This document shows positions 1 to 64,000 of a DNA stretch of 64,000 bases, piece by piece (within the stretch, counting starts at the first letter, position 1; each line of letters starts with the position of its first letter). The stretch covers positions 62,001 through 126,000 of the IMG/VR virus record IMGVR_UViG_3300024308_000016. The stretch is one strand, 5' to 3'. Position numbers and translations under genes: made by a program. Below the pieces are notes generated by a model. That model saw nothing but the letters and a program-made list of their open reading frames with translations, did not search any database and had not been told where the DNA came from.

Positions 1-377
1 AGATTACGGCGTTCAGTCAGGACCGGTTGATTTCATACCGTCGAGACTCTGTTTACGATAATTCCTCGACCGAAGGATCGAATGCAAACGAATTCCTTCT
101 TCAACACGGAGTCATCACTACGTAGATGGCACCGTCTACGGAAGCATGCGGGATTTTGCTCGTGTGGTTTTCGTTGATCTGGTCACGATGGAATCCTGGA
201 TCGTTCAAAAGTTTCACTTCGGAAAAGGGTACTTTCGTGCTGTGGTCGAACACCATCGAGATCCAAATGTTCCCAGAGATACAGTTCCAATGCCTGTTCT
301 TGTCTGATAAATAAAGACCTAGTCTACTGACCTTGTGGTCAGTAGACTATACCCCTTTTTTGTCTAAGGAGAACACC

Positions 378-899
378 ATGAACATGGACGCTATCAAGCA
401 ACGCATCAACGACAAGATCCTCGCCCTGATGGCGGATGTGATCACCGAAGAAGAACTCAACGCGATGGTCATCGCTGCCGTCGACAAGTTCTTCGGCCGC
501 ACCAGTAATGGCGATGAATTTGATGTGAATATACGCGAAGACCGCATGGTACGTGGCGCCAAGGTGGCCTTCAAGGTGTCACCATTCGAGCTGATGGTCT
601 GGGAACTTGTCCACCCCATCGCTTATGCGGCCATCAAGCAAGTCTTCGAGAACGGCAAGAACGCTCTCCAGACCCATGCCCAAGAAATCATCGACGCCAA
701 GATCGACTCCGAGCGCCCCAAGATCCTGGCTCTGGCGACCGATCTGCAGCAGCTCCAGTGCCTGGGCGCCATCGGCAACGCTATGCAGCTCATCTCTATG
801 CACTCGATGACTGCGGTCAATGCCATGGCCCGCGGCGACACCAGCGCGGCCATCCACAGCATGGCATCGATCTCCGCTCCCCCGAACCGTCAGTACTAA
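378..899 (+). CDS. hypothetical phage protein
   Basis: ORF 333-899; ATG at 378 follows AAGGAG; strong C-ending codon bias. Confidence 0.75.
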   Translation: MNMDAIKQRINDKILALMADVITEEELNAMVIAAVDKFFGRTSNGDEFDVNIREDRMVRGAKVAFKVSPFELMVWELVHPIAYAAIKQVFENGKNALQTHAQEIIDAKIDSERPKILALATDLQQLQCLGAIGNAMQLISMHSMTAVNAMARGDTSAAIHSMASISAPPNRQY

Positions 900-960
900 C
901 TCCTCCTATAGAGTGGGTATCAGGTCTAGCGTGATCTGATCCATTCTTAGGAGGATAGTG

Positions 961-1719
961 ATGTCTTTTGATAAATACTTCAATGAAGCTGCCGTGCCGC
1001 AGGAGCTTCGAGAGCAGGCTACTGCGTCCCTGAACAAGGGCAAGGTGCAAGCTCGCAAAGCCACGCCCTATAAGGCTACGGCTTGGTTGGTGATGTTCAT
1101 CGCCCTGTTCATGTGCTGGTGGCCTCGCAAGGTCAACGGTAAGTGGCGACTGGTGCCCCTGGTTAAGTGGGAGGATGACAAACTCCCCGACTGGCTATGG
1201 AAGTGGGATAACAACATTTCCATGAACGGAGATGCGTATGGGATGATTCTAGCTGATGGAACCCACACGTACAAGTACGTCCGAGATCAGGTCGACGAGT
1301 TTGGCGGAACGCTGAAGGCAATTTCGTACACAGACCCTGCTTACAAAGGTACTGCGTACTATGCCAAGAAGTTCCATCCTCGTAGTCGGATTGCTCGGTA
1401 TGTCTGGCTGGGTTGGAGGAACAAGGCTTCTGCGTATTCAATGTACTTGGGTGAGCATATCAACCTGCACGAAGAGGTTGAAAAGTTTGGAATAACTCCG
1501 ACCAAGGGCTTTCGAACTACTCAATTCCTAAAGTCGGGAAATGTTTGGCAGATGCGCACTCAAAAACCTGTCTTTAAAGGCAAGTTTGACTTCGGCCGCA
1601 ACATCGGCTTCAAGATCAACAACGTGAGCGCCACACACCCCAAGGCGTCAGCCACCTCCGGCTATACCCTGCGCCGGATAAAAGCTGATGAAAAGGGTAA
1701 GACGGACTACGATCAATAG
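961..1719 (+). CDS. conserved phage hypothetical protein, Trp-rich, one predicted TM segment
   Basis: AGGAGG upstream; motifs LPDWLWKWDN..MNGD and YVWLGWRN resemble a widespread phage family of unknown function. Confidence 0.7.
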   Translation: MSFDKYFNEAAVPQELREQATASLNKGKVQARKATPYKATAWLVMFIALFMCWWPRKVNGKWRLVPLVKWEDDKLPDWLWKWDNNISMNGDAYGMILADGTHTYKYVRDQVDEFGGTLKAISYTDPAYKGTAYYAKKFHPRSRIARYVWLGWRNKASAYSMYLGEHINLHEEVEKFGITPTKGFRTTQFLKSGNVWQMRTQKPVFKGKFDFGRNIGFKINNVSATHPKASATSGYTLRRIKADEKGKTDYDQ

Positions 1720-1730
1720 TAATCATAGAA

Positions 1731-1766
1731 CCACTATCTTCGCCGCGTATGCGGCGGAGATAGTGG
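1731..1766. terminator. long hairpin between convergent genes, probable bidirectional terminator
   Basis: CCACTATCTTCGCCGC-GTAT-GCGGCGGAGATAGTGG. Confidence 0.7.
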
Positions 1767-1777
1767 ACTATGTTGCG

Positions 1778-2680
1778 TTACGCTGGACCGACGTATTCAT
1801 AGTAGAGGAACATCAGATTGACGCCTCCTGAGTTTACTTGATTGGACATCGTCGACACCGCCGGAGTGATGTAGTTAACTGTCCACATACAGTTCGTATC
1901 GCCCTGTACGGTCGAACCAACCAGATATCGGCCGGCGAAGTTTGGGAATCCAAAGTTTGCCTGAACCGCTTTTGTCGAAGGGACACTATTGGCGATAGAA
2001 TCACCTAGCGACAAAAACATAGCGTCCGACATTACCCGGATCCGCCACTTATATCCCCCAACAGTAACGATTGCTTCCTCCGGATTTGTCTCCAGGAACT
2101 TGTAGAACGTCTGAAGACGCTGACCGACCCAAGAACCTACCAAATTACCATTGGCAAAAGATGCTTGAGAATTTTTAGCGATTCGGATAATGCGTCCACC
2201 ATGCAGAACTGTAAAGAACTGCATGTCTCGACTTGTATTACCTGTACCAGGAGATACATCTGACAGACCAGCCGCAGTGATCATTGAGGCCATCTTGGCA
2301 TCAGTCAGTTGGGCCTGCGTCGGCAAGGAGATGCCGCTATTTTCCTTCAGAGTCCCAAGCTGCGCTGTTCCCGAAGTTACTAGGGTCCCCATCACCTTTA
2401 GATTGTCAATCATAGCGTCGGTAAACGGACCCCAATCATCACGCCATGGTACTGAGAACTGGATACTGGCTGTCTGAACTGTGTCTTTGACAAAAACTAC
2501 AGTATAGTGCCGGACTCCATAGGTACCGGTCACAAAAGAATCCTCGATCTCATCACCGATCAGGCCGGAGAAGATTTGGGTCCCTGGGAAAACCTGAGGA
2601 TTATCCGAGGCATAGACCATGGCCGAGTCATACAGACCAGGATCACTGACCATGTTCGAAAGTGAAATAACGGGTTTCAT
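1778..2680 (-). CDS. virion tail/fibre paralog-family protein, cassette 1 gene E
   Basis: ATG 2680 overlaps upstream TGA; N-terminal beta domain then WGPF motif; matches 15819-16697. Confidence 0.65.
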   Translation of the reverse strand: MKPVISLSNMVSDPGLYDSAMVYASDNPQVFPGTQIFSGLIGDEIEDSFVTGTYGVRHYTVVFVKDTVQTASIQFSVPWRDDWGPFTDAMIDNLKVMGTLVTSGTAQLGTLKENSGISLPTQAQLTDAKMASMITAAGLSDVSPGTGNTSRDMQFFTVLHGGRIIRIAKNSQASFANGNLVGSWVGQRLQTFYKFLETNPEEAIVTVGGYKWRIRVMSDAMFLSLGDSIANSVPSTKAVQANFGFPNFAGRYLVGSTVQGDTNCMWTVNYITPAVSTMSNQVNSGGVNLMFLYYEYVGPA

Positions 2681-3576
2681 TTCAGTCCCTTGTACTCTAC
2701 GACTGCAAAAGCGCAACCATTGTTTACTGTAAGCGCCGCCGTAGTGGCGCCCATATTCGGGGTCGCTAAATTAAGACTTGGAAAGGCGACTACAGAAGTC
2801 TTTGCTGAGCTGCTATAGTCAGATGTGATCAATGGGTATGACGCATTGGACGGCGCAGCGTGTCTGGCGAGACTGAAAGGAGTCACCGTCGTTGCACTCA
2901 GTGTCGAGAGCATCATGCGTGAAAAATCCATTGTCTCGGAAATGCCGAAGGGATAGTTATTCGCCGCAGACATATTGTATTTCGTCAAGTCCAGCTCAGC
3001 ATTCGCATAGTCGAACATTTTGGAAATACGAAGGGCAAAGTTGCGGCCCTCGATTGTAATGTTGTTACCTGTATCAGTGGATCCCGAATATGCGGGGATT
3101 ACTCCATTACTCCACAAGCCTCTTTGTTGAAGAGTAGCGACCGTGGCGGCGACCTGATAAAGATAGGCGACGTACATGATTCGACCTTTTCGGATAATCT
3201 TGTACCAAACACCCGTGCTACCAGTATTCCCGCTAGTCCACATATTAGCGGAGATACCAAGAACATAGTCAGGAACCTCTCCGAAGAACCCGAGGTTCAG
3301 ATCTCCCCAGGCAATAGTCTGCGGACCTGGCCCAGTGTCTGGGCGTAATTCGGCCTTAATACTTTTAGAATAGCTGACGTCGGAGCCACGGAACGAAGCA
3401 ACTACGTAGTAACGCTCGGTATCGAACGACGGCCGTGTGTCGAGGTAATAAGTGGCGTCGCCAGCAACTGTGGCCAGCACTGACGTCGAGCTTGGGTCAG
3501 TGATGGGTGAATCCGAAGACAGGATGTCGTTACGATCTGCGTCTTCGGCGCCAGCCCATTTAAGGATAAAAGTCAT
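2677..3576 (-). CDS. phiKZ gp131-like virion tail/fibre protein, cassette 1 gene D
   Basis: FN3/Ig-like N-terminus (ILKW...YYVV), then DTGPGPQTIAWGDLNLGFFGEV signature. Confidence 0.75.
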   Translation of the reverse strand: MTFILKWAGAEDADRNDILSSDSPITDPSSTSVLATVAGDATYYLDTRPSFDTERYYVVASFRGSDVSYSKSIKAELRPDTGPGPQTIAWGDLNLGFFGEVPDYVLGISANMWTSGNTGSTGVWYKIIRKGRIMYVAYLYQVAATVATLQQRGLWSNGVIPAYSGSTDTGNNITIEGRNFALRISKMFDYANAELDLTKYNMSAANNYPFGISETMDFSRMMLSTLSATTVTPFSLARHAAPSNASYPLITSDYSSSAKTSVVAFPSLNLATPNMGATTAALTVNNGCAFAVVEYKGLK

Positions 3577-3614
3577 TTTCTCTCCTGAACTCGGAGGTCT
3601 CCCTCCGAGAATGT

Positions 3615-4652
3615 TTACTTGAATACGATCGAACTAATCGCATTAACCGGTTCTTGCACGGCCGCGATCGCTCGCGGGTAGTGTCGAATAAACCTCGGGT
3701 GGCTAACAAAATCCACTGTTTCCTGGATTGCTCGGGCAGCTGGAGCCTGAGGTGTTGGGCAGTAAGTTGATATTGCAGATTCAGCCAGGCCTGCGCTGTG
3801 AATATACAGCGGGTCGACTAGGCTGTCGCTCTGTGTGTTGAGAACATAAGCGTCATCAGTGCTTGTGCTATCGGTCACTACTGGAGACGGGTCAATTGCA
3901 TACTTCGCCAACTCCGTACTGTTGATGTACTCCAGTACCGGCCACCACCGGAAGACTGTCGCTGGAGAAATGGCGTTGATCCCTCGAAGGGAGGCACCAT
4001 TCAGAGACGACGACGACATCTGGAAATTCCCAGTCGCCGCTTGCTGCATCACGAAGAACGAAGTATTAGGATTTGCGCCAACATTACCCGGAAACAGTAC
4101 CTCGGCTGGGTTACGTTTATATCCGTACGAAGACTCGATCAGTGGGTCATACATTTGACCCAGTAGGTCAAACAACTCTCCCGTAGTCATCGCGTTAATA
4201 TTGCTCGCTGTAGCGGAAGTATCCGATACCGAGAACAAACGAACGATCAAAGCTTTAGAGTTCGACGTGATGATCCTTGGCGATTTCCACATGGGTTTGC
4301 CATTGACTGTGGTCGCGGGAACTTTTGCCGTCCCGTAGTCAGTTGCGTTGAACGATACCTGCATATCGGCAATGGCATTTGCGCTCAACCCTGGAAACTG
4401 AAACAACGGGACGTAGACCGAACGGCTCTTTCTACGAAACTTCAACCAGACTCGACTACCCCATTCTGGCATAGTGTACGGGGAGTACGCTGATGCTAGC
4501 TGGAGAAGTTGTGGTTCGACCATCAACTCACTCTCTTGCACCTCCCCCATGAAACCAAGTTCATTTGTACCTACTGTCAGATACTCTGTACCTGGACCGG
4601 AGTCTGGAACAAACTCTCTGCGACCTTTGGATCGCATCAAAAGTTCAAACAT
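3615..4652 (-). CDS. virion tail/fibre protein, cassette 1 gene C
   Basis: Starts MFELLMR after GGAG; DSGPGTEYLTVGTNELGFMGEV signature. Confidence 0.75.
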   Translation of the reverse strand: MFELLMRSKGRREFVPDSGPGTEYLTVGTNELGFMGEVQESELMVEPQLLQLASAYSPYTMPEWGSRVWLKFRRKSRSVYVPLFQFPGLSANAIADMQVSFNATDYGTAKVPATTVNGKPMWKSPRIITSNSKALIVRLFSVSDTSATASNINAMTTGELFDLLGQMYDPLIESSYGYKRNPAEVLFPGNVGANPNTSFFVMQQAATGNFQMSSSSLNGASLRGINAISPATVFRWWPVLEYINSTELAKYAIDPSPVVTDSTSTDDAYVLNTQSDSLVDPLYIHSAGLAESAISTYCPTPQAPAARAIQETVDFVSHPRFIRHYPRAIAAVQEPVNAISSIVFK

Positions 4653-4662
4653 GCCTAACTCC

Positions 4663-5496
4663 TTATTGGGGTTCCAGCACAATCCCCGCAATCATGGAGT
4701 TGCCGTTTGGAGCTGTGCTAGAGTAGTAGAAGTTGCTGGCTGCTGAATCATAAACTGCGAATACCGCAGCTCCTGAATCGTTAAGCATCCAGCTATTGCC
4801 TGGTGTGCGGGTCGATACCTGATTATAGAACCTCAGCTCTTCCGCCATTCCGCCAAAGCACAACTGGTAGGAGATGAATTCTTCCTTCGTCATCGCCCGT
4901 GCTTTAAAATCAAAGACATCGGTCGAGATGGTCTTAGTCGTATCAATCAGATTGGTTTTGAAGTTTCCGATTGCTGTAGCCGACGGCCCAGTCATGTAGA
5001 AATTAGGCTCCTCGTTAAAGAACAGGACATTTCCTTTGAATGCAATCTTACTGATCTTTGGTGGAAAACCGGGGACTGCAAAGTTATCTGTCCGAGATGC
5101 CAGAGTTATGCCCGCAGAAGCCACGTACCGCTCGCTTATGGTGCGCCATATACCGACCAGAGATCCATAAGCTTCGGTATCCAGCCTTTCCATCAATCCG
5201 TCGGAGAAATTACCGGCGATGACCTGCTGAGACCCGGGACCACACTTGGCCACCACGGCTCGTCCGATCTTAGGCACCGAGTAAATCGGCCCAAGCTGAC
5301 TGTTAGCCACAAGACCGTACCAGTAAATAGTATCGTTCTCAGCAGTTTGATCCAGCATCTGTACGGACGAACCATTCAACTGGATCGGTAACTCATTTTC
5401 AACGGAATAAAGCGTCTGAGGATTTGTCGATCGATAGCCTTTGAAGCTATCGATGGTTGCCGATGGGTCATTTTCCCAAGTAACGAGAATAGACAT
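4663..5496 (-). CDS. virion tail/fibre protein, cassette 1 gene B
   Basis: FN3-like N-terminus (ILVTW..YWYGL) and CGPGSQQVIAG signature. Confidence 0.7.
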   Translation of the reverse strand: MSILVTWENDPSATIDSFKGYRSTNPQTLYSVENELPIQLNGSSVQMLDQTAENDTIYWYGLVANSQLGPIYSVPKIGRAVVAKCGPGSQQVIAGNFSDGLMERLDTEAYGSLVGIWRTISERYVASAGITLASRTDNFAVPGFPPKISKIAFKGNVLFFNEEPNFYMTGPSATAIGNFKTNLIDTTKTISTDVFDFKARAMTKEEFISYQLCFGGMAEELRFYNQVSTRTPGNSWMLNDSGAAVFAVYDSAASNFYYSSTAPNGNSMIAGIVLEPQ

Positions 5497-5499
5497 AAT

Positions 5500-6510
5500 T
5501 TATTCCTCTACAAGTTCAAGAATAGGCCAGTATTGAGGGCAATTTGGATACATACTGCTATTTACGACCGCGTTTGTCGAATAGATGCTGTATTCACCAT
5601 TGGTCGAGTAAGTTACTCCAGACGCATCCCAAGATGTGTATGGGAGTATGTTGTTAGTCGTCTGCGGCGTAACAAACTGGGCCAATGAAGTACTATCAGC
5701 AAGCGTCTCCGCAGTGAGCATCCTTGCGCGAAAAGCAGTCAGCGGCCGAACTATAGACCCAACCTGATTGGGAAAAGCCATGCCACGGTACATTGGCAGT
5801 ATCAGCTGAGCAAACTCAGTAGAATTCTTATCCCCTTTGTCACCCAGTTTAGTTCCGTCCCAATCATCTGCGAAACCACGGGCTGTCCGAATGTTGAACG
5901 TCCACCCACCGGTCGATACTACTCGGCTCTTGCGAAACGGCGCGTACTCTGGAGCGGACGTATCAAAGTTCCACGGGATTCCAGAGGCGATTCCCTTGTT
6001 CGCCATGACCCATACAGCGGATACATGGTAACCAGTTCGCCCATAGACGGGGCGGTCTGGTACAAAGTAGATTTTATTCTTACGGCAGAATTTATACCAT
6101 ATTGCGTTTGCGGACCAGTCGTTAAGAGCGCCAAGATCAGATGAACTAGCGGCCAACGCTGTCTTCAAATCAGTGATCGGATCAGGAAGATCATAATTGT
6201 TGACTTTACCCAACAGCCCGTATCGAACATCCCCTCGAAGAAAGTCCATCGACCCTGGCCCGCGTTTGCGGAGGTCTAACTGAGTCGATGGCGCGGTCTT
6301 TACGGAATTGTACGCCGTCTTTGCTTCGATCAAGTAGGTGTACTCCATGCCTACATTGGTTGTTGTGTCAGTGTAGGTGTTGACATTTCCAGCCAGAGTA
6401 ACTATCGGTACCCCGGGGGAGTTGACATTGATTGTCTTTCCTTGGTTGCGATAGATAAGTATTTGCGCATCAGCAGTGTTTCCGCCGCGCCACTTCAAAA
6501 TGATTGCCAT
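5500..6510 (-). CDS. virion tail/fibre protein, cassette 1 gene A
   Basis: True start MAIILKW at 6510 after GGAG; RGPGSMDFLRGDVRYGLLGKV; ends WPILELVEE like 20537-21535. Confidence 0.75.
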   Translation of the reverse strand: MAIILKWRGGNTADAQILIYRNQGKTINVNSPGVPIVTLAGNVNTYTDTTTNVGMEYTYLIEAKTAYNSVKTAPSTQLDLRKRGPGSMDFLRGDVRYGLLGKVNNYDLPDPITDLKTALAASSSDLGALNDWSANAIWYKFCRKNKIYFVPDRPVYGRTGYHVSAVWVMANKGIASGIPWNFDTSAPEYAPFRKSRVVSTGGWTFNIRTARGFADDWDGTKLGDKGDKNSTEFAQLILPMYRGMAFPNQVGSIVRPLTAFRARMLTAETLADSTSLAQFVTPQTTNNILPYTSWDASGVTYSTNGEYSIYSTNAVVNSSMYPNCPQYWPILELVEE

Positions 6511-6629
6511 ATTGGTTCTCCTTATGGGAAAGTCGGGTAGTACCCAAAAGATCATTGAAAGGCCGGTATCTAGAAAATAACAACGTAGACGAGGCATAAG
6601 GTGCGAGCGCAGGCAGCGCTTGTTCCATT

Positions 6630-6651
6630 CCCCCCCCCCTTTTTTTTTTTT
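6630..6651. repeat. C10-T12 homopolymer tract
   Basis: 10 C followed by 12 T immediately before the GGAG of gene 6661. Confidence 0.9.
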
Positions 6652-6660
6652 GGAGTCTAT

Positions 6661-7203
6661 ATGAACGAAACCGTCAACCTCCTGCCCGTCATCACCAACA
6701 GCAATAGCCATCTGTTCATCGAGCAGCTGGCCAGCAACACCGACACTGAGGGCGTGCGCACAGCGCCTCTGGTGATTGGCAAGCCTTTGGACCTGATCGC
6801 TCTGACCACTCCTGGCTGGACGGTACGAGCAGTTAACCAGTATGAAGGCTTCGAAGCCCTGGGTCAGCAGCTGTCCATCAAATCTCTGGTGGTGCAGGCT
6901 GGCGAGAATTTCTACGAGCACGGCCTGAACTACCCCATCGAGCTGCACGCCAGCGGCGAAGGCAATCCTGTCGAACGTGTGTTCGGTGGCTCCGTCTCCA
7001 TCACCCTTCCTGATGGCTCCGATCTGTGGCTGCGTGTGGCTGCACGGGCGAACCTGGAAACTGGCGAAGCCCAAGTGGACATCGTCACCGATGAAGCGGC
7101 CACGTTCCGTTCGCCGGCCAACCGTGACTATCGCTTCGGCGACCTCACTACCTGGGCCCCCGTAGGCTTCACCATTGCCGGCACCATCGTGAAGCCAGAC
7201 TGA
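6661..7203 (+). CDS. protein resembling a stand-alone domain of the phiKZ-like major capsid protein
   Basis: TAPLVIGKPLDLIAL...ANLETG pattern; paralogous to the next gene. Confidence 0.5.
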   Translation: MNETVNLLPVITNSNSHLFIEQLASNTDTEGVRTAPLVIGKPLDLIALTTPGWTVRAVNQYEGFEALGQQLSIKSLVVQAGENFYEHGLNYPIELHASGEGNPVERVFGGSVSITLPDGSDLWLRVAARANLETGEAQVDIVTDEAATFRSPANRDYRFGDLTTWAPVGFTIAGTIVKPD

Positions 7204-7209
7204 GTAGTC

Positions 7210-7803
7210 ATGCAGATCTACCCTATTATCACCAAAGAGACAGAGCATCTGTTTTTGTCGCCGGATCTGTACGAGCCCTTGATCGTAAACCAGGACATGG
7301 TGAGCAACAACGCCACGGCGCCTATCGAGGCAGGTCGCTCCATGAACCTGCTCAAGATGTCGCTAGACGATGCGCTACTGAGCAACCGGGCTCAGGTCAG
7401 CCGTGTGATCTCGGTCGCTGATGTGGTGCTGCGTGTCGGCAAAGACACGCTGAGTTTTAATGTGCAGGGTCAGCCCGGCGCTGAGTTCACGGCGGAAACC
7501 GTCGACGATGCGGTGCTCAACGTGAACATGCCTCTGGTGCTGTCGGTGCGAGAAGGCACCATCTGCACCAACGAGCAGCCTCTGCGCACGCTCATCATTC
7601 CCAAGGACGGCGCTGTGGTGATCCTGGGCCAGCTCACTGGTTCCGTGAATCTGGAGTCGGGCATCGCTCAATTCCAGATCCAGCTGACAGGCACCCGGGT
7701 GCTGCAAGGCGGCAAGCGCATCGAGTGCGCTGTCACCGAGCGCGATGTGCTCCAGTCCAAGGATCACTACCTGACGCTGATCATGCATACGCTCCATCCC
7801 TGA
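7210..7803 (+). CDS. protein resembling a stand-alone domain of the phiKZ-like major capsid protein
   Basis: TAPIEAGRSMNLL...VLRVGKDTLSFNV...LTGSVNLESG pattern. Confidence 0.55.
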   Translation: MQIYPIITKETEHLFLSPDLYEPLIVNQDMVSNNATAPIEAGRSMNLLKMSLDDALLSNRAQVSRVISVADVVLRVGKDTLSFNVQGQPGAEFTAETVDDAVLNVNMPLVLSVREGTICTNEQPLRTLIIPKDGAVVILGQLTGSVNLESGIAQFQIQLTGTRVLQGGKRIECAVTERDVLQSKDHYLTLIMHTLHP

Positions 7804-7811
7804 ACCATCTG

Positions 7812-7847
7812 CCCCTCTACTCCCGGACGCAAGTCCAGGAGTAGGGG
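7812..7847 (+). terminator. hairpin terminator
   Basis: CCCCTCTACTCCCGGAC-GCAA-GTCCAGGAGTAGGGG after gene 7210-7803. Confidence 0.6.
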
Positions 7848-7854
7848 AGGTCTG

Positions 7855-7892
7855 TTTGTAGATCTTCACGGTCACTTACACTTTACCTGAGG
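7855..7892 (+). promoter_or_regulatory. phage promoter copy P1
   Basis: TTTGTAG-N8-GGTCACTTACACTTTACCTGAGG; one of 8 copies. Confidence 0.75.
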
Positions 7893-7934
7893 CATCCTGC
7901 TTCATTATCTTGTCAACTCAATAGGAAAGCTCAA

Positions 7935-8258
7935 ATGCTCATCGATTTCACCATCTGCACCCATCATGGAAAAGGTGCGTCCGAGCAAGAGACGCACTCG
8001 GTGCATCAAAACGCCACACTGGCAGAGGCTTTGAACGAGCTGGGCACCGTCTTCTCGACAGTGGCGGACAAGTTCGACAACGAGTTCACCACCAGCGTGG
8101 ACGTGCAAGTGTCGATCACAGTCGACGGCGACAATCATGAAAGCGAGAACATCCGTATCACGGACCGCAATCGCGACAATGCCATCGAAGCTACCCGCGC
8201 ACTCCTGGTGCGCGTGTGGGAGAAGTTCAGCAAGACCCACCTCGAAAAGGCTCAGTAA
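7935..8258 (+). CDS. hypothetical protein
   Basis: First ORF after P1; AATAGGAAAG upstream. Confidence 0.75.
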   Translation: MLIDFTICTHHGKGASEQETHSVHQNATLAEALNELGTVFSTVADKFDNEFTTSVDVQVSITVDGDNHESENIRITDRNRDNAIEATRALLVRVWEKFSKTHLEKAQ

Positions 8259-8731
8259 TGCAGTTCAACCTTTTGGCACGAGTCACCAACCAAGGTGGTG
8301 ATTCCCGTCAGGCTCACTCCTCCATCGTCTTGCATGGCCCGAAGTCCGTCAACGAGATCGTGCAAAACATCTACGTGACAGCTCAACTCATCGACAAGGA
8401 GCGACGTGACCCGTCAAGCCGTTCCATTGAGCTGTTTGCCTCCTATGGCGTCAACGGCAACGTGGCCAATGATCGCCGCACTGTGGGCTCGCAAGCTGAC
8501 ACCAACACGTTCATGAACGTGGTCGGCTCCATGGTTCGCACAGTGTGGGATCACTGGAATGCCGGTAACAGCGTGAAGTTCAACAACTTTCAAGCGGTGG
8601 AGCTCAATGACTCCGGCGCCTTCCATGCGGACATCCAGCTCATCATGGATGTCCAAAAGGGCTACTACACCCTGGACGAGGCCAACCTGCGCGCTCGTCA
8701 TCACGTCTTCATCGAAACCATCTCGAAATAA
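8258..8731 (+). CDS. hypothetical protein
   Basis: TAATG coupling with upstream gene; typical codon bias. Confidence 0.75.
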   Translation: MQFNLLARVTNQGGDSRQAHSSIVLHGPKSVNEIVQNIYVTAQLIDKERRDPSSRSIELFASYGVNGNVANDRRTVGSQADTNTFMNVVGSMVRTVWDHWNAGNSVKFNNFQAVELNDSGAFHADIQLIMDVQKGYYTLDEANLRARHHVFIETISK

Positions 8732-8741
8732 GGAACTCATC

Positions 8742-9338
8742 ATGGACTGCATCATCATGCACTGGAGCGTCAAGGAAGGTGTGACTCCTGACCCCATCGT
8801 CGGTATCCGATCGATCGGCTGCCCGTCCCTGTCCAGTCTGCGCAAGGAAGCGCTCCCTTACCTGCACCGTCTGGCCGATGCCACTGATGCCACCTTGTGC
8901 ATGGGTATCAAGACCATCTTCTCCGGGCAGATGGGCACTTGCGTGCGCGAGGCGTTCATGGTGCCGGAGCTGCTGCCTATTCAAAACTTGGCGACAGTCT
9001 CGCATCAGCTGAACTTGACATGGGAAGAAGCCTGGGGCCTGAACAAGATTCCAGCAAACCACCGTGTCAAGCTCGAAGAATCCCTGTATCTGGTCGCCCG
9101 TGACACATTTTGGCGCCAGTTGCGGGAGACTCCCAACAGCATCGCGATGGGGACTCAGTCGTTCTCCCGCCTTCCCAATGAAAGCGACAAGGAGTTCTGG
9201 GCCCGCATCATCGGCATCTGCACCGCTCACCGGCAATGTCTCATGGCGCCCAACGCCCTGAACGAGCTGCAAGCGGGTATCCTGACTCCGGAGGAAGCCA
9301 CCTTCCAGTATCCGGGGTTTTACTTTGAGAAAGTCTGA
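8742..9338 (+). CDS. hypothetical protein
   Basis: ATG 8742 after AAGGA; operon continuity. Confidence 0.65.
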   Translation: MDCIIMHWSVKEGVTPDPIVGIRSIGCPSLSSLRKEALPYLHRLADATDATLCMGIKTIFSGQMGTCVREAFMVPELLPIQNLATVSHQLNLTWEEAWGLNKIPANHRVKLEESLYLVARDTFWRQLRETPNSIAMGTQSFSRLPNESDKEFWARIIGICTAHRQCLMAPNALNELQAGILTPEEATFQYPGFYFEKV

Positions 9339-9342
9339 CATC

Positions 9343-9753
9343 ATGACACAGAAATTCGAGACCACCAAGCGTATCGCCGAAGCCATCGAACAAGCCTTCA
9401 CGCTGACGTGCGAAGAAGGCGGCGACGGCGTCGTCATGGCCCAGCGCATGTTCGAAGAACTGGACTCGGCCTGGACGGTGGACGCCTCGTGCGCTCACAG
9501 CCTGATCACCACCACGGAAGACGGCCGCCAACACGTAGCCATGGCCAACCCGCCCGGTGAGCGCAACGGCTTCGTTGTCGTGCAGATCAACGAGATCCAC
9601 ACCCGCAGCCCCGATGGCTATGGCCCCGATCAGCTGATCAGCTCTACCATCCGCACGCGCGAGGCCACTGATGCGGAAGTCGACTACATCGAAGAGGGCA
9701 TCAAACGCGGCAACCAGGACGTGACCAACCAGCGCAACGCCCTGTTCCGCTGA
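9343..9753 (+). CDS. hypothetical protein
   Basis: ATG 9343 after GAGAAAG; typical codon bias. Confidence 0.75.
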   Translation: MTQKFETTKRIAEAIEQAFTLTCEEGGDGVVMAQRMFEELDSAWTVDASCAHSLITTTEDGRQHVAMANPPGERNGFVVVQINEIHTRSPDGYGPDQLISSTIRTREATDAEVDYIEEGIKRGNQDVTNQRNALFR

Positions 9754-9795
9754 TCCACGCATAACAGCAACCCCTTTTCTCTGGAAATCATCTCA

Positions 9796-11571
9796 ATGCA
9801 AGAAGCAACTATCGATTTGTCTGCAGTCAAGTCCGGCATCACAGCCGATGAAGTCTACGAACGCCTGCGCGCCGGTATCCGCGGCGCCTTCACCATGCTG
9901 GTGGAAAACAACCGCCCCCTGGTGATGGAACCCCAGATGCTGGCCAGCTACGATGACCTGCTGGACGCGCTGGTGGATCTGGGCGCTGACCGGCAGTACT
10001 ACGAGTGCCAGCAATGCCGCTCGTTCTGGAACTACTACAGCCGCGTCTATGGCGTCAATCCCGACTCCACGCTGACCAGCCCCGTGTACATGGTGCTGCA
10101 AAGCCTGTACGCCGAACACGGCGTGATGGTTCCTCTGCGCCATGAACCCAAGAAGACCATGAGCCGCGCCACCGTGCCGCTGCACAAGCTCAAGTACACG
10201 TTCACCACCTCGGAAGCCGGTGGCTTCACCCACTTCCACGGATGCGACCAGCAAGCCGCCAAGACCTGGACCGAAGCGCGCAAGCCCTTCGTGGACAAGA
10301 AGTTCATCGAAGCGTTCATCATCCGCATGCGTGGCGGCGTGCACTACACGGCGACCAACATCGCCATGCTGCATGCCGAACTCAAGGACAAGGTGCGTCT
10401 GCCCAAAGCCATCGGGCTGCTGACGCCCTACGCCGATCTGCTCAAGACCATCGCGGACATCAAGCCCACCAGCTTGACCACGTTCTTGCAGATCATGCTG
10501 ATGGAAGAAGCCAACAGCTGGATCTACCACCTCGATGGCTCCACTGCCGGCATGGTGCTCGACGAGCTGCGCACAGCGGGCGCCAACGATCTGACACCCC
10601 AGTGGATCGACCGCCTGCTGGGCAAAGTCAATGCGGCGCTGGATGGCGACCAGTACAAAAAGCGCACAGCCCCCACTTCGGTGTCGGCCGTGCAGCAAGC
10701 TACTGCATTCCTCAAGGACGGTGGCTGGGAGAAGGTGATCGAGCGCCGCTATGTGGGCATCGACGAAGTCGAGGGTGTGTGGGCCAAGTCCGATGTGGCC
10801 GTGGCCGAGCAAGTGGTCGAGCAAGTCGACACGCGCAGCGCGCTGGAGAAGGCGGCGGACGAGTTCGTCAACAAGAACTCCAAGCAAGATCAGTCGAGCT
10901 CCCTGGCTGCGGCCATCAGCGCCCGTCGTGAAAACACCCGTTCCATCCAGAGCGTGTCGCTGGCGGCGCTGATCAACATCCTGTCCAAGGACGACTCCAT
11001 CGCCCAGCTCAAGCTCAACATCAACCATCCGTCCGGCCACATCTATTCACTGGTCACCGATGCCATCGACGACACCGTCGACTACTCGGGCCTGCTGAAG
11101 ATCGAAAACCCGGCAACTCCCAACCTGCCGTGGTCCACCTACATTGTCTCCACCTCCCGCGTGACGGGGCAAGACGTGCGATCGGTGATCCGCGCGGAGA
11201 TGGCTCGCGAAGCTAGCGAGACCAACCACCGCGCCACACTGCCGGAGATCCCCGTCTACTTCGATGTCAAGAAGGTAACGGCCATCTTGCGCAATGACGG
11301 CAAGAGCACGCCTGCCCTGATGGCGCTGCTGGAGGAAAACCGCTACCTGCGCACCATGTTCGGCAATGCTGGCACTCTGCTGCTGGGCTCCATGATCGAA
11401 AACCAGCACTATGGCTATAGCCGCGCCATTTGTCAGCTGTCGGAGAAGATCCCGATGGCCAACACAGAAGTGGCAAGTGCTGGTGGTCTGATCATCGACG
11501 TGGGCTCGCAGCTCGACGCCGTCTACAAGGACGGCCGTCGCGTGCAGTACACGATCACTGCTGTGGAGTGA
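9796..11571 (+). CDS. large hypothetical protein with CxxC motif
   Basis: 591 aa ORF with strong codon bias; RQYYECQQCRSF, FTHFHG and ERRY motifs. Confidence 0.8.
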   Translation: MQEATIDLSAVKSGITADEVYERLRAGIRGAFTMLVENNRPLVMEPQMLASYDDLLDALVDLGADRQYYECQQCRSFWNYYSRVYGVNPDSTLTSPVYMVLQSLYAEHGVMVPLRHEPKKTMSRATVPLHKLKYTFTTSEAGGFTHFHGCDQQAAKTWTEARKPFVDKKFIEAFIIRMRGGVHYTATNIAMLHAELKDKVRLPKAIGLLTPYADLLKTIADIKPTSLTTFLQIMLMEEANSWIYHLDGSTAGMVLDELRTAGANDLTPQWIDRLLGKVNAALDGDQYKKRTAPTSVSAVQQATAFLKDGGWEKVIERRYVGIDEVEGVWAKSDVAVAEQVVEQVDTRSALEKAADEFVNKNSKQDQSSSLAAAISARRENTRSIQSVSLAALINILSKDDSIAQLKLNINHPSGHIYSLVTDAIDDTVDYSGLLKIENPATPNLPWSTYIVSTSRVTGQDVRSVIRAEMAREASETNHRATLPEIPVYFDVKKVTAILRNDGKSTPALMALLEENRYLRTMFGNAGTLLLGSMIENQHYGYSRAICQLSEKIPMANTEVASAGGLIIDVGSQLDAVYKDGRRVQYTITAVE

Positions 11572-11589
11572 TCTTCATCTGAGTTGATG

Positions 11590-11640
11590 CCGGGAGCCCT
11601 TCGGGGCTTCCGGTGTCGTGCTTGTCTCCTTTTTTGTTTT
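11590..11640 (+). terminator. intrinsic terminator
   Basis: CCGGGAGCCC-TTCG-GGGCTTCCGG followed by a T-rich run. Confidence 0.65.
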
Positions 11641-11661
11641 CTCTAATAGAAAGCCTGCATC

Positions 11662-12015
11662 ATGCCGCATATGACTGTTCGTTTCGGAGCCATTGTCCCT
11701 GTACCCGAGGGCGCCAATCCCGTAGAGGTGACTAACAAAGCCACCTTGGCTCTCCGCACCACCATCGTGGGGCACCTTAGAAGTCTGAACAATCCATTGA
11801 CCATGCAGATAGGCCGCAGGTTCGATCCAAGTATTCCAGGCATCTACTTGTCCTTTCTGAGTCTGCAGCACTCCATTGATCGGGTGTCTATCAACGCGCT
11901 GGCCAAGTCCCTGGGGACGTCGGCCATGGTGGCGCATATGCCTGATCTCGATGACTACCTCGTGGCCAGAGGCTCTGATAAGAGTCAGCTGGCATACATA
12001 TTGAAATCGCTATGA
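11662..12015 (+). CDS. hypothetical protein
   Basis: AATAGAAAG at 11645. Confidence 0.7.
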   Translation: MPHMTVRFGAIVPVPEGANPVEVTNKATLALRTTIVGHLRSLNNPLTMQIGRRFDPSIPGIYLSFLSLQHSIDRVSINALAKSLGTSAMVAHMPDLDDYLVARGSDKSQLAYILKSL

Positions 12016-12413
12016 TCAACGTCCAAGAAGATCCAGTCCACTTCCTCAAAGGGCTGGCCAACGCCGCATCCGTCAAAGGTGTGGTCCATTACACCAGCGC
12101 CCCGGACAACGAAGTGCTCGTACGCAAGGGAGGCTTTGCACTGTTCAGTGACTATGGCCCTCTCATCGAGTGCAATGAATACCCAGTGGAGCCGCCTACA
12201 GTGGTGTTCATCCGGGAAAATGAGCCCCACTCCTTGTATGGGATCGAAGTGCGTGAAGATGGCTCTATCCATCTGACGGTGCGCTCGTATGGTCTGATGG
12301 TATACCCGGCATCGTTTGATCAGTACGAGCAGATCTTCAACCAATGCAATTCCAAGAAACGCACCAAGATCGAACACATCGCAGCTTTCGAAGCCCCGAT
12401 ACTTTACAAGTAA
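12012..12413 (+). CDS. hypothetical protein
   Basis: ATGA coupling with upstream gene. Confidence 0.7.
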   Translation: MINVQEDPVHFLKGLANAASVKGVVHYTSAPDNEVLVRKGGFALFSDYGPLIECNEYPVEPPTVVFIRENEPHSLYGIEVREDGSIHLTVRSYGLMVYPASFDQYEQIFNQCNSKKRTKIEHIAAFEAPILYK

Positions 12414-12416
12414 CTC

Positions 12417-12462
12417 CACTGGTCCAGCTTCGGCTGGACCAGTGAGTGCCCCTTTCTTTTTT
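12417..12462 (+). terminator. intrinsic terminator
   Basis: CACTGGTCCAGC-TTCG-GCTGGACCAGTG plus T tract. Confidence 0.75.
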
Positions 12463-12587
12463 GTTCTTGATTTCTGGAACTGATCCTATGGCATTCTCGT
12501 AGCCATCTCCTGAAGTTCGGGAGATCTTTATGGAGGGCTCAGTTTTCTTTCTGAGCCTGCCTGCTTCTCAAACTTTCGAGGAAGAAC

Positions 12588-13046
12588 ATGCAGATTTTCA
12601 AAGTCAATGCACTGCCGTCGACTCTCGTGGCCGATGCACTGTACATCGTCAAGTCCGGCACCACCAATGCCCGTATCTACGTCGCCAACCATGATGGCAC
12701 AGGCAAGCTGGACATCACCTCCGATGTCTCCACTGCCTTCCCGCGCTATGACCTGAGCGTGGGCGCCACCACTGGCGCGATGGATCTGGCCGTCTCCCAG
12801 GTCTACACCATCGCCAACACCGCAGGCTCGGGTGTGCATCAGCTGTCGCTGACCAACGCTCCCACGGGCCGCGCTATGTGCGTGGTCGTGAAGGTCAACG
12901 GCAATGGTGGCTCCATCGCCTTCCCTTCTGGCGCCAAGGTGGCCGATGGCGTCGACACGGAACTGGGCACCACGAGCACGATCTTCGTGCTGCTGGTGAT
13001 CGGCACCGACGTCACTGTCACTTCCAACCTGCGCATCAACAACTGA
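12588..13046 (+). CDS. putative virion/tail-associated small beta protein
   Basis: GAGGA upstream; G/T/S-rich beta-strand composition; precedes a DUF4376-like gene. Confidence 0.55.
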   Translation: MQIFKVNALPSTLVADALYIVKSGTTNARIYVANHDGTGKLDITSDVSTAFPRYDLSVGATTGAMDLAVSQVYTIANTAGSGVHQLSLTNAPTGRAMCVVVKVNGNGGSIAFPSGAKVADGVDTELGTTSTIFVLLVIGTDVTVTSNLRINN

Positions 13047-13083
13047 TCCGCGGCTGACCCCCTCATCTCAAGGAGAATACCCT

Positions 13084-13776
13084 ATGACGCAAGAAAGCGC
13101 AGCAGCTGACGTGATGGTGACCGCGGAAACCCGCCTGATCCATGTCCCCACTCAGGCTTATCCGGTCACGCTGGCCACGGTCAAACTGCCGGTGCTCGTC
13201 AGTTTCGGCAAGGAAGTACCCCTGTCGTACCTGAAGGAGCAAGGCGGCTATGACATCGTGCACCTGGCCGCCGCACCCATGGGTGATGTGGTCACCGAGA
13301 CCCAGCCAGCCATGGACTCCGAAGGCCGCTGGACTCAGCAGTACCATGTACGCGACTTCGATGCCAACGAACTCAAGGATCGCCTGGACGCAGCCAAGGT
13401 CGTGGCCGATTCGGTGCGCCTGAACGAGCAAAACGAGATCCTGGCCAAGGGCGCCGAATTTGACTTCGGCGGCGAGCATGGTGTGCAACACGCGCAGATG
13501 CGCTCCATGGACCGCGTCAATGTCTCGGGTCTGGCCATCAAGGTGCTTCGCAACCCCGAACACACCGACGTGTTTTGCACCTTCGAAAACAAGGTCATCC
13601 CTGTGGACGCAGCTGCCATCACGGCGCTGAGCGACCGCGTGCTGGCCGCCTATACCCGCGTCATGGCCGAAAGCTGGACGCTGCGTGAGCTGATCGAGTC
13701 CGCCACCAAGGTCAGCGACATCCCCACTGCTGCCGACATCAAGGCGATCTTCACCGATGCTGTCAAGCTGAGCTAA
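13084..13776 (+). CDS. DUF4376-like tail fibre assembly-associated protein
   Basis: AAGGAG upstream; QQYHVRD...RNEILAKGAEFDF...DRVNVSGL pattern typical of fibre chaperones. Confidence 0.55.
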   Translation: MTQESAAADVMVTAETRLIHVPTQAYPVTLATVKLPVLVSFGKEVPLSYLKEQGGYDIVHLAAAPMGDVVTETQPAMDSEGRWTQQYHVRDFDANELKDRLDAAKVVADSVRLNEQNEILAKGAEFDFGGEHGVQHAQMRSMDRVNVSGLAIKVLRNPEHTDVFCTFENKVIPVDAAAITALSDRVLAAYTRVMAESWTLRELIESATKVSDIPTAADIKAIFTDAVKLS

Positions 13777-13787
13777 TCAGTGTGCAT

Positions 13788-13832
13788 CATACCCCACCAT
13801 CCCGGCCTTGCGGCCGGGATGGTGGGAGTATG
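13788..13832. terminator. long hairpin between convergent genes
   Basis: CCCACCATCCCGGCC-TTGC-GGCCGGGATGGTGGG, 15 bp stem. Confidence 0.75.
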
Positions 13833-13837
13833 TCGAC

Positions 13838-14986
13838 TTATGTACCGTACAGGACTTCGTGATTGACAAAATCACCAATAAACCAATTGTCAGTGGTCCG
13901 GGCCAAAGACAGCGCCCTGTATGCGTCTGGTCGACCGCGTACTTGCGTCCACTTACGTGTAGCAGTCCAGTCGGGGTTGAAGTCATAGCGCAACAGGTAG
14001 CCAGTAGTAGCGCCTGAGACATACGCCGCGATCAACATGTACGACTTATCCGCCGACATCCTGATACCGCCGCCGAAATAGCGAATCTCTCCAACGTCAG
14101 AAGGAGGTAAGATGGTTGCTTTATGTTCGAAGACATCGATGCCGTCGAACACATAAACATAAATTCCACCCGTATAGTTGGACCCGCCGTTTGTCTGGGT
14201 AGGGGCGCCTACCAGGATAACGGTACCGTCATCAGACACCTCAACAGCTGACCCAAAGTTCGACCCCGCTACAACGTTTGGCATTGTCAGCCACCCCACC
14301 AAATGCCAATCCGGATATCCTCGGAAGACTCCGATTCGATTTTGAGACGGCACACCAACGACCATTGTAGAGAGATTGCGGCTGATCTGAATGATGTTCG
14401 CAGATCCAACTGTGCCAGACAGATCAATCCGATTGAACGCAGTCCAGGAGCTGCCTAGATAAGTGAACGTATGGATGCGGCCATTGTTGGAGTTCTCCCC
14501 CGGTGCCAAAACAGCCATGTACGTGCCATCGGGGCTCAGGGCTACAGAGTTACCGAAATAGCCGTTATTGACCGGCGACGGGGAAACGGTCCTGAATTTA
14601 CTCCATGAGCCGTCACCATTTAGCGTGTACGTCATCACGAAGCCCTGGTTACCGTCGTTGTTGTAGCTTGCTCCCCCGGACACAAAGAACGTACAGTCGC
14701 TATTGCTGGCAAACGTCTTCAAGTTACCACTGTTGGCCGCAGTTGAGGAATCGGTCATCACTGACTCCTGAACCATCAGACCATTTTGAGTCTTGAATGT
14801 GTAGATAGACGCCAGAGCCTGGGTGTCGTAGGGCGCACAAAACGCAGCTCGCTGCCCATCCGCCGAGATCAGTGTCTGAGCGGGGAAGAACTGGTAGGTG
14901 CGCTTCGGGTTGAGTGCCGGTACATTGATGATCCGACCTGTTGCACCGGATTCAGCTTTGGCTGCACCTGTGAGAAGTTCCAGCAT
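13838..14986 (-). CDS. FG-GAP-like beta-propeller virion/adhesin protein
   Basis: Starts MLELLTG; repeats FGNSVALSPDG..AVLAPGE, FGSAVEVSDDG..LVGAP, FGGGIRMSAD. Confidence 0.75.
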   Translation of the reverse strand: MLELLTGAAKAESGATGRIINVPALNPKRTYQFFPAQTLISADGQRAAFCAPYDTQALASIYTFKTQNGLMVQESVMTDSSTAANSGNLKTFASNSDCTFFVSGGASYNNDGNQGFVMTYTLNGDGSWSKFRTVSPSPVNNGYFGNSVALSPDGTYMAVLAPGENSNNGRIHTFTYLGSSWTAFNRIDLSGTVGSANIIQISRNLSTMVVGVPSQNRIGVFRGYPDWHLVGWLTMPNVVAGSNFGSAVEVSDDGTVILVGAPTQTNGGSNYTGGIYVYVFDGIDVFEHKATILPPSDVGEIRYFGGGIRMSADKSYMLIAAYVSGATTGYLLRYDFNPDWTATRKWTQVRGRPDAYRALSLARTTDNWFIGDFVNHEVLYGT

Positions 14987-14993
14987 AGTTGCC

Positions 14994-15758
14994 TCATGTC
15001 GGAAGGTTGGGGACCTCATTAGGAGGTACGAACTGCAGAATTGGCAACCACAGGCACTCCTTGCTGGAGCCGCCGATCAAGTACCGACCACGACTGCCAT
15101 TGGCCGCGGAGACGACCACCGTGATCATCTGGTTGGAATCATGGGAGGGGTGTTGGCAAAACACTTCCGGATTGCGGCCTGCGTAGGCGGGCTCGAAGTC
15201 ACTCAGCGGCAGCTTCCAGGCATTGGCGTATTCGCTGGCTGGGAAATAGGGTCGGTAAATCAGATCGAGAACTTCCCCGTTTTTGACGGGATCATTGCCG
15301 GTGTACTGGATGAACTTGACACCATCTTGATCCAGCAAGTTACGGGCAAACACCGTAGAGCCGTCACTGGTGGTGAACGTTTGATTCATGGTGTATGCGG
15401 TTTTTCCGATCATCGGGAACCTGGGGATCTCCGATGACGGCAGCAGCGCGTTGTAGTACACCTTGGTGTCGAAGTTCCATGCGAACAGTGTCCGACCAAT
15501 GGGGAACTGCGGCACATAGAGCACCTTACCTTTGCGGATAAACTTGCCCCACATATTGGTCGCTGGTGCGTCAGTGAAGTCGCGCTTATTCGAAGGCAGC
15601 AAAGCAGCCAGCTTCGAGCCCATGCCCAACACGGAGTCAGGTACACGGCCAAAGTAGCCATAGTCTTCAGTGCCCAGAGTGAGTACCTTGGTGCCGGGAC
15701 CCGACCAGGGGATTGTGCCGGGGGCTGGCGAGGACTCACGGGTGATTAGTTCAAGCAT
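14994..15758 (-). CDS. virion tail/fibre paralog, gene C type, short
   Basis: Starts MLELITR; WSGPGTKVLTLGTEDYGYFGRV signature. Confidence 0.75.
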   Translation of the reverse strand: MLELITRESSPAPGTIPWSGPGTKVLTLGTEDYGYFGRVPDSVLGMGSKLAALLPSNKRDFTDAPATNMWGKFIRKGKVLYVPQFPIGRTLFAWNFDTKVYYNALLPSSEIPRFPMIGKTAYTMNQTFTTSDGSTVFARNLLDQDGVKFIQYTGNDPVKNGEVLDLIYRPYFPASEYANAWKLPLSDFEPAYAGRNPEVFCQHPSHDSNQMITVVVSAANGSRGRYLIGGSSKECLWLPILQFVPPNEVPNLPT

Positions 15759-15818
15759 AATGTTTCTCCTATCAATTTATCTCTGATCCCTGGGCTATCC
15801 TGCCCAGGGATCAGAGCT

Positions 15819-16697
15819 TTACGCAGGCCCGATGTATTTCAGAGCGATAAGGACGTAGACAGCCGAGACCGTCCCCGTGGGTTCATTGAACGTCAGCGTG
15901 GTGCCGGTGTTGTCGATGTTCACTACTTTGCCTTGCTCATTCAAGGCCACGAATGTCGATGTGCGCGACACCGAAGAAGCCGTGTATTGAATAGGCGTGG
16001 TTGCAGGTGGGTTGATCAGCCAGCTATTGCCGATACTGCGTGCCATTGGCTCTGTGATGGCCACAGCCTTGTACTTGTAGCCACCGAACGTGTAGACGTT
16101 AGCCGTGGTGGCTGGGTTGTTCAAGTAAGAGGTCAGAGCCCAGACATTGGTGAGTACATCAGCGGCGGCCATGGATGTATTGCCCACACGGAAGATGTTC
16201 TCCAGATCCCAGGGGATCAGGTAGATCTGGCCTTCGATCACCACAGGCTCCCAAGTCGCAGCAGCTCCATTGGGTGATGGGCTATCGGCTACATTGCAGC
16301 CTGTGGTCACCAGAGCTGGCCAGTTGGTGACCAACGCTTGTGTAGGCTGAGCAGGAGCCGGCAGCATCACACCAACTTGTCCGCATCCGCGCGTGGTGAT
16401 CTTACGCGTGGAGGAGAACGCCGCAGGCATCCCCGGGAAGAAGGGACCGAAGTCCTCGATGTACATGTAGCTGAACGCCTGCAGCGGGATGAAGAACTCC
16501 CCTCCCGCATGCTTGTACTCTACACGGTACCACCACAAGCCTGGGTAGATGACAGACTCATCTGTGTAGGTATCGACATATGCGCCGGTGTATACGGGGG
16601 AGCCCTTGCCAAGATCGGCCCGTGTATCAGCGCGCCAGATACGGATGCTGGTGTCCTGGGTTGCTCCAGGGATATTGAGTTTGAAGCTCGGTTTCAT
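15819..16697 (-). CDS. virion tail/fibre protein, cassette 2 gene E
   Basis: Starts MKP; FGPF motif; ends LKYIGPA versus YEYVGPA in 1778-2680. Confidence 0.7.
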   Translation of the reverse strand: MKPSFKLNIPGATQDTSIRIWRADTRADLGKGSPVYTGAYVDTYTDESVIYPGLWWYRVEYKHAGGEFFIPLQAFSYMYIEDFGPFFPGMPAAFSSTRKITTRGCGQVGVMLPAPAQPTQALVTNWPALVTTGCNVADSPSPNGAAATWEPVVIEGQIYLIPWDLENIFRVGNTSMAAADVLTNVWALTSYLNNPATTANVYTFGGYKYKAVAITEPMARSIGNSWLINPPATTPIQYTASSVSRTSTFVALNEQGKVVNIDNTGTTLTFNEPTGTVSAVYVLIALKYIGPA

Positions 16698-16703
16698 ATT
16701 CAG

Positions 16704-17591
16704 TTACTCCTGAAACAGTTCCATGATCGGGATGAAGGAGTTGTTGGCCGAAGTCAACCCCACTGTGACGATCCCCAGTCCCACCGCAGATGCGTTGGGC
16801 ACTGTGGCCCACCCGAGCATGGCCGAACGATTGGCCGCTCCATAATCCGATGTGATGGTCGGTACACTGGAGGCAAAAGTGCTGTGCGCAAACCGGAAAG
16901 GAGCTGCGGAAGAGCGAGCCAAAGCACGCACCATGATCCGGTACAGGTCCAGAAATTCGGACTGGCCGAATGGCATGCCGTCAGCGAAATTCAGGCTGTA
17001 GCTACTGGATTCCACCAGTGTGTTGTTGTAGTCGTACAGCTTGGCGATGCGAGTATAGTACTGGCGAAAGCCGACCACACGCGTGGGAGCTGGTGCCTCC
17101 GGACCATACAAAGGAGTGATGCCGCCGCGCAGCAAGTTGGCTGCTTCCAAGGCAGTGGCGTTCTTGCCGGTATTGATCACAGGCGCACCCACATACAGGA
17201 TGCGTCCGCGATATGCGATCTTGAAGTAGCGAGAGTCAGGAGCGCTGTTGTACCAGTTAGATACGGGAAAGCCCACTTCGTAGTCATTGACCACGCCATA
17301 AAAGCCCAAGAACAAATCGCCCCACAGCAGCTCCTGAGGACCTGGGCCGGTGTCGGGCACGATGCGAACATTCAGTTCACGGGAGAAGGCGCTCTTGCCG
17401 TCAGCCTCCACCTTCAGTAGGTAGTACACCTGACCGCCCAAAGGCGCGGTGGCGTCCAGATAAGACTGCTCATTGCTAGTGAGAGTGACCAGCGGAGCTG
17501 GCAGGTTTTGCTGATCGATCGGAGAGTCGGAGCGATACAGCATCAGTGTCGAAGGGTTGTTCGGATTGACCCAGCTGACAAGTGCGGACAT
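16704..17591 (-). CDS. phiKZ gp131-like virion tail/fibre protein, cassette 2 gene D
   Basis: FN3-like N-terminus; DTGPGPQELLWGDLFLGFYGVV; clearly alignable to 2677-3576. Confidence 0.75.
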   Translation of the reverse strand: MSALVSWVNPNNPSTLMLYRSDSPIDQQNLPAPLVTLTSNEQSYLDATAPLGGQVYYLLKVEADGKSAFSRELNVRIVPDTGPGPQELLWGDLFLGFYGVVNDYEVGFPVSNWYNSAPDSRYFKIAYRGRILYVGAPVINTGKNATALEAANLLRGGITPLYGPEAPAPTRVVGFRQYYTRIAKLYDYNNTLVESSSYSLNFADGMPFGQSEFLDLYRIMVRALARSSAAPFRFAHSTFASSVPTITSDYGAANRSAMLGWATVPNASAVGLGIVTVGLTSANNSFIPIMELFQE

Positions 17592-17644
17592 GTTGTTTCC
17601 TTTTGAATGAAGAGGCTGCGCCTTCGGGCGCAGCCTGTAGGCAG

Positions 17645-19639
17645 TTATGCCACGAGTTTTGTCGGATCAAACACCGACAGCTGATTACGAGGACGATTGT
17701 CGTCGTAGGCGCCGGGTCGATTGGGGTTGGTTCCGGGACCCACCCAGATCTTACCGTCATTTTGCAGACCGCACACTCCAAGCGATTGAGGCGGGATGCC
17801 CAACGCTTTGATGCGAACGCTGTTGTCCGACAGATCCAAAATCACCGCATACGCCACCGATGGGGAAACATCGCTGAAGCCGCCGATGGCCACAACTTTG
17901 TTGTTCACCACTGTCGCTTGTCCGATGGCTTTGAAGCCATACGTCGTGGGCATTGGTAAAGTGCTCCAGGTGTTGGATGCGATATCATAGACCCGGATCA
18001 CGGTGTTCCAGGTATTGGTAGAACCTGTGGTGTTGAGGCCACCGATCAAGTACACCTTGGTAGGAGTCGCGGCCAGGGCTGCATAGTACAGTCCCATCCC
18101 AGGAGGAGCGATGACGGACCAGGTGTTGGTCGCCACATCGTACAAACCCGCTTCGTTGTAAGTCGTTCCAGACAAGTTGTAGCCGCCCACCAACATGATC
18201 TTGTTTTGCGTCGGCAAAGAGCAGACATTGGTGACCACTCGAGTGGAACCCGGAGTGGCGGCATGAGCTGTCGGTGACGAGGGGTTCGCAACAGGCCAAC
18301 TGTACATGTTTTTGGTCTGGCTGCCGGCGATGTAGCCATTCATCATGTAAAAGCGGCCGTTGTGCGTGCATCCTGAGTACCAGGTAAAGCCCGAGGGAGT
18401 TCCTGGAGCGATACGGCGCTTGGTCTTGGTGACAAAGTTGAAGACCGACATGTACGCCGGATACTTATCTTCCCCACCGCCTTGCGTTCCACCCATGCCA
18501 AACGGTGTATACATCTCATTGCCGTTGACCCATCCGGAGCAGCACTGAATCGCGGTGCCTTCATAGACAGCTTCCGGACGCACAACGTCTGGAGAAACCG
18601 GGAAAGATCGGGAGATCTGACCTGGTTCATTAAACGATTGCACGCCCGTGATCATCGGTGCCACAAAGCTCATCTGAGCGTATTCTTCGAACTTGATGAC
18701 CGGACCACGCGCAGAGCGCAGAACCGGGGAACGCAGACCTTCTACAGTCATCGTTGGTAGCACGATCGACTGATCCAAAGGAGCTCGGAAGTTGTACGGC
18801 GGAAGCATAGACTCAGCGATTCCCCAGATCACGGGCTGAGAATTCACCGCATCCGACCAACTCTCCAAATTGCTGATCGGCAGTGCGAGCTTCTTCTTGT
18901 CGTCTGTTGTCAGCAGTTGCACCACCGGAAGCCAGACCGTAGTATTGCCCATGGAGGTCTGAGCAACCTTATTCATGTCCGCATTGGTGGTATCGAGTCG
19001 AAGCACTGAACCCACTGTCGAGGAGATGATCTCTACCCCGCTAGTGTTGGCTTGTTGACCGGCAGTGACGCCGTTGATGTAGCTCGCCGGCAGCCGGATC
19101 CCCTGCGGATTAGTCCAATTGGCACCGAACACAGATACGATCAGGTTGTAGGCTTCAGATTCCGTGCTGAGCACTTCATCATAGACCACTGATGTCGCAT
19201 TGGGCTTGAGGTCGATCAGGCGCGGGAACAGCAAGTCCTTATTAGGGGCTGTATACACAGGGTTCATGTCGTACATGGGGCTGCCATCCGGCAGTGTGGC
19301 TGGGGCATCAGCCGTGCCGCGCTTCAGGCCGCTGTACGTCATCTTGGCCGCTTGCAGCTGGTTATACGTCACCAGCGCCGTCTTGAACGTTGGGATGAAA
19401 ACAACCGAGCCTTTGAAGAAGAACTTCATCCACTGATTGTCCGCGCTAGCGGAGTACAGTCGGGAAGCTTCCGGGATCTGGGCGTCATCCAACATCTTGG
19501 TGAAGAAACCCAGCTCCACTTCTGGAACCAGGCCAAAGAAGCCCAGATCCGTGTTCCCCATCCGCAGGTATTTGGTACCTGGTCCGCTGTCGGAGTAGTA
19601 CGGCAGGTGGGAAGACTGCCGCATGAAGATTTCAAACAT
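17645..19639 (-). CDS. virion tail/fibre protein with C-terminal Kelch-like propeller, cassette 2 gene C
   Basis: MFEIFMR...DSGPGTKYLRMGNTDLGFFGLV; Kelch repeats IMLVGG..YDVATNTW and VYLIGG..YDIASNTW. Confidence 0.8.
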   Translation of the reverse strand: MFEIFMRQSSHLPYYSDSGPGTKYLRMGNTDLGFFGLVPEVELGFFTKMLDDAQIPEASRLYSASADNQWMKFFFKGSVVFIPTFKTALVTYNQLQAAKMTYSGLKRGTADAPATLPDGSPMYDMNPVYTAPNKDLLFPRLIDLKPNATSVVYDEVLSTESEAYNLIVSVFGANWTNPQGIRLPASYINGVTAGQQANTSGVEIISSTVGSVLRLDTTNADMNKVAQTSMGNTTVWLPVVQLLTTDDKKKLALPISNLESWSDAVNSQPVIWGIAESMLPPYNFRAPLDQSIVLPTMTVEGLRSPVLRSARGPVIKFEEYAQMSFVAPMITGVQSFNEPGQISRSFPVSPDVVRPEAVYEGTAIQCCSGWVNGNEMYTPFGMGGTQGGGEDKYPAYMSVFNFVTKTKRRIAPGTPSGFTWYSGCTHNGRFYMMNGYIAGSQTKNMYSWPVANPSSPTAHAATPGSTRVVTNVCSLPTQNKIMLVGGYNLSGTTYNEAGLYDVATNTWSVIAPPGMGLYYAALAATPTKVYLIGGLNTTGSTNTWNTVIRVYDIASNTWSTLPMPTTYGFKAIGQATVVNNKVVAIGGFSDVSPSVAYAVILDLSDNSVRIKALGIPPQSLGVCGLQNDGKIWVGPGTNPNRPGAYDDNRPRNQLSVFDPTKLVA

Positions 19640-19654
19640 ATTGGCTCCTTTGGG

Positions 19655-20533
19655 TCAATCCGCCGGAGTCATCACGTACAGCGGGTAGCAGATGGCGTTG
19701 GTTGCGAATGCGTCCGTCAACGTGGCCTCCACCGCCGTCATGATGTACGGGCGTGCTCCGACAGGCGCTCGCAAGCGGTACAGTTTTCCGTCCTTTTGAG
19801 CCAGCACATAGTGGTTGGCATATGCGGGGATGGGCTGCTCCACCGAACGGATCATCCAGCCATTGAGGTTGGTGGGGCCGCCCGAGTTCTTGCTCCAGTA
19901 CTGCATGGCGTGGTCCAGATCCATCAGCTGGATCCGAAGACGAAATCCCTGGTATTCAAAGAAGACGCCGTCATTCAAGATGGATGCGACCGTTGTATCG
20001 AACGTCTGGCGCTGAGCAGCTGATGTGAATGTTCCGTACGTCATGAAGTCCGCTGGCATGAAGTACACCTTGCCACCGATGGTCAGCTTGGAGACCAGCG
20101 ATCCGTACTGACCGGGCACGATGGAGCTGGTGGTGCGGTTGAGTACAGTCAGTTGGGTGGACAGAGCCGAGAACAGCACCGAGTTCGACGCACCGAACAG
20201 ATCGGGCATGTTGGTAGCAGACGTGGCGTCCAGCATCCCTGACTCCATGGAGCCACGGGTGACATTGATGCCACCAGGACCAGCGGAGTTCACGTACTGG
20301 ATGGCGAGGATGGGCTTGGACTGCATGGTCCCCAGTGGAGTCAGGGACTCCACACCGTAGTAGTACACGGTGTCGGGTTGAATAGTCGTATCCTCGTAGT
20401 CCAGCGTCGTAGTGGCGAACTCCTGCAGCAGGTTGGCTGCGTCGAACAAGTTGGCCTTGGTGGCGCTTCGGTAAACCCGAAAGCCGGAGACGTTGCCGTT
20501 GTAGGCGTTCGCCCATTTGAGTTTGATAGACAT
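19655..20533 (-). CDS. virion tail/fibre protein, cassette 2 gene B
   Basis: FN3-like N-terminus (KLKW..FRVYRS..YYYGVE); AGPGG signature. Confidence 0.75.
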   Translation of the reverse strand: MSIKLKWANAYNGNVSGFRVYRSATKANLFDAANLLQEFATTTLDYEDTTIQPDTVYYYGVESLTPLGTMQSKPILAIQYVNSAGPGGINVTRGSMESGMLDATSATNMPDLFGASNSVLFSALSTQLTVLNRTTSSIVPGQYGSLVSKLTIGGKVYFMPADFMTYGTFTSAAQRQTFDTTVASILNDGVFFEYQGFRLRIQLMDLDHAMQYWSKNSGGPTNLNGWMIRSVEQPIPAYANHYVLAQKDGKLYRLRAPVGARPYIMTAVEATLTDAFATNAICYPLYVMTPAD

Positions 20534-20536
20534 TGT

Positions 20537-21535
20537 TTATTCCTCGATGAGTTGCAGCACAGGCCACAGAGCTGGAGCGCCACCATTACGCCACTTTGCT
20601 AGGATTTGGTCAGCGCTGCTCGAATTGTAGGTATTGACGATGTAGTAACCCTTCACCCAGTCGGCGACGATGGCGTAATTATGGTCGTAGACACCATACT
20701 CACACATCAGTGTCTCATTGGACTGAGGAAGGGCCTCAGCAGCAATGTACCTCATGAAGGTTACACCTTGAGCCCAGATCTGAGGAGTGACCGAACCCAC
20801 CTGGTTGCCAATGATGCAGCCTTGCATCATAGACTGGATGAGCTGGTTCATCTCGGTGTCGCGCTGCAGCGTCAGGGCCGCATTGTGTACACCGTTCCAG
20901 TTGTCTGGATATGCTCGGGGAGCACGCAAGTGAAAGCGGTCTATTCCCGCTGTCAAGATCTTGGTCTTGCGATAGGGGTTGTATTTGGCCGCCGAGATGT
21001 CGAAGTTCCAGTCCAGGCCAGAAGCAATACCAGGCACATTGGCCGCCCAGATGCCACCCAACCACGGATCGTAGTCGTTGTACGTGGTGGTCATGGGGAT
21101 AGAAGGCACATACATTATCTTGCCCTTGCGTACAAACTTGTACCACTTGAGCACAGCCATTGCGGCATTAGTCTTTCCACGCTCAAAGCCCAGAGCTGTC
21201 CACACATCAGGCAGCTCATAGCTGGGAACTTGGCCCATATAACCGAACTCGCTGTCGCCGGTGAGAATGTCTACGCCACCGGGACCTACACGGCGCAGGT
21301 TGGCTGTTACCGTTGGTCGCGAGAAGCTCGAGCCCAAAGGAGCGCGGATCTCCACCAAGTAGGCATACGTTTTGCCAGGTTCAGTGGTGTTGTCGACATA
21401 GGCGACGGCGTTAGAGTCCAGAGTAGCGATCGCTGTGCCTTTGCTGGCTTCAGTGATGGTGGTGCCCTCGTTACGGTAGATATACAGGGAGTTGCCAGGA
21501 GTGTTCTGGTTGCTCCATTTCAGATGGATAGCCAT
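20537..21535 (-). CDS. virion tail/fibre protein, cassette 2 gene A
   Basis: MAIHLKW; VGPGGVDILTGDSEFGYMGQV; ends WPVLQLIEE. Confidence 0.75.
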   Translation of the reverse strand: MAIHLKWSNQNTPGNSLYIYRNEGTTITEASKGTAIATLDSNAVAYVDNTTEPGKTYAYLVEIRAPLGSSFSRPTVTANLRRVGPGGVDILTGDSEFGYMGQVPSYELPDVWTALGFERGKTNAAMAVLKWYKFVRKGKIMYVPSIPMTTTYNDYDPWLGGIWAANVPGIASGLDWNFDISAAKYNPYRKTKILTAGIDRFHLRAPRAYPDNWNGVHNAALTLQRDTEMNQLIQSMMQGCIIGNQVGSVTPQIWAQGVTFMRYIAAEALPQSNETLMCEYGVYDHNYAIVADWVKGYYIVNTYNSSSADQILAKWRNGGAPALWPVLQLIEE

Positions 21536-21808
21536 GTCGTACCTCTTTATTCATTGCCGACGAAGATGCCGACCACATGATTCCGACCATAACCCTCTGA
21601 CCGCTCCCCGTAAAAGGAGCAGGCAGAGGTCAGGTATTATGCAGTATCCATGTCCTGATAAATGAAGGGTACAAACACCCCGCTGTCAGATAAATTTGGT
21701 AGCACGCGACTCTTAACTATGTTTCGGACCACAGTTGCAGAAGACAGGCTCAAGTCATCACTCCCGGGAATTTCGATATACAGCACTACTCTAATGAATG
21801 GAGGATTT

Positions 21809-22942
21809 ATGCAACTGTGGAACCGACATACGAGACCCAAGGACATCCAGGCGACCTATATCGGGCGCGGCACTCCTTGGGGCAACCCCTTCAAAGTAAC
21901 AGAGGAGCTCCCCCGAGGAGAGGCCGCCGCCGCTTATAAGAAAATGATCGCTGACAAGCTGGCAGTCGGTGATCGAGTGACTCGTCAGTTGGTCAGCGAT
22001 CTGGCAGGTGTGGACCACATCGAATGCTCGTGCGCACCCAAGCCCTGCCATGGGGATACCTTTGTGGAGATCTGGAACAATATCCGAGATCTGGGAAGTG
22101 ATGTGAAAGCCGGTATCCGTAAGTTCGTCAAAGAAAACGGCTACCCATATGGCCCAGATACCGATGGCTCGGACCATATCAACATCTACTCCAAGGCAGC
22201 CACCAGCCTAGGGAGGGCACTCACCAACATGAGCGCGATCCCTGTGGAGATCCCAGACCACGGCAAGTTCCCCAGTATGGAGAACTACTGGCACTGGCTG
22301 GCCACAGGCTGTCAGCATGAGCAGTTTCGTACGATCGGGCCCTTCGATGCCAAAAAGCTCTCCAAGACGCTCACTCGTGTTCCCCGAGATGACTTCCAAG
22401 AGTTGATCAAACAGGCTCTCATCCAGCGCTTTTACCAGGGCCCTCCGGCCCTTATCCGGGCATTTGTCAGATCTGAAAAGCCCCTGACCCACTACTACCA
22501 CTACGGCTCCGACGCTACTGTGATGTACACCTCCCATAACTGGTTGGTTGACTTCTTGACCGAGTACCGGGAGCAAAGAAAGAAGACCTGGTACAAGGTG
22601 GTCATCGCGGGCACTCGCAGGTTCACGGACTACTCATTGTTGCAGCAAGTGATTCAGGACTCCATGTATCCGATCACAGAAGTGGTCTCTGGTGCTGAGA
22701 AATCAGGAGTGGATGCCTTAGGCGAGCGCTATGCGGCGGACAACAACCTGCCTGTGCAAAGAGCGCCTGCCGACTGGGACACCCATGGGAGGGCAGCCGG
22801 CCATATCCGAAACGCCGAGATGGCCAAGTACGCAGACGCCGCTATTGTGATCTGCGTGAACCAGTCACCTGGATCTATGAACATGATCCAACAAATGAAA
22901 AAGCTCGGCAAACCGGTGCATGAGCATCACATCACGATGTGA
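21809..22942 (+). CDS. DUF4326 + NADAR-like + YspA-like SLOG three-domain protein
   Basis: YIGRGTPWGNPF..CSCAPKPCHGD (DUF4326); DHINIYSK..LGRALTN..GKFPSMENYW (NADAR-like); VVIAGTR..VVSGA..GVD..AAGHIRNAEM (SLOG); GGAGG before ATG 21809. Confidence 0.75.
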   Translation: MQLWNRHTRPKDIQATYIGRGTPWGNPFKVTEELPRGEAAAAYKKMIADKLAVGDRVTRQLVSDLAGVDHIECSCAPKPCHGDTFVEIWNNIRDLGSDVKAGIRKFVKENGYPYGPDTDGSDHINIYSKAATSLGRALTNMSAIPVEIPDHGKFPSMENYWHWLATGCQHEQFRTIGPFDAKKLSKTLTRVPRDDFQELIKQALIQRFYQGPPALIRAFVRSEKPLTHYYHYGSDATVMYTSHNWLVDFLTEYREQRKKTWYKVVIAGTRRFTDYSLLQQVIQDSMYPITEVVSGAEKSGVDALGERYAADNNLPVQRAPADWDTHGRAAGHIRNAEMAKYADAAIVICVNQSPGSMNMIQQMKKLGKPVHEHHITM

Positions 22943-22979
22943 CCACCAGCGACCCTTATGGGTCGCTGGGGTTCATCTG

Positions 22980-23017
22980 TTTGTAAAGATTTTTGGTCAC
23001 ATATACTCTACTTGAAG
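22980..23017 (+). promoter_or_regulatory. phage promoter copy P2
   Basis: TTTGTAA-N8-GGTCACATATACTCTACTTGAAG, preceded by hairpin 22945-22970. Confidence 0.75.
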
Positions 23018-23062
23018 CAAAGCGCTTCAGTTTGTTTGTTTCAAATAGAAAGGTATCCAAAC

Positions 23063-23413
23063 ATGAACCGTATATTCGACTTTCTGGTGCTCCCGCTTTT
23101 GGCCATCGCTGTGCTGGTTGGCATCTTCCTGTTGAGTGTGCAGTCACACGAATCATTCACCATCACTCCGGAGTGCGATGTCTATGCCAGCACGTACTTC
23201 AATGAGTATGCAGTTGACTTCTCGGCTGTTCGCACTGTCACGCGCTGGAACCACACAGCGCCGAACATGACAGGTGCCGATATCACGGCCCGCGTGCTGA
23301 TCGATGGCCGTATCAAGCAGTTCAAGGAAACCTACGCCCGTGAGGAAGCCGATGAACTGATGGCCCACTTTGCTGCTTGTCGTCTGAAGCAACAAGCCAA
23401 ACTTCTGAAGTAA
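23063..23413 (+). CDS. membrane-anchored or secreted two-Cys protein, paralog 1
   Basis: Hydrophobic N-terminus; FTITPEC...HFAAC; AATAGAAAG at 23044. Confidence 0.7.
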   Translation: MNRIFDFLVLPLLAIAVLVGIFLLSVQSHESFTITPECDVYASTYFNEYAVDFSAVRTVTRWNHTAPNMTGADITARVLIDGRIKQFKETYAREEADELMAHFAACRLKQQAKLLK

Positions 23414-23431
23414 ATAGAAAGGGATTCCAAA

Positions 23432-23833
23432 ATGAAGACTGCAGCTCAACTCATCCAAGAGTACATCGCCTCCAAGATCATGGCCAGCGAGAACCCGGAC
23501 ATCGAGATCATCGAGCGTCTACGTTTGTTTGCTCCGGATGACGGCATCACCGTGACCCAAGCCTGGGGTCAGGAAAGTCTCCGGCCATTCCTCGAAAAGG
23601 AAAAGCACTGGGTGGTGATGCTCTCTCCAACGCTCTCGCCTTACATGTTCGCTTACCGCAAGCTGCCCATAAACGCGCTCGCGATCTTCAGTGAGCGGGA
23701 CTTCACCCGTGTTGCCACCGACGGCCGCAACTTCGTGCGCAAAGCTATGGTGATTGGTCCGTCGATGGAAGGATTGAACCTGATCAACACGCTGGTTCGG
23801 ATGGGCAACCCTATCGCGAACCCCAAGCCCTAA
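23432..23833 (+). CDS. hypothetical protein
   Basis: AATAGAAAG at 23413. Confidence 0.75.
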   Translation: MKTAAQLIQEYIASKIMASENPDIEIIERLRLFAPDDGITVTQAWGQESLRPFLEKEKHWVVMLSPTLSPYMFAYRKLPINALAIFSERDFTRVATDGRNFVRKAMVIGPSMEGLNLINTLVRMGNPIANPKP

Positions 23834-23852
23834 ATAGAAAGCCCTCGTTATC

Positions 23853-24530
23853 ATGACTAAGATCGAAGAACTGCGAAAGGTATTTGCGAGCCGTCTGTTG
23901 ACCGCTCCTATCACCACGACCCCTCATGTCCTGCTCACATTGGACGAAGACAACAAGAACTACATGTTTATCCGTCGCGCTACTCCTAATAGTGCCAGGA
24001 GCTCATGCGGTAACGTTCGGATGCAGCAGCACTCAGTGCAGCTGATGGAGTTTCTCAAGCGTACGGGCAAAAAGCTCAACGACCCGAGTATCTCCGTTCG
24101 CATGGACATCGGCGTGACGTTTGAGGACCTTTTGCCGTACCTGACCGGGTATGGACGGTTCGCGACGTACCGTAGCTCCAAGGTCAAGGGGTCACCAGCT
24201 TCGATCGAGTCGACGATGACGATCTTTCAGCTTACCCACAAGAGCACCCAGCTGAGGTACTACTTGGGGCGCAATGACCGCATCAAGGAGCGCACGATGA
24301 GTCGCATCATCGGCCCAATGAAGCAAAACATCCTGGGCCGTATCAAAACGGCCGACCTATCACTGCATGCGGTGGCCTACGAGATCCTCAAAGGTCAGGG
24401 GGTCGACGCCTGGGACATCAAGATCTACGACAAGGACGTCCCTGCTGAGGACTCCTTGTGCACGGTCAGTGAACTCAACGGCGAGGCCAACTGTCACAAC
24501 CTCGCTATCTTGCAACTGTTTCATACTTAA
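23853..24530 (+). CDS. hypothetical protein with possible degenerate GIY-YIG domain
   Basis: AATAGAAAG at 23833; TIFQLTHKSTQLRYYLGRNDRIKER resembles the GIY-YIG core. Confidence 0.55.
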   Translation: MTKIEELRKVFASRLLTAPITTTPHVLLTLDEDNKNYMFIRRATPNSARSSCGNVRMQQHSVQLMEFLKRTGKKLNDPSISVRMDIGVTFEDLLPYLTGYGRFATYRSSKVKGSPASIESTMTIFQLTHKSTQLRYYLGRNDRIKERTMSRIIGPMKQNILGRIKTADLSLHAVAYEILKGQGVDAWDIKIYDKDVPAEDSLCTVSELNGEANCHNLAILQLFHT

Positions 24531-24539
24531 AGATCCTCC

Positions 24540-24782
24540 ATGAACGCTATCTCCTTGCCAGTGAGCGATGATTTCATCCTCCTGATAATCCCTCTGGTGC
24601 TAGTGACTGCACTTATCTATGTCTGGGTCTTCGACAGTGACCAAGAGGCCGAGTACCCGGATGTACCCATCTACGTGCAGATGGTCGATGGCATGCTGCG
24701 CATCTTCACCTCTTTGGCCACAGCCGGCTGGATCGCCATCATGATCGTACTCGCTGGCAAGGTTATCAAGTACGTCCTCTAA
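24540..24782 (+). CDS. small two-TM membrane protein
   Basis: Two hydrophobic stretches. Confidence 0.7.
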   Translation: MNAISLPVSDDFILLIIPLVLVTALIYVWVFDSDQEAEYPDVPIYVQMVDGMLRIFTSLATAGWIAIMIVLAGKVIKYVL

Positions 24783-24799
24783 TAGAAAGGTTTCTTATC

Positions 24800-25291
24800 A
24801 TGAACCGCCGTATCAAGCGCGCAGCTGCCATGGGCCGTCGTATCTACAACGCTTATGTTGCTCGCGACAAGGCCAGCTGGGATCACTTTGACTCGCTCAT
24901 CGAAGCGCGCAAGCGTATTATAGGCTATATCCTTGTCAACACAGGTGACACCCAGATGTGGGGCTACAGCTGGGGCCTGTGGGAGACCCATGGCTTTGAA
25001 GTGTTTTGCCCGGAGATGCCGCCCGTGTTCGGGGCCTTCGTCAACCACGCCATCGCGCAGATCAAAGATCGCAGGCTGACCGAGGATCCCAACATGATCC
25101 CCAGGAACCCAGAAGAAAAACGCGCCATCTGTCTGCTCACCAAGAGCCAAGGCCACGAGTTGCCGGTCAATGTGCATCTGCTGCGTGGTGACGACCGAGG
25201 CCGCGCGATGAGTCAGATGAACGTCTTCAAGCGCAACACCAATCGCAAGCAGCGCCAAGGCGTCAAGATCTTCATGATCACACCCGCATAA
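24800..25291 (+). CDS. hypothetical protein
   Basis: AATAGAAAG at 24781. Confidence 0.75.
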   Translation: MNRRIKRAAAMGRRIYNAYVARDKASWDHFDSLIEARKRIIGYILVNTGDTQMWGYSWGLWETHGFEVFCPEMPPVFGAFVNHAIAQIKDRRLTEDPNMIPRNPEEKRAICLLTKSQGHELPVNVHLLRGDDRGRAMSQMNVFKRNTNRKQRQGVKIFMITPA

Positions 25292-25380
25292 GGTCACCTG
25301 ACCCAAGCCCCCGCAACTATGGAGGCTTGACTCAGGACTCTTAACTCCTGAAACCCGCCCCTACACACCGAGAAATTACC

Positions 25381-25608
25381 ATGATCACTATTACTATCGT
25401 TACCCTGGTCATCGCGACTGCCCTTGCCTTTACTTATGTCCTCATCACCAACAAGGAACTCATCAACCAAATCTACGATACTACGGACTTCTCTGACTCG
25501 GCATCTCTGGGCAAGTTTGCCTTGGTGTCAGTGGGCGCTGCCTCGTCTATCACTACGTACGCAGTGATCGCGATCATCGCCATCTTCCAAATCTCGCGTT
25601 GGATCTAA
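25381..25608 (+). CDS. small two-TM membrane protein
   Basis: Two hydrophobic stretches; GAGAAA upstream. Confidence 0.65.
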   Translation: MITITIVTLVIATALAFTYVLITNKELINQIYDTTDFSDSASLGKFALVSVGAASSITTYAVIAIIAIFQISRWI

Positions 25609-25609
25609 T

Positions 25610-26011
25610 ATGAAAGTTCAAAAGCTCATGGACGTCTTCTTGTGGACGTTCATAGCCGTTATGATGACGGCTGGCCCATTTTTACCGCTTCTTTTTGTGT
25701 TCTACATCTTCAGCGAAGAGACCGCGATAGTGGGCCCCAGGCTTGCTATCGCGTATCTGGGTCCTTTCTTTTTTATGGTGATGGCAGGGTACTTGTACTT
25801 TGACATCACAAAGAAGTTCGACGAGATAGGTCCATTATTTGCCTACGTGAGATCTTTGCCCTCAGCGTGTGCTGTCGCTGGAATCATCTTCTTGAGCACC
25901 TTCAGCTATAACCTATCTCAATATGTAAGGAGTTCGAATGTCAGCAGCGTTTATCATCCTCCAGATGCAACGCGAACGCCGGCGCCGCCAGCGCGAGGAG
26001 GAAGAGGCTGA
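25610..26011 (+). CDS. three-TM membrane protein
   Basis: Three hydrophobic stretches; starts right after the upstream stop. Confidence 0.6.
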   Translation: MKVQKLMDVFLWTFIAVMMTAGPFLPLLFVFYIFSEETAIVGPRLAIAYLGPFFFMVMAGYLYFDITKKFDEIGPLFAYVRSLPSACAVAGIIFLSTFSYNLSQYVRSSNVSSVYHPPDATRTPAPPARGGRG

Positions 26012-26603
26012 GGAGCGAGCCCGTAAAAGCCGTCAACGGCCCGCGGACGAGTGCGCAAGGCGCTCGACAGCATCAGAGCCATCTGTTCCATCGATGGAAT
26101 ACCCCATAGGCGGAGGCGGTGAGTGCTCCTTCGGCATGGCGACTCAGCGTCCAGAGTGGTTGATCGAGACTGCTCGGGAATCCATCTTGGCCTCGACGGG
26201 ATTGCTCGAGGCCTATTATCGTGAACTGTTTGAAGAACGTGAAAAGGAGAAAGAAAGAATGAAGCGACGTGTTACCAACTTTTGGCGCAGCCTGATAGCT
26301 GGTGCCATGTGCCTGGGGATCGTGGGAGCGCATGCCGCGTCCTCATCTGCCACCATCAGCGATAACTGCGCTGTTCACTGGAAGGACGGTAAGGGCACGG
26401 AGTTCGTGTTCATGACCGGGATGCTGGAGGCGGTGAAGATCGAGAAACCCAACCTCCAAGGCTGGCAGACGGTCACGCTCATCGTGCCTCAGCACTCCCA
26501 GATGACGACGTCCGCTGTGGGCATGTGGCCCGAAGACGCCGTCGCTTTCCGCAACCGTTACATGGCCTGCTCCGGCATGGCCCTTCCGAAAGGTTTCAAA
26601 TGA
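25938..26603 (+). CDS. charged N-terminal region fused to secreted two-Cys paralog 2 (internal start at 26259)
   Basis: TAAGGAG before 25938; second RBS AAGGAG/AGAAAG before MKRRVT signal peptide; TISDNC...RYMACSG. Confidence 0.65.
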   Translation: MSAAFIILQMQRERRRRQREEEEAEERARKSRQRPADECARRSTASEPSVPSMEYPIGGGGECSFGMATQRPEWLIETARESILASTGLLEAYYRELFEEREKEKERMKRRVTNFWRSLIAGAMCLGIVGAHAASSSATISDNCAVHWKDGKGTEFVFMTGMLEAVKIEKPNLQGWQTVTLIVPQHSQMTTSAVGMWPEDAVAFRNRYMACSGMALPKGFK

Positions 26604-26950
26604 AAGCAGTTCCTAACTGGGTCATCATCGTGCTAGCGATGGTGCTGGGCCTGATGATCGCAAATACGGCCGAGGCCTTCGAGCGTACGCAGTTTCGGGC
26701 AGCTTCGGTGGAGATCACCAAAAACTGTATGCTGCGCATCTTCTACGAGGACAACCTCGATGTGCGCACCACCAACGTCACCTGGATCGAGTCTATCCGC
26801 ACCGTCCCCATGAAGTCAGGGATGTTGAAGGTGGAAGTGGACTTTGTGGCGGCGTCTACCTTCCAAAGTCCGGTCGCCGTGATGCCAGCAGTCGATGTTC
26901 AGCGGCTGGTGGAACGCTTTAGCCGCTGCTCTGGACTGGAACTCAAATAG
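26600..26950 (+). CDS. secreted two-Cys protein, paralog 3
   Basis: Signal peptide ending AEA; EITKNC...RFSRCSG. Confidence 0.75.
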   Translation: MKAVPNWVIIVLAMVLGLMIANTAEAFERTQFRAASVEITKNCMLRIFYEDNLDVRTTNVTWIESIRTVPMKSGMLKVEVDFVAASTFQSPVAVMPAVDVQRLVERFSRCSGLELK

Positions 26951-26960
26951 AAAGCCTTCA

Positions 26961-27512
26961 ATGTCTCAATCTTTCCAAGATCAAATCTATACGCTTCATA
27001 CGGACTACTTCCTGGTCCGGATCGTCGAACATCCGTCGATCTCTGCTGGACAGACATTTCTGGACAGCATTGCCGATGGGTTTAGTCGGCGCTTCACTGT
27101 ACCACCGGTGAAGGTGTCCGGGAACTTCGACAAGTTTGAAGTGCGGATGGACATCGGCAAGTCAATCATCGTCATGCTCCATGGTGACGTCAACACCAAT
27201 ACCCTGAAAGTGGTCGTGTTCGCTAAAAAGAGCGACCCGATCGCCCATTATGCTGGCTTTCTGGGGTATGTCTACGAAGGTATTCGTGGTGTGGTGGGAC
27301 CATCCTTCTTCATCCTGGCTGATATCGTCGACAATAACAGCTACGTCCGGCATGTCCGTAACCAAAACGAGATGATCGATCTGTGCGGCTTTTGGTCCAT
27401 CTCAGACTTCGGGGACGTCGAGCGTCACGTATATCCCTGCTATGCGGTGTATGCGCCGAGCGTGGAGGAGTCACCGATCATCGTCTTCTCGCCTCACAGG
27501 CCGAACCTTTAA
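26961..27512 (+). CDS. hypothetical protein
   Basis: AATAGAAAG at 26946. Confidence 0.7.
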   Translation: MSQSFQDQIYTLHTDYFLVRIVEHPSISAGQTFLDSIADGFSRRFTVPPVKVSGNFDKFEVRMDIGKSIIVMLHGDVNTNTLKVVVFAKKSDPIAHYAGFLGYVYEGIRGVVGPSFFILADIVDNNSYVRHVRNQNEMIDLCGFWSISDFGDVERHVYPCYAVYAPSVEESPIIVFSPHRPNL

Positions 27513-27521
27513 AGAGTTTTT

Positions 27522-27869
27522 ATGCACCCCTCTCTGAACATCCTGCGACGCGCAGTGATCGCCTCCATCGCGGCGGCGGTAGTATGTACCGGCTCTCTTG
27601 TCTCAGCCGCTGGCAACGTCGAAGACATCGAAGTCAACCGCAACTGCTTCGTGCTGTACCACAACGGCACGGACACGTACATCTACGGCGCCGGTACGTT
27701 CAACTATGTGAACGTCTACCCTGGCCGTGCCACGGATACGTACGTGATGAAGTTTTCCCATCACGCTCGTGACATCTCCCTGACGGTGTCGCGGCAAAAG
27801 GCCAAGGAAGTGCTGGACCGCTACTACGCGTGCTCCGGGATGGAGCTGGACAAGAAGGTTTTCCCATGA
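27522..27869 (+). CDS. secreted two-Cys protein, paralog 4
   Basis: Signal peptide; EVNRNC...RYYACSG. Confidence 0.75.
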   Translation: MHPSLNILRRAVIASIAAAVVCTGSLVSAAGNVEDIEVNRNCFVLYHNGTDTYIYGAGTFNYVNVYPGRATDTYVMKFSHHARDISLTVSRQKAKEVLDRYYACSGMELDKKVFP

Positions 27870-28300
27870 ACCGAGCTGACATCCATCTCAACGGCGTAGA
27901 CCTCGTGGAATTCGCCTCCGACGATCCCGCTACTCCGGCGTGCGTGGTCAAATGCCGCAAGCTCATTGCTCGCCATCTGAAGACCTTCAACAAGGTGGTA
28001 GTCAGCGAGCCCTCCGTTCGCTTTGCCTGGGTCGGCCGCAACTGCATTGGCTTTACGGTCGTCGCTGATATCGAGTACTTCGACGTCACACTCAACTACG
28101 ATCTGTCGGGCATGATCGTATTCGAGGGCGAATGGAAGATCATTGCGGGGCCTCAGGTCAATCCCGAGACGTTTGAGCCCTATCCAGGTCAACCCCTGCT
28201 TCGCCCCTCGGTTGAGGACGTGCGAGCGGTGGCTGAGACCTACCAAAAGCTGTTCGAGCGCCAGCTGCGCAAAGAGCGCACCATCGTTGCAAGGAGGTAG
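27866..28300 (+). CDS. hypothetical protein
   Basis: ATGA coupling. Confidence 0.7.
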   Translation: MNRADIHLNGVDLVEFASDDPATPACVVKCRKLIARHLKTFNKVVVSEPSVRFAWVGRNCIGFTVVADIEYFDVTLNYDLSGMIVFEGEWKIIAGPQVNPETFEPYPGQPLLRPSVEDVRAVAETYQKLFERQLRKERTIVARR

Positions 28301-28302
28301 CT

Positions 28303-28701
28303 ATGAGCTTTATGGCCAATGGGCCGATCTATATCTATGAAAAGCCTGATCCTCCCGGAGACCTGAGCTCCACAGTGGAACGGATCAAGGAGTTGATCGT
28401 TCGCCACATTCTTACCAACGATGTGGATCTGAACCCTCAGCACCTGCGCCTGACTTGGATGGGGCACAAGATGCTGGGGTTTGCTTACCTTCACGAAGAC
28501 CAATTGCAGGTGGCGTACAGTGGCTACTTGGTGCATACGCCGACAGGCTGGAAGATGAATGAAGGTAAGCCCTGCTCTCGGTTCAGCTTTGAGCCTCCCC
28601 AGGACATGCACACGGAAGCCTCTGACGAAGCCGACTTGGGCAAGCTTTACAACGCGCTGTTCGCAGCTGAGCTGCACGACCGCCTCGATAAGGCCATCTG
28701 A
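28303..28701 (+). CDS. hypothetical protein
   Basis: AAGGAGG upstream. Confidence 0.7.
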   Translation: MSFMANGPIYIYEKPDPPGDLSSTVERIKELIVRHILTNDVDLNPQHLRLTWMGHKMLGFAYLHEDQLQVAYSGYLVHTPTGWKMNEGKPCSRFSFEPPQDMHTEASDEADLGKLYNALFAAELHDRLDKAI

Positions 28702-28716
28702 CTGGCCGCATAGATA

Positions 28717-28754
28717 CCACTATCCTCGATGCCTTTGGGCATCGAGGATAGTGG
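28717..28754. terminator. long hairpin between convergent genes
   Basis: CCACTATCCTCGATGCC-TTTG-GGCATCGAGGATAGTGG, 17 bp stem. Confidence 0.75.
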
Positions 28755-28761
28755 AGTTTGC

Positions 28762-29403
28762 TTAGCCTGGAGTGATGCTGAACCGCTTTATCCAGCCCTT
28801 CATGTTACCTCCGTGGCCGTTGGCCATAGAGAACAGAGCGCAAAGCTGATCGGATAGGTACGTCGAACCGATAGACTGTGTGTCTGTGATGTTTGATTCG
28901 AGCTCTCGGATTGTCATTGCCGACCCATCCCTGGTTATTCTCAACCGAACCAGTTTATTGGTTGGCGCGGCTCCCGGGAAGAACGATGTGGCGTGTCCTC
29001 CGCCGGCAAACGTCGCAAAGAATGCCCATAGCCATTTACCACCTTGGGTAATCTCGTACATGTTCCAGCCTAGTTTTGATTCGGATTGACTTCCAAAATC
29101 GAACAGTTGGGCATAGGTATTCTCTGTGACGTAGTCTATCTCCATGGAGAATTTACTCAGCATGAGAAGATTGAAGCGTTTGGTTGGTTCGAGAAATCGG
29201 ACGTTTCCATCCAAACGGTAACACTTTCCGTACGTGGGGTGATCGACGACACCGTCAGTGGGAGTGTTTTGGACAATTCGCTGAAAATTCCAAGTTTCCT
29301 TGGACTGAATATTCAATCCCAGTGTTCCGACGGGTACATCCTCGAATTGGATCAGGAAGTACGGGTTGGGATTGACATTCGTGGAAGAAAGGAGTTCGAT
29401 CAT
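28762..29403 (-). CDS. concanavalin A/LamG-like virion adhesin module
   Basis: Starts MIELLSS; FSMEID..QLFDFG..WLWAF..RLRITRDG..GWIKRFSIT pattern; lower GC. Confidence 0.6.
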   Translation of the reverse strand: MIELLSSTNVNPNPYFLIQFEDVPVGTLGLNIQSKETWNFQRIVQNTPTDGVVDHPTYGKCYRLDGNVRFLEPTKRFNLLMLSKFSMEIDYVTENTYAQLFDFGSQSESKLGWNMYEITQGGKWLWAFFATFAGGGHATSFFPGAAPTNKLVRLRITRDGSAMTIRELESNITDTQSIGSTYLSDQLCALFSMANGHGGNMKGWIKRFSITPG

Positions 29404-29550
29404 GATGTAGCCTTAGAGTATGGTCCACAGGATCAATAGTCCGGCCCAATAAATGCGACTTGTCTAAGGGCCGTGACGTCATACTAACTATTTTTACGAC
29501 CCTCTACTCGTATGGGTTGAGGACTTTAGCCTCTACTTTGGAGAACATCA

Positions 29551-30462
29551 ATGGAATACACCAAAACAACAGCGATGGTGATGGTGGCCGCGATGGCCAT
29601 GACGGGATGCGGGCCTTCGGACAACGGCCCCACCTACGACCCCAGCGCTGCGGCGCGCAACATCACTAGCCAGATGGCTCACCAGCAAACCCAGGAAACT
29701 GCTCAGCTGCTCAAGGAACTGCAAAAGCTCGACCCCACGGTGCGTTCGGTGGACTTTGTGCTGGAAGACGGCCAAAAGACCATCCAGGTGGGTCGCGAGG
29801 CCGCTGATGGCAAACTGACCATCTGGGTGATGCCGCCGGCTGACTATGCCAAGATGGCCTCGGAGACCAACAGCAAGATGGTCGCTTCCGGTCAAGGTGG
29901 CGGCAACCCGGCCAGCCCCAACTCCCCGGCTTCGGGCGGCTATAGTGGCGGCGAGATGCTGATGAGTGCGGGAGCCGGCCTGCTCGCAGGTGCACTGATG
30001 GGTTCCATGCTCAGCAACTCCTCGGGCCGCACGGCATCGTTCACCAGCCCGCAGACCTACAACAGCTATCGCCAAGCGTCCACCAGCAGCTACCGCTCGG
30101 ACCAGCACCGCCAGAGCCTTCGTCGCGAGGATGAAGAGCGCCGCCGCAGCTCCCCGGCCGTAGGCTCCAACACCGCAGCCATGATGGCTGCGCAGCAAGC
30201 GAACATGTCCGGCGCCTCCAGCGCTGCAACAGCGGCCAACCGCTCCTCGGCCGCGACTTCGTCGTTCGCCAACAGCGCTCGTTCCATCTCCGGTGCTCCG
30301 TCTCCGGCAGCGGCGGCCACCAGCGTCAACCGCTCGGCCGCGTTCTCCTCGCCCAGCAGCTCGTACGCGAGCCGTTCGGCGTCGACTAGCCAAGCATTCA
30401 GCTCCTCTTCGGTGGGACGCTCTTCGGCAGGCGGCTTCTCCGGCGGTGCTAGCGCATCCTGA
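29551..30462 (+). CDS. lipoprotein, UPF0323/DUF1190-like, with S/A-rich tail
   Basis: Lipobox MTGC at residue 20; GGYSGGEMLMSAGAGLLAGALMGSML resembles Campylobacter Cj0371; low-complexity tail ending GGFSGG. Confidence 0.7.
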   Translation: MEYTKTTAMVMVAAMAMTGCGPSDNGPTYDPSAAARNITSQMAHQQTQETAQLLKELQKLDPTVRSVDFVLEDGQKTIQVGREAADGKLTIWVMPPADYAKMASETNSKMVASGQGGGNPASPNSPASGGYSGGEMLMSAGAGLLAGALMGSMLSNSSGRTASFTSPQTYNSYRQASTSSYRSDQHRQSLRREDEERRRSSPAVGSNTAAMMAAQQANMSGASSAATAANRSSAATSSFANSARSISGAPSPAAAATSVNRSAAFSSPSSSYASRSASTSQAFSSSSVGRSSAGGFSGGASAS

Positions 30463-30498
30463 TTCCTCCTTCCCTTTTCTCTTCAATAGAAAGCACAC

Positions 30499-31788
30499 AT
30501 GCAAGCTCCATTCATCAAGAAAGCCATCCTGCAGGTTCCTTTCCTGACGGTCGACGAGATCTTCGACCGCGAGATGCCGTTCATTGCGGCATTCAGCCAA
30601 GACCCGGTGTTCCGCAGCAACATCCACACCTGGATGGAGTTCTACGGCCGCAAGCAAGACGCACTGCCCTTCTACCAAGTCGACGCCCAGTGGGGCGAGC
30701 GGCTGCGTCAAGGTTTGACGCTGTTCATGGGCCAGATGCGTGGGGCACTGCAAAACCTCTTCGACACCAGCACGGACGAAGAACTCATGGCGATGTTCCC
30801 GATGCCGGGCGTGGAGCCAGCAGTGAACCTGGCGTTCGTGCAATACGCCCGTTACACGTTCGCCAAGGACCATCCCGCGTTTGGCGGCCGCTTCGATCTG
30901 CAGGTGGACCCCAACACGGGCAAGGCGTTCATCTACGAATTCAACGGCGACACGCCCGCGATGCTGTTCGAGTCGATGAACCTGCAAAACCTCTTTGCCG
31001 TGGTCAATGAAGACGAAGAAGCGCAGCTCAACGACATGTGGGTCAAGACCGAAGAGCGCGGCCTGGTGGACAGCTCCTCCAAGGTGGCCGTGGTGGTCAA
31101 CACCAACTGGCCTGAGGATCTGGGCACCAGCGAAGCCATCGCGCAACTGCTGGAGCAGTCGGGTGCTCAGGTCTTCCTGGCCGACATGACCATGTTCCAG
31201 TTCGACAGCGCAGGCGATCCGGACCGCAATCCCTTCTTCCTGACGTCGGTGCCGTCCACGGACCTGACACACGTGCACATTATGCTGCCGTGGGAGGAAA
31301 TGGTGCAGTCCAACCCGCAGGCCATCTCCCGTTGGCGTGAATGGGGTGACAAGGTCCGTTTCTTCGAACCGGCGTGGCGCTGGTTCATGAGCCACAAGAA
31401 GTTCCTGACGCTGCCTGAGCTGCAGACCTACGGCCTGGCGCGCAGCCATGCCAACTGGGCCGACTACCAGCTCGAGCACGTCACGTTGATCGAGACACCC
31501 AGTGTGGCCGAGGGCGGCTATGTGGCCAAGCCCCAGCTGGGTCGCCAGTCGGCGTCGGTCGTGGTTCATCGTCCGGGGCAGGCGCCTGTGACCAGCCGCA
31601 ACGACAACTACGTCGACTACCCGGTCGTGTACCAGCCCTACAAGGCTCCTGGCCAGATCGAAGGCGCCAACTTCATCGCCTGCATGTGGATGGCAGGTGA
31701 AGAAGCGGCGTCGCTGGCTTTCCGTGAGTTCGACGGCCAGATCCTGGATCTGGAAAATGAACGCGTGATCTTGCACGAACTCGTGTAA
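30499..31788 (+). CDS. glutathionylspermidine synthase-like ATP-grasp ligase (YgiC/YjfC/Cj0372 type)
   Basis: GRFDL...YEFNGDTP.MLFES, FEPAW...SHK, YVAKPQLGRQSASV, VYQ, LAFRE motifs. Confidence 0.85.
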   Translation: MQAPFIKKAILQVPFLTVDEIFDREMPFIAAFSQDPVFRSNIHTWMEFYGRKQDALPFYQVDAQWGERLRQGLTLFMGQMRGALQNLFDTSTDEELMAMFPMPGVEPAVNLAFVQYARYTFAKDHPAFGGRFDLQVDPNTGKAFIYEFNGDTPAMLFESMNLQNLFAVVNEDEEAQLNDMWVKTEERGLVDSSSKVAVVVNTNWPEDLGTSEAIAQLLEQSGAQVFLADMTMFQFDSAGDPDRNPFFLTSVPSTDLTHVHIMLPWEEMVQSNPQAISRWREWGDKVRFFEPAWRWFMSHKKFLTLPELQTYGLARSHANWADYQLEHVTLIETPSVAEGGYVAKPQLGRQSASVVVHRPGQAPVTSRNDNYVDYPVVYQPYKAPGQIEGANFIACMWMAGEEAASLAFREFDGQILDLENERVILHELV

Positions 31789-31867
31789 GCATCATACCCT
31801 CTCGTCCCCTGAGCCCGCAAAGGCTCGGGGGATATCTCTTTGTGTTTCGCAATAGAAAGAACGTATC

Positions 31868-33193
31868 ATGGAAAAGATCGGCGACATCGTCAACAAGACA
31901 GAACAAGAAACTCAAGGCACTCCCGAGCAGCCGGTGCTGGGCGACATCCTCGAAAAGCTCGAACCTCTGGACGAGACCTTCCGTTTGGTAGGCGTTCAAG
32001 ATGCCGGCAGCTTCGATGGCTTTCAGCCGTCCAGTAGCGGCGACGAGTGCCTGACCGAACAGATCTTGGACGACCGCATCAAACGCCTGGAAGGCCTGGT
32101 GATGACTCCGATCCAGACGGCGTTTGCCACACAAAACTCCGCACTGGCCATGGAAGTGCGCAATCAGATCAAGCGTGCCGTGCAAAACTGCTTGATAAGT
32201 GGTCAGTACGGATCCGTCAGCGCCTTCAACAGCATCGAACAAGAGCTGAAAAGCGCTTTGGCTGTGCGTGGTGATGACGTGCAGCGGCGCACCACGCTGA
32301 TGGTGCAGTCCAAGAAGGGCATCAAACAGCTGCTGGTGAGCCAAAGCTACACCATCGCTGACGTCTACTCCAAGGACGGCCACTACCTGGCTACCCGGGA
32401 CATGAACGACACGATGACCACGCTGGTGGCTGTCCGTATCCCCCGGGTGTTCGACCACCAGCACGGCTCGGCCATTGAAGACGAGTTCACCCAGTGGGGC
32501 GAGCGGCTGTACCTGCTGCTGGAAGTGTCCATCCCGCTGAAGGAAGGCAATGCCGGCGTGTTCCTGGAATACATCGAGTCCAAGGACGACATCATCACCA
32601 ACCGCCTGCATCATCTTGCGGCTTTGATGATCAAGATCCTGCCCGATGAAGCTCTCCGGGGTTTCTTCAACCGCCACAACTTCAGCGCCGGCCTGTCCGA
32701 GTACGACAATCCCCGCGTGACCATCCACACCAAGCCGCATGTCTCCGGCTCGTGCACGGATACAGAGACCAAGCTCGTGGTGACTGCTGACCAGTTCAAG
32801 AAGGCCATCGAGGACCGCCTGTCCGGGATACCGGGCGTCAAGGTCAACGATATGTACTCCTGCGGGAAATCGTTGGTCTACCACTTCGTCAACAATAACG
32901 ACGATGTGCTGGCGCGTGCGTTCATCCGGGTGGACGACTCCATCACGGTCGCCACGGTATCTCACCGCGACACATCGGTGGAGTTGATCCATCGGTACCT
33001 GCGTGAGATGCTGGACCGGCTGCTGGCGGAGAACACTGGTAAGCTCAAGGATGTCGCCAACAAGAGCCGCGCACACGCCGTCGACACGCTGACGAAGTAC
33101 TACGCACTCACCAACCCCCGATGGCGTAAGATGCTGGGGCTGAAGCCCGTTATCACGGACAAGGACGACCGCCGTCTGCTGGGTTTGGACTGA
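31868..33193 (+). CDS. hypothetical protein
   Basis: 441 aa; AATAGAAAG at 31851. Confidence 0.8.
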   Translation: MEKIGDIVNKTEQETQGTPEQPVLGDILEKLEPLDETFRLVGVQDAGSFDGFQPSSSGDECLTEQILDDRIKRLEGLVMTPIQTAFATQNSALAMEVRNQIKRAVQNCLISGQYGSVSAFNSIEQELKSALAVRGDDVQRRTTLMVQSKKGIKQLLVSQSYTIADVYSKDGHYLATRDMNDTMTTLVAVRIPRVFDHQHGSAIEDEFTQWGERLYLLLEVSIPLKEGNAGVFLEYIESKDDIITNRLHHLAALMIKILPDEALRGFFNRHNFSAGLSEYDNPRVTIHTKPHVSGSCTDTETKLVVTADQFKKAIEDRLSGIPGVKVNDMYSCGKSLVYHFVNNNDDVLARAFIRVDDSITVATVSHRDTSVELIHRYLREMLDRLLAENTGKLKDVANKSRAHAVDTLTKYYALTNPRWRKMLGLKPVITDKDDRRLLGLD

Positions 33194-33257
33194 TCGATCA
33201 GGGGCCCTTCAGGGCCCCTGACTCTCCCCTCTTCTCTTTTTACCTGAAAGTATTCAC

Positions 33258-34517
33258 ATGCTTCCCATCATCTACAAGCCCGAAATCCCCAGCAAAGACT
33301 ATAAGGTCTCCGACAACATCGCCCTCACCTCCTTGGCGCGTGCCCAGATCCTCGTGGGTAGCGTTGAAGACTCCCTGCGTATGGTGCTGTCGCTGCGCAA
33401 CGCCGGTATATCAAGCGACCGTGAGCCGTTGTGGAATCACGAAGTCGGCATCTCTATCGTCAACCGTGAAACGCTGGTCTCCGACCTTAAAGACAAGGGC
33501 CTGGAGCTGATCCGACGCAGTGCCGACGACTGCAGCGCTTTGTTCGCTACAAGCTCTCCTGGCGTTTTCGTGACGCTGTTCGTAAGCGCTGCGAACTCGC
33601 TGGTCCACAATCTCGACGACGGGCTGTCCAAGTTCATAGGCGCGCAAGTTCAGGTATTCGAGTTCACCGACTCGGGCGTGGGTATCAGCCACTACATCGA
33701 TATTGTCAGGAGCTTCAGTGACAACCCCACCAACAAGGTCCATGGCTGGCTCAGTGCGCTTGAAGCCCAGGCGGGTCAGCTTATCGACTCGCACTACGGA
33801 CACTACTACCCCATCCACAACGCACACCTGAATCCGATCATCTACGAGACGCACGTCCAGGAAAATCCCGTGGGCCTGATAGATTCGCTGAGGATGATGG
33901 AGCGGGTAAATGCCATGCAGGTCTTTACGGACGACTCTACCAAGTATCCGGACACGATCTCAAAAGCCGTGCTGGAAGCTGTGCCGGGCGCTGTGGCCTG
34001 CGTCACCAGCGACGAGCTTCGCATCTTTTCCACCAATGGCGACCGCACCTTCATTGTCGTGCGTCGTGAGCAGCCGGATCCGTTCACCAGTGATGACCGC
34101 ATGCAATACGTGATGGACAGGGCTGTGACTGCCGTATCTCGGGTGTTGAAGGTCTCGGTCTACTCGTCCATCGAGCATACTCCGGAGCTGCTTATCAAAG
34201 TGCTCTTCATGGCCCTGGACAAGGTCGCTCGGGACTATACCAAATGGTACGTCCATGACAATGCGGAAGTTTTAGCGGATCGCAAGAGAAAGGAGAAGAT
34301 CCAAGAACTGGCAACTGGAAAGATCACCAGCACTACAGCGTCCACAGTGCCGGAAGTCGATTATACGCCGTCCGAGCTCATGGAAGATCCCGCCTGTATC
34401 GCCGGGGATCTGGAGAACACCGATATCCTGGACTTGCCAGGCTCCTCGGTCAAGGACAATCCCATTCCTGCTCCTGACCCTCAGGACCTGCACCGACCCT
34501 GGTGGAAGATCTGGTAA
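33258..34517 (+). CDS. hypothetical protein
   Basis: 419 aa; TGAAAG upstream; ends RPWWKIW. Confidence 0.8.
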   Translation: MLPIIYKPEIPSKDYKVSDNIALTSLARAQILVGSVEDSLRMVLSLRNAGISSDREPLWNHEVGISIVNRETLVSDLKDKGLELIRRSADDCSALFATSSPGVFVTLFVSAANSLVHNLDDGLSKFIGAQVQVFEFTDSGVGISHYIDIVRSFSDNPTNKVHGWLSALEAQAGQLIDSHYGHYYPIHNAHLNPIIYETHVQENPVGLIDSLRMMERVNAMQVFTDDSTKYPDTISKAVLEAVPGAVACVTSDELRIFSTNGDRTFIVVRREQPDPFTSDDRMQYVMDRAVTAVSRVLKVSVYSSIEHTPELLIKVLFMALDKVARDYTKWYVHDNAEVLADRKRKEKIQELATGKITSTTASTVPEVDYTPSELMEDPACIAGDLENTDILDLPGSSVKDNPIPAPDPQDLHRPWWKIW

Positions 34518-34553
34518 CTGCTGGCGCCTGATTGAGGCAAAAGAAAAGGCAAT

Positions 34554-34597
34554 ATACATCCCCACCTAGAGCCGCAAGGGTCTAGGTGGGGATGTAT
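34554..34597 (+). terminator. long hairpin preceding promoter P3
   Basis: ATACATCCCCACCTAGAGCC-GCAA-GGGTCTAGGTGGGGATGTAT. Confidence 0.65.
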
Positions 34598-34616
34598 GCC
34601 GTATCTAGAAACTTTC

Positions 34617-34639
34617 AGTCACATATACTCTACTTGAGG
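34617..34639 (+). promoter_or_regulatory. phage promoter copy P3
   Basis: AGTCACATATACTCTACTTGAGG; flanks nearly identical to P6. Confidence 0.75.
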
Positions 34640-34683
34640 CACACCGTTTCAATATCTTTTAACCTTCAAATAGAAAGTTTCAA

Positions 34684-35232
34684 ATGTCCAACGCCAAGAT
34701 CACCTATACCCTGCACCGCATCGTCTCCCTGGATCGCGAAAGCGCGTTCCGTCTTCTGACGCTGATCGACCACACTCCCGATGTGGACTCCCGCGGCACC
34801 ATCAAGTTCCATGGCCCCGTCAAGTGGACCAGCGCCTCTAAGCTGGTGCAGATCGAGGCAGTCGAAGAAACCAACGGCCGCATCCGCTTCACGGTGCGCC
34901 TGCGCGAAAGCGATCAGCGCAACGCCATCTACGAGTGGCTGAACCTGGTCAACCGTGCTGACAACGGCGTCAAGGGTACTGTGCGTAAATCGCTGGTGCC
35001 ACTGGCCTCGATGGTTCGCAGCCTGGGTACCAGCCCCTACTACCGTGTGCGTTCGCATGTGGAGTTCCAGGACCTGCTGAGTTTCTTCGCGATGGAAAGC
35101 CAGGATGACCCCACGTTCCCATGCCTGATCTCCTGTGCTCACCTGGAGATCAAGCGCGTGACCACTATCACTGAGTGCGACTTGTTGGCGGCTTTGTCCA
35201 TGCTGACTGGCTCTGAGTACTCCGCTCAGTAA
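34684..35232 (+). CDS. hypothetical protein
   Basis: First ORF after P3; AATAGAAAG at 34669. Confidence 0.75.
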   Translation: MSNAKITYTLHRIVSLDRESAFRLLTLIDHTPDVDSRGTIKFHGPVKWTSASKLVQIEAVEETNGRIRFTVRLRESDQRNAIYEWLNLVNRADNGVKGTVRKSLVPLASMVRSLGTSPYYRVRSHVEFQDLLSFFAMESQDDPTFPCLISCAHLEIKRVTTITECDLLAALSMLTGSEYSAQ

Positions 35233-35263
35233 GTTCTCCCCTAAATAGAAAGGAACTCGTCCC

Positions 35264-36157
35264 ATGACAACCAATGCGAAATACCGCGAGATCATCTATC
35301 AGCATCTGCTGCATTTTGACAACAGCTGCGCTGGTGATGCAGAAACATGCATGATCTTGATGACCGGCTCCCGGGGCCGGGGAGACTACCGGATGGACAG
35401 CGATGCAGATGTGGTCTTCGTGTATGACTGCCCAATGTCGGACTCGGTCAAGCTGCGCGATCGCATCCGCTTCCGTTCCAGAGAGCACAACATCGACTAC
35501 CAGGGGTTCGAGCTGAAGGTGTTCCTGCGCCTGGTCGCTGAACTCGACCCCCATATCTGGGAGTCGCTGATCAACAGCCTCCCGATCAAGGGGGTCATGA
35601 CGCGAAACATCTTCATCGACCAAATGGATAGCGACGCGTTCTTCAGGCTGATGCATCGCTTTACCAGTGCGCACAACGGTATCCGGGAAAAGGAGTGCTT
35701 GGCGATCACCGAGTACCAGCGTCAGCGCCAGGTGGCTCGGGTGAAGATGGCGATCAACTACGCGGAGATGGCGGAAATCCTGTTTTCTTTCATCAACACC
35801 AACTTTGACGAAGTCAAAGGCGAGCTGCAGACACAGGGCCGCAAGATCTTGCGTATGCGCCTGGCCAACGAAGCCGTGTACGAGAAGGCCCGCAATTTGC
35901 TGATCGCTGCAGCTCGGCCCGGCGAGCGCAAGTCGCTGGCTATGTGCAAGGTGGCTTTCGATATGATTGCCGAGTCGGTGGACAATGTTCATCGGTGTGT
36001 GGAAGGATGCATCAAGCAGATCCGTGAGCGTGAGGGCCAAGCGCATAGCCGGTTCACAGAAGACTTCAACCCCGACAATCCGGAGCTGCAGTCACTCATC
36101 ATGCTTGATGGCATCCACACCACGTACCAGTCGACGTTGTTCACTCAGACGTTCTGA
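35264..36157 (+). CDS. DNA polymerase beta-superfamily nucleotidyltransferase (RlaP/YcgL-like)
   Basis: TGSRGRGDYRMDSDADVVFVY signature, then ELKVFLRL and a helical C-terminus. Confidence 0.75.
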   Translation: MTTNAKYREIIYQHLLHFDNSCAGDAETCMILMTGSRGRGDYRMDSDADVVFVYDCPMSDSVKLRDRIRFRSREHNIDYQGFELKVFLRLVAELDPHIWESLINSLPIKGVMTRNIFIDQMDSDAFFRLMHRFTSAHNGIREKECLAITEYQRQRQVARVKMAINYAEMAEILFSFINTNFDEVKGELQTQGRKILRMRLANEAVYEKARNLLIAAARPGERKSLAMCKVAFDMIAESVDNVHRCVEGCIKQIREREGQAHSRFTEDFNPDNPELQSLIMLDGIHTTYQSTLFTQTF

Positions 36158-36227
36158 CGAGACAGGCTGGAGATCTTATGGAGCTAAGATCTTCTCCTTT
36201 CATCAACTACCTGTCCCATCTCCCCAC

Positions 36228-36452
36228 ATGTCTTCTGTGTTGAACGCATTTCAGCGAGTCCCTCCCAAGTCCGAGCCAAAACCACTGCAAGTGGTGATCC
36301 CCAAGGGCTACGTATTGGACTCCAACGGCCGACCCATCGTGCCCGTTGGTGCCCGCAAGTCGGAGGGCTACTACTCGGACCCGGCTGCTCGCTACTCCTG
36401 TCGCGACACCGCCCGTGAACGGTACTTTGCGATCGCCAAAGGCGGCATATAA
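36228..36452 (+). CDS. small hypothetical protein
   Basis: ATG 36228; followed by a terminator-like hairpin. Confidence 0.55.
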   Translation: MSSVLNAFQRVPPKSEPKPLQVVIPKGYVLDSNGRPIVPVGARKSEGYYSDPAARYSCRDTARERYFAIAKGGI

Positions 36453-36535
36453 GAATATCTTCCCCTGGAGTCCACTCAGCCTCACGGCTGGGTGGGTCTC
36501 CTTTTTTGTTTCTTCCCTAAATAGAAAGTTTTCCA

Positions 36536-37507
36536 ATGAACCTCACTCTGTCCACATTTCCGTCTTGGCACGCTGCGTTTGGCGAGCTCATCGAGTCCAG
36601 CAGCTCTGAGTCTCAGGCGGTCAACAAGATCGCTCGGGAGCTGGGCAATAGTACTGAGGCGATGGTGCGCGCACTGCTGCTGAGCTTTCAGTTCTATCAC
36701 GGAGTGACCAAACACCGCCTCAAGCACTGGAGCTCCCAAGGTTTTAAGCTCAGCCAAGGGGAAGTAGCGCTGATCAAAAAGGCCGGCGTGTCGGCTCTGC
36801 AAAAGCTCGGTGCCAGCGTAGCCAACTTCACCACCGTAGTGCCTCGGCATAATCGAGATAGCTACTCAGACAACGACGAGCTGATGCTGCGCACTACGTT
36901 CTCGTTCAACATCTTCAAAGCCCTGGACAAAGGCGTGTTAATGGAGCTCGCTGACCTGTCGCCGCTTCACAATACGCTGGTGACAAGTGAAAAGGCTCTG
37001 GGGTTGGACACCTTGTTCAAGCCCACTAGCGAGCTGATAGCTCAAATAGCTCCCGAAAACCAGGAGATGTTCAATGAGGCAAGCACTGCAATCACCTCGC
37101 ATCTTACTTGTTTTATGCAAGGCACCTATCAGGTGCGACTCAGACATATCCGAGCTATGCTGGCTGACTCGGTCCTCAGCGACCGCCGAGCTCAGTGCCT
37201 GTATATGACTGACTCCGATCTGGCTGTGCGTGTAATGCACCTGATCGGCTACATCGATTCCACGATCGATGCCCTCAATGACCGCACCAGCTCGGTCAAG
37301 TCCTTGATGGGGCGAAACCCCACCGCCAAGGATATCCGTTCCATCATCCGTGGCAATTGCGCCACCGCACGCTCTCATCTTACTGTGATCCGCAGTGAGC
37401 TCAAGGACATGATGCTGATCTATCATGCCCAGATGAACGTGCGTCGGCGCTTCCCGGAATTCTTCAAGACAATCACGGAGATCCGCACTGCCGGTCCCGA
37501 CAAATGA
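36536..37507 (+). CDS. hypothetical helical protein
   Basis: AATAGAAAG at 36520. Confidence 0.75.
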   Translation: MNLTLSTFPSWHAAFGELIESSSSESQAVNKIARELGNSTEAMVRALLLSFQFYHGVTKHRLKHWSSQGFKLSQGEVALIKKAGVSALQKLGASVANFTTVVPRHNRDSYSDNDELMLRTTFSFNIFKALDKGVLMELADLSPLHNTLVTSEKALGLDTLFKPTSELIAQIAPENQEMFNEASTAITSHLTCFMQGTYQVRLRHIRAMLADSVLSDRRAQCLYMTDSDLAVRVMHLIGYIDSTIDALNDRTSSVKSLMGRNPTAKDIRSIIRGNCATARSHLTVIRSELKDMMLIYHAQMNVRRRFPEFFKTITEIRTAGPDK

Positions 37508-38664
37508 AAGGCTCCCCTGTGTCCAAACATTACATCACCTCCGAGCTGCTGACCATTGCAGCTAACGAACTCCTGGGTAGCCAGGTATTCGCGCGCTTCA
37601 TGCGCGACTGCGACAACTCCAGTTACGGCAAGCCGCCAGCGCACATCACTGAAGGTGACCTCGCGCAGGTCAGCTACATCGTCAACAGTTCGTTCGATAC
37701 AGTCCTTGGCAGGGACCGTGCGCCCAACACACCTAGCGTGCTGTCAAACTACTCCAACGCTGCCATCCTCGATGGTTTGTGCCGCTGGAACTACCGTAAC
37801 AGCGAGGGCATCGCTCGCATTGTGTACTTTGCGATCTCCCTGATCACGAGCCCTATCGTGTTCGAGGCCCGCAAACGCGGAGTCGACCACGCAGTCAGCC
37901 TGCACAACTCGGTGGACTTGACCAACATCCGAGCAGCGATGCTCAAAGACGATCCGGTCTTCTTGGCTCAGGTGTTCCGGGAAGCTTTGATCTCCCAGCC
38001 CCTGATGGCCAAACTGCCGTTGGCCAGAGCCGGTGATGTCTACAACCAACTGACAGCGGTCTCCTCGGCCGCCAACCAGCTGATGGCTGACGGGCAGCTC
38101 GTCGAAGAATCGATGACGTTGCTCAGTCGCACGAGCTCCACCAGCGTGGTGCCCATCCGGCTCGATGGAGCAGAAGCGCGGGAGTCGGCTATCCGACGAC
38201 TGTTCCAGACGGTGCATGCGATCGCTGAGTACAAGACCGAAAAGAGTCACTCGGAGCTTCGCAGCTTCCTGAACACGGCAAGTACCGTTACCAGTTTGGT
38301 ACGCTTCATGAGCGCGGACTACAATGAAGCGGTCAGCGATGTGCTCAGCACACTGCTGCCCGTGGAAAAGCTGATCCAGAACTACTCGTTCACCGCCGGT
38401 GTGCTGCTGCAGCGCGCCCACGCCGGACAGCTGGTGTACGCCGAGATGCTCAACCTGTGCACCCAGTGGTACAGTTTGATCAACGCCGATCTGATGCTCG
38501 TGTTCAAGGTGTTCGCTCACCTGCTGGTCCATGTTGAAGAAGAACTGCCCTCCACTGGAAGTGACGTCACCCGTGACATCTATCGAGTCACTACCGAGTC
38601 GATGCTCAAGCGCGCAGATCTGCCCAAGGTCTACGCGACGACGCACATGCAGCAGTTCCACTGA
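37504..38664 (+). CDS. hypothetical helical protein
   Basis: ATGA coupling; 386 aa. Confidence 0.75.
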   Translation: MKGSPVSKHYITSELLTIAANELLGSQVFARFMRDCDNSSYGKPPAHITEGDLAQVSYIVNSSFDTVLGRDRAPNTPSVLSNYSNAAILDGLCRWNYRNSEGIARIVYFAISLITSPIVFEARKRGVDHAVSLHNSVDLTNIRAAMLKDDPVFLAQVFREALISQPLMAKLPLARAGDVYNQLTAVSSAANQLMADGQLVEESMTLLSRTSSTSVVPIRLDGAEARESAIRRLFQTVHAIAEYKTEKSHSELRSFLNTASTVTSLVRFMSADYNEAVSDVLSTLLPVEKLIQNYSFTAGVLLQRAHAGQLVYAEMLNLCTQWYSLINADLMLVFKVFAHLLVHVEEELPSTGSDVTRDIYRVTTESMLKRADLPKVYATTHMQQFH

Positions 38665-38669
38665 CACAC

Positions 38670-38718
38670 CACTGGCCGGGCTCCTTCGGGAGTCCGGCTG
38701 GTGAGTGCTTTATTTTTT
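38670..38718 (+). terminator. intrinsic terminator
   Basis: TGGCCGGGCTCC-TTCG-GGAGTCCGGCTG plus T tract. Confidence 0.75.
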
Positions 38719-38723
38719 GCCTC

Positions 38724-38760
38724 TTTGTAAACCGATAAGGTCACTTACACCTTACTTGAG
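38724..38760 (+). promoter_or_regulatory. phage promoter copy P4
   Basis: TTTGTAA-N8-GGTCACTTACACCTTACTTGAG. Confidence 0.75.
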
Positions 38761-38830
38761 ATAGACCTGTGTTCTATTTATAGCATGCCGGTTTATCGGG
38801 TGTAGAGTACGCTAAATTGAAAGGAGTCCA

Positions 38831-39484
38831 ATGCAAATTGAGATGCAGTCCGTCGCTTCTATCCGATCGATGGACCACGAGTTCTCTCCTGTAGACGATA
38901 CCCGGTATCGGGGGTATCTGAGGGAGAGGTTCAACAAGACGATGGAACACCTGAGCCGGGCTACGGGCCGTGTGGCTACGGAATTCATGGAGCGCTCCAG
39001 TCGGCTGTTTGAGAAAGTCAACAGCCATGAAGCACTTCGCAAGGTGCGCGCGATCTCTCGCAACGTCAAAGGCTCTCGCCGGGGTAACATCATCCACTAT
39101 GTGCGGGATCTGGAAGACTGCAGAAGTGCTGGCTTTGCGATGCAGCGGTGGTTGATGACTTCCGTGGCACTACGGGAAGCATTCCTCAAACAGCGCATTG
39201 ACGGCTATCACGCCACGTATGACAACCTGCATGGCGAGGACATCGGTGAAAAGCACTATGACTTCCGCCGAGCTACTAACGGCATGCTGCGCAGCGCGCT
39301 CAATGAAAATGGTGAGCGGGAGTATTTCGTGATGGAGTACTTTGAACATCTTCTGGAAGGCGACCGAGAGCTGGAGATCGACGAAAAGGAAACTATCGCC
39401 GATGCCGTCTGGATCGCCGAGATGATGCTTGCGGCGGGCTTTGACCCGACCGACGCTGGAGCAGGCCGCGAGACCATCCAGTAA
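38831..39484 (+). CDS. conserved phiKZ-like core protein (gp59-like by position)
   Basis: MQRWLM..RIDGYHATY..IGEKHYDFRRATNG..DPT motifs recalled from phiKZ-like phages; first gene of the core block. Confidence 0.55.
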   Translation: MQIEMQSVASIRSMDHEFSPVDDTRYRGYLRERFNKTMEHLSRATGRVATEFMERSSRLFEKVNSHEALRKVRAISRNVKGSRRGNIIHYVRDLEDCRSAGFAMQRWLMTSVALREAFLKQRIDGYHATYDNLHGEDIGEKHYDFRRATNGMLRSALNENGEREYFVMEYFEHLLEGDRELEIDEKETIADAVWIAEMMLAAGFDPTDAGAGRETIQ

Positions 39485-39513
39485 CCTTCAACCTTTATTA
39501 CCGAGATACAGAT

Positions 39514-39732
39514 ATGGCCACCTCCACTTCCTTCAAGATACAGCACCGCTGGTTTTGCAAGAAATGCGACGCCCTGGTGCGTGAAGGCGACACAACGGAA
39601 CACACCTTTCCTGAAAAGGAAATGCAAGCGTCGTCTGCGCGGCTCGACGGCCTGGAGGTGTTCACCACCAAGGAAGGCCCTGACTTGGTGACGGTGATCG
39701 GGCACTCGGACGAGTCCTGCCGTACCTGCTGA
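39514..39732 (+). CDS. small Cys/His protein, possible zinc finger
   Basis: CKKC...H...H..SCRTC. Confidence 0.6.
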   Translation: MATSTSFKIQHRWFCKKCDALVREGDTTEHTFPEKEMQASSARLDGLEVFTTKEGPDLVTVIGHSDESCRTC

Positions 39733-39826
39733 TGCACTCACTCCCGCTGGCCTTCGGGCTGGCGGGAGTAGAGTCCTTTTTTTGTCCTCGATGCTATGGC
39801 GCGTATAGCAGTATGAGGATTGAACA

Positions 39827-40225
39827 ATGGCTAAAGTGATATACTACCCGTCCATCGACTTGGACGGTTGGGTAGCGGAAGTGGGCAAAAAGCTCGATTC
39901 CCTGCTATCGGACTTTTACTGTGCTGAGTACTCTCAGGACTACGTCTTTTATGGCTCTATCTCTTCATTGCCCTGGATCATCCAGCAAAACAACGGACAA
40001 ATGACGGAAACTGCGGACAAGATCCGCTCGTCACTCCAGCAGTACCTCATGAAGTACTTCGAGAACGTCTACGTTGAATGCTCGGAAGTGCCCAGTGACA
40101 ATGAAGTGCAAGGTATCCTGAACCTCTATTTAGAGGTCTCGGATAATGGAGAAACGATGAAGTTGCGTAACCTTTTGAAGGTGGACGGCACTTACCTTTC
40201 TGAAGTCATGAAAATCTTAGCCTAG
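39827..40225 (+). CDS. conserved phiKZ-like core protein (gp61/62-like)
   Basis: GWV..KLD.LLSDF..SQ..F.GSISSLPWIIQ pattern; position in the core block. Confidence 0.55.
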   Translation: MAKVIYYPSIDLDGWVAEVGKKLDSLLSDFYCAEYSQDYVFYGSISSLPWIIQQNNGQMTETADKIRSSLQQYLMKYFENVYVECSEVPSDNEVQGILNLYLEVSDNGETMKLRNLLKVDGTYLSEVMKILA

Positions 40226-40236
40226 GAGCACTCATC

Positions 40237-40932
40237 ATGAGACCCCCCGCATCCCGTCCCACGGACGACCCCAGCGTGACCATCAAGCGCATGAAGACCC
40301 ATGAGCTGGGCAAAGCCAAGCGCGACATCCTGGAGGAAAACGAGAAGCGCCTGATCACCCAGGCCATCCTCAAGGATCAAGAAGCGATCAGCGCTTTGAT
40401 CGACGATCCGGAAAACGATCCCACCCGCATCCGGTTTCCCGAACGCATCTTCCGCGAGAACTTCCTGCCGGTGATCACGGGCGAGGCGCAAACGAAGCTG
40501 CCGCCCGGTGTCACCAGCGAAGCCATCGAACAGCAGGCTCGCCAAAAGTGGCTGGCTGTGTCTCGCGGCAACCTCAACGAAGTCGATGTGGTGGACGACG
40601 ACAACAAAGTCGTCTTCACGATGCCGGCGTTGTTTCCCACCGGCAACTTCCATACCCTGCAAGACCGGGAAGGCGGCTCTGCGCCCCTGAAGGTCTACGC
40701 CAAGGACTACCGCGACCATCTGCAAACGCTGCCCACTGTGGGCATGCAAAAGCTCAAGTTCGGGCTGGACCAACACCTGGAGCGGATGTTCGCCAATGGC
40801 GAAGACAACACCGTCAAAGAGAAGATCAACAAGATGCTGGACTACTATGGGATTGACCTCGGCAACAAGCCTGCACAAGGAGCACAAGCTCAAGCCGACG
40901 ACGGCGGCCTGGGAGAGATGTTCTACGATTGA
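40237..40932 (+). CDS. conserved phiKZ-like core protein
   Basis: PERIFRENFLP..WLAVSRGNLNEVDVVDD..VFTMPAL pattern; AGGAG upstream. Confidence 0.6.
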   Translation: MRPPASRPTDDPSVTIKRMKTHELGKAKRDILEENEKRLITQAILKDQEAISALIDDPENDPTRIRFPERIFRENFLPVITGEAQTKLPPGVTSEAIEQQARQKWLAVSRGNLNEVDVVDDDNKVVFTMPALFPTGNFHTLQDREGGSAPLKVYAKDYRDHLQTLPTVGMQKLKFGLDQHLERMFANGEDNTVKEKINKMLDYYGIDLGNKPAQGAQAQADDGGLGEMFYD

Positions 40933-42076
40933 GTTCGCTAAGAACATCTCGTATCTGGTCATCTCCGATATCCACCTGTTTCATACCCAAAACCCCACAG
41001 AGTCGATAGTACGCAACCTGTCGATCTTCTTCGATGACTTCGCGCCCAGCTCCCGGTTCGCCAAGTTGGACATCATCTTCATCGCAGGAGACATCTTCGA
41101 GACGCTGCTGTACTTCAAGCACCCGGCGGTGGTATGTGTGATCGAGTTCTTCAGGCGCTTGATGAAGTTTTGTGCTGTGCACGGCATCATCTTGCGGATA
41201 CTGGAGGGCACACCCAGCCACGACTACAAGCAAGCAGTGAATTTCCAGCCTTTGGCCGATGCATTTGGCCCAGAGCTGGACTACCGGTATGTGCAGTCCC
41301 TGAGCATTGAGCGCATCTCACGGCTGAATCTCTCGGTGCTGTATGTTCCCGATGAATGGGGAGGCTCAGCTGAAGAATGCCACCGCCAACTGGAGATCAT
41401 GCTCCAGGAAGAAGGTATGGAGCAGGTGGATATCGCCATCATGCACGGGATGTTCGAGCACCAGCTCCCAGAAGTGGGCAATGACCCGCTGGTGCACTCG
41501 AGTGCTTACTATCTTGGCATCGTCAAGTACTTCATCAACATAGGCCATGTGCACACGGCCTCTGTGATGCTGCGAATACTGGCACAGGGCTCCTTTGACC
41601 GTACCGCCCACGGTCAGGAGGAGAAAAAGGGCGCCTTCTTGGTGCACCTGCGCCTCAATGGACAGCACAGCTTTGAGTTTGTCGAGAACAAACATGCGAT
41701 GGTCTTCAAAACGTTCGACATCCCGGACCAAGACCTTGACAAAGCTGTCGCTAAGCTGCGATCGAATCTGGAGTCGGTGCCCGACAACAGTCATGTACGA
41801 GTGAGGGCTCCTCGGGGCTCTCCGATCTTCAGTGTCTTCGATACCTTCAAGCGTGACTACATCCGTATCACGTTCAAAAAGGAGATAGAAGATGAGAAAG
41901 ACCACAAGAAGGATCAGCTCCAGGAGTTGATCAGTCTTGAAAGCGAGTTCACTCCAGTGTACCTACCCAAGGAAGCCATCGTTGGCATGATCTTGAAGGA
42001 AGTCACCTCTGTTCACGTCCTGAGTCCTCAGGAACTGGAGGAGCTGACCGGGGAGCTGGACAGTCTTCACGTTTAA
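40928..42076 (+). CDS. sbcD: SbcD/Mre11-like metallophosphoesterase nuclease (phiKZ gp65-like); start uncertain, possibly ATT
   Basis: SDIH, AGD, EGTPSHD, MHG and GHVH calcineurin-like motifs. Confidence 0.8.
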   Translation: MEFAKNISYLVISDIHLFHTQNPTESIVRNLSIFFDDFAPSSRFAKLDIIFIAGDIFETLLYFKHPAVVCVIEFFRRLMKFCAVHGIILRILEGTPSHDYKQAVNFQPLADAFGPELDYRYVQSLSIERISRLNLSVLYVPDEWGGSAEECHRQLEIMLQEEGMEQVDIAIMHGMFEHQLPEVGNDPLVHSSAYYLGIVKYFINIGHVHTASVMLRILAQGSFDRTAHGQEEKKGAFLVHLRLNGQHSFEFVENKHAMVFKTFDIPDQDLDKAVAKLRSNLESVPDNSHVRVRAPRGSPIFSVFDTFKRDYIRITFKKEIEDEKDHKKDQLQELISLESEFTPVYLPKEAIVGMILKEVTSVHVLSPQELEELTGELDSLHV

Positions 42077-42091
42077 AAGAGAGCTTACACC

Positions 42092-42946
42092 ATGGCAGCC
42101 ACACTTGTGGACAGAACTGTCTCTGGTTTTCCGCTCAGTATCTCTACGGGACTTGCGTTTGAGTCGTTGTTTCCGCCCAGACAGGCGGTCTACGATGATA
42201 GTCGCAAGATCCCGCAGAAGATCGCCCTGGCTGAGTACAACCAGATATGGATCAACGTCGATACGTTGTTTCGCAACATGATTCAGTCCTCGTCCAAGGA
42301 GATCATCCACTCGACCAGCTACCAAGAAGCTGCCATCGTGCTGGACGGAGAGATGGAAACTATCCGAAGCATCCTCAAAAACGAAGGTCGGGGCCGTACG
42401 GCTCCGATCTTCTATTTGTGTGATTATCAAAAAGCTTTGGAGAAGAGACACAAAGCAATCGATCTGAGGCGCGACAACAGTCCCACTCAGACCTACATCG
42501 AGACGATGCGCCGGGAGACCATGAAGATCCTCATCGAGGAAGTCGAGGGTCTACACAACTTCAAGGGTGCTATCGAGAGCATCGGAGTACCCACCTCCGC
42601 ATTGATGCTCACCCATTACCCGTATGACTTGCTGTCTCGAAAGCTGTTCACCAAGCTGGACTTGCTGGAGAGCAATACTGGTAAGCTGAAGACGCCCCGG
42701 CAGTGGAACAGCAAATACTACCCGCTTCCGGGAAAAGACATGAGTATATTGCCGTGGTATCGGTTCATGCTCATGACGTTTGGTGATAAGGTGCTCATCG
42801 TGCCTCAGCCCAAGAAGCTACGCGACTCAATCTACGAGACCGCCGTCAAGCGCCAATGGACACCACTGACTACCATGGACAAATGCATGCTGGATCTGTC
42901 GATAGACCTGAACCCGTATGACTATGCCGTGATCCGGACGTTCTAA
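42092..42946 (+). CDS. conserved phiKZ-like core protein (gp66-like)
   Basis: GFPLSISTGLAFES..WINVDTLFRN..LTHYPYDLL..LDLLESNTG.LK..WNSKY pattern; synteny. Confidence 0.65.
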   Translation: MAATLVDRTVSGFPLSISTGLAFESLFPPRQAVYDDSRKIPQKIALAEYNQIWINVDTLFRNMIQSSSKEIIHSTSYQEAAIVLDGEMETIRSILKNEGRGRTAPIFYLCDYQKALEKRHKAIDLRRDNSPTQTYIETMRRETMKILIEEVEGLHNFKGAIESIGVPTSALMLTHYPYDLLSRKLFTKLDLLESNTGKLKTPRQWNSKYYPLPGKDMSILPWYRFMLMTFGDKVLIVPQPKKLRDSIYETAVKRQWTPLTTMDKCMLDLSIDLNPYDYAVIRTF

Positions 42947-43069
42947 AAAGACGTCGTAAAGTCATAAAGTGCTGAAGCAGTGGGGCTTTAAGGAGTCAGC
43001 TTCAGCGCTGTGGCTCCTTTTGGTCCTTTTCACAAACCCAAATCTCATCTGTACAGAAAGCAACCCCCA

Positions 43070-43774
43070 ATGTCCAATCAGAACAACTTCGCCAATCGCG
43101 GGCCACTGGACGTCCTTGAATTCCCGATGGCGGCTTTGTACACACAAGCCCCCGGCAGCGACCGCGATCGTGCCTCCTTCAACGTCTCCATCCTGAATGG
43201 AAACCCGCGATTTGGCGTCTGGACGCGCGTGCAGGGCGAGAAGTCCCCCATCCAGGGCGGCATCGGTGGTGTGGCCATGGAGGCGCTGCTCGACGACATG
43301 GAAGACTGCTTCCAGGGCAATGGTGTCAGTGCCCGCAAATTCGCGGTGATGACCCGTCCCAAGACCGATGACGGCTCCACCACGGGCGACTACCGCAAAG
43401 TGCTGGGCGCCACCGTCAAGTACGGCATCGACCAAGAAGACAACCACCGCTGGGTGATGCTGGAGTCGGCTGACGAATCGCGCGCCAAGATCGTCTTCAA
43501 GTTCCGGGCCTTCGAATGGCACCCGATGGCTACGGCCGAAGGCTCGTACACCGACGAGCAAGCTTCCAAGATCCATGCGCTGGCCTGGGTGCGCTATCTG
43601 CGCAAGATCTTCATCCAACACAGCAAGGGCCAGACCGTGGAAGAACGCAAGGCACGTGCTGAACAGTTCAAGAAGGGCAAGAGCGGCGGCCAAGGTGGCG
43701 GGCAGCGTCCCGCACAGCGCTCGTCTGACCCGATGGGTAACTTCAGCTTCGACGACGACGTCGGCGGCTTCTAA
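43070..43774 (+). CDS. chmC: ChmC/gp67-like nucleic-acid-binding protein with disordered acidic tail
   Basis: Follows the gp66-like gene; NGNPRFGVWT; G/Q-rich tail ending FSFDDDVGGF; inferred from synteny and architecture. Confidence 0.5.
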   Translation: MSNQNNFANRGPLDVLEFPMAALYTQAPGSDRDRASFNVSILNGNPRFGVWTRVQGEKSPIQGGIGGVAMEALLDDMEDCFQGNGVSARKFAVMTRPKTDDGSTTGDYRKVLGATVKYGIDQEDNHRWVMLESADESRAKIVFKFRAFEWHPMATAEGSYTDEQASKIHALAWVRYLRKIFIQHSKGQTVEERKARAEQFKKGKSGGQGGGQRPAQRSSDPMGNFSFDDDVGGF

Positions 43775-43843
43775 GCACAAGAAACCCCAAGTCCCCGGGG
43801 GTGTTATCGGGGACACTACTTCGTCATCATGAAAGACTGAGAC

Positions 43844-44359
43844 ATGCCTGCTTTGTATTCCGCCCAAGCCAAGTTCCTCTCGGACAAGGCCATCGACCTG
43901 ATCACCCACCGCAAGACCGGCGCTTTGATTGCTGGCTGTCGGTTCATCCTGAGCCGTCACCATGAGCATGAAAGTGCGGTCGACGGATCGCCTGAAACCG
44001 TCAAGCGAGCGATGGACAAGCTGGGGTTCGTGAAGATGTCTGAATCCGCGGATCCATTCGTCGACAGCATCTACGACCGCTGGCTGTATACGCGCCCCAT
44101 CACTGATGGAGACAACTACATAGGGATCCGGCTGGTATCGATCCTGGGCCCCCGTGTGGATGGCCGACTGACAGTGGCTCGGCCCAACCTGATCACAGTG
44201 GTGGACTACACTATCACCGACGGCACGAACATGGAAACTGAAGTCATGGCCGCTCAGCTCGCCCGTGTCGAACACGGTATCGTGGAACGCCAGTATGGCT
44301 TTACTGCGGCAGAAACCCGTGAAACGTTCCAACGCGCCATTGCCAACGCTCGCCTGTAA
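43844..44359 (+). CDS. hypothetical protein
   Basis: TGAAAG upstream; typical codon bias. Confidence 0.7.
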   Translation: MPALYSAQAKFLSDKAIDLITHRKTGALIAGCRFILSRHHEHESAVDGSPETVKRAMDKLGFVKMSESADPFVDSIYDRWLYTRPITDGDNYIGIRLVSILGPRVDGRLTVARPNLITVVDYTITDGTNMETEVMAAQLARVEHGIVERQYGFTAAETRETFQRAIANARL

Positions 44360-44422
44360 CAGGTAACCCACTACCCCAGCTCCAGCCTTTGTGCTGGGGT
44401 TGGGGGCTATGAAAGCATCCAT

Positions 44423-44785
44423 ATGTTCGAAGCAGATATAGAGTTACCCCAGGGCTTCACAGAGCAGCAAGCGGCTGCTCGCCAGATCGCTCTCCAGTAT
44501 CTGGGGGTCGTCAGCAAGGTCACCGCCAACACTGACGGAGAGATCATTGCTCCCGAGCTATTGTGTCGCCTAGAGTCCGAGCTTGCCAAGGAAGTAGCCA
44601 TGCTATCCCTGCGGTACGGTGCCCAATCCTGGATGAATGACTTCGGTCATCGGTTCCGGTTCTCCGTCACATCCAACATGGATGCCATCGTGATCGATGA
44701 GACCAGCGGTCGTCTGTTCAGTATGTACCGCGGCCACGAGAGTGTCCTCAAGCATCACCAGTTCACCCCTATAACCGAGTCCTAA
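44423..44785 (+). CDS. hypothetical protein
   Basis: TGAAAG upstream. Confidence 0.65.
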   Translation: MFEADIELPQGFTEQQAAARQIALQYLGVVSKVTANTDGEIIAPELLCRLESELAKEVAMLSLRYGAQSWMNDFGHRFRFSVTSNMDAIVIDETSGRLFSMYRGHESVLKHHQFTPITES

Positions 44786-44799
44786 GTAGAAAGCCTGTC

Positions 44800-45399
44800 A
44801 TGAATCTGGAAACCATAGCCGTATCCCGCCAGTACGTGGAAACCCAAGCACTGGAGATGATCAACAAAGCCGTCACCTCCAATAACAACAAGGATCTGAA
44901 CCTGGAGGAGTCGATCCGTCTGTTTTGGCCTTCGGTCACGCGGATGCCGTCAGCATTCATTGTTTTGAAGGACGGCGCCTTCCAGTATTGCAGCGATCAT
45001 CCTACCACCACTCGGCGCCTGATGAGCGAGGAGGGGTTCTCCGAGTACAGTGCAGGTCACGATTACTGGAACCGGGAAAACCGTCAACGCTATTTGAAGC
45101 TACTGTACTCTACGTATCCGTCGGGGACGCAGTATTTAGCGGGTGTGGGCATCGTGACGATCGATCATGACTCCAATTTCGGAATCAGTGATCACGATAT
45201 CCGCTCGATCACTGTCCAATCGCGTGTTTACACCTTCAGCGAGAAGGCCGAGATGATGGTGCCCTACAAGGCGCTGCAAACTCTGGGCACTCCGGACCCA
45301 GAAGCCTATATCCGGGAGAGGCTCAAAGAAAAGGATGAAGTCATGATCGAATCGGTGATCAATAACTATCGCCATATGCGGTGCGAGTTCGCGACATAA
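44800..45399 (+). CDS. hypothetical protein
   Basis: TAGAAAG upstream; followed by hairpin 45403-45438. Confidence 0.7.
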   Translation: MNLETIAVSRQYVETQALEMINKAVTSNNNKDLNLEESIRLFWPSVTRMPSAFIVLKDGAFQYCSDHPTTTRRLMSEEGFSEYSAGHDYWNRENRQRYLKLLYSTYPSGTQYLAGVGIVTIDHDSNFGISDHDIRSITVQSRVYTFSEKAEMMVPYKALQTLGTPDPEAYIRERLKEKDEVMIESVINNYRHMRCEFAT

Positions 45400-45443
45400 A
45401 GCTCCGCTGTCTCAGCCCCTTGTAGGGGCTGAGATGGAGGGTC

Positions 45444-45481
45444 TTTGTAGATTACTGAGGTCACTTACACTTTACTTGAGG
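45444..45481 (+). promoter_or_regulatory. phage promoter copy P5
   Basis: TTTGTAG-N8-GGTCACTTACACTTTACTTGAGG. Confidence 0.8.
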
Positions 45482-45531
45482 ATGGCGTTTACGACCGATC
45501 CATATTTTATCGTTCAAATAGAAAGCTCTAT

Positions 45532-46074
45532 ATGTCAGGCATGTACGGGAAGATGAATATATCGAGTTGGCCGAGAATGGGGATATATGCGATCATTCCG
45601 ATGGGTGATGGTCGGATGTGGTGCAAGAAGGACTATAGCGTCAGCTGTCACGACTACTCTGAGAGATACGTAGCAACGAACCACTCTGCTGGATTGCTAG
45701 CTTCAAAAGCTGTACACACAGCGGCAATATGTAAGAAGATGGTCCACTCACAGGAGATACTTCGAGACATGGTCCAGGGTTCGACTGAGGTGCTGGATAT
45801 TCCCAGAAACCGAGCAGCCTTTGATGCCGTCGGTAACCTGCAGATGTTCATCGGGCTTTATTGTGAGTTGCCCGATGGCGATGAGCCGATCTACTCGACG
45901 TTCACTACTATGAGTCGAGGAGAAGTGTACAACCCCCTGTATGGTTGCCGAAACTCCGATGTGACACTGGCGCAGTTCCATCATCAGCTCGACCTCATCA
46001 TCAAGCTTGGCTTGTTTCGGTATGTCGACCATTTGCTCAACATATACATGAACGCACGCAAACGACTGGGGTAA
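45532..46074 (+). CDS. NPxYGK-family paralog 1
   Basis: YNPLYGCRNSDVT; AATAGAAAG at 45517. Confidence 0.75.
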   Translation: MSGMYGKMNISSWPRMGIYAIIPMGDGRMWCKKDYSVSCHDYSERYVATNHSAGLLASKAVHTAAICKKMVHSQEILRDMVQGSTEVLDIPRNRAAFDAVGNLQMFIGLYCELPDGDEPIYSTFTTMSRGEVYNPLYGCRNSDVTLAQFHHQLDLIIKLGLFRYVDHLLNIYMNARKRLG

Positions 46075-46077
46075 CGG

Positions 46078-46701
46078 ATGTCAAAAGTATACGGAGAAGT
46101 GGATCTGGCTGACGGGATCATGACAATAGGAGAGGAGACGGATGCGGGAGCTCAGATCTATCTGACCCACAAGCCAACGTATCGCTTTGAACAAGTCAAC
46201 GAGTATGACAGCCAGCATCACGACAATTCTAAGAGAGACGTCGAGAAAAGCGTCTGGACCGACAACAACGATGTTGAGGATAGTGTCTCTGTGACGCTGT
46301 CTGCATCAGTGGACCGCATGGTCAAAGCTTTGAAGAGTGGCACGCACATGCTGCTGTTTCAGGCCAGTGGCTGGGAGTTGATGAATCTGGTCAAGGAACC
46401 CGACTGGGCGTGGCCGGACGATGTGTTCTCAGTTATCCCTAGGCGTGATATGGGAGAATTCATTAACGCTCGCCGTCAGCTGTACCTGAGCCTGGAGGCT
46501 AGCGAGGTATACAGACTCGCTGAGATGATCACGTTTCGGGGTATGGACATCGACGACTATAGTCCAATCTTCGGCAAGAAGTACTATGCTGTCGATCTCG
46601 ATGAGTACGTAGGGTTATTGCGCCAAGCCCAGAGCCGGGGCATATGGTGGCTGCAAGACTACGTTAGACACAAACTAAGACAGGGACGCAAAAATGAGTA
46701 A
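46078..46701 (+). CDS. NPxYGK-family paralog 2
   Basis: Starts MSKVYGE; YSPIFGKKYYAVDLDEY. Confidence 0.75.
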   Translation: MSKVYGEVDLADGIMTIGEETDAGAQIYLTHKPTYRFEQVNEYDSQHHDNSKRDVEKSVWTDNNDVEDSVSVTLSASVDRMVKALKSGTHMLLFQASGWELMNLVKEPDWAWPDDVFSVIPRRDMGEFINARRQLYLSLEASEVYRLAEMITFRGMDIDDYSPIFGKKYYAVDLDEYVGLLRQAQSRGIWWLQDYVRHKLRQGRKNE

Positions 46702-47275
46702 GCGATACGGAGAGATCAACTACAACAATGGTGATTATGGATTCTACACGAACCGACCTGTATGCGACTTCAAGGAGATCAATGCCCGAGAAGATATGTA
46801 CGGTGATAGCGGCCGCAGTAGACGCAATATAAAAGGAATAGCTACGTTCAGGGGATCTGTCGTCACACTGACTGCATCAATCGACATGATGGTCAAGGCA
46901 CTTAAGACTCCTGCGTATATGGGAATGATCGGCATGAGCTCCTGGGAGCTTGTGGCTGCTTCCTCCGTGGACAGGGGTTGGTTCAGCGATGACGACCCGA
47001 TGGCATGCATCCCCTCTGAGGACATCCGCCGCTACAATGACGCGATCGACTGGTTTACCTCGTGTCTGCGGGGGGTGTGTTGGCCAGTTATCATACCGCT
47101 GCTGACGTTCGAGGATCTCGACCGCAATGAGCACAATCCCCTGTTTGGCAAACGGATCTTCGAGATCACGCACGTCGAGTACATCGCTCTGTTGCGTCAG
47201 ATCCAAGCCAAAGGTCCTTACTGGCTCAATGACCATGTCAGGGCCACTCTAAGAAAGGCAAGAAAAAGTGAGTAA
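46694..47275 (+). CDS. NPxYGK-family paralog 3
   Basis: Starts MSKRYGE; HNPLFGKRIFEITHVEY. Confidence 0.75.
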   Translation: MSKRYGEINYNNGDYGFYTNRPVCDFKEINAREDMYGDSGRSRRNIKGIATFRGSVVTLTASIDMMVKALKTPAYMGMIGMSSWELVAASSVDRGWFSDDDPMACIPSEDIRRYNDAIDWFTSCLRGVCWPVIIPLLTFEDLDRNEHNPLFGKRIFEITHVEYIALLRQIQAKGPYWLNDHVRATLRKARKSE

Positions 47276-47822
47276 GCGATATGGAGAAGTGGAGCACGGA
47301 GTCATACGAAGTGGGGCATGCGAGGACATAACGCATATGCGTATCAAAAGAAATATTCGTGTGCTCCAAAATCGACGTAAGGAAGGTGCTCATAAGACGC
47401 GCCTACGCTCAGAAGAAAGTCACCTGCAGTACGAGGGCACCATCTACTGTCATATCTCCCGGCTAATTAAGTTACTGGCTACTGACCTTGACTTCAAGAT
47501 CGCTATGCAGGGAAATGCACTCGAAGAAGGTGACTTTCGAGCAGCTGACTATTCGAATGAACGCATGTCTGCTATCGAAGAAACTGCTGAAGAGATATAC
47601 ACGCACATATACGCCTTTAGCTATTTTTATGCTTTTGATTTATATGCGCGCCTGGCTCTCCTGTATGCTGACACAATGGATTATAATCCGATATTCCAAA
47701 AGCGCAATTGCGAGATTACTCGATTGGAATATATCGCGTTTTTAAAGCAATTGCAAAGGGAGGGTATTCAGTCATATATTAACCGGGCAATTAAACTGAT
47801 AATGAATTCGAGAAAGGGGTAG
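47268..47822 (+). CDS. NPxYGK-family paralog 4
   Basis: GTG start, SKRYGE; YNPIFQKRNCEITRLEY. Confidence 0.75.
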   Translation: MSKRYGEVEHGVIRSGACEDITHMRIKRNIRVLQNRRKEGAHKTRLRSEESHLQYEGTIYCHISRLIKLLATDLDFKIAMQGNALEEGDFRAADYSNERMSAIEETAEEIYTHIYAFSYFYAFDLYARLALLYADTMDYNPIFQKRNCEITRLEYIAFLKQLQREGIQSYINRAIKLIMNSRKG

Positions 47823-47826
47823 GTTT

Positions 47827-48255
47827 ATGGGACTTATGTTTTCTGATCTGCCAGACCATCCGAATGACATCTCCTTAAAAACCGATCGGCGACTGTCTCG
47901 CTTATTTTGGCGTCTGTGCAATATCCTCGACACCGAGCAAGCGTTTGCACGCTATGTACGATACTGGGGCCATAAGAACAGCGGGCTTTACCGGATAGCA
48001 AGTCAGTTCTATGACCCATGCTACCTGACTGGGAACTGGATAACTAACGCCATGACTGTATCCGGCGCTGATGCCAGAGTAGTCAACTCTGTCTTGATGC
48101 GCGATAACCGAGGCGGTATTAATCCGCTATACGGTCGCAACTCCCGTCTGGTGACTCGCCAGATGCACCATACGCTGATGCTGGACCTGGCCAAGCTCAG
48201 TGACGGGGAGATCATCCGAGAGCTCACTAGGCGAGTTTTAGGGAGCACACCATGA
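47827..48255 (+). CDS. NPxYGK-family paralog 5
   Basis: INPLYGRNSRLVT. Confidence 0.7.
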   Translation: MGLMFSDLPDHPNDISLKTDRRLSRLFWRLCNILDTEQAFARYVRYWGHKNSGLYRIASQFYDPCYLTGNWITNAMTVSGADARVVNSVLMRDNRGGINPLYGRNSRLVTRQMHHTLMLDLAKLSDGEIIRELTRRVLGSTP

Positions 48256-48752
48256 GTGGACGTGGAGCAAGGATCGCATTACTGGAGTACGATGATGACG
48301 CACATGGCTTTACGCGCCGTCGTTATGACTACCTGACGCTGGAGCGCACGCTCGATCGGCTGCTGAGCAAGCCCGAGGCTGTGAAGTTCATGCTCAACAG
48401 TGCTCTTCTCAAAATCGGGGAGTATCGGGATAGGTCTCTTTCCTGGGACCAGATCACTCGCCCTGATCAATCTTTGGCCATCAAGGGCTATCGGGAAAAG
48501 CAGCGAGCGGTCTATTCTGACATGGACCGATTATGTCGCATATTCAACGATATAGTCGGTTATAATAAGGCCGGGTATTGGATTTTAGGAGTATTGAATT
48601 CCAAAGATTTTAATCCTTATTACGGAAAGGCAAATATATCAGTAAAACCAATTGAAATAATCGAAGAGTTACAGTTAATGCGCTCAATAGGTGGTAAAGC
48701 CTCTATTAACCGTATTCGAGCAAATCCCGCTATCGTTAGTTTATTCAAGTAA
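48252..48752 (+). CDS. NPxYGK-family paralog 6
   Basis: FNPYYGKANISVKPIE. Confidence 0.7.
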   Translation: MSGRGARIALLEYDDDAHGFTRRRYDYLTLERTLDRLLSKPEAVKFMLNSALLKIGEYRDRSLSWDQITRPDQSLAIKGYREKQRAVYSDMDRLCRIFNDIVGYNKAGYWILGVLNSKDFNPYYGKANISVKPIEIIEELQLMRSIGGKASINRIRANPAIVSLFK

Positions 48753-48767
48753 GAAAGCTTTATTGTC

Positions 48768-49139
48768 ATGACAGAACAAATCTCCTCTCCCCTGGACAAC
48801 TTCCACGCTGAGCTCAACAAGCTCAAGAGCAGTGTGGGTTCCTCCAAAGACCACCCCATCCGCAACCTGTCAGCCAAAACCGCTGACCCCAGCTTGTCTC
48901 AGCACTACCGCCAGATGGCTGCTGTGGTGCGTACGGGCACTGCCGCCGAGGTGCTGCCTGGCGTATGCCTGGCACTGATGGCGGTGAAGATGGACGATAT
49001 CCCCGTCAATCCCATCTACGGCAAGGTCACCGCACTGATCACTCACACGGAGGTGCTCGCCAAGATCGATGAGTTCCTGCGCTCCACCCCCAAACAGCTC
49101 AATGCCAAGTACGGCAAAGACCTCACCATCAAGGCGTAA
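48768..49139 (+). CDS. NPxYGK-family paralog 7
   Basis: VNPIYGKVTALITHTE; higher GC than paralogs 1-6. Confidence 0.7.
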   Translation: MTEQISSPLDNFHAELNKLKSSVGSSKDHPIRNLSAKTADPSLSQHYRQMAAVVRTGTAAEVLPGVCLALMAVKMDDIPVNPIYGKVTALITHTEVLAKIDEFLRSTPKQLNAKYGKDLTIKA

Positions 49140-49145
49140 TTCATC

Positions 49146-49757
49146 ATGACTCACTATTACAAACTGGCCGATCTCCAGGAGATCGCCAAGCACAATGCAG
49201 GGGGTTACTTCACTGGCGAGTGTGTCCAAGTCTGGACGGGTCTGAGTGTGATGTTGTCGGGCTATCCAGAGGTGCAGTCTCTGTCTACGGAAAACGGGCT
49301 GCTCGTGCGTCCCAAAGGTCGGACTGCTTACCGCATCATGGTGCTGAACGTTCGCTACTACGCCGATGGCGAATGGCACACCAAGGAGATCCGTTACAAC
49401 CGCTACCGTCCCATCGACGGAGGCTTTCCAGCCAGTGGGGAAGATACCGTCGTGCCGCTGCGGATACTGGACTACCTGCAAGGCCAGGGCGTGGGAAAGC
49501 CCGGTGAGTACGATGAGCTCAGGTTGTTCTTCAAGCGATTCATGGGCCGGGAGTACAGACTGGGGGACTTCCGTGCTCTGATGGAAGTATGGTGGGGCTG
49601 CAAGTACTTCGACCACCACTACTGGGCGATCGATGGCAGCAGCTACTCCTTTCACCGGGATCGTCATGTCCGCATGATGCAGATGGCCAAGACCAATCCC
49701 GTTGCCAAGGAGATGATGCTGCACCACAAAGTACCCATCACGGAGGAACGCAAGTGA
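49146..49757 (+). CDS. hypothetical protein
   Basis: 203 aa; operon continuity. Confidence 0.7.
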   Translation: MTHYYKLADLQEIAKHNAGGYFTGECVQVWTGLSVMLSGYPEVQSLSTENGLLVRPKGRTAYRIMVLNVRYYADGEWHTKEIRYNRYRPIDGGFPASGEDTVVPLRILDYLQGQGVGKPGEYDELRLFFKRFMGREYRLGDFRALMEVWWGCKYFDHHYWAIDGSSYSFHRDRHVRMMQMAKTNPVAKEMMLHHKVPITEERK

Positions 49758-50005
49758 AAGATGTGCTCCTAAAGCGTATGAGCCTGCGGGCTGCTGCTAA
49801 TGCGGTTCTCATCGCGTACGACCCCGAGTCTGATGCGCCAGATGCTCCCATCCAGGGAGTATCCCGGCAGCTCGACCGCAAGATCAAGGAAGCATTCGGG
49901 GAGACGCCTCAAGTAGAGGCTGACCCACTGCCTCCGCCTATCCGACCCAAGCGCGGAATCCCGTTGTCGGGACGAGAGCCTTGGTATCACAGCTACCGTC
50001 GATAG
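49754..50005 (+). CDS. small hypothetical protein
   Basis: GTGA coupling; GGAGG upstream. Confidence 0.6.
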   Translation: MKDVLLKRMSLRAAANAVLIAYDPESDAPDAPIQGVSRQLDRKIKEAFGETPQVEADPLPPPIRPKRGIPLSGREPWYHSYRR

Positions 50006-50034
50006 TTGTGTCATAAGCCAGACAAAGCACATCC

Positions 50035-50070
50035 CCTACACTCCCAGACCGCGAGGTCTGGGAGTGTAGG
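50035..50070 (+). terminator. long hairpin
   Basis: CCTACACTCCCAGACC-GCGA-GGTCTGGGAGTGTAGG, perfect 16 bp stem. Confidence 0.65.
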
Positions 50071-50162
50071 TTTGGATTGGATGCGTAGGTAAGCGTGTTT
50101 CCACACGCCCACCCCGCCAGTGACCACTGGCTAAAGTTGCTTGTACTTTATTTTTTGTCCCC

Positions 50163-50200
50163 TTTGTGGAAGTTTTCAGTCACATATACTCTACTTGAGG
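50163..50200 (+). promoter_or_regulatory. phage promoter copy P6
   Basis: TTTGTGG-N8-AGTCACATATACTCTACTTGAGG. Confidence 0.75.
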
Positions 50201-50242
50201 CACACCGCTTCAATATCTTTGTTCGCTAACTGAAAGACTCAA

Positions 50243-50851
50243 ATGACCAGCAAGCCCCTGAACATCGCAGCTGCCCAGATTCCTGCCCCTGATACGACTC
50301 CCACTCGTTCGCGCTTTAACTTCCCGCGGGTGGCCGAGGACGCCCGCTACGATGACCGCGACTACTGTGGCCGTGACCATGAACGTGAAGAGCGTACCCG
50401 TGAACGCGAAGACCTGGCCCGTGAACGTGACCTCGAACGCGCTGACCGCGATCGTGAACGCGCAGACCGTGCTCGTGCTCGTGACGACCGCCGCCGCGAA
50501 CGTGACTACGGCCGCTCCAGCGACGCCTATCGCTGTGCCCGCATCTCGGCACCCAGTCGCCATACGCCCGTGCTCAACGGCGTAGACTTGAGTATCGCTG
50601 AGCAGCGCTTCCTCAACGATCGCGTCCAGGCCATGAGCGAAGAGATCCTGGACCTGATGGCCTATGCCGAGAACACCCGTGAGCGCATTGCCCGTGAGCA
50701 GCGTCTGCTGGCTGATCGTCTGGTTGAGATCAAGGAGTTGACTGTGCTTCGTGACGCCGGACTGGAGCGCCTGAGCGCGATGCTGACCAAGCCGGCTCCC
50801 GCTCCTGCTCCTGCTGCTCCGCTTGAAGTCCCGACGTCCGATACACCTTGA
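50243..50851 (+). CDS. R/D/E mixed-charge low-complexity and coiled-coil protein
   Basis: RDHEREERTREREDLARERDLERADRDRER segment, then a helical region and a PAPAPA tail. Confidence 0.75.
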   Translation: MTSKPLNIAAAQIPAPDTTPTRSRFNFPRVAEDARYDDRDYCGRDHEREERTREREDLARERDLERADRDRERADRARARDDRRRERDYGRSSDAYRCARISAPSRHTPVLNGVDLSIAEQRFLNDRVQAMSEEILDLMAYAENTRERIAREQRLLADRLVEIKELTVLRDAGLERLSAMLTKPAPAPAPAAPLEVPTSDTP

Positions 50852-50891
50852 TAGTGGCCGATATCCGATGGCCTAGTACAAAGGAGTAGTT

Positions 50892-51089
50892 ATGCCATCG
50901 ACTTCGAAGAAGCAAGAGAACTTCATGCGGGCTGTGGCCCACAACAAGGAGTTCGCTGACAAAGTGGGAGTTGACCAAAAGGTCGGCGAAGACTTTGAAG
51001 CCGCCGATAAGGCGCAATCGCCCCAAAAGCGGGCAGCCAAGCCTGAAAAGGCCAAGAGCTCCAACGAGAGCTTCCTCAAACGCTGGTGA
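50892..51089 (+). CDS. small conserved phage protein
   Basis: AAGGAG upstream; MPSTSKKQENFMRAVAHNKEFADKVGV matches a widespread phage family of unknown function. Confidence 0.7.
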   Translation: MPSTSKKQENFMRAVAHNKEFADKVGVDQKVGEDFEAADKAQSPQKRAAKPEKAKSSNESFLKRW

Positions 51090-51170
51090 TCCCAGCTCCC
51101 TCATCTCCGGCAGCCTTCGGGCTGTCGGAGGTATTGTTTTTTGTCGTCCTCTAATAGAAAGTCCCTGATC

Positions 51171-51422
51171 ATGTCCGCTGCTGACAACAAGACCTCCATC
51201 TCCAAGATCGAACCCAACACCTACACGCTGTACTGGCTCGACGGCGTGCGCGAAGTGATCCGCGGCGATGACATCGCCCAGGCCTTCGTGAATGCAGGCT
51301 ATGGCGACGGCTCCCTGCGCGCTGTGGATATGTGGCGCTGGGGCAATGATACCGAATATGTCTGGGACAAGGCCAAGCGCGTCTGGGTGCGTGACATCAA
51401 CTCCTTGGTGGGTGCCGAATGA
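51171..51422 (+). CDS. small conserved phage protein
   Basis: AATAGAAAG at 51153; YTLYWLDG..AQAF..AGYG.G motif. Confidence 0.7.
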   Translation: MSAADNKTSISKIEPNTYTLYWLDGVREVIRGDDIAQAFVNAGYGDGSLRAVDMWRWGNDTEYVWDKAKRVWVRDINSLVGAE

Positions 51423-51697
51423 TGGAACGCAAGACAGCCAAGCAAATGCGCGAAGAACTTCACCAGCTGGAGGACTTTTACTCAGACGCATTCTTCACCG
51501 TGATGTCGGTGATTTTTCTCGGATTCATCGCCTTCATGGGGGCGATGATCTGGTTCGGTATCCAAGAAGTCCAGGAAAAAGGCATGCGCTCTGGACTTCT
51601 GGTAGTGTTCGTCCTTGGTCCGATCACGATCAGCGCATGCCTGAAAGCTTTATGGGACCATTGGCGCGTGGTCTTCCGTCGTCTCTTTACCCGTTAA
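51419..51697 (+). CDS. small two-TM membrane protein
   Basis: ATGA coupling; two hydrophobic helices. Confidence 0.7.
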   Translation: MMERKTAKQMREELHQLEDFYSDAFFTVMSVIFLGFIAFMGAMIWFGIQEVQEKGMRSGLLVVFVLGPITISACLKALWDHWRVVFRRLFTR

Positions 51698-51730
51698 CTT
51701 CTCATCTCTATATAGAAAGGTCTATCCACC

Positions 51731-52948
51731 ATGGTCAATCCCGCTACCGCCATCCCCCGCAGCCAATGGAAGTTCCCCATCGGTCCTGATCGCGACACGA
51801 ATGCGTTCTTCTTGTTTCACTCTGTGCGGTCCGTGACTGCCGACGAGAACCGCGCCGCAGAAGTGGTGCTGCTCGACGCGCTGGTGCAGCACGCTAAAAA
51901 TGAGCTCAAGGAGGCTGAGGCCGTCGCTACTTTGCGCATCATCCAGACCTACGGCACCACGGAGCTGTGGGCGGGCGAGTCCGTCCGCAGCCTGGTGCTC
52001 CTCGTGCGGGAATACATGGACGCCAAAGTAAATGCTGCGCCTGCGAACTCCGAGTTCGACCGATACAAAACGCGGGTCATCGCCATGGCGCGCATCAAGA
52101 GCCCTCAGGACGTCCTGCATGAGATGCGCAAGTGGAGTGCTCGCCACATCGCGGTCGCCAGTGTAACGATCCAGCATCTGAAGGTGGTACGTGACGCCTT
52201 TTGCCTGACGGTGGGATTTTCCCAGTACCTGGAGGCGTTCAACGAGGAGATGGAGCGCATCTGCAAAGACGCCGGCATCGTCAACCGCGCTCCGGCCCTG
52301 TTCAAGACCGAGGACAAGGAGTTCCACGCGAGCTACAAGAATATCGATCACCTCTTGACGGTCGACTTCCTGACTAAGGTGCCCCTGGTTCTGCAAAAGC
52401 TCAGCCATTCTACCGATCCCCAGTTCTCGGACATCATGGTGCTGGTCGATTCGTTCAAGCGCACGATAGGCTACCAGGAGCTGCAAGGCAGTCTGCTGCC
52501 CCTGATCATCGGGCACGTCGATTACCTCAAGAGTCAGGGCGCCTGGATCGACAATGACCGTGGCGTGCCTGGCCCTCCTGTGGAAATCCCTGAACGCCTG
52601 GCCAAACAGCTGTACGCGTTCAACGAAGCGCTGGTCACCAAAAAGCCAGCCTGGGCGCTGAGTGTGTTTCGGATCATCAGCAAGTCCATCGCTGAGCAGC
52701 CGGCAGATGTTCAGGCGGCTGCGTTCACCAAGCTCAAGGCTCTGAGTGTGGACTTCCCCACGTTCACACGCCTGAACCTGGCTATGGCGCGCCGTCGCGC
52801 TACAGGTGAGCTCTTCAAGGCCATCGACACCATGAGTCGCACGCTGGGCCTGGATCCTCACCTGAGTGATGCTGAGGCCGGTATGGGGCTGGATCGGGAG
52901 ATCGAAGCGACTGTGGAGTTCATCATCGAGACCTTCAACCGCCGTTGA
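51731..52948 (+). CDS. hypothetical helical protein
   Basis: 405 aa; TAGAAAGG upstream. Confidence 0.8.
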   Translation: MVNPATAIPRSQWKFPIGPDRDTNAFFLFHSVRSVTADENRAAEVVLLDALVQHAKNELKEAEAVATLRIIQTYGTTELWAGESVRSLVLLVREYMDAKVNAAPANSEFDRYKTRVIAMARIKSPQDVLHEMRKWSARHIAVASVTIQHLKVVRDAFCLTVGFSQYLEAFNEEMERICKDAGIVNRAPALFKTEDKEFHASYKNIDHLLTVDFLTKVPLVLQKLSHSTDPQFSDIMVLVDSFKRTIGYQELQGSLLPLIIGHVDYLKSQGAWIDNDRGVPGPPVEIPERLAKQLYAFNEALVTKKPAWALSVFRIISKSIAEQPADVQAAAFTKLKALSVDFPTFTRLNLAMARRRATGELFKAIDTMSRTLGLDPHLSDAEAGMGLDREIEATVEFIIETFNRR

Positions 52949-53010
52949 TCGGCTTCATGCCTGGGGCACCTGCTCCAGGCACTTCCCAACCCTCTAATAG
53001 AAAGTTCGAT

Positions 53011-54048
53011 ATGTCCAAAGACCGCAAGACCGCCATCAGTGAGATGATCGCTCGCTTCGATCTCTATAAGACCGAGGCGGGGATTATCCCTGTCCATCTG
53101 TCGCTGTTGATCATCTCCACGGCCTCGATACGTGGGCAGCTGCGCCGTTGGGTCGACAGCCAAGAGCCCTCCCAGGCTTTCCTGGCTGCCGTCGAAGCAT
53201 TCAAGGTCGAAGCCAACAATCTGAGCGACGGCTTTCGCAAAATCGTCGAGACGGCTATCTCAGCTCGGGCTAATCCCTCGGTTGATTCCCTGGAATACCT
53301 GCAGCGGGACCTGCAGGCTTTGGCCTCGGATGTCTATCACTTCAAGTGGACGATCCCTCACCTGCTGATCACGGCTTTGGGGATCAACTACACCGTGCTT
53401 GAGTCTGTGACTCAGGTCAGCAATGACATCAACTGCTGTGTGCGGGCGATCGAGACTGAAGGTGTGACAGGGTGCTCGTTCATGGAGGACGCTAGCTTCG
53501 GTGCTAAGCGTCTGAGCCAAGAGCGCGAAAAGCTGCGTATCATCATCTCTGGCATCATCGACCACCTCAATCGCTACCTGACCAACAAGTCCGAGGGCTA
53601 CAGCGGCACTCCCAGGCAGCGTACGGACGCACTGCTCGCCCGTATCCATCAGCTGCCGACGGAGCAAGGCAAGTTCGTCAAGGAGTACCTTCGATGGGCA
53701 GCTACGGGCTTTCACACGTTCCATGGAAGGATCGAAGATGTATTGCGGGCTCTGAACCCAGGCCGTGAGCACTATCGCCAGGACTTCACTGCGTTGACGG
53801 GAATAACCACCCAGCAGCTGGGGTTGCTGAAGGAGCGTTACAGCCAAAGGGAAAAGGCTGCCGATGAGCTCGAAGCCTTCAGCCAGTTGGGTGGAGTGCG
53901 GGCTCCTGGTCTGACGGGCATTGAAGCTCGCTACTGGCGCGATCAGATCAACCAGCTCAGTGCACTCATCCAGGCCCAGGTGTCTGACTCTTTGCTGTGG
54001 GCTCAAAGCCAGCCCATGTACCAGGGATTGGATCCGACCGCTCTGTAG
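53011..54048 (+). CDS. hypothetical helical protein
   Basis: AATAGAAAG at 52996. Confidence 0.75.
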   Translation: MSKDRKTAISEMIARFDLYKTEAGIIPVHLSLLIISTASIRGQLRRWVDSQEPSQAFLAAVEAFKVEANNLSDGFRKIVETAISARANPSVDSLEYLQRDLQALASDVYHFKWTIPHLLITALGINYTVLESVTQVSNDINCCVRAIETEGVTGCSFMEDASFGAKRLSQEREKLRIIISGIIDHLNRYLTNKSEGYSGTPRQRTDALLARIHQLPTEQGKFVKEYLRWAATGFHTFHGRIEDVLRALNPGREHYRQDFTALTGITTQQLGLLKERYSQREKAADELEAFSQLGGVRAPGLTGIEARYWRDQINQLSALIQAQVSDSLLWAQSQPMYQGLDPTAL

Positions 54049-54051
54049 ACC

Positions 54052-54394
54052 GAAGGTGTAAACTAAAGATACACTTTTGTATATAGAGTGGCGGTGATAG
54101 CACCTGACCAAAAGACCCGGGCACCCGAAAGGGAGCTCGGGCCCCCACTCCCAGCAGCACTCGAAGAACACTCCGAACACTCCAGCTCACTCCAGTCACT
54201 CCAATCCTAGCGTAGCTTTACTCTGTAAAGCGAAGCTCTGATTAGCTAGAGCAGGGAACCATGCTCTAGCAACTGTGGTGTGCTCGCTAGTGAGCGTAGA
54301 TCTCAAGAGTACACACTACAGCCTGAGGATCAACTTTGAGCTGTAATAGCTGATGAGCAAAGGACTCAACCTACAACACAAGGAACTCGTACCC
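54052..54394. ncRNA. candidate structured non-coding RNA or leader with six CACTC(C/G) repeats
   Basis: No convincing ORF; consecutive hairpins, one with a GAAA tetraloop; repeats at 54146, 54158, 54169, 54178, 54188, 54197. Confidence 0.45.
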
Positions 54395-54508
54395 ATGACT
54401 CGTATCCTGCAGATCGCCGATGCGATCTTCTCCCCTATCTGCCTGATCATCGTAGCTGGCGCTGGCTTGGCCATGTGCTACGCTTTGGGACAGCTCATGC
54501 GTTTGTAA
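54395..54508 (+). CDS. 37-aa single-TM peptide (below the ORF-track cutoff)
   Basis: AAGGA upstream; MTRILQIADAIFSPICLIIVAGAGLAMCYALGQLMRL; followed by two hairpins. Confidence 0.6.
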   Translation: MTRILQIADAIFSPICLIIVAGAGLAMCYALGQLMRL

Positions 54509-54629
54509 GCGCCTAGGCCATCGACTTGCCGTATACACTACGGCAGTACCTCCACCACAGTCCCCTACTAAGAGGGGACTGTGGTGGGTGTATGTTGTGT
54601 ACTTAAATAGAAAGGTAAGGTAGAGTGTT

Positions 54630-54899
54630 ATGCAGGCAATTATAATCGCTGTATGTGCGGCGGTGGGACTTATGGTCTCTGTGGGGTGTGCGTTTATGCC
54701 CGCTTACAGCAAAGCTGCTGGTCTGATGATCGATGGCAAGATAAGCCACGAGCAGTTCGATCGGGTGATACTGAAGTACAAAGTACTGTACTCTGCGCTG
54801 GGCTGGCCTGTATATACAGGTGTGGTGGGTTCATTGGTGCTGGCTTTTCTGTATATCGCTGACTTGTTTGATCAAGTCGGTATGTTGATTGGAGGATAA
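54630..54899 (+). CDS. small two-TM membrane protein
   Basis: AATAGAAAG at 54606; two hydrophobic helices. Confidence 0.65.
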   Translation: MQAIIIAVCAAVGLMVSVGCAFMPAYSKAAGLMIDGKISHEQFDRVILKYKVLYSALGWPVYTGVVGSLVLAFLYIADLFDQVGMLIGG

Positions 54900-54903
54900 G
54901 AAA

Positions 54904-55182
54904 ATGGCTGTACATGTGTTTTGGGTGCTTATAAGCATCGTAGGCGCTATAGTGGCAGTGATGGGTGTATGGATGGGGTATATGCAGGCTGGGCACTATC
55001 GGCGTGACCTGAGCCTGCAGTACGGTCACTGGCACGTATTGAGCCGTGAGCAAGAGCGCAGGGCTTTGTGGATATGGATCAAAGGCACTATCGGCGGGGG
55101 CGTGGTGATAGCGTTGATGGCTGCGGTGACTCTGTGGCCTATACTGCTGACTGAATATAACCGCATGGTAACTGGGGGATAA
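54904..55182 (+). CDS. small two-TM membrane protein
   Basis: GGAGG upstream; two hydrophobic helices. Confidence 0.65.
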   Translation: MAVHVFWVLISIVGAIVAVMGVWMGYMQAGHYRRDLSLQYGHWHVLSREQERRALWIWIKGTIGGGVVIALMAAVTLWPILLTEYNRMVTGG

Positions 55183-55186
55183 GAAG

Positions 55187-55474
55187 ATGACTGATTACGA
55201 CAAGGCGATAGTATTGGTGGTGATGTGGTGCACGGGAGTGACGGTGCTCGCCTTCATGATAGCCTATATGGTCAATGGCTCGGCGTATGTGGAGCGCTGC
55301 AAACGTCGCGATGGCGGGGGCTACTTCTACGAGATGCATGAGCGCGACCAGCCGGGCAAGCTGCTGTACTGCGCCAAGTGGGTGCCGGTATGGTGGGTGG
55401 CGATCGCTGTCATCTACATCGGTCTGTTTGCCAGTGAGGCGATGTTTGTATACCGGACACTGACCGCTGGATAA
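55187..55474 (+). CDS. small two-TM membrane protein
   Basis: Two hydrophobic helices flanking a loop with two Cys. Confidence 0.65.
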   Translation: MTDYDKAIVLVVMWCTGVTVLAFMIAYMVNGSAYVERCKRRDGGGYFYEMHERDQPGKLLYCAKWVPVWWVAIAVIYIGLFASEAMFVYRTLTAG

Positions 55475-55513
55475 AGGCAGCTAGACAAGCTCCTCCTAAA
55501 TAGAAAGGACTAA

Positions 55514-55939
55514 GTGTATATGGTATCGGTCTATGTGCCGCTCTCAGTGGAGCGTAATGATCGCACATGTATGCATGTGCAGATACTGGAGCATGACTGC
55601 AAAAGCGAGAAGCTTATCGGTCTGACCGTACAGGAGAAGGGCCCAGTGGCAGGGAGATGGTTCAAACTTCCCACTACTGGACGGATGTACAGGTTCAATG
55701 AGGAAGATCGGGAAACATACATGGGTCAGAAACTCATGTTCCGCTCTCCCATGACGTGCTCGACTGAAGGAGGCTTTTGCACAGTGTGCACAGGCGCTCC
55801 TATGGGCGTGATCGAGAGATCGGTCGAGCCCAACCGCTGGGACCAGCGCTACAGTAGCATACGGCAAGAACGCCTGCAGATGCTCGAATCCAACCGCAAA
55901 TTCAAACGTGTAATCAAGAAAGACAGGAAACAATCATGA
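55514..55939 (+). CDS. stand-alone RNA polymerase beta-prime zinc-binding domain homolog
   Basis: EHDC...GR...RSPMTCSTEGGFCTVCTG reproduces the beta-prime DC...RS.x.C-x6-C-x2-C.G Zn site; AATAGAAAG at 55499. Confidence 0.65.
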   Translation: MYMVSVYVPLSVERNDRTCMHVQILEHDCKSEKLIGLTVQEKGPVAGRWFKLPTTGRMYRFNEEDRETYMGQKLMFRSPMTCSTEGGFCTVCTGAPMGVIERSVEPNRWDQRYSSIRQERLQMLESNRKFKRVIKKDRKQS

Positions 55940-56487
55940 AGAAGATCCATCGCACCATCGCTCAACTGCAAGCATCGGCCATCTTGCGTGGCCTCAAATA
56001 CCGGGACCGTAAGCGTCAAGCGCCGGTATACCGTGATGAGCACGGCAAGCGCTTCATACCGCAGAAGATCGTCTCGCCTGCGTTCATCAACAAGCAAGAC
56101 AACGCGTGGAACCAGATGCGTGATATGGCCAAGCATGCCAGTATCTACCAGCTCGCCCGCATGTTCCGCTACCTGTATAATAGCGACCGGAGCATGATGG
56201 CCTTGTGCAGCTACACGCCGGATCCGGAGACTGCGTATTGCTATCACCGCAAGGGCGCACTGATGCGGGTTCCGGGCAAGAGCGTGCTGGACAGCGTGTT
56301 CTTTTCCAACTGCAAGGATGCCATGGCCATTGCAATGCTGGGTACGGGCTGGTACGACAAGGTACAAATGCTGCGCCGAGAGAACTGGGAGAGCTATGAC
56401 ATACTAGTCACAGATGACTCTCCTGATGTCGACTGGTCCGAGATCAGCGTAAAGAAGGCCGCTATCGCGGCTCAAGAGCAGGCATAA
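55936..56487 (+). CDS. hypothetical protein
   Basis: ATGA coupling; followed by hairpin and T tract 56494-56540. Confidence 0.7.
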   Translation: MKKIHRTIAQLQASAILRGLKYRDRKRQAPVYRDEHGKRFIPQKIVSPAFINKQDNAWNQMRDMAKHASIYQLARMFRYLYNSDRSMMALCSYTPDPETAYCYHRKGALMRVPGKSVLDSVFFSNCKDAMAIAMLGTGWYDKVQMLRRENWESYDILVTDDSPDVDWSEISVKKAAIAAQEQA

Positions 56488-56593
56488 CTGACCCTCCCAG
56501 ACCCTCACGGGTCTGGGAGTGGTGTACCTTCTTTTTTTGTCTGCAATAGGATATACAAAAACAAACACACAACTTTATAGATTGTGCGGGGCC

Positions 56594-56631
56594 TTTGTAA
56601 CGCGCCATGGTCACTTAAACCTTACTTGAGG
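56594..56631 (+). promoter_or_regulatory. phage promoter copy P7, heading the nvRNAP gp68/PicA operon
   Basis: TTTGTAA-N8-GGTCACTTAAACCTTACTTGAGG. Confidence 0.75.
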
Positions 56632-56648
56632 AAAGACCCTCGGTTTAA

Positions 56649-57098
56649 ATGAAAGCTGTTATGAACCGCAACAAGATTTCGGAAGTTGAAGTGACTGTTT
56701 TGACCCAGTTGTTGACAACTGCCATGCAAGACGCCATCGATAACACGACGTCCATGGGGTATGCCCATCTTCGCTGTGTGGAGGAAGACATCGAGAAAGC
56801 GTGGGTGCGCCGCCAGGCATTTGCTATCGATGTGTTTCGCAAGATGCGGCAAGCCGAGGGTTTGAGCGCAACCATCGAGATTGCGCAAGACAACATCTCC
56901 GGCGTTCGCATCAACGTCTTGGAGACGGAAAGCGGGGAGTTCTACTATGAGGTCGTCTATCTTCTCGACGGAGCTAAGAACGTCCTCAAGCCTCCTTCGT
57001 ATTGGGAGATGAACGAGACGGTGAATATGGCGGACTTGCTGCATGACGCCCAACTCGACATCCAGCAAAGAGCAAGCAACGAGAAAGGAAAGACATGA
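56649..57098 (+). CDS. hypothetical protein
   Basis: First ORF after P7; ATGA-coupled to the next gene. Confidence 0.7.
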   Translation: MKAVMNRNKISEVEVTVLTQLLTTAMQDAIDNTTSMGYAHLRCVEEDIEKAWVRRQAFAIDVFRKMRQAEGLSATIEIAQDNISGVRINVLETESGEFYYEVVYLLDGAKNVLKPPSYWEMNETVNMADLLHDAQLDIQQRASNEKGKT

Positions 57099-58651
57099 AG
57101 ATTGAGTCGGATTCTGGCACTATCTTGAGCCAGGATAAAAGTGTGCGTATCTCGCACACCGAGGATGGCGTCAAGCGTGGGGTGACTTTTCCGATCACCC
57201 TGTACAAGCAAGACTACTTCAAAAGCGACGAGACGTTCTCCAGCATCAACAGCTATTGGGCCCAGCTGCCCCAGGCTGACCAAGATGAGATCTTCCGGAT
57301 CTACGAGAACATCCGTGAGCTGTTTGACTCGGTCAATGGGATCAAGGAGCTCAATGACGAACTGAAGGTGTATGTGGCCAACCTCATGGCTTTCCACAGC
57401 GCCCCAGATGTCGAGCGATGGATCCGCACTACCTCTGGGCTGGAAGTGCCCAAGAGCGTGCAGCAAGAGTACAGCTTTGACGTGGACAAGAACACGACGC
57501 GGGACCAGACCTACATCTACTCCGACTACCTGGGGTTGATGAGCCTGTCGGTGATCCTGCGTGCGATGATCCCGATCTGGGCCGTCTACAACAAGACCAT
57601 ACGCAGTGACAGCGGCAAGTCCTCCAAGGACACGCACTCGTTCCAATTGCTGGAGAAGTCCAGCATCTACAAGTGCGAGCCTATGGAGCGGCTGCGCCGG
57701 TATATCCAGGCCAACCTCAATAAGAGCTCCCACACCGGCAACCACACGCTGGAGTTGCTGTGCTCGGACGACATGCCCGAGATCAACCTGGCGCTGGTAT
57801 GCGTGAGAAAGCTGTGCCTGGGAGAGCTCAGGGTCGATGATCCCAAGCAAAACCTGGCGGCGCTGGTGTACAACTACATCGTGGACAGACCTCCTCCACA
57901 GGGCCAGGACTTCTCCAAGCGCGTGCTGGAGAAGAAGATCCCCACTGAAGGTGGCGGGGAATCCGGGGAAAACAATGGATCGACCCTGGAACTGTACAAG
58001 GCCCGTTCGACCGTCACCGTCGGTCGGATCGCCGAAATGGAGTACGCGTGGAAGGATCCCCACAACCTGGCCAGGTATCTGTGCCCTGAATACGTACCCA
58101 GTCATCTGGATCGAGCACTGGAGACGACCCAAGAGCTGTACACGCATACCGTGCATCCGTGCATGTTGACGCTGGCTCAGTGGGTACTGGCTCCGGTATT
58201 CCCACCGATGGGTCTGTTCTATATGGACACCAACCTGATCCTGCGGGCATTCGCAGTGACCGAGACCGTGTTGCGCGGACGAGGTTTCAAGTCTTTGGCT
58301 CTGCTGTCGTCGGCGTATTCGCTCGATGACGAGGACGAAGGCATGCGAGTGACACCTGTGGGCTCCAAGAGCCATATCGGAGCAGAGATTCAGGAGCGGA
58401 TGCTGGGACCCTTCCCCTACGCCCGTGAACAAAGAAAGCGCACGGCTACTCCTGTGCGCACCTGCTTTGTCACGGAAGACATCAAGGACTTGTCGTCGAA
58501 GTTCTTGGAGCACACCTGGCGCGCTACTGCAGACATCGAGTTGGTCACTGAGGTGCTGCGCACCTCCAGCGTTCGACGGATCCCCATCCCTCCGAACTTG
58601 AGAAGTGAACTGGCTCTGATGCTGCTGGACGCTGAAGAGCGGTTCGAGTAA
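57095..58651 (+). CDS. non-virion RNA polymerase specificity subunit (phiKZ gp68-like)
   Basis: 518 aa; INSYWAQLP..QDEIF.IY, TY..SDY.GL..LS..LRAMIPIW and QW.L..VFPP patterns; synteny. Confidence 0.7.
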   Translation: MKIESDSGTILSQDKSVRISHTEDGVKRGVTFPITLYKQDYFKSDETFSSINSYWAQLPQADQDEIFRIYENIRELFDSVNGIKELNDELKVYVANLMAFHSAPDVERWIRTTSGLEVPKSVQQEYSFDVDKNTTRDQTYIYSDYLGLMSLSVILRAMIPIWAVYNKTIRSDSGKSSKDTHSFQLLEKSSIYKCEPMERLRRYIQANLNKSSHTGNHTLELLCSDDMPEINLALVCVRKLCLGELRVDDPKQNLAALVYNYIVDRPPPQGQDFSKRVLEKKIPTEGGGESGENNGSTLELYKARSTVTVGRIAEMEYAWKDPHNLARYLCPEYVPSHLDRALETTQELYTHTVHPCMLTLAQWVLAPVFPPMGLFYMDTNLILRAFAVTETVLRGRGFKSLALLSSAYSLDDEDEGMRVTPVGSKSHIGAEIQERMLGPFPYAREQRKRTATPVRTCFVTEDIKDLSSKFLEHTWRATADIELVTEVLRTSSVRRIPIPPNLRSELALMLLDAEERFE

Positions 58652-58700
58652 TCGAACACTACTACCCTTTCCTCCAACCTCTATAAGAAAGCAATTGAAC

Positions 58701-60155
58701 ATGTCCCAATCTCGCGAAAAGATCGAAGTGCGTCGCCTGATGTTCCAGGAAACCGGCATCTTCCGTGATGTCTATTCCCGGCCGCTGGAACTGATGATGA
58801 GCGACAATGCCGACGAGAAGATCCGCAATCGCCTGATGAATGCGCACCGTGACGGCAAGCTCAATGCGTCTGCTTTCAAGGGCGTGGCCTCCCGTATCCT
58901 GACACCTTCTATGAACGTGTCCGAGCGTGACCGCATCATCGTTCCCAATGGCTGGGACCGCCCACGGTGCCGCTTCTCGATGGAGCTTGGTATCACCAAT
59001 CGCATCGGTGGCGAGGAGACCATGTTTGTCCAGGGCTTCACGGACCACCTGGGCTTGTCGGGCGCCAACAGCGTCGACCCGGACATGCGGCTGTATATCA
59101 ACGGCTTCATCCGGGTGGGCTATGGCGTTCGCCACACATCGTTCGGCCGTGAGCAAGTACCGCTGATCAAAGAAATGGCCCAGGTCATCTCCGGGCGCCT
59201 GGTCTACGACCGCGACTACGACACCCATGCCATCCGGCCGGTCGATATGTTCTCGCGCATCCAGACCAACTTCTACGACCTGGGCTCTTCGGAGCCGCTG
59301 CGTGATACGCGGTCCATGGTGTCGTCGCCAGCCACTGCTTTGTTCTCGCGGCGCAAGCACGTGCTGCCAGCGGAGTATCTGGCCAACACCTTGCAGTCGT
59401 TCAGGTCTGCGTCCGACACCGCGGACTTCGCTCAAGGCGCTACCGACATCATCGGCCATGCCCAGCAAGACCTGAGCGCGGACATCGAGATGATGCGCGA
59501 CAACCCGTTCGTGCGTCGAATCAGCGCCATCCAAGGCGTGATCGAGTCTGTGGAGTTCACCATCAAGGACTTGTTGGAAGTTGATCCAGACGCAGGTCGC
59601 CCTGGCCGCATCCGTGGCTCGGTGCTGGAAACCTCGGCTCGTCGAGAGCTGGCCACGATCGAGAACTGCTCTCGCTGGGACGATCGTACTGCCCAGGCGC
59701 AGTGGGCCGTGCAGATGAGCAACGGCATAGCCGCGATCATGATGAAGTACTACCACCGGGAGCTGCAGTTCACAGCGACCAACATGACCACCGGTGGCGT
59801 GGTGGTCAGTATTATCGAGACCACACCGGTGGCCGACGGTATGCCACTGTCGTTCATCGACTCCATGGTCGACGAGATCGAGGACTTGCTCCTGGACCTG
59901 AGCAACAACAACGAGATCCTCTTCGACACCATCGTCGAGGCAAACCTCTATGATCAGACCCGTATCGAGGTCGGCCTGGAAAGCGACCCCATGGAGCTGT
60001 TCTATGTGCCGAGTTTCGCAGACTCGCTCATGAATTCCATGTACACGCGAGATCGCGATGCTGTCGACGATATCGTTTCCGATTTCCAGTCCATCATCAA
60101 CGACATGACGGGTGAGCTGTCGGGCAGCGCTCACGATCTGGGCAACGCTCTGTAA
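58701..60155 (+). CDS. picA: phage-nucleus protein import factor (phiKZ gp69 / PicA / Imp1-like)
   Basis: ETG....VYSRP, IVPNGW..PRCRF.M, GFTD..G.S, RP.D.F and P.FADSL motifs; directly after the gp68-like gene. Confidence 0.65.
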   Translation: MSQSREKIEVRRLMFQETGIFRDVYSRPLELMMSDNADEKIRNRLMNAHRDGKLNASAFKGVASRILTPSMNVSERDRIIVPNGWDRPRCRFSMELGITNRIGGEETMFVQGFTDHLGLSGANSVDPDMRLYINGFIRVGYGVRHTSFGREQVPLIKEMAQVISGRLVYDRDYDTHAIRPVDMFSRIQTNFYDLGSSEPLRDTRSMVSSPATALFSRRKHVLPAEYLANTLQSFRSASDTADFAQGATDIIGHAQQDLSADIEMMRDNPFVRRISAIQGVIESVEFTIKDLLEVDPDAGRPGRIRGSVLETSARRELATIENCSRWDDRTAQAQWAVQMSNGIAAIMMKYYHRELQFTATNMTTGGVVVSIIETTPVADGMPLSFIDSMVDEIEDLLLDLSNNNEILFDTIVEANLYDQTRIEVGLESDPMELFYVPSFADSLMNSMYTRDRDAVDDIVSDFQSIINDMTGELSGSAHDLGNAL

Positions 60156-60212
60156 GCAAAAGGACCACACCCAGGACTCCCATCAAGGGGTCCTGGGCAT
60201 AGAAAGGTATAG

Positions 60213-62003
60213 ATGACACAAGAAACTATTGACGACTTCTACAAGTCGCTCATCCGCTCCACGGGGTGTGACGTAAACGAAGACGGCGTGATGACCGTCA
60301 CCACCAAGGGAAAGACCGAGGACGTCACACTCAACACCAATGGCACCGAGCGTGTGGTGATGCTGCCGACATATGAGAACTTGCGCGACCCCAGGCCCGA
60401 GACGCACATGTTCTTTCACCCGCTGGCCGAGAACTTGGAGCGAGGCAAGTCCGAAGTCTTCGACATGTTCCATCGACGCATGATGAGCAAGCTCAACAGC
60501 GTCATCACCATCGCTGGCGTGGGACTGCTGACGCTTCAGCTCAGCCCCAATCTGCACTCCAAGTTCAACAAGGAGCAAATGGAGATCATGCGCATGATCT
60601 CCGAGTCCAATGACAAGAGCGCCGTCAACTGGACTATGATCGCCATGCATCCGGTGCTCAAGATGTCCGACCGCCTCGATCGCTGGGGTGTGAACGTCTT
60701 CATCAAGAAGAAGGGCAAGTACAAAGGCCAGGAGTACAAGCGCGTGGGTGTGACGGGATTCCCGGCATACGAGGAGATCGTCAAGGGCGAACGCTACTAC
60801 AAGACCGAAGGCAAGGATGCCAAGATGGTCGGCCGTCATGGGGACTACAAGACCTACACACAGGTCATGGAAGCCCTGTTTCCGGACATCAAGGAGCTGG
60901 GCGCTTATGATGCTGGGTTTGACGGCGGCATCGCTCCGAACCTGATCGCCTTCCTCAAAGCGGTGCAAAAGATCGCTGAGCGCATCAACTTCGTGACCGA
61001 CACGATGGCGGAGTTCTTCCAGCAAGTGGGGGTTGATCCGGCTTTGAGTCGCATCGATCTGAGCTGGAGCAAGTTCATCGACGATGACCACGCTTCGACC
61101 CTGAGCGCATGGCTGCGCAAGATCCCATCCCTGGAAGGCAATGCTGGTCGTCCCGATCTGCGTGGCCTCAAAGAAGACCGGGAACCCGAGCGTCGGGAAG
61201 AGCGCAGGGAAGAAAGGCGTGAAGAGCGCCGAGAACCCGAGCGCGCCAAGGACGCCCTTCCCTGGGAAGACGAAGAAGCGCCTACCAACAAGTATGGCCT
61301 GAAGGTCTCCTGGGCCAAGAAGGGTGGCGGCAACTTCAAGGATCTGGACGCTGAGCGTCGGGCCCGTGAAGACGCCGAGATCGAGGAGGAAGAGCGCCGC
61401 CGCGCTCGTATCCGCCGAGAGCGTGAGGAAGAAGAGCGCGATCGTGAGGCTCGCCGCCAACGCCTGCGCAATGACGATCGTGATGACGAAGAAGCGCGCC
61501 GCAAGGAGCGCCAACGTCTGCGCGATGAAGAAGAGCGTGCAGCTCGGGGTGACTCCCGAGATCCGGAACCCACTCGCAGTGTGACTACGGAAAACGGCAA
61601 GCTCAACTTCGCAGAAGCTCTGCGCCAAAAGCCCGAGATCGCCAGGGGCACCCGCACTGAAGAAGAAGCGCGTGAGCGTGACCGCGGCCGCCGTGGACGT
61701 GGGCGCTATCGGGACGACTACGATGATGACTATGACGACGACCGTGACTATCGCCGTCGTGACCGTTATCGCGACGATCGCGATGACCGGGACTATCGGG
61801 ATCGTTATCGTGATGACCGCGACGATCGTGACTATCGCAGCCGTTATCGCGACGATGACCGTGACTACCGGGATCGCTACCGCGATGATCGGGATCGGGA
61901 CTACCGTGACCGCGATCGCGACCGCTATCGTGATGACGACCGTGACTACCGCGGTCGTGATCGGGGCCGTGGCTCTGGCGCTCGCCGACTGGGCTGGGGT
62001 TAA
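60213..62003 (+). CDS. phiKZ gp70-like core protein with R/E- and RD/RY-rich low-complexity C-terminus
   Basis: FFHPLAEN..RGKSEV motif; synteny between the PicA-like gene and nvRNAP beta. Confidence 0.65.
   Translation: MTQETIDDFYKSLIRSTGCDVNEDGVMTVTTKGKTEDVTLNTNGTERVVMLPTYENLRDPRPETHMFFHPLAENLERGKSEVFDMFHRRMMSKLNSVITIAGVGLLTLQLSPNLHSKFNKEQMEIMRMISESNDKSAVNWTMIAMHPVLKMSDRLDRWGVNVFIKKKGKYKGQEYKRVGVTGFPAYEEIVKGERYYKTEGKDAKMVGRHGDYKTYTQVMEALFPDIKELGAYDAGFDGGIAPNLIAFLKAVQKIAERINFVTDTMAEFFQQVGVDPALSRIDLSWSKFIDDDHASTLSAWLRKIPSLEGNAGRPDLRGLKEDREPERREERREERREERREPERAKDALPWEDEEAPTNKYGLKVSWAKKGGGNFKDLDAERRAREDAEIEEEERRRARIRREREEEERDREARRQRLRNDDRDDEEARRKERQRLRDEEERAARGDSRDPEPTRSVTTENGKLNFAEALRQKPEIARGTRTEEEARERDRGRRGRGRYRDDYDDDYDDDRDYRRRDRYRDDRDDRDYRDRYRDDRDDRDYRSRYRDDDRDYRDRYRDDRDRDYRDRDRDRYRDDDRDYRGRDRGRGSGARRLGWG
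61670..61975 (+). repeat. coding imperfect tandem repeat (RDYRDRYRDD-type)
   Basis: Repeated CGTGACTATCG / CGCGACGATCG units encoding RD/RY repeats. Confidence 0.85.
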
Positions 62004-62067
62004 CAGCCTGGCATAGGGACCTGTCCCGAGCTCCCGGCGGGGAGCTCAGGATGGGACTCTTTTTCTT

Positions 62068-62436
62068 TTACCTTTGGGTATCAGGCAGGCGCAGCTTGTT
62101 GCGGGCAGTCATGTACACGGAGGTAATAGCCTCCAGCACCTGGATATCGGGCAGCAGCACGTCCATGGACTGCCCCGAGTAGTCCGCTGGAGACTTCAGT
62201 CCGTTCAACAGCATGATCACCCGGTGATACTTCGGAGGGATGGAGAAATGGGTCAGCACCGCGAAGAAGTCACCCCTGGCATTGTCGAGAATGCTGTCAG
62301 GGATAGGCCGATACTCGGGGCGGCCGGCTCGCTTGAACCATTCCAGGTGAGAGTCCTGCACCTGGATCAGGTCTTTGTCAAAGTACAGCGTCGCATCTGT
62401 ATTGAAGATGGAGCCTTGGAAGATTTTCATAGCCAT
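62068..62436 (-). CDS. LysM-like small virion protein (T4 gp53-type baseplate wedge-like)
   Basis: GDFFAVL..FSIP.KYH..IM.LNG..SP.DY..V.LPD pattern. Confidence 0.5.
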   Translation of the reverse strand: MAMKIFQGSIFNTDATLYFDKDLIQVQDSHLEWFKRAGRPEYRPIPDSILDNARGDFFAVLTHFSIPPKYHRVIMLLNGLKSPADYSGQSMDVLLPDIQVLEAITSVYMTARNKLRLPDTQR

Positions 62437-62460
62437 AAGAGCTGTTCCCAATAATAAATA

Positions 62461-62480
62461 GGCACTTACACTTTACTTGG
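62461..62480 (+). promoter_or_regulatory. phage promoter copy P8, upstream of nvRNAP beta
   Basis: GGCACTTACACTTTACTTGG, core of the repeated motif. Confidence 0.65.
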
Positions 62481-62525
62481 AAACCACGTCAAAGGTTTTC
62501 GAGTTTCACTTGAAAGGAAGAAGGT

Positions 62526-64000
62526 ATGGAGAATCTGGCAGCACAGATTATGCGTGGGGAGTTGCCGCCTCACCTGATCAATGAGCTGCGTCCTGAGTTC
62601 GTGGGCGTACACGCCCTGAATCCGGGACTCGCCAGTAACAGCCCATCTCGCTCGACGATGATGAGCTCGCACATCTCTCAGCATTTGGTGACCGAGCACA
62701 TGGATATTCCGCTGACCATAGCGGGACCCGAGGTGGAGTACAGCAAATACACCACTGCCAGCCGCATACCCTGCGACTGTACTGTGTTCGACACCATCGA
62801 CCGCTATCCGCGCGGCATGAGCGAGAACTCTCTGAAGTTCAATCCGGAAACCCTGGTGTTTTACTGCGATGAAAACACCGGCGAGTACAACTTCATCAGT
62901 GTGCCCTACCACGTCAGCCTGCATCAGTATTTCGGCTATAAGAATGTCAAAACTGATGCCATCAACCGATTGACGCCAGGCGCCTTCCTCAAAGAAGGCA
63001 CCGTGTTGGCCGATACACCCGGTAATGTGGGTAAGTTCTATACCGCGACGACCAACCTGAACGTGATGCTGGCCTCGGACGCCGGTGTGGCTGAGGACGG
63101 CATCATCGCATGTCGGGAGTCGTTGGACAAGCTCGCCTACAAGGTGTACGAAAAGCGAACAGCCTCCGTGGGTCTGAAGAAGTTCCCTGTGAACATCGGC
63201 GGGCCCGACGAGTACAAGTGCTTTTACGACATCGGTGACGAAGTTCCCATCTCCGGGGAATTGATGTACCTGCGCGAATATGTGCCGGGCTTGTCGCCCG
63301 TCATGATGAGTCGCAGGGCCACCCGAGAGGTGGACTATACGTTCGACGAAATTGTCTATGCGCGCCAAGGTGCCGTGGGCAAGGTCGTCGACATCCAAGT
63401 CATCGGCAATGCGGACACCATCCGCGCACTGCCGACGGAAATGACTGCGCAGTTCGAGAAGTATCGGCAAGCCGGTATTCGCTTCAATAAAGCGATCCTC
63501 GAGTTGGAAAAGCGCATGATCCGGGACAGTCGCCAACGCTTTGGCACTGAGTATCCCAAGATCAACTCTGCCTTGCAGCGCCTGTTGGTAGACGCTCGTG
63601 CGTTGACTAACCATGACGAAGCTCGCATGGGTAAGAGCCTGCAGCTTCTGATGAACCGAAATGTGCTCGACGAGTATCAAATCGAGTTCACGATCGAGTA
63701 CACCATTGTTCCCGATATCGGGTTCAAACTGACCAGTATTTCGGGCGATAAGGGAGTGATCACCTCGATCCTTCCCAAAAGCCAAATGCCTCGTGATGCC
63801 GACGGAAACATCGCCGATCTCGTCATGGCCCCAGATGGCACTGTAGCGCGGACCAACTATGCGCGCGGCTACCTCATGTATCTGGGTGGCGCTGCCCGCG
63901 ACATGAGCAAGAGACTGTACACGATGACCGGGCTTGATGCGCGCTGCTCGCCTGATGACGTCGAGTACATGGATGACGGACGCTTCAACCACGTGTGGTC
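62526..64000 (+). CDS. non-virion RNA polymerase beta subunit, C-terminal half (phiKZ gp71-73-like), 3-prime truncated by the window; absent from the ORF track
   Basis: ATG 62526; NSPSRSTMMSSHISQ, AEDG and GFKLTSISGDKGVI..LP..MP.D.DG..ADLVM.P.G..RTN correspond to RpoB DANRALMGSNMQRQ, EDS and GDK..GRHGNKGV motifs. Confidence 0.9.
   Translation, partial: MENLAAQIMRGELPPHLINELRPEFVGVHALNPGLASNSPSRSTMMSSHISQHLVTEHMDIPLTIAGPEVEYSKYTTASRIPCDCTVFDTIDRYPRGMSENSLKFNPETLVFYCDENTGEYNFISVPYHVSLHQYFGYKNVKTDAINRLTPGAFLKEGTVLADTPGNVGKFYTATTNLNVMLASDAGVAEDGIIACRESLDKLAYKVYEKRTASVGLKKFPVNIGGPDEYKCFYDIGDEVPISGELMYLREYVPGLSPVMMSRRATREVDYTFDEIVYARQGAVGKVVDIQVIGNADTIRALPTEMTAQFEKYRQAGIRFNKAILELEKRMIRDSRQRFGTEYPKINSALQRLLVDARALTNHDEARMGKSLQLLMNRNVLDEYQIEFTIEYTIVPDIGFKLTSISGDKGVITSILPKSQMPRDADGNIADLVMAPDGTVARTNYARGYLMYLGGAARDMSKRLYTMTGLDARCSPDDVEYMDDGRFNHVW

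What the first reader, a model, noticed from the sequence alone, without database searches (positions are those of the whole stretch)
1778..21535. Two parallel five-gene tail/adhesin cassettes with identical gene order
Genes 6510-5500, 5496-4663, 4652-3615, 3576-2677 and 2680-1778 pair one-to-one, in order, with 21535-20537, 20533-19655, 19639-17645, 17591-16704 and 16697-15819. Starts: MAIILKW/MAIHLKW, MSILVTW/MSIKLKW, MFELLMR/MFEIFMR, then shared DTGPGPQ..WGD, then MKPV/MKPS. Ends also match (WPILELVEE/WPVLQLIEE; YVGPA/YIGPA). All carry a GP(G/F)-x-G..G(F/Y)G core with divergent C-termini, and cassette 1 looks more AT-rich. Inference: the cassette is a heteromeric fibre assembly unit and the phage builds two alternative fibre types.
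Basis: partly seen in the sequence, partly recalled or inferred. Interest (0 to 1): 0.6.

Follow-up and report, generated by a model that had tools for sequence, protein, structure and literature searches.

The report
Duplicated jumbo-phage virion protein arrays

Summary
Ten minus-strand genes pair one-to-one and in the same order: A 34%, B 27%, C 26%, D 29%, E 26% identity, all reciprocal best hits. Array 1 has lower GC (49-50% against 54-58%).

- The genes show no detectable similarity to phiKZ gp131-135. This phage's gp130/gp131-like genes lie elsewhere in its 272-kb genome.
- They belong to PHROG 1062/3589, which includes SPN3US gp145-153 ('paralog family B') and phiKZ gp83.
- Published mass spectrometry finds gp145-153 in tail-less SPN3US heads at full, low, portal-like levels.

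Proteins A, B, D and E are an FN3 domain plus a ~250-residue core with no confident solved match; the weak hits are mostly C-type-lectin/FGE folds. C-type proteins lack FN3. C2 adds a Kelch propeller, as phiKZ gp83 does.

Array 2 really has seven genes (A-G; G is an FG-GAP propeller) and is syntenic in three related phages. Conserved hairpins divide it as (A B C)|(D E)|(F G).

Array 1 was exchanged horizontally. A 5.4-kb block is 95% identical in a phage whose flanking genes are 24-77% identical, and at least 99% identical in pieces from a wastewater run.

Best reading: exchangeable arrays of low-copy, probably head- or neck-borne binding proteins. Location and function are inferred.

The parts
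5500..6510 (-). A1, 336 aa: N-terminal FN3 domain plus GPG core
   Evidence: phrog_1062, E 7e-34. 97% identical in L009.
4663..5496 (-). B1, 277 aa: FN3 plus diverged core
   Evidence: 98% identical in L009.
3615..4652 (-). C1, 345 aa: core without FN3, plus a ~95-aa C-terminal extension; begins MFELL
2677..3576 (-). D1, 299 aa: FN3 plus core, A-like
1778..2680 (-). E1, 300 aa: the most diverged member, pairs only with E2
   Evidence: hhalign E1-E2 probability 98%.
1129..6492 (.). Horizontally exchanged block: array 1 plus most of the neighbouring 253-aa gene (958-1719, plus strand)
   Evidence: blastn 94.7% over 5.5 kb against L009 while flanking genes are 24-77% aa identical. The same breakpoints appear in runs from four studies. 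GC is 49-50%.
20537..21535 (-). A2, 332 aa: FN3 (residues 1-81) plus core (82-332)
   Evidence: AF2 model pLDDT 92.3. FN3 match Z 9-10. Orthologs 52-65% identical.
19655..20533 (-). B2, 292 aa: FN3 plus core
17645..19639 (-). C2, 664 aa: core (1-~250), linker, Kelch beta-propeller (~420-664); same plan as phiKZ gp83
   Evidence: Pfam PF24681, 69 bits against a cut-off of 50..
16704..17591 (-). D2, 295 aa: FN3 plus core, A-like
   Evidence: hhalign A2-D2 probability 99.1%.
15819..16697 (-). E2, 292 aa: diverged FN3-like N-terminus plus core; weakly B-like
   Evidence: hhalign B2-E2 probability 46% over 218 columns.
14994..15758 (-).
   Evidence: blastp against C2 E 6e-16. phrog_3589 E 1e-18. 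hhalign C2-F2 99.7%.
13838..14986 (-). G2, 382 aa from Met12: FG-GAP beta-propeller protein with the C/F-type N-terminal motif MLELL; last gene of array 2
   Evidence: PF14312, 42.7 bits against a cut-off of 23. Start and length match relatives.
1724..1772 (-). Hairpin after E1 (end of array 1, convergent with the 253-aa gene)
   Evidence: dG -34.3, z -7.7. Conserved in L009.
3590..3609 (-). Hairpin between C1 and D1
   Evidence: dG -15.6, z -2.1, weak. The same hairpin is present in L009.
17613..17636 (-). Hairpin between C2 and D2
   Evidence: dG -23, z -4.0. A hairpin sits at the same place in L011 and L005.
15781..15816 (-). Hairpin between E2 and F2
   Evidence: dG -34.8, z -6.6. Conserved position in L011 and L005.
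13789..13832 (-). Hairpin after G2 (end of array 2, convergent with the DUF4376 gene 13084-13776)
   Evidence: dG -43.5, z -7.6. Conserved position in L011 and L005.

Best explanation
The window holds two diverged paralogous arrays of one jumbo-phage virion-protein family, the 'GPG-core' family (PHROG 1062/3589). SPN3US gp145-153 and phiKZ gp83 belong to it.

Array 2 (A2-G2, seven genes) is the resident, syntenic array of this phage lineage. Array 1 (A1-E1) is a foreign copy of the first five positions. It arrived recently by recombination with a lower-GC relative and is kept under strong purifying selection.

The proteins combine an FN3 domain, a ~250-residue core (possibly a C-type-lectin-like binding domain) and, in C2 and G2, beta-propellers. 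Conserved hairpins and tiny intergenic gaps make each array three co-expressed sub-units: (A B C), (D E), (F G).

By homology, the products are low-copy virion components that travel with the head or neck rather than the tail. I infer that they are surface-exposed accessory binding proteins that help the particle attach to host or environmental glycans. I also infer that gaining a second array adds binding specificities rather than swapping a tail fibre.

Shown: paralogy, family membership, domain content, operon punctuation, horizontal exchange.
Inferred: virion location, binding function, whether the products assemble together.
For: Paralogy and order:
-.

Family:
- PHROG hits.
- blastp to SPN3US gp145-153 and Phobos gp146-154.
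- phrog_1062 finds nine places in SPN3US, nine in this genome and one in phiKZ, which is gp83.
- C2's Kelch part also hits gp83.

Location of homologs:
- SPN3US gp145-153 are present in tail-less heads at a head/wild-type ratio of 1.06-1.67, like the major capsid protein (1.39) and portal (1.40).
- Their PSM/kDa is 1.2-4.5 against 3.9 for the portal (PMC10052503, PMC5694885, PMC5105663).

Domains:
- FN3, Z 9-10.
- Kelch and FG-GAP score above the Pfam cut-offs.
- The core model has pLDDT 90. About 40 of its 50 weak VIA matches are C-type-lectin/FGE folds, including phage Mtd and DGR variable proteins.

Fast evolution:
- Array-2 orthologs are 29-55% identical, while the YAcAr, 152-aa and DUF4376 neighbours are 66-77%.

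Horizontal exchange:
- (dN/dS 0.04-0.07).

Punctuation conserved in three phages:
-.

Precedent:
- The phiKZ Kelch virion protein gp298 is needed for adsorption to some strains.
Against: - There are no virion data for this phage. Location is transferred from homologs that are only 25-35% identical.
- phiKZ gp83 is not placed in either cryo-EM study. That fits a flexible external protein but equally fits an internal one.
- The lectin-like match is weak: best Z 4.7 and rmsd over 4 A. Foldseek and a profile search of PDB sequences found nothing.
- The phiKZ gp298 authors regard that Kelch protein as tail-associated.
- Association among the proteins is untested.
Confidence: 0.55

Rival explanations
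1. One reading: each cassette encodes a heteromeric tail fibre of the phiKZ gp131-135 kind, and the phage builds two alternative tail-fibre types.
For: - The phiKZ fibre is a hetero-hexamer of paralogs encoded side by side, and gp131 ends in a beta-propeller.
- C2 and G2 also carry propellers.
- The phiKZ Kelch protein gp298 acts in adsorption.
Against: - There is no sequence or profile similarity to gp131-135.
- The phage has its own gp130/gp131-like genes elsewhere in the genome.
- The SPN3US homologs gp145-153 stay with tail-less heads, while the gp131-like gp168-170 vanish.
- phiKZ gp83 is annotated as a head protein and is not among the modelled tail proteins.
Confidence: 0.12
2. They are internal head proteins that are packaged with the DNA and ejected into the host. 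Their diversity would then come from an arms race with host defences.
For: - The homologs are head-associated.
- The SPN3US authors marked two abundant family-B members (gp141, gp160) as 'Head ejection?'.
- phiKZ gp83 is unseen in icosahedral maps.
Against: - gp141 and gp160 are DUF7941-type proteins, not GPG-core proteins. DUF7941 was not found in this phage.
- FN3, Kelch and FG-GAP are typical extracellular binding modules.
- No family-B member is among the SPN3US proteins processed by the prohead protease.
- Copy number is portal-like rather than high.
Confidence: 0.13
3. They are structural capsid or vertex cement proteins with no binding role. The paralogs would occupy different quasi-equivalent positions on a large capsid.
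For: - The homologs are head-associated.
- phiKZ capsids carry many minor proteins, and one decoration protein, gp244, matters only at low temperature.
Against: - The estimated copy number is low.
- Divergence is very fast, and whole arrays are exchanged between phages with different capsid proteins.
- The number of arrays varies from one to three among relatives.
- None of the family is resolved in the phiKZ capsid map.
Confidence: 0.12
4. On origin: array 1 arose by duplication of array 2 inside this genome, not by import.
For: The two arrays have the same gene order and the same family. Tandem expansions of this family occur in SPN3US and Phobos.
Against: - The arrays are only 26-34% identical, yet array 1 is 95% (L009) to at least 99% (run X4) identical to copies in other phage backgrounds.
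- Its GC content and codon usage are foreign to this genome.
- A relative, L008, lacks it at the same site.
Confidence: 0.05

Closest known systems
Salmonella phage SPN3US 'paralog family B', members gp145-153 (Thomas 2016, PMC5105663; Ali 2017, PMC5694885; 2023, PMC10052503)
   Same: - Homologous GPG-core proteins, with blastp E down to 6e-21 and hhalign probabilities of 99%.
- Tandem arrays of repeated multi-gene units.
- Both have FN3-plus-core forms and forms without FN3.
   Different: - SPN3US has three tandem three-gene units in one run. Its long members carry an N-terminal DUF7941 domain shared with gp138-144 and gp154.
- Here the arrays are separated by 7 kb of opposite-strand genes, no DUF7941 was found, and C2 and G2 carry propellers.
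- Function is unknown in both.
phiKZ gp83 (annotated 'structural head protein')
   Same: It has the same plan as C2: a GPG-core N-terminus plus a Kelch propeller.
   Different: - phiKZ has a single copy, found with phrog_1062 only.
- gp83 is not located in the published capsid or tail structures.
phiKZ gp131-135 hetero-hexameric tail fibre (PMC13250141); SPN3US paralog family C, gp168-170
   Same: Adjacent paralogous virion genes, and a distal beta-propeller in gp131. This is an analogy of organisation only.
   Different: - No homology.
- Those proteins are tail-borne.
- This phage encodes its own copies elsewhere.
phiKZ gp298, a Kelch-domain low-copy virion protein (PMC12676376)
   Same: A Kelch-bearing accessory virion protein. 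It is dispensable on the laboratory host but needed for adsorption to some wild strains.
   Different: It lacks the GPG core and was not hit by C2's Kelch domain at E <= 0.01. Its authors assign it to the tail.
C-type-lectin-fold phage receptor binders (Bordetella phage Mtd, DGR variable proteins TvpA and TaqVP) and invasin/intimin (Ig-like domains plus a C-terminal lectin-like domain)
   Same: These dominate the weak structural matches of the core. Ig-like/FN3 followed by a lectin-like head is the same design logic; that comparison rests on my own knowledge.
   Different: - Z is only 2.8-4.7.
- The genome has no reverse transcriptase, so it has no DGR.
- No sequence motif is shared.
- Iyer et al. 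2021 reported no such domains in jumbo phages.

Membership tests
phiKZ gp131-135 tail-fibre paralog family | Homology to the gp131-like N-terminal domain | tested here: not met
   No blastp hit at E < 0.01. hhalign probability 0.1-1.1%.
phiKZ gp131-135 tail-fibre paralog family | Position next to the gp130 homolog in the tail module | tested here: not met
   The gp130/gp131-like genes lie at genome positions ~205.0-206.7 kb, with another gp131-like gene at 168.6-171.1 kb. The window covers 62-126 kb.
phiKZ gp131-135 tail-fibre paralog family | The protein is lost from tail-less particles | not testable with these tools
   Published data cover the SPN3US homologs only, and those are retained in heads.
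SPN3US paralog family B / PHROG 1062 and 3589 (GPG-core subgroup) | Sequence homology of the core | tested here: met
   - phrog_1062 E 7e-34 to 8e-15 for A1, C1, D1, A2, B2, C2, D2 and F2.
- B1 is joined only through the 27% B1-B2 pair, blastp to SPN3US gp153 (E 4e-10) and a marginal genomic phrog_1062 hit (E 8e-4).
- E1 and E2 join only through alignment and a weak hhalign link to B2.
SPN3US paralog family B / PHROG 1062 and 3589 (GPG-core subgroup) | Tandem arrays of paralogs in phiKZ-related jumbo phages | tested here: met
   The genome is phiKZ-related: portal, gp130 and gp131 homologs are present.
SPN3US paralog family B / PHROG 1062 and 3589 (GPG-core subgroup) | DUF7941 domain, carried by gp138-144, gp154 and the N-termini of gp145/148/151 | tested here: not met
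   PF25613 was not found in the genome, but the tool's controls were silent too. The genes therefore belong to the core subgroup only.
SPN3US paralog family B / PHROG 1062 and 3589 (GPG-core subgroup) | Head association in the virion | not testable with these tools
   Requires proteomics of this phage.
phiKZ gp83-like (core plus Kelch) | GPG core followed by a Kelch propeller in one protein (applies to C2) | tested here: met
   hhalign C2-gp83 probability 94.8%, C1-gp83 88.4%.
Fibronectin type III domain | Seven-strand beta-sandwich superposable on solved FN3 domains | tested here: met
   A2 residues 1-81: Z 8.2-9.8, rmsd 1.9-2.9 A over 70-79 residues. The same profile region matches FN3-repeat giant proteins.
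C-type lectin / FGE fold | Clear structural superposition on solved members | tested here: inconclusive
   Best Z 4.7 with rmsd 4.4-4.8 A over ~145 residues. The list is dominated by this fold, but every row is below the tool's trust level. Foldseek found nothing.
C-type lectin / FGE fold | Association with a diversity-generating retroelement, as in Mtd, TvpA and TaqVP | tested here: not met
   No RVT_1 in the genome. No template/variable repeat pair.
Kelch and FG-GAP beta-propellers | Pfam score above the gathering cut-off | tested here: met
   C2: PF24681 69.4 bits against 50, and PF01344 53 against 20.1. G2: PF14312 42.7 against 23.

The most novel reading that the evidence does not exclude
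Chimallivirus-type jumbo phages would carry a second host- or environment-recognition layer on the head or neck. It would be made of low-copy units of the form [FN3-core, FN3-core, core-propeller], with a divergent C-type-lectin-like core as the binding module. These units would be encoded in hairpin-punctuated arrays that are swapped whole between distantly related phages, much as tail-fibre cassettes are swapped in small phages.
Probability: 0.25. Interest if true: 0.7.

Novelty: new member of a known kind. Interest (0 to 1): 0.42.

Why it matters
This family is one of the largest unexplained paralog expansions in any phage, with about 20 members in SPN3US. It has no assigned function or position in the virion.

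This locus adds four things:
- A domain-level description: FN3, a core with only weak lectin-like matches, and Kelch or FG-GAP propellers.
- A conserved operon grammar.
- Clear evidence that a five-gene block moves between otherwise diverged jumbo phages and is kept under purifying selection.
- A correction to an easy mis-annotation as tail fibres.

Together these make the family look like an exchangeable binding system and give concrete targets for proteomics, cryo-ET and knock-outs.

Tried and rejected
- Megablast of both arrays against 50,697 phage records found no match.
- The search for related loci failed twice: the single protein gave nothing and the alignment was too diverged.
- The genome search could not reach the ENA contig, so I walked it with the look-up of encoding contigs instead.
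- PDB sequence searches found nothing for the core, either with A2 alone or with a 68-sequence profile.
- Foldseek against PDB matched only the FN3 domain of the full model and nothing for the core model.
- The DGR idea is rejected: no reverse transcriptase and no template/variable repeats.
- The sigma-70 promoter and simple terminator scan was uninformative, with fewer promoter-like sites than in shuffles.
- The language-model atlas gave only sub-threshold DUF6273 neighbours at score 0.85.
- tblastn of flanking genes against Phobos and SPN3US found no hit.
- No listed run holding the stretch is on record as RNA, so there is no expression evidence.
- No alternative genetic code was used.
- Read laying was given 6,000 letters.


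Full report
**Context**

The window is bases 62,001-126,000 of a 272,393-bp IMG/VR phage record. CheckV rates it complete, and its GC is 55.9%. The phage is related to phiKZ. tblastn finds homologs of phiKZ portal gp129 (E 2e-79), gp130 and the N-terminal domain of gp131 elsewhere in the genome.

**Observation**

All-vs-all blastp gives five reciprocal best pairs in the same order:

| Pair | Identity | E-value |
|---|---|---|
| A1-A2 | 34% | 7e-60 |
| B1-B2 | 27% | 4e-15 |
| C1-C2 | 26% | 2e-21 |
| D1-D2 | 29% | 4e-44 |
| E1-E2 | 26% | 7e-7 |

- The quoted terminal motifs and the GP..G..G core are real.
- Array 1 has 48.8-50.6% GC against 54.2-57.8% for array 2. Array 1 also scores poorly with the genome's codon usage.
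F2 (14994-15758) is a C-type paralog. G2 (13838-14986) is an FG-GAP propeller protein.

**What the family is**

- Pfam recognises only the Kelch propeller of C2 and the FG-GAP repeat of G2.
- PHROGs places A, C, D, F and B2 in phrog_1062 and phrog_3589, which are virion structural proteins of unknown function.
- tblastn finds the family in 89 jumbo-phage records of Erwinia, Salmonella, Pseudomonas, Ralstonia and Cronobacter phages. It is always multi-copy there.
- blastp and hhalign link the genes to SPN3US gp145-153 and Phobos gp146-154.
- In phiKZ, phrog_1062 finds one gene, gp83, annotated 'structural head protein'.
- gp83 has a Kelch propeller after the core, exactly as C2 does.
- phiKZ gp131-135 give no blastp hit and hhalign probabilities of at most 1.1%.
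- SPN3US counts gp145-153 in 'paralog family B'. Its gp131-like proteins, gp168-170, form a separate 'family C'.

**Where homologs sit in the virion**

The evidence comes from the supplementary table of PMC10052503 and from an independent tail-less mutant.

| SPN3US protein | PSM ratio, tail-less heads (mutant 255am107) / wild type |
|---|---|
| gp145-153 | 1.06-1.67 |
| Major capsid protein | 1.39 |
| Portal | 1.40 |
| gp168-170 (gp131-like) | 0.004-0.013 |
| Tail sheath | 0.03 |

- A second tail-less mutant, 64(am27), gave the same assignment.
- PSM per kDa is 1.2-4.5 for gp145-153 against 3.9 for the 12-copy portal. My rough inference is a handful to a dozen copies per particle, not a capsid-wide coat.
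- No family-B member is among the proteins cut by the prohead protease.
- phiKZ gp83 appears in neither the capsid map nor the whole-virion atlas. Its place is therefore unknown.

**Domains**

- An AlphaFold2 model of A2, built from 63 sequences, has pLDDT 92.3.
- Residues 1-81 are an FN3 domain, with Z 8.2-9.8 and rmsd about 2-3 A. The same stretch matches FN3 repeats of giant proteins in the 1.8-billion-protein profile search. That search also shows about a hundred clusters of full-length 290-345-aa relatives.
- The core alone (residues 82-332; pLDDT 90, pTM 0.90) has no Foldseek match in PDB.
- By exhaustive alignment the core has only weak matches, with Z at most 4.7. About 40 of the 50 listed rows are C-type-lectin or FGE-fold proteins: PvdO, TvpA, Legionella Lcl, EgtB, animal lectins, phage Mtd, TaqVP and invasin. 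This is a coherent hint, not a demonstration.
- Structural neighbours in BFVD and the ESM Atlas are other jumbo-phage virion proteins.
- A, B, D and E are FN3 plus core. C and F lack FN3.
- C, F and G all begin with the motif M-hydrophobic-E-hydrophobic-hydrophobic.
- C2 is core plus Kelch. F2 plus G2 look like the same plan split into two genes.
- Among orthologs, the last third of the core is the most variable part in A2 (0.34 identity) and C2 (0.23).

**Organisation**

- Gaps A-B, B-C, D-E and F-G are 3-15 nt. In array 1, D1 and E1 overlap by 4 nt.
- Strong hairpins follow C, E and the last gene in both arrays.
- Hairpins with different stem sequences sit at the same places in two related phages.
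- The arrays therefore read (A B C)|(D E)|(F G). Array 1 ends exactly at the hairpin that is internal to array 2.
- Profile comparison gives D as A-like (probability 99.1%), F as C-like (99.7%) and E as weakly B-like (46%).
- This suggests an older repeat of the form [FN3-core, FN3-core, core(+propeller)]. SPN3US and Phobos show the same period of three.

**History**

- Array 2 is syntenic in three metagenomic relatives. It always lies between a DUF4326/YAcAr gene and a DUF4376 gene.
- Its proteins are 25-55% identical across the relatives. Against the Logan relative they are 29-52% identical, while the YAcAr, 152-aa and DUF4376 neighbours are 66-77%.
- One relative (L005/L008) lacks array 1 at the corresponding site but has other extra family genes just upstream of A.
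- Another relative (L009/L011, a 182.5-kb Logan contig, local GC about 51%) has array 1 at the same site, plus three more genes of A, B and C type.
- Between that phage and the window, array 1 and most of the adjacent 253-aa gene are 94.7% identical in DNA and 97-98% in protein. dN/dS is 0.04-0.07.
- Every other gene around the block is 24-77% identical in protein.
- One breakpoint lies within the first ~27 nt of A1, at the conserved N-terminal motif.
- Contigs from runs of four studies carry the same block with the same ends (window 1129-6492). A wastewater run has pieces at least 99% identical.
- Array 1 is therefore a recently exchanged module. Its GC fits the L009-type phage rather than this one, so import into this lineage is the likelier direction. 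That direction is an inference.

**Interpretation**

Shown:
- There are two paralogous arrays of a known but uncharacterised jumbo-phage virion family.
- One array is native and one is imported.
- Both are intact and constrained.
- They are built from binding-type modules and organised in conserved sub-units.

Inferred:
- The products are on the head or neck at low copy, by homology to SPN3US.
- They act as accessory binders for host or environmental ligands.
- A second array adds specificities.

The phiKZ Kelch protein gp298 is needed for adsorption only on some strains. It shows that such accessory virion proteins can matter for host range.

Rivals are a tail location, internal ejected proteins, and purely structural cement. 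Each is scored separately, and none is excluded by direct data for this phage.

**Novelty and limits**

- The family and its tandem expansion are published (PMC5105663, PMC5694885).
- As far as the searched literature shows, these points are new: the split into two arrays, the conserved hairpin grammar, the FN3-plus-possibly-lectin-like description, the match of C2 to phiKZ gp83, and the documented exchange of a five-gene block.
- A survey of jumbo phages reported no C-type-lectin-fold (FGS) domains. The fold hint would be of interest if confirmed.
- The large profile search was used once because the family scans left the proteins open.

Noticed in passing
window 6601-7203 and 7210-7803 (+): Two tandem ~200-aa genes each match weakly the same segment (about positions 140-255) of the PhiKZ major-capsid-protein family PF25620. 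E-values are 7e-4 and 1.4e-5, both below the cut-off. Relatives carry the same pair. They may be capsid-protein-derived fragments of unknown role.
   Followed up: partly
window 21662-22942 (+): A gene divergent from A2 encodes a fusion of DUF4326 and a YAcAr/SLOG domain. It is the conserved left neighbour of array 2 in all relatives, at 61-76% identity.
   Followed up: no
window 13084-13776 (+): A DUF4376 protein (phrog_4998) lies convergent with G2. It is the conserved right neighbour of array 2 in relatives. Whether it is a chaperone for the array products is unknown.
   Followed up: no
genome positions ~205.0-206.7 kb and 168.6-171.1 kb (outside the window): The phage's real gp130/gp131-like baseplate and fibre genes are here, including an 822-aa gp131-like ORF at 168,628-171,096.
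   Followed up: partly
window 5489-5529 and 20526-20566: The A/B gene junction (end of A, stop codon, 3-nt gap, start of B) is the only stretch conserved at DNA level between the two arrays: 41 nt at 78% identity.
   Followed up: no
L011 1147-3978 (= L009 6957-9788): The relative that shares array 1 has three more family genes (A3 326 aa, B3 283 aa, C3 331 aa) directly upstream of A1, followed by a 212-nt gap with a long hairpin. It therefore carries 15 array genes in all, 14 of them family members.
   Followed up: partly
L005 4757-9862: Another relative has a different extra set next to its array 2 and no array 1. The set includes a 337-aa A-like, a 259-aa D-like and a 251-aa C/F-like gene, plus genes of 109, 517 and 206 aa. 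The number of sets varies within the lineage.
   Followed up: partly
window 16338-17420 (+), 20606-21580 (+), 5500-7248 (-): Long ORFs lie antisense to or extend the array genes (360, 324 and 582 aa). They are by-products of high GC and long open frames, not genes. They overlap well-supported genes and have no homologs.
   Followed up: partly
window 801-6800 in public runs: The exchanged block or parts of it occur in subsurface, wastewater, soil, plant and compost metagenomes from 13 studies. The source sample is a subsurface metagenome.
   Followed up: partly

What the first reader, a model, noticed from the sequence alone, without database searches (positions are those of the whole stretch)
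11645..55507. Accessory genes use an AATAGAAAG initiation motif rather than GGAG
Exact AATAGAAAG occurs at least 16 times (11645, 23044, 23413, 23833, 24781, 26946, 30485, 31851, 34669, 35244, 36520, 45517, 51153, 52996, 54606, 55499), always 5-15 nt before a + strand start. About 0.24 copies are expected per strand for a random 9-mer. It often lacks GG and often contains the upstream stop codon. The minus-strand structural genes I checked use GGAG/GAGG-type sites. Inference: pairing to a ...CCUUUCU 16S 3-prime tail, or a site for a phage translation factor, giving these mRNAs a separate initiation channel.
Basis: partly seen in the sequence, partly recalled or inferred. Interest (0 to 1): 0.65.

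Follow-up and report, generated by a model that had tools for sequence, protein, structure and literature searches.

The report
GG-less ribosome-binding motif of early phage genes
A 272-kb phiKZ-like jumbo phage puts the same nine letters, AATAGAAAG, where a ribosome-binding site normally sits in front of dozens of genes in its early-promoter region, while its virion genes keep ordinary GGAG-type sites; it is a real lineage-specific variant whose mechanism is still unproven.

Summary
AATAGAAAG occurs 16 times in the window and 34 times in the 272,393-bp phage genome. Every copy is on the + strand, and 33 of 34 lie 5-15 nt before a start codon; about 0.2 copies are expected by chance. The invariant core is [A/T]GAAAG. 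The core without a GGAG/GAGG/AGGA site marks 59 of 155 + strand genes in the early-promoter region, against 3 of 107 other genes (p 3e-13).

It is not the early promoter. A separate 30-nt element (TCACATATACTCTACTTGAGG) plays that role and lies 25-45 nt upstream of some copies. The closest relative keeps that promoter but carries AAAAGGAAA, an ordinary AAGGA site, at the same place, also in front of orthologous genes. So the motif is most likely a translation-initiation element.

Pairing of AGAAAG with a CUUUCU 16S tail is plausible. The phage's NrdA is closest to Burkholderiales, whose 16S genes end CCTCCTTTCT. The host is unknown, however. The AATA part and the C that usually follows the motif are not explained by pairing. 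The spacing to the start is about 2 nt shorter than for GGAG sites.

No phage S21, S1, RegA or RegB homologue was found. No usable RNA data exist. A separate initiation channel remains speculation.

The parts
11645..11653 (+). AATAGAAAG copy, 8 nt before the ATG of ORF 11662-12015 (117 aa)
23044..23052 (+). AATAGAAAG copy, 10 nt before an ATG; lies 29 nt downstream of the early-promoter element at 23001
23413..23421 (+). AATAGAAAG copy overlapping the upstream TAA stop, 10 nt before the ATG of 23432-23833
23833..23841 (+). AATAGAAAG copy overlapping the upstream TAA stop, 11 nt before the ATG of 23853-24530
24781..24789 (+). AATAGAAAG copy overlapping the upstream TAA stop, 10 nt before the ATG of 24800-25291
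26946..26954 (+). AATAGAAAG copy, 6 nt before an ATG (183-aa reading frame to 27512)
30485..30493 (+). AATAGAAAG copy, 5 nt before the ATG of 30499-31788 (glutathionylspermidine synthase). The start is confirmed by end-to-end N-terminal alignment with the G001 orthologue
31851..31859 (+). AATAGAAAG copy, 8 nt before the ATG of 31868-33193; 18 nt after a 12-bp hairpin (31804-31833)
34669..34677 (+). AATAGAAAG copy in the 5' leader behind the early-promoter element at 34623, 6 nt before the ATG of 34684-35232. Unchanged in strain variants whose flanks differ (2-nt deletion at 34667, substitutions at 34680 and 34681)
35244..35252 (+). AATAGAAAG copy, 11 nt before the ATG of 35264-36157 (nucleotidyltransferase)
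36520..36528 (+). AATAGAAAG copy, 7 nt before the ATG of 36536-37507; follows the hairpin 36470-36497 and a TTTTTTG run
45517..45525 (+). AATAGAAAG copy behind the early-promoter element at 45465, 6 nt before the ATG of 45532-46074
51153..51161 (+). AATAGAAAG copy, 9 nt before an ATG (83-aa frame); follows a hairpin and a T run
52996..53004 (+). AATAGAAAG copy, 6 nt before an ATG (345-aa frame to 54048)
54606..54614 (+). AATAGAAAG copy, 15 nt before the ATG of 54630-54899. This is the longest spacer, and it also contains AAGG and GAG
55499..55507 (+). AATAGAAAG copy, 6 nt before a GTG or 12 nt before an ATG of the frame ending at 55939
38815..38823 (+). Variant AATTGAAAG running into GAG (AATTGAAAGGAG), 7 nt before the ATG of 38831-39484. 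A hybrid of the GAAAG core with a canonical SD
44785..44793 (+). Variant AGTAGAAAG, 6 nt before the ATG of 44800-45399
51711..51719 (+). Variant TATAGAAAG, 11 nt before the ATG of 51731-52948
60198..60206 (+). Variant CATAGAAAG, 6 nt before the ATG of 60213-62003 (596 aa, phrog_3520, conserved in phiKZ-like phages)
23001..23015 (+). Core (ATATACTCTACTTGA) of the 30-nt candidate early (virion RNA polymerase) promoter. Other window copies lie at 34623-34637, 45465-45479 and 50184-50198
   Evidence: conserved in relatives; fits the description of jumbo-phage early promoters in PMC7598289
13838..21535 (-). Array of minus-strand paralogous virion structural protein genes with AGGAG/AAGGA-type sites and no motif. 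A second array lies at 1778-7248

Best explanation
AATAGAAAG is the conserved core of the translation-initiation region of the early-class mRNAs of a deep-branching phiKZ-like jumbo phage. It is an RNA-level ribosome-binding element. It is not the early promoter.

How it is built: it lies in a G-poor, pyrimidine-rich, almost structure-free leader, 5-11 nt before the AUG. Its invariant part, [A/U]GAAAG, takes the place of GGAG.

How it most likely works: AGAAAG (UAGAAAG) forms a short, weak duplex with the U-rich extreme 3' end (CUUUCU, perhaps CUUUCUA) of the host 16S rRNA, which many bacteria including Burkholderiales encode. The open A-rich leader would help the 30S subunit to dock.

What is shown: the position, the strand, the gene class, and the replacement of the motif by an ordinary AAGGA site in relatives.

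What is inferred: the pairing partner, the host, and any temporal or regulatory meaning.
For: 1. All 34 copies are on the coding strand, and 33 lie 5-15 nt before a start. Several of these starts are confirmed by end-to-end alignment with orthologues.
2. The spacing (mean 8.1 nt, range 5-11) is of SD type; for GGAG it is 7.05 nt.
3. A different 30-nt element fits the early promoter and lies 25-45 nt upstream of some copies. The motif is therefore inside the leader, consistent with phiKZ early 5'UTRs of 31-40 nt (PMC8244752, PMC7598289).
4. Consecutive genes of one operon each carry a copy (window 23044-24789), as an RBS would and a promoter need not.
5. Relative G001 keeps the promoter but has AAAAGGAAA (16 forward, 1 reverse) at the same place. 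Orthologous genes carry the species-specific version. Other relatives have AAGGA or AGAGGAAG there.
6. Hybrids such as AATTGAAAGGAG and GAAAGGAAG read as one continuous complement of CCUCCUUUC.
7. Class A leaders pair at -5.6 to -6.5 kcal/mol with CCUCCUUUCU(A), against -1.95 with an E. coli-type tail. They are the least structured: MFE -5.8, against -10.1 for canonical sites and -16.8 for random windows.
8. Host hints point to Burkholderiales, whose 16S genes read CCTCCTTTCT. AGAAAG at the SD position is 11/0.8 (observed/expected) in Ralstonia phage RP12 and 5/0.7 in Burkholderia phage FLC9, against 2/0.9 and 2/1.0 in Pseudomonas and E. coli phages.
9. The class association is strong: odds ratio 25, p 3e-13.
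Against: - The host and its mature 16S end are unknown.
- Nine to thirteen positions are conserved (C-T-Y-A-AATAGAAAG), far more than a 6-bp duplex needs.
- The AATA prefix has no complement in Burkholderiales 16S flanks (1 of 401 genomes).
- The base after the motif is C in 16 of 34 copies and G in only 7, so pairing is not extended toward the CCUCC core.
- In 16S register the motif sits 1.8 nt closer to the start than GGAG sites (p 8e-7).
- GAAAG alone is not an enriched SD in 200-kb samples of Variovorax and Pandoraea, though the gene calls there were crude.
- Against the extended tail, class A pairing is only slightly stronger than that of random 20-mers (about -6 against -4.9).
- Several copies follow terminator-like hairpins with no room for another promoter in between. 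That would also suit a promoter or a processing site.
Confidence: 0.5

Rival explanations
1. The motif is the recognition site of a sequence-specific trans-acting factor: a phage or host RNA-binding protein or endoribonuclease. That factor would switch the early mRNA class on or off as a block, as T4 RegB (which cuts GGAG in early SD sites) and RegA do. The SD-like position would then serve to control ribosome access, not to pair with rRNA. This can coexist with a weak RBS function.
For: - Uniformity over 9-13 nt is much greater than in the phage's own canonical sites, as expected for a protein or RNA reader.
- The motif is restricted to one gene class.
- It changes in concert between relatives while the promoter stays the same.
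- It is unchanged in strain variants whose immediate flanks mutated, at one site.
- Burkholderia phage FLC9 also has a signature 9-mer, AAACAAGGA, with 32 copies on one strand. Its AAAC part cannot pair with 16S.
Against: - No RegA, RegB, S1 or S21 homologue was found in the phage. For RegA and RegB the control genomes did not ring either, so that result is weak.
- No candidate reader was identified.
- The variants keep only GAAAG, so any reader would have to tolerate changes at positions 1-4.
- An Hfq (ARN)3 reading (AAU-AGA-AAG) fails: the supposedly free N positions are invariant, while the A and R positions are the ones that vary.
Confidence: 0.2
2. The motif is a DNA-level signal: a short promoter that overlaps the transcription start (like the phiKZ late T-3ATG+1 element) for the non-virion RNA polymerase. 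It would produce mRNAs with leaders of only 10-16 nt.
For: - Jumbo-phage non-virion polymerase promoters can be as short as 4 nt and overlap the start (PMC7598289).
- Several copies lie about 10-20 nt after hairpin plus T-run elements with no other promoter in between: window 11645, 31851, 36520, 51153.
- ATAG also precedes some canonical sites, as ATAGGAG.
- Sigma-70-like sites are no commoner than chance.
Against: - The motif is absent from virion and late genes.
- It lies inside leaders already served by an early promoter.
- It is repeated before each gene of tightly packed operons, at times overlapping the upstream stop.
- The distance to the ATG varies from 5 to 11 nt as for an RBS, and the spacer is G-poor.
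- In relatives the same place holds a plain AAGGA site.
- phiKZ early transcripts have 31-40-nt leaders and none is leaderless (PMC8244752).
Confidence: 0.15
3. The uniformity has no function beyond that of a generic weak RBS. The 9-mer spread with small regulatory cassettes (promoter or terminator plus leader) that shuffle genes in the plastic early region, as PeSL cassettes do in T4-type phages. It persists through recombination or gene conversion.
For: - Some leaders are clearly duplicated: GGCACACCGYTTCAATATCTTT... behind the promoters at genome 96623, 112184 and 266112.
- GTCTCCTTTTTTGTTT recurs before several copies.
- Assembly graphs of related strains break at these repeats.
- The early region is poor in orthologues between relatives.
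Against: - Information content falls to background within 4 nt upstream and immediately downstream of the 9-mer across the 34 copies. Most copies are therefore not parts of longer duplicated blocks.
- The strict orientation and spacing to starts, and the conservation of GAAAG in all variants, argue for selection on the motif itself.
Confidence: 0.1

Closest known systems
Extended Shine-Dalgarno pairing with long 16S tails (B. subtilis type: mature tail GAUCACCUCCUUUCU, ideal SD AGAAAGGAGG; PMC5732282)
   Same: Purine-rich element at SD distance. AGAAAG is the exact complement of the distal CUUUCU. Hybrids such as GAAAGGAG occur in this phage.
   Different: Here the distal part is used alone, without the GGAGG core, in about 60 genes. 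It carries an invariant AATA prefix that pairing does not explain. Its aligned spacing is about 2 nt shorter. The host tail is unknown.
T4 early-gene GGAG Shine-Dalgarno sites and the RegB/RegA system (my own knowledge of the T4 literature)
   Same: One temporal class of phage mRNAs shares a particular RBS sequence that differs from the RBS of later genes. That makes class-wide post-transcriptional control possible.
   Different: No RegB or RegA homologue was detected. The motif is GG-less. No cleavage or binding data exist.
Signature RBS 9-mers of related jumbo phages: AAAAGGAAA in IMGVR_UViG_3300035670_000017 and AAACAAGGA in Burkholderia phage FLC9
   Same: Each has tens of exact copies on the coding strand, 5-9 nt before ATG, with an A-rich 5' extension. 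The first also shares the same early promoter and carries its motif in front of orthologous genes.
   Different: Both keep the canonical AAGGA core. FLC9's copies are spread over the whole genome rather than over one region.
phiKZ-type early (virion RNA polymerase) promoters (PMC7598289, PMC8244752)
   Same: A highly repeated, phage-specific motif in front of early genes that can be found by sequence alone.
   Different: That role is taken here by a separate 30-nt element. AATAGAAAG lies downstream of it, too close to the ATG, and is not conserved in relatives that keep the promoter.
SD-independent, A-rich or unstructured leaders (Bacteroidota genes; S1-dependent enhancers; my own knowledge)
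   Same: G-poor, weakly folded leaders rich in A and pyrimidines.
   Different: Those lack a fixed 9-mer. In addition, this phage's other genes use strong canonical SD sites, so its host ribosome does read SD.

Membership tests
Shine-Dalgarno element | Lies on the mRNA strand a few nucleotides (about 4-12) upstream of the start codon | tested here: met
   33 of 34 copies lie 5-15 nt before a start. For the GAAAG core the mean is 8.1 nt and the range 5-11.
Shine-Dalgarno element | Complementary to the single-stranded 3' tail of the host 16S rRNA | tested here: inconclusive
   (U)AGAAAG complements CUUUCU(A), which Burkholderiales 16S genes encode. It does not complement an E. coli-type tail. 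The host and its mature 3' end are unknown. The AATA part is not complementary.
Shine-Dalgarno element | Contains part of the GGAGG core | tested here: not met
   27 of 34 copies (10 of 16 in the window) have no GG. 59 early-region genes have the GAAAG core without GGAG, GAGG or AGGA.
Shine-Dalgarno element | Translation depends on the mRNA-rRNA duplex | not testable with these tools
   Needs reporters, toeprinting or orthogonal ribosomes.
Jumbo-phage early (vRNAP) promoter | Conserved AT-rich block centred near -10 of the start site, upstream of early operons, with leaders of about 30-40 nt | tested here: not met
   AATAGAAAG ends 5-11 nt from the ATG and occurs inside operons. The separate element TCACATATACTCTACTTGAGG (14 copies) fits instead (PMC7598289, PMC8244752).
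phiKZ-late-type promoter overlapping the transcription start | Short motif at the start site of late or virion genes | tested here: not met
   3 of 107 genes outside the early-region + strand set carry the core, and none of the window's virion genes do. Start sites themselves could not be mapped.
RegB/RegA-type class control of early mRNAs | The phage encodes the nuclease or repressor | tested here: inconclusive
   PF10715 and PF01818 gave no match, but the controls rang nowhere either.
RegB/RegA-type class control of early mRNAs | The shared target sequence lies in the RBS of early but not late genes | tested here: met
   Odds ratio 25, p 3e-13.
Hfq distal-face (ARN)n site | A and R positions conserved, N positions free | tested here: not met
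   AAU-AGA-AAG fits in form. In the variants, however, positions 1-4 change while the N positions 6 and 9 stay invariant.

The most novel reading that the evidence does not exclude
The early mRNAs of this phiKZ-like jumbo phage form a translational regulon of their own. A GG-less, 13-nt leader signal would be read by something other than the canonical anti-SD core: either the extreme 3' end of 16S rRNA made available or favoured during takeover, or an unrecognised phage factor. Early proteins could then be made, or shut off, as a block, independently of host and late-phage messages.
Probability: 0.12. Interest if true: 0.8.

Novelty: new variant of a known kind. Interest (0 to 1): 0.45.

Why it matters
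Phages with their own RNA polymerases are thought to time gene expression through promoters. A class-specific ribosome-binding signal would add a translational layer.

It would also give a sequence handle for three things:
- recognising early genes in uncultured jumbo phages;
- guessing the host's 16S tail type from the phage alone;
- building expression parts for hosts with long 16S tails.

The contrast between relatives that share a promoter but not the RBS motif is a ready-made comparative system. If the motif turns out to be only a weak distal-tail SD, the finding is a modest annotation aid: gene callers trained on GGAG will misplace these starts.

Tried and rejected
- Early promoter: rejected, because a separate 30-nt element fills that role.
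- Middle promoter of phiKZ type (TACT at -22): rejected on geometry, since the start site would fall inside the ORF (PMC8244752).
- Leftovers of duplicated leaders: mostly rejected, because conservation ends within 4 nt of the 9-mer.
- Stop-codon cluster for translational coupling: a minor contribution only, with 6 of 34 copies overlapping a stop.
- Hfq (ARN)3 site: rejected on the pattern of variation.
- Phage-encoded S21 or S1: none found. RegA or RegB: none found, with uninformative controls.
- Rfam families and tRNAs in the window: none.
- Close relatives by capsid protein in IMG/VR and in GTDB genomes: none. A search with a two-sequence DNA-polymerase alignment found only G001.
- Expression data: all 21 runs that hold the phage are Logan contigs and none is a reliable RNA run. 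Starts and ends could therefore not be mapped.
- Laid contigs gave strain variation at a single motif site only, because the table was truncated.
- Extended-SD flank statistics (T or A before AAGGA) did not distinguish tail types.
- The 596-aa protein at window 60213-62003 has no sequence match in the PDB.
- No structure prediction, complex prediction or large protein search was needed.
- No alternative genetic code was used.

Full report
WHAT THE WINDOW IS

The window is bases 62,001-126,000 of a 272,393-bp IMG/VR virus record with 56% G+C, rated complete. The record encodes a phiKZ-type major capsid protein (Pfam PhiKZ_MCP, 6e-145). It also encodes a beta-like subunit of a multisubunit RNA polymerase, which runs off the end of the window (genome 124526-126703). 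The nearest cultured relative by capsid is only 32% identical (Burkholderia phage FLC9), followed by Ralstonia and Xanthomonas phages. This is therefore a deep-branching phiKZ-like jumbo phage from a subsurface metagenome. Close variants occur in invertebrate-gut, wastewater and other samples. About 87% of the genes I called are on the + strand. Gene calls are my own, from a codon-usage model, so individual starts are provisional. Several starts are confirmed because orthologues align from residue 1.

THE OBSERVATION

AATAGAAAG occurs 16 times in the window, all on the + strand at the stated coordinates. Shuffles give 0.18 copies. The genome has 34 forward and 0 reverse copies. Thirty-three of the 34 are followed within 5-15 nt by a start that opens a substantial ORF.

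The aligned copies show an extended consensus C-T-Y-A-AATAGAAAG with G-poor flanks. Information content drops to background beyond that, so the copies are not pieces of longer repeats.

One-mismatch and related forms keep GAAAG and vary at positions 1-4. Examples are TATAGAAAG, ATTAGAAAG, AATTGAAAG, ATAAGAAAG, ATAGGAAAG and AACTGAAAGAC. With unbiased first-candidate starts, GAAAG lies at -19 to -4 in 58 genes, against 2.9 expected.

The statement about the minus-strand genes is right. They are paralogous virion structural proteins with AGGAG/AAGGA sites.

WHICH GENES CARRY IT

I scored the stretch from -20 to -4 before each start. Class A means [A/T]GAAAG with no GGAG, GAGG or AGGA. Class B means one of those canonical sites with no [A/T]GAAAG. 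A+B means both.

A second, longer repeat, gaaanTTTCAgTCACATATACTCTACTTGAGG, occurs about 14 times on the + strand. It matches the description of jumbo-phage early promoters: a conserved AT-rich block near -10, detectable by sequence alone, upstream of early operons (PMC7598289). Its copies define a region of genome 247-272 kb plus 0-126 kb.

In that region 59 of 155 + strand genes are class A, against 3 of 107 genes elsewhere (odds ratio 25, p 3e-13). Within the window the + strand counts are 24 class A, 5 A+B, 17 class B and 14 with neither. The class is therefore 'genes of the early-promoter region' rather than 'accessory genes'. It includes a glutathionylspermidine synthase, a nucleotidyltransferase, two AAA ATPases and a conserved 596-aa phiKZ-group protein.

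PROMOTER OR RIBOSOME-BINDING SITE?

Five points favour an RNA-level, translation-linked role.

1. The motif lies 25-45 nt downstream of the early-promoter element at window 23044, 34669 and 45517, and at genome 266158. That places it inside the leader. phiKZ early leaders are 31-40 nt and none is leaderless (PMC8244752).
2. Consecutive genes of one operon each have a copy (window 23044, 23413, 23833, 24781). Three of those copies overlap the upstream stop.
3. The spacing to the start is 5-11 nt (mean 8.1), close to that of GGAG in the same genome (mean 7.05).
4. Sigma-70-like promoters are no commoner than chance. The phiKZ middle-promoter geometry (motif at -22) would put the transcription start inside the ORF.
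5. The comparative evidence is the strongest point. A 167.7-kb relative, IMGVR_UViG_3300035670_000017 (G001 here; 47% G+C), is 65-70% identical in conserved genes. It keeps the promoter element in 24 copies. It has only 1+1 AATAGAAAG. Instead, AAAAGGAAA (16 forward, 1 reverse) sits 5-8 nt before ATG behind the same kind of CT-rich tract. Orthologous genes carry the species-specific form. For example, the G000 gene starting at 120695 has ATAAGAAAG where its G001 orthologue at 150218 has AAAAGGAAA. The G000 gene at 92499 has AATAGAAAG where the G001 gene at 94904 has CTGAAAGAC. Further metagenomic relatives with the same promoter have AAGGA, AGAGGAAG, TAGGAG or GAAAGG there.

The G000 motif is therefore a derived, GG-less replacement of an ordinary SD site.

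DOES IT PAIR WITH THE 16S TAIL?

In favour:
- AGAAAG is the exact complement of CUUUCU.
- The hybrids AATTGAAAGGAG and GAAAGGAAG read as one continuous complement of CCUCCUUUC.
- Class A leaders pair at -5.6 to -6.5 kcal/mol with CCUCCUUUCU(A), against -1.95 kcal/mol with an E. coli-type tail.
- The phage NrdA is 64-69% identical to Burkholderiales NrdA, mostly Comamonadaceae, in all 80 best hits.
- The 16S genes of Variovorax, Pseudorhodoferax and Pandoraea end ...CACCTCCTTTCTGG or ...CACCTCCTTTCTAG.
- AGAAAG at the SD position is enriched in the Ralstonia phage RP12 (11 observed, 0.8 expected) and in the Burkholderia phage FLC9 (5, 0.7). It is not enriched in a Pseudomonas phage (2, 0.9) or in the E. 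coli phage Goslar (2, 1.0).
- A mature CCUCCUUUCU tail is documented for B. subtilis (PMC5732282).

Against:
- The host is only inferred, and no mature 3' end is known for it.
- CACCTCCTTTCTAT occurs in 1 of 401 Burkholderiales genomes sampled, so the invariant AATA is not explained by pairing.
- The base after the motif is C in 16 of 34 copies and G in 7, so pairing is not extended into the core.
- In 16S register the motif lies 1.8 nt nearer the start than canonical sites.
- GAAAG alone is not an enriched SD in 200 kb each of Variovorax and Pandoraea, though my gene calls there were crude.
- The predicted duplex is hardly stronger than that of random 20-mers.

Class A leaders are also strikingly unstructured and G-poor. 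Their mean MFE is -5.8 kcal/mol, against -10.1 for class B and -16.8 for random windows. Their G fraction is 0.15, against 0.22 and 0.27. This alone favours initiation.

OTHER READERS OF THE MOTIF

The uniformity over 9-13 nt invites a sequence-specific factor. The phage has no recognisable S21, S1, RegA or RegB (the last two are weak negatives). An Hfq (ARN)3 reading fails on the pattern of variation.

FLC9 has a comparable signature, AAACAAGGA, with 32 copies on one strand. Its AAAC part cannot pair with 16S either. An A-rich, phage-specific 5' extension of the RBS therefore seems to be a habit of this group of phages. Its reader is unknown.

Strain variants in four public runs left the copy at 34669 intact while changing both flanks. 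That is one site only, because the output was truncated.

Hairpin plus T-run elements directly precede copies at window 31851 and 36520 in the scan, and by eye at 11645 and 51153. This keeps a start-overlapping promoter or a processing site alive as minority explanations. No RNA data with true ends exist.

VERDICT

The best reading is a lineage-specific, GG-less ribosome-binding element of the genes of the early-promoter region. It probably works through a weak duplex with a CUUUCU tail in an open leader (confidence about 0.5). The 'separate initiation channel' has no support yet. The finding is a new variant of a known kind and of moderate interest.

Noticed in passing
window 22986-23018, 34608-34640, 45450-45482, 50169-50201 (about 14 copies in the genome): A 30-nt repeat, gaaanTTTCAgTCACATATACTCTACTTGAGG, is the likely virion-RNA-polymerase early promoter. 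It is conserved in the 167.7-kb relative (24 copies) and in several metagenome contigs, including a 242.8-kb one (JACCDS010041847.1).
   Followed up: partly
window 1778-7248 and 13838-21535, minus strand: Two arrays of at least nine paralogous virion structural protein genes (phrog_1062/3589) are embedded head-on in the + strand early region. All have canonical SD sites.
   Followed up: partly
window 31804-31833, 36470-36497, 28717-28754, 38670-38703: Strong GC-rich hairpins (12-17 bp). Some are followed by the recurring string GTCTCCTTTTTTGTTT and then directly by the motif and a gene. They could be terminators, attenuators or 3'-end stabilisers, and leave no room for another promoter.
   Followed up: no
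Burkholderia phage FLC9 (LC667451.1; loci L125-L141): FLC9 has its own signature RBS 9-mer, AAACAAGGA: 32 copies on one strand, 5-9 nt before ATG, spread over the whole genome. The AACA in it recalls the AR9 late-promoter element, but this was not examined.
   Followed up: partly
genome 186638-189544 (L016:6638-9544): A class Ia ribonucleotide reductase large subunit with an ATP cone is 64-69% identical to Burkholderiales NrdA, with Comamonadaceae on top. It is the best available hint to the host lineage.
   Followed up: partly
genome 28727-30856 (L010:8727-10856): A 709-aa protein, 62% identical in the relative, contains an SDTDS motif reminiscent of family-B DNA polymerase motif C. It was not examined further.
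   Followed up: no
genome 186517: This is the only AATAGAAAG copy with no start codon within 30 nt. It lies between a 155-aa gene and the ribonucleotide reductase gene, and is unexplained.
   Followed up: no
window 30499-31788 and 35264-36157: The motif-bearing genes include a glutathionylspermidine synthase homologue (with one 64-nt stretch 88% identical to Pseudomonas phage Bitten) and a nucleotidyltransferase of the RlaP / Pol-beta superfamily.
   Followed up: no
window 62526-63998 (runs off the 3' end of the window): Gene for an RNA polymerase beta-like subunit (Rpb2_6 domain, E 4.7e-10). It is preceded by the hybrid site GAAAGGAAG.
   Followed up: partly

What the first reader, a model, noticed from the sequence alone, without database searches (positions are those of the whole stretch)
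21809..22942. DUF4326-NADAR-SLOG triple fusion, a candidate NAD/ADP-ribose counter-defence enzyme
Three recognisable domains in one 377 aa protein. NADAR proteins remove ADP-ribose from guanine (DarT1 antitoxin; T4 gp30.3 family). SLOG domains bind nucleotides, including the Thoeris signal in ThsA. DUF4326 has conserved Cys/His but unknown chemistry. Inference: the fusion reverses DNA ADP-ribosylation or intercepts NAD-derived signals.
Basis: partly seen in the sequence, partly recalled or inferred. Interest (0 to 1): 0.6.

Follow-up and report, generated by a model that had tools for sequence, protein, structure and literature searches.

The report
Jumbo-phage DUF4326–NADAR–SLOG fusion enzyme
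A 272-kb phage encodes one 377-residue protein joining three nucleotide/ADP-ribose-handling domains, the middle one related to the T4 enzyme that strips ADP-ribose off DNA; it is a plausible but untested anti-defence enzyme of a kind already predicted by comparative genomics.

Summary

- **N-terminal domain:** residues 13-86 match Pfam DUF4326 (E 5e-16).
- **C-terminal domain:** residues 263-326 match the YAcAr SLOG family (E 3e-12).
- **Middle domain (about 113-260):** it misses every Pfam NADAR model but is a NADAR.
  - It shares phrog_652 with T4 gp30.3/AdfN.
  - It aligns with AdfN at 82.5% hhalign probability.
- **Active site:** the catalytic Glu (E158) and the phage-type His (H228) are invariant. 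The phosphate-binding Lys is not conserved (Gln in this protein).
- **DUF4326:** it has an invariant C-x-C-x4-C-H motif and no convincing solved-structure match.

The most likely function is an ADP-ribose N-glycohydrolase-centred counter-defence enzyme. It would act either on ADP-ribosylated DNA bases, as AdfN does against DarTG1, or on soluble ADP-ribose-derived immune signals. The sequence cannot decide between these.

Fusions of DUF4326 with SLOG, Macro and NADAR were already described by Iyer, Burroughs and Aravind (2021, 2022). This is therefore a new member of a known, experimentally uncharacterised kind.

The parts
21809..22942 (+). Complete coding sequence, 377 aa plus stop (protein P0001)
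   Evidence: Full-length homologues at 42-99% identity. AlphaFold2 model with mean pLDDT 94.2 and pTM 0.83.
21800..21804 (+). Shine-Dalgarno-like GGAGG, 4 nt upstream of the ATG
   Evidence: Read directly from the sequence.
21536..21808 (.). 273-bp divergent intergenic region between the minus-strand virion-protein gene block and this gene. It presumably carries promoters, but none was identified.
   Evidence: ORF map. The sigma-70 scan found nothing above the shuffled background. The same divergent layout is seen in a 61%-identical homologue on a 322-kb contig (L006).
21809..22144 (+). Domain 1, residues 1-112: DUF4326. Invariant residues are N5, Y17, G19, R20, G25, N26, C73, C75, P77, C80 and H81 (motif C-x-C-x-P-x-x-C-H at a strand-to-helix turn).
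   Evidence: Pfam PF14216, E 4.7e-16. phrog_464, E 5e-22. Alignments A4 and A5. Domain model with pLDDT 97. No convincing solved-structure match.
22145..22588 (+). Domain 2, residues 113-260: divergent NADAR of the T4 gp30.3/AdfN (His) type. Invariant residues are D119, G120, H123, N125, K129, G135, N140, G152, E158, W161, T166, G167, K182, H228, Y229, W245 and R254.
22589..22939 (+). Domain 3, residues 261-377: SLOG domain of the YAcAr family. Invariant residues are A267, G268, R270, G295, G300, D302, G305, W323, A330, G331, R334, N335, M338, S353, G355, M359 and K368.
23012..23040 (+). Terminator-like hairpin followed by a T-run, 70 nt after the stop codon. It may mean the gene is transcribed as a unit of its own.
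   Evidence: This is a consensus match only, and it lies inside the listed ORF 22958-23413.

Best explanation
The gene encodes a three-domain enzyme of the phage NAD+/ADP-ribose (ADPr) counter-defence repertoire.

Shown: the domain identities, DUF4326 then AdfN-type NADAR then YAcAr SLOG. All three are equally conserved and keep their motif residues.

Inferred:
- The NADAR domain is the catalytic core. It would hydrolyse the N-glycosidic bond between the distal ribose of ADP-ribose and a nitrogen acceptor, using invariant E158 (equivalent to AdfN E36, YbiA E48 and DarG1 E88) and invariant H228 (the phage-type substitute for the Glu/Asp of the last strand).
- The most likely acceptor is a DNA base, guanine N2, as written by DarT1-type host toxins. 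This is the activity shown for its closest characterised relative, T4 gp30.3/AdfN, and for every NADAR tested so far.
- The fused SLOG domain would hold the nucleotide/ADPr moiety, or single-stranded DNA as its DprA cousins do.
- DUF4326 would be a Cys-based, phosphatase-like module acting on a ribose-linked phosphate of the released product.
- The gene would be expressed as a unit of its own at the head of a block of small non-structural genes. That placement suggests, but does not show, use early in infection.
For: - Domain identities.
- The middle domain and T4 AdfN fall in the same PHROG over the same profile span (E 3e-32 and 9e-51).
- hhalign to AdfN gives 82.5% probability, E 1e-5, 112 columns. 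It aligns E158 with E36 and H228 with the AdfN His. Both are 23/23 invariant.
- AdfN is a DNA ADP-ribosylglycohydrolase that defeats DarTG1 (PMC11825919). All tested NADARs remove guanine-ADPr (PMC11125620; PMC11543638).
- The three domains have similar mean pairwise identity (0.48-0.53) and 17-18 invariant positions each, so all three are under selection.
- Modular relatives exist: NADAR alone (P0032), NADAR-SLOG (P0024, Ea35-70 Ea357_152) and DUF4326-SLOG (P0025).
- In Erwinia phage Ea35-70 the NADAR-SLOG gene directly follows a Macro (Appr-1-p processing) gene.
- In an N4-like coliphage, stand-alone YAcAr and DUF4326 genes lie 0.8 kb apart in the first 4.4 kb of the record.
Against: - No biochemical or genetic test exists for any member of this fusion.
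- The phosphate-binding Lys (AdfN K43, DarG1 K95, essential in DarG1) is not conserved. The aligned position is Gln in this protein and K/R in only 10 of 23 sequences. The +7 helix position is mostly Ser.
- No Pfam NADAR model reaches threshold.
- The SLOG domain is near neutral (mean pI 7.5) and so is not obviously a DNA binder.
- The extra SLOG and DUF4326 modules are not needed for plain DNA de-ADP-ribosylation. Iyer et al. read them as signs of small-molecule processing.
- Early expression is inferred only from gene position.
Confidence: 0.4

Rival explanations
1. The protein destroys soluble ADPr-derived immune signals or toxic metabolites rather than DNA adducts. The SLOG domain captures the signal, as the host effector ThsA does. 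NADAR cleaves an N-glycosidic ribosyl bond, and DUF4326 removes a ribose-linked phosphate. The result would blunt Thoeris-like or other TIR/NADase-based defences.
For: - DUF4326 is repeatedly fused to SLOG families (mSLOG and YAcAr clusters; P0025), which suggests a coupled multi-step pathway on one small substrate.
- A Macro Appr-1-p-type gene lies next to the NADAR-SLOG gene in Ea35-70.
- A stand-alone phage SLOG protein, ORF83, is an experimentally found anti-Avs factor predicted to bind AMP (bioRxiv 10.1101/2025.06.06.658234).
- The non-conserved Lys suggests a remodelled substrate pocket.
Against: - No NADAR has yet been shown to cleave a cyclic or conjugated soluble ADPr signal.
- The classical Thoeris signals (gcADPR) are O-glycosidic and so are not NADAR chemistry.
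- The closest characterised relative acts on DNA.
Confidence: 0.3
2. The protein is a housekeeping enzyme of phage nucleotide or DNA-modification metabolism. It could be an N-glycosidase/phosphoribohydrolase pair (YbiA-like plus LOG-like) that clears reactive or unwanted nucleotide intermediates, or that serves a base-modification pathway, with no role in immunity.
For: - E. coli YbiA, the top fold match, is an N-glycosidase of riboflavin intermediates.
- DUF4326 is also found fused to replication and restriction-modification components (PMC7824862).
- One homologue sits on a contig that carries QueC, from the 7-deazaguanine pathway (L007).
Against: - The domain is nearer to AdfN than to YbiA. 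Its phrog_652 score is E 3e-32, against 1.4e-7 for YbiA.
- It carries the phage-type His rather than the YbiA Glu.
- The gene context is not a nucleotide-metabolism operon in the window or in L006.
- The QueC link is seen in one contig only.
Confidence: 0.12
3. The NADAR-like domain has lost catalysis and the protein acts as a non-enzymatic binder (sponge) for ADP-ribose-type ligands or for a host ADP-ribosyltransferase.
For: - The phosphate-binding Lys is not conserved.
- Phage sponges against nucleotide signals are a known strategy (review PMC12043709, listed).
Against: - E158 and H228, plus about 15 further middle-domain positions, are invariant across sequences that are only about 49% identical. 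That pattern is typical of a live active site.
- The motifs of the other two domains are equally kept.
Confidence: 0.08
4. The protein is a DprA-like recombination mediator, as some database records name its relatives ('DprA-like protein', 'DNA processing protein A'). It would load RecA-type recombinases on single-stranded DNA.
For: - Annotation of relatives in Erwinia phages AH06 and RAY and in coliphage 24-32N.
- DprA structures are among the best SLOG fold matches.
- Two relatives give weak PF02481 hits.
Against: - The Pfam assignment of the target is YAcAr, and DNA_processg_A gives no hit.
- The domain has only about 117 residues and lacks the extra domains of DprA.
- This reading does not explain the NADAR and DUF4326 domains.
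- The SLOG domain is near neutral in charge.
Confidence: 0.05

Closest known systems
T4 gp30.3 / AdfN (anti-DarT factor NADAR; Pfam PF08010, phrog_652)
   Same: Same PHROG over the same profile span. Same NADAR fold class. hhalign probability 82.5% over 112 columns. The catalytic Glu is conserved (E158 = E36), and so is the phage-specific His that replaces the Glu/Asp of the last strand (H228).
   Different: AdfN is a 152-aa single-domain protein, whereas here the domain lies between DUF4326 and SLOG. AdfN K43 has no conserved counterpart (Gln in the target). The family has its own invariant N-terminal motif D-G-x-x-H-x-N-x-x-x-K (consensus DGxDHINIYSK) and a W-rich helix E-G-Y-W-Y-W. PF08010 does not detect the target.
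NADAR superfamily: E. coli YbiA (2B3W), P. nicotianae NADAR (8BAU), G. lovleyi DarG1 (8BAT)
   Different: Only 13-19% identity. PF08719 and PF22397 are below threshold. It has His instead of the Glu (YbiA family) or Asp (DarT1-linked). It lacks the N-terminal ssDNA-groove extension of DarG1 and is not linked to a DarT gene.
[quoted passage not shown]
   Same: The same domain vocabulary and the same kind of host genome, a large myovirus-type jumbo phage. The same proposed role, processing of ADPr derivatives to counter host immunity.
   Different: The papers describe the class in general. I could not see their figures, so I cannot say whether the exact order DUF4326-NADAR-YAcAr is drawn there. 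No member has been tested. None of 50,697 deposited phage records covers 80% or more of this protein.
NADAR-SLOG two-domain proteins of Erwinia/Salmonella jumbo phages (phrog_11222; e.g. Ea35-70 Ea357_152)
   Same: The same NADAR-like and YAcAr-like domains in the same order, 33-36% identity over residues 116-365.
   Different: They have no DUF4326 domain. They are encoded next to a Macro-domain gene and a phage RNA-polymerase subunit gene. The window's phage has no detectable Macro gene.
SLOG domains: ThsA (Thoeris effector sensor), LOG phosphoribohydrolases, DprA, ShosA; phage anti-Avs ORF83
   Different: The YAcAr family has no characterised ligand or reaction. There is no Sir2, TIR or other effector partner here. 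The relationship to ORF83 rests on the literature only.

Membership tests
NADAR superfamily | YbiA-like alpha+beta fold (helical core flanked by two small sheets) | tested here: met
NADAR superfamily | Match to a curated sequence model (Pfam PF08719 NADAR, PF08010 Phage_30_3, PF22397 NADAR-DarT1) | tested here: not met
   The target has no hit at E<=1. Among 24 family members there are only sub-threshold hits: PF22397 in 2 members (best E 0.007) and PF08010 in 1 member (E 0.15). The genome has no PF08719 match.
NADAR superfamily, gp30.3/AdfN clade | Profile-level sequence relationship to T4 gp30.3 | tested here: met
   phrog_652: target domain E 3.3e-32 (profile 120-275), T4 gp30.3 E 9.2e-51 (profile 126-272), YbiA E 1.4e-7. 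hhalign to gp30.3: 82.5%, E 9.8e-6. hhalign to the YbiA family: 75.9%, E 2.3e-5. Profile search against PDB sequences: YbiA is the best hit, E 0.06.
NADAR superfamily | Catalytic Glu at the start of helix 1 (AdfN E36, YbiA E48, DarG1 E88, PnNADAR E43) | tested here: met
   E158 aligns to it in three independent alignments and is invariant in 23/23 sequences.
NADAR superfamily | [quoted passage not shown] | tested here: met
   H228, in the motif T-H-Y-Y, aligns to the His of AdfN's K-H-S-I. It lies in the strand segment 226-230 of the model and is invariant in 23/23 sequences. The equivalence is by profile alignment; no coordinate superposition was possible.
NADAR superfamily | Phosphate-coordinating Lys seven residues after the Glu (AdfN K43, DarG1 K95, PnNADAR K50) | tested here: not met
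   The +7 position (A165) is Ser in 14, Ala in 3 and Lys in 2 of 23 sequences. The hhalign-equivalent position 169 is Gln in the target, with K in 9 and R in 1 of 23. Invariant K129 or K182 (= YbiA R76) might substitute, but that is inference only.
NADAR superfamily | ADP-ribosyl N-glycohydrolase activity | not testable with these tools
   Needs an enzyme assay.
SLOG superfamily, YAcAr family (PF10686) | Match to the curated model above its gathering score | tested here: met
   46.7 bits against a cut-off of 28.2, E 2.8e-12, residues 263-326. The genome scan gives 50.2 bits.
SLOG superfamily, YAcAr family (PF10686) | Rossmannoid SLOG fold | tested here: met
DUF4326 (PF14216) | Match to the curated model, and the conserved Cys/His motif | tested here: met
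   59.6 bits against a cut-off of 25, E 4.7e-16. C73, C75, P77, C80 and H81, plus G19-R20 and G25-N26, are invariant in 24 sequences.
Rhodanese-phosphatase superfamily (assignment of DUF4326 by Iyer et al. 2022) | Structural similarity to Cys-phosphatase or rhodanese folds, with the nucleophile at a strand-to-helix loop | tested here: inconclusive
Anti-DarTG1 counter-defence (AdfN function) | Rescue of a DarTG1-sensitive phage; removal of ADPr from DarT1-modified DNA | not testable with these tools
   Literature precedent only (PMC11825919).
Anti-Thoeris factors (Tad1/Tad2-type sponges or signal hydrolases) | Homology to known Tad proteins, or binding/cleavage of gcADPR | not tested
   No Tad reference sequences were compared. 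The only link is fold similarity between the SLOG domain and the ThsA sensor domain.

The most novel reading that the evidence does not exclude
The fusion is a capture-and-destroy machine for N-glycosidic ADP-ribose immune signals, such as the histidine-ADPR of type II Thoeris or N7-cyclic ADPR of caspase-linked TIR systems. The SLOG domain would mimic the host receptor and bind the signal. The remodelled, Lys-less NADAR pocket would cut the ribosyl-nitrogen bond. DUF4326 would act as a new Cys-dependent phosphoesterase that makes the product unusable. That would give the first enzymatic activity for DUF4326 and for a YAcAr SLOG domain, and the first NADAR acting on a soluble second messenger.
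Probability: 0.15. Interest if true: 0.8.

Novelty: new member of a known kind. Interest (0 to 1): 0.45.

Why it matters
Phage NADARs have only recently been shown to defeat the DarTG1 defence (T4 AdfN). The partners DUF4326 and YAcAr SLOG are widespread in large phages and giant viruses, yet they have no known reaction.

This protein puts all three in one well-folding 377-residue chain, with clear candidate catalytic residues: E158, H228, the Cys cluster C73/C75/C80 with H81, and R334/N335. It is therefore a convenient single construct for asking what the trio does together, and whether phage NADARs also act on soluble ADP-ribose signals.

It also shows that current Pfam NADAR models miss a whole branch of AdfN-like domains. 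NADAR counts in phage genomes are probably underestimates.

The gain is incremental. The architecture class and its proposed role are already in the literature.

Tried and rejected
- **Pfam and NCBIfam on the whole protein and on the middle domain alone:** no NADAR hit, and no NCBIfam hit at all. This was first read as evidence against NADAR, then overturned by fold and PHROG evidence.
- **phmmer of the protein against PDB sequences:** only a chance-level hit to a c-di-AMP phosphodiesterase (E 0.42), which I rejected.
- **Megablast of the locus against 50,697 phage records:** no match.
- **Word search with the middle domain alone:** one stand-alone relative only (P0032).
- **Other NAD/ADPr genes in the phage genome:** no Macro and no PF08719, and only this one DUF4326 and one YAcAr. 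There is no local NAD/ADPr gene cluster. Neighbouring small ORFs have no family hits.
- **Nucleus-forming phage test:** the phiKZ shell protein gp054 gave no match in the genome. This is inconclusive because shell proteins diverge fast, so I did not use it as an argument.
- **N4-like phage 24-32N Gp13,** annotated 'ADP-ribosylglycohydrolase' near its DUF4326 and SLOG genes: no Pfam hit and no similarity to the NADAR-like domain. I do not count the annotation as evidence.
- **DUF4326 fold:** no significant solved-structure match. The rhodanese-phosphatase assignment could be neither confirmed nor refuted.
- **Domain charge and pI as a test of DNA binding:** not decisive.
- **Sigma-70 promoter scan of the upstream region:** nothing above background.
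  - Read laying, because the holding runs are kept as contigs and cannot show expression.
  - Complex prediction, because the report makes no binding claim.

Full report
**The gene**

The + strand ORF listed by the tool runs 21662-22942. It has GGAGG at 21800-21804, four bases upstream. All homologues begin at the corresponding M-x-L-W-N-R-H. The product (P0001) has 377 residues.

A word-index search of 5.8 billion proteins found about 20 clusters of 373-410 residues (most 373-378) that are collinear over the whole length, at 42-99% identity. All come from metagenomes, some on contigs of 262 and 322 kb. Shorter and longer variants were also found. The gene is therefore real and conserved.

**Genome setting**

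The window is bases 62001-126000 of a 272,393-bp IMG/VR virus record that CheckV rates as complete. A conserved protein of the window (57095-58651) is 26-30% identical to proteins of phiKZ-like jumbo phages of Burkholderia, Ralstonia, Xanthomonas, Erwinia and Serratia. An SbcD-like gene is present, as in phiKZ. The phage is thus a distant, uncultured jumbo phage.

The DNA stretch occurs in a subsurface metagenome, which is probably the source. Partial matches, presumably relatives, occur in animal and invertebrate gut samples and in wastewater.

The gene is transcribed divergently from a minus-strand block of paralogous virion-type proteins (phrog_1062 and phrog_3589; one has Kelch-like repeats). 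It opens a plus-strand run of small ORFs without family matches. The same divergent position next to the Kelch-repeat gene block is kept around a 61%-identical homologue on the 322-kb contig. A 49%-identical homologue on a 76-kb contig sits in a different neighbourhood. A terminator-like hairpin follows the stop codon by 70 nt.

**The two outer domains**

Pfam places DUF4326 at residues 13-86 (E 4.7e-16, 59.6 bits, cut-off 25). It places the YAcAr family of SLOG domains at residues 263-326 (E 2.8e-12, 46.7 bits, cut-off 28.2).

The AlphaFold2 model built on the homologue alignment is very confident (mean pLDDT 94.2, pTM 0.83). Its C-terminal 117 residues align with many SLOG structures:

|---|---|
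| Cyanobacterial Moco-binding protein (6y01) | 12.0 |
| ShosA | 11.7 |
| DprA | 10.1-11.4 |
| ThsA, including gcADPR-bound forms | 9.9-8.1 |
| LOG enzymes | about 9 |

**The middle domain**

Evidence that at first argued against NADAR:
- Pfam finds no NADAR in the protein.
- The isolated domains of 24 family members give only stray sub-threshold hits: PF22397 in two members (best E 0.007) and PF08010 in one (E 0.15).
- The whole phage genome has no PF08719 match.

Three independent lines nevertheless show that it is a NADAR.

2. *PHROGs.* The isolated domain hits phrog_652 at E 3.3e-32 over profile positions 120-275. T4 gp30.3 hits the same family at E 9.2e-51 over positions 126-272, and YbiA at 1.4e-7.
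3. *Profile-profile alignment.* The domain alignment A2 matches T4 gp30.3 with 82.5% probability (E 9.8e-6, 112 columns). It matches a YbiA-family alignment with 75.9% probability (E 2.3e-5). A plain profile search of PDB sequences puts YbiA first (E 0.06).

T4 gp30.3 is AdfN, the NADAR that removes ADP-ribose from DarT1-modified DNA and lets T-even phages grow on DarTG1 hosts (PMC11825919).

**Active-site residues**

The alignments put E158 on the catalytic Glu (AdfN E36, YbiA E48; DarG1 E88 and PnNADAR E43 by the papers' own equivalences). They put H228 (motif T-H-Y-Y) on the His that in gp30.3-type NADARs replaces the Glu (YbiA family) or Asp (DarT1-linked family) of the last strand. Both are invariant in 23 of 23 sequences.

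The third key residue is the phosphate-binding Lys seven residues after the Glu (AdfN K43; DarG1 K95, essential there). It is not conserved. The +7 position is mostly Ser. The position hhalign equates with K43 is Gln in this protein and Lys/Arg in only 10 of 23 sequences.

The family has its own invariant N-terminal motif, D119-G120-x-x-H123-x-N125-x-x-x-K129, and an invariant K182 that aligns with YbiA R76. Either Lys could take over phosphate binding, but that is inference. I could not superpose coordinates with the tools at hand.

The domain is therefore a divergent AdfN-type NADAR with a partly remodelled pocket. That probably explains why the Pfam models miss it.

**DUF4326**

The domain keeps N5, Y17, G19-R20, G25-N26 and C73-x-C75-x-P77-x-x-C80-H81 in all 24 sequences aligned. 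The Cys/His motif lies between strand 70-73 and helix 82-94.

[quoted passage not shown] My result is compatible with that but does not establish it.

**Modularity and context elsewhere**

The three modules occur in other combinations:
- The NADAR-like domain alone (P0032, 144 aa).
- NADAR-SLOG without DUF4326 (P0024). The same arrangement is found in Erwinia and Salmonella jumbo phages such as Ea35-70, RAY and SA002, at 33-36% identity (phrog_11222).
- DUF4326-SLOG without NADAR (P0025). Atlas clusters also fuse DUF4326 to YAcAr, mSLOG or DUF7831.

In Ea35-70 the NADAR-SLOG gene directly follows a Macro (Appr-1-p processing) gene. In an N4-like coliphage, stand-alone YAcAr and DUF4326 genes lie 0.8 kb apart within the first 4.4 kb of the record.

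No deposited phage record covers 80% or more of the triple fusion.

Within the fusion family the three domains evolve at the same rate (mean pairwise identity 0.53, 0.49 and 0.48). Each keeps 17-18 invariant positions. All three are therefore functional parts.

**Function**

Shown: the domain identities, and conservation of two of the three NADAR catalytic positions.

Inferred: the protein is an ADP-ribose-processing counter-defence enzyme. I rank reversal of base ADP-ribosylation on DNA first (confidence 0.4), for three reasons:
- The closest characterised relative, AdfN, does this, and every NADAR tested removes guanine-ADPr.
- The SLOG domain's close structural neighbours include the ssDNA-binding domain of DprA.
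- DUF4326 is also found with replication and restriction-modification proteins.

The main rival (0.3) is degradation or capture of soluble ADPr-derived signals or toxins, for these reasons:
- The SLOG domain resembles the ThsA sensor domain.
- DUF4326-SLOG fusions recur.
- A Macro gene neighbours the NADAR-SLOG gene in Ea35-70.
- The NADAR pocket is remodelled.
- Iyer et al. make the same argument.
- The anti-Avs SLOG protein ORF83 gives a precedent.

Lesser rivals are a housekeeping nucleotide N-glycosidase role (0.12), a non-catalytic sponge (0.08) and a DprA-like recombination mediator (0.05). The sequence alone cannot separate the first two. The assays listed under next steps can.

**Novelty**

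[quoted passage not shown] They proposed a role in processing ADPr derivatives.

What this locus adds:
- A compact, confidently modelled member with all three domains.
- Evidence that its NADAR belongs to the AdfN (His) branch.
- The observation that this branch escapes the Pfam NADAR models and lacks the canonical Lys.

I class it as a new member of a known kind that has no experimental characterisation, of moderate interest.

Noticed in passing
window:5500-7248(-), 17645-19639(-), 19655-20533(-), 20537-21535(-): There is a family of paralogous virion-type proteins (phrog_1062/phrog_3589). Those at 19655-20533 and 20537-21535 share an N-terminal 'M-x-I-x-L-K-W-x-N' module. The 664-aa member has a C-terminal region that matches Kelch/beta-propeller families in its homologue on L006. 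They look like a diversified set of tail-fibre or receptor-binding proteins.
   Followed up: partly
window:24540-26011(+): A run of small ORFs has strongly hydrophobic, membrane-like sequences (24540-24782, 25381-25608, 25610-26011). None has a family match.
   Followed up: no
window:40796-42076(+) and 57095-58651(+): An SbcD-like nuclease subunit (phrog_100) and a phrog_3209 protein link the phage to phiKZ-like jumbo phages at only 26-30% protein identity. The phiKZ nuclear-shell protein gp054 found no counterpart in the 272-kb genome, so it is unresolved whether this phage builds a phage nucleus.
   Followed up: partly
L001 (Erwinia phage Ea35-70) 3495-5523: Three genes are packed head to tail on the same strand: a Macro-domain 'Appr-1-p processing' gene, the NADAR-SLOG gene Ea357_152, and a gene annotated as an RNA polymerase beta subunit. 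The NADAR-like domain of Ea357_152 is unannotated in the record.
   Followed up: partly
L009 (Escherichia phage 24-32N) 2549-4991: The region of this N4-like phage upstream of the RNAP1 subunit gene carries a stand-alone YAcAr SLOG gene (Gp6) and a stand-alone DUF4326 gene (Gp10). It also carries a 116-aa gene annotated 'ADP-ribosylglycohydrolase' (Gp13) that has no Pfam hit and no similarity to the NADAR-like domain. The basis of that annotation is unclear.
   Followed up: partly
L007 1-136 and 8001-9125: A 49%-identical homologue of the fusion lies on a 76-kb contig that also carries QueC (7-deazaguanine synthesis). This hints that some carriers modify guanine in their DNA. Any relevance to guanine ADP-ribosylation is unknown.
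   Followed up: no
proteins P0022 (459 aa) and P0023 (518 aa), alignment A1 columns 122-240: Two distant homologues carry an 80-120-residue insert between DUF4326 and the NADAR domain. The insert resembles a second copy of the helical part of DUF4326 without the Cys motif and appears to be a partial internal duplication.
   Followed up: no
window:22958-23413(+): The ORF directly downstream (151 aa) begins before the terminator-like hairpin at 23012-23030, which therefore lies inside it. An internal ATG at 23063 (encoding M-N-R-I-F-D-F-L..., followed by a hydrophobic stretch) lies just after the hairpin, so the true start may be downstream of it.
   Followed up: no
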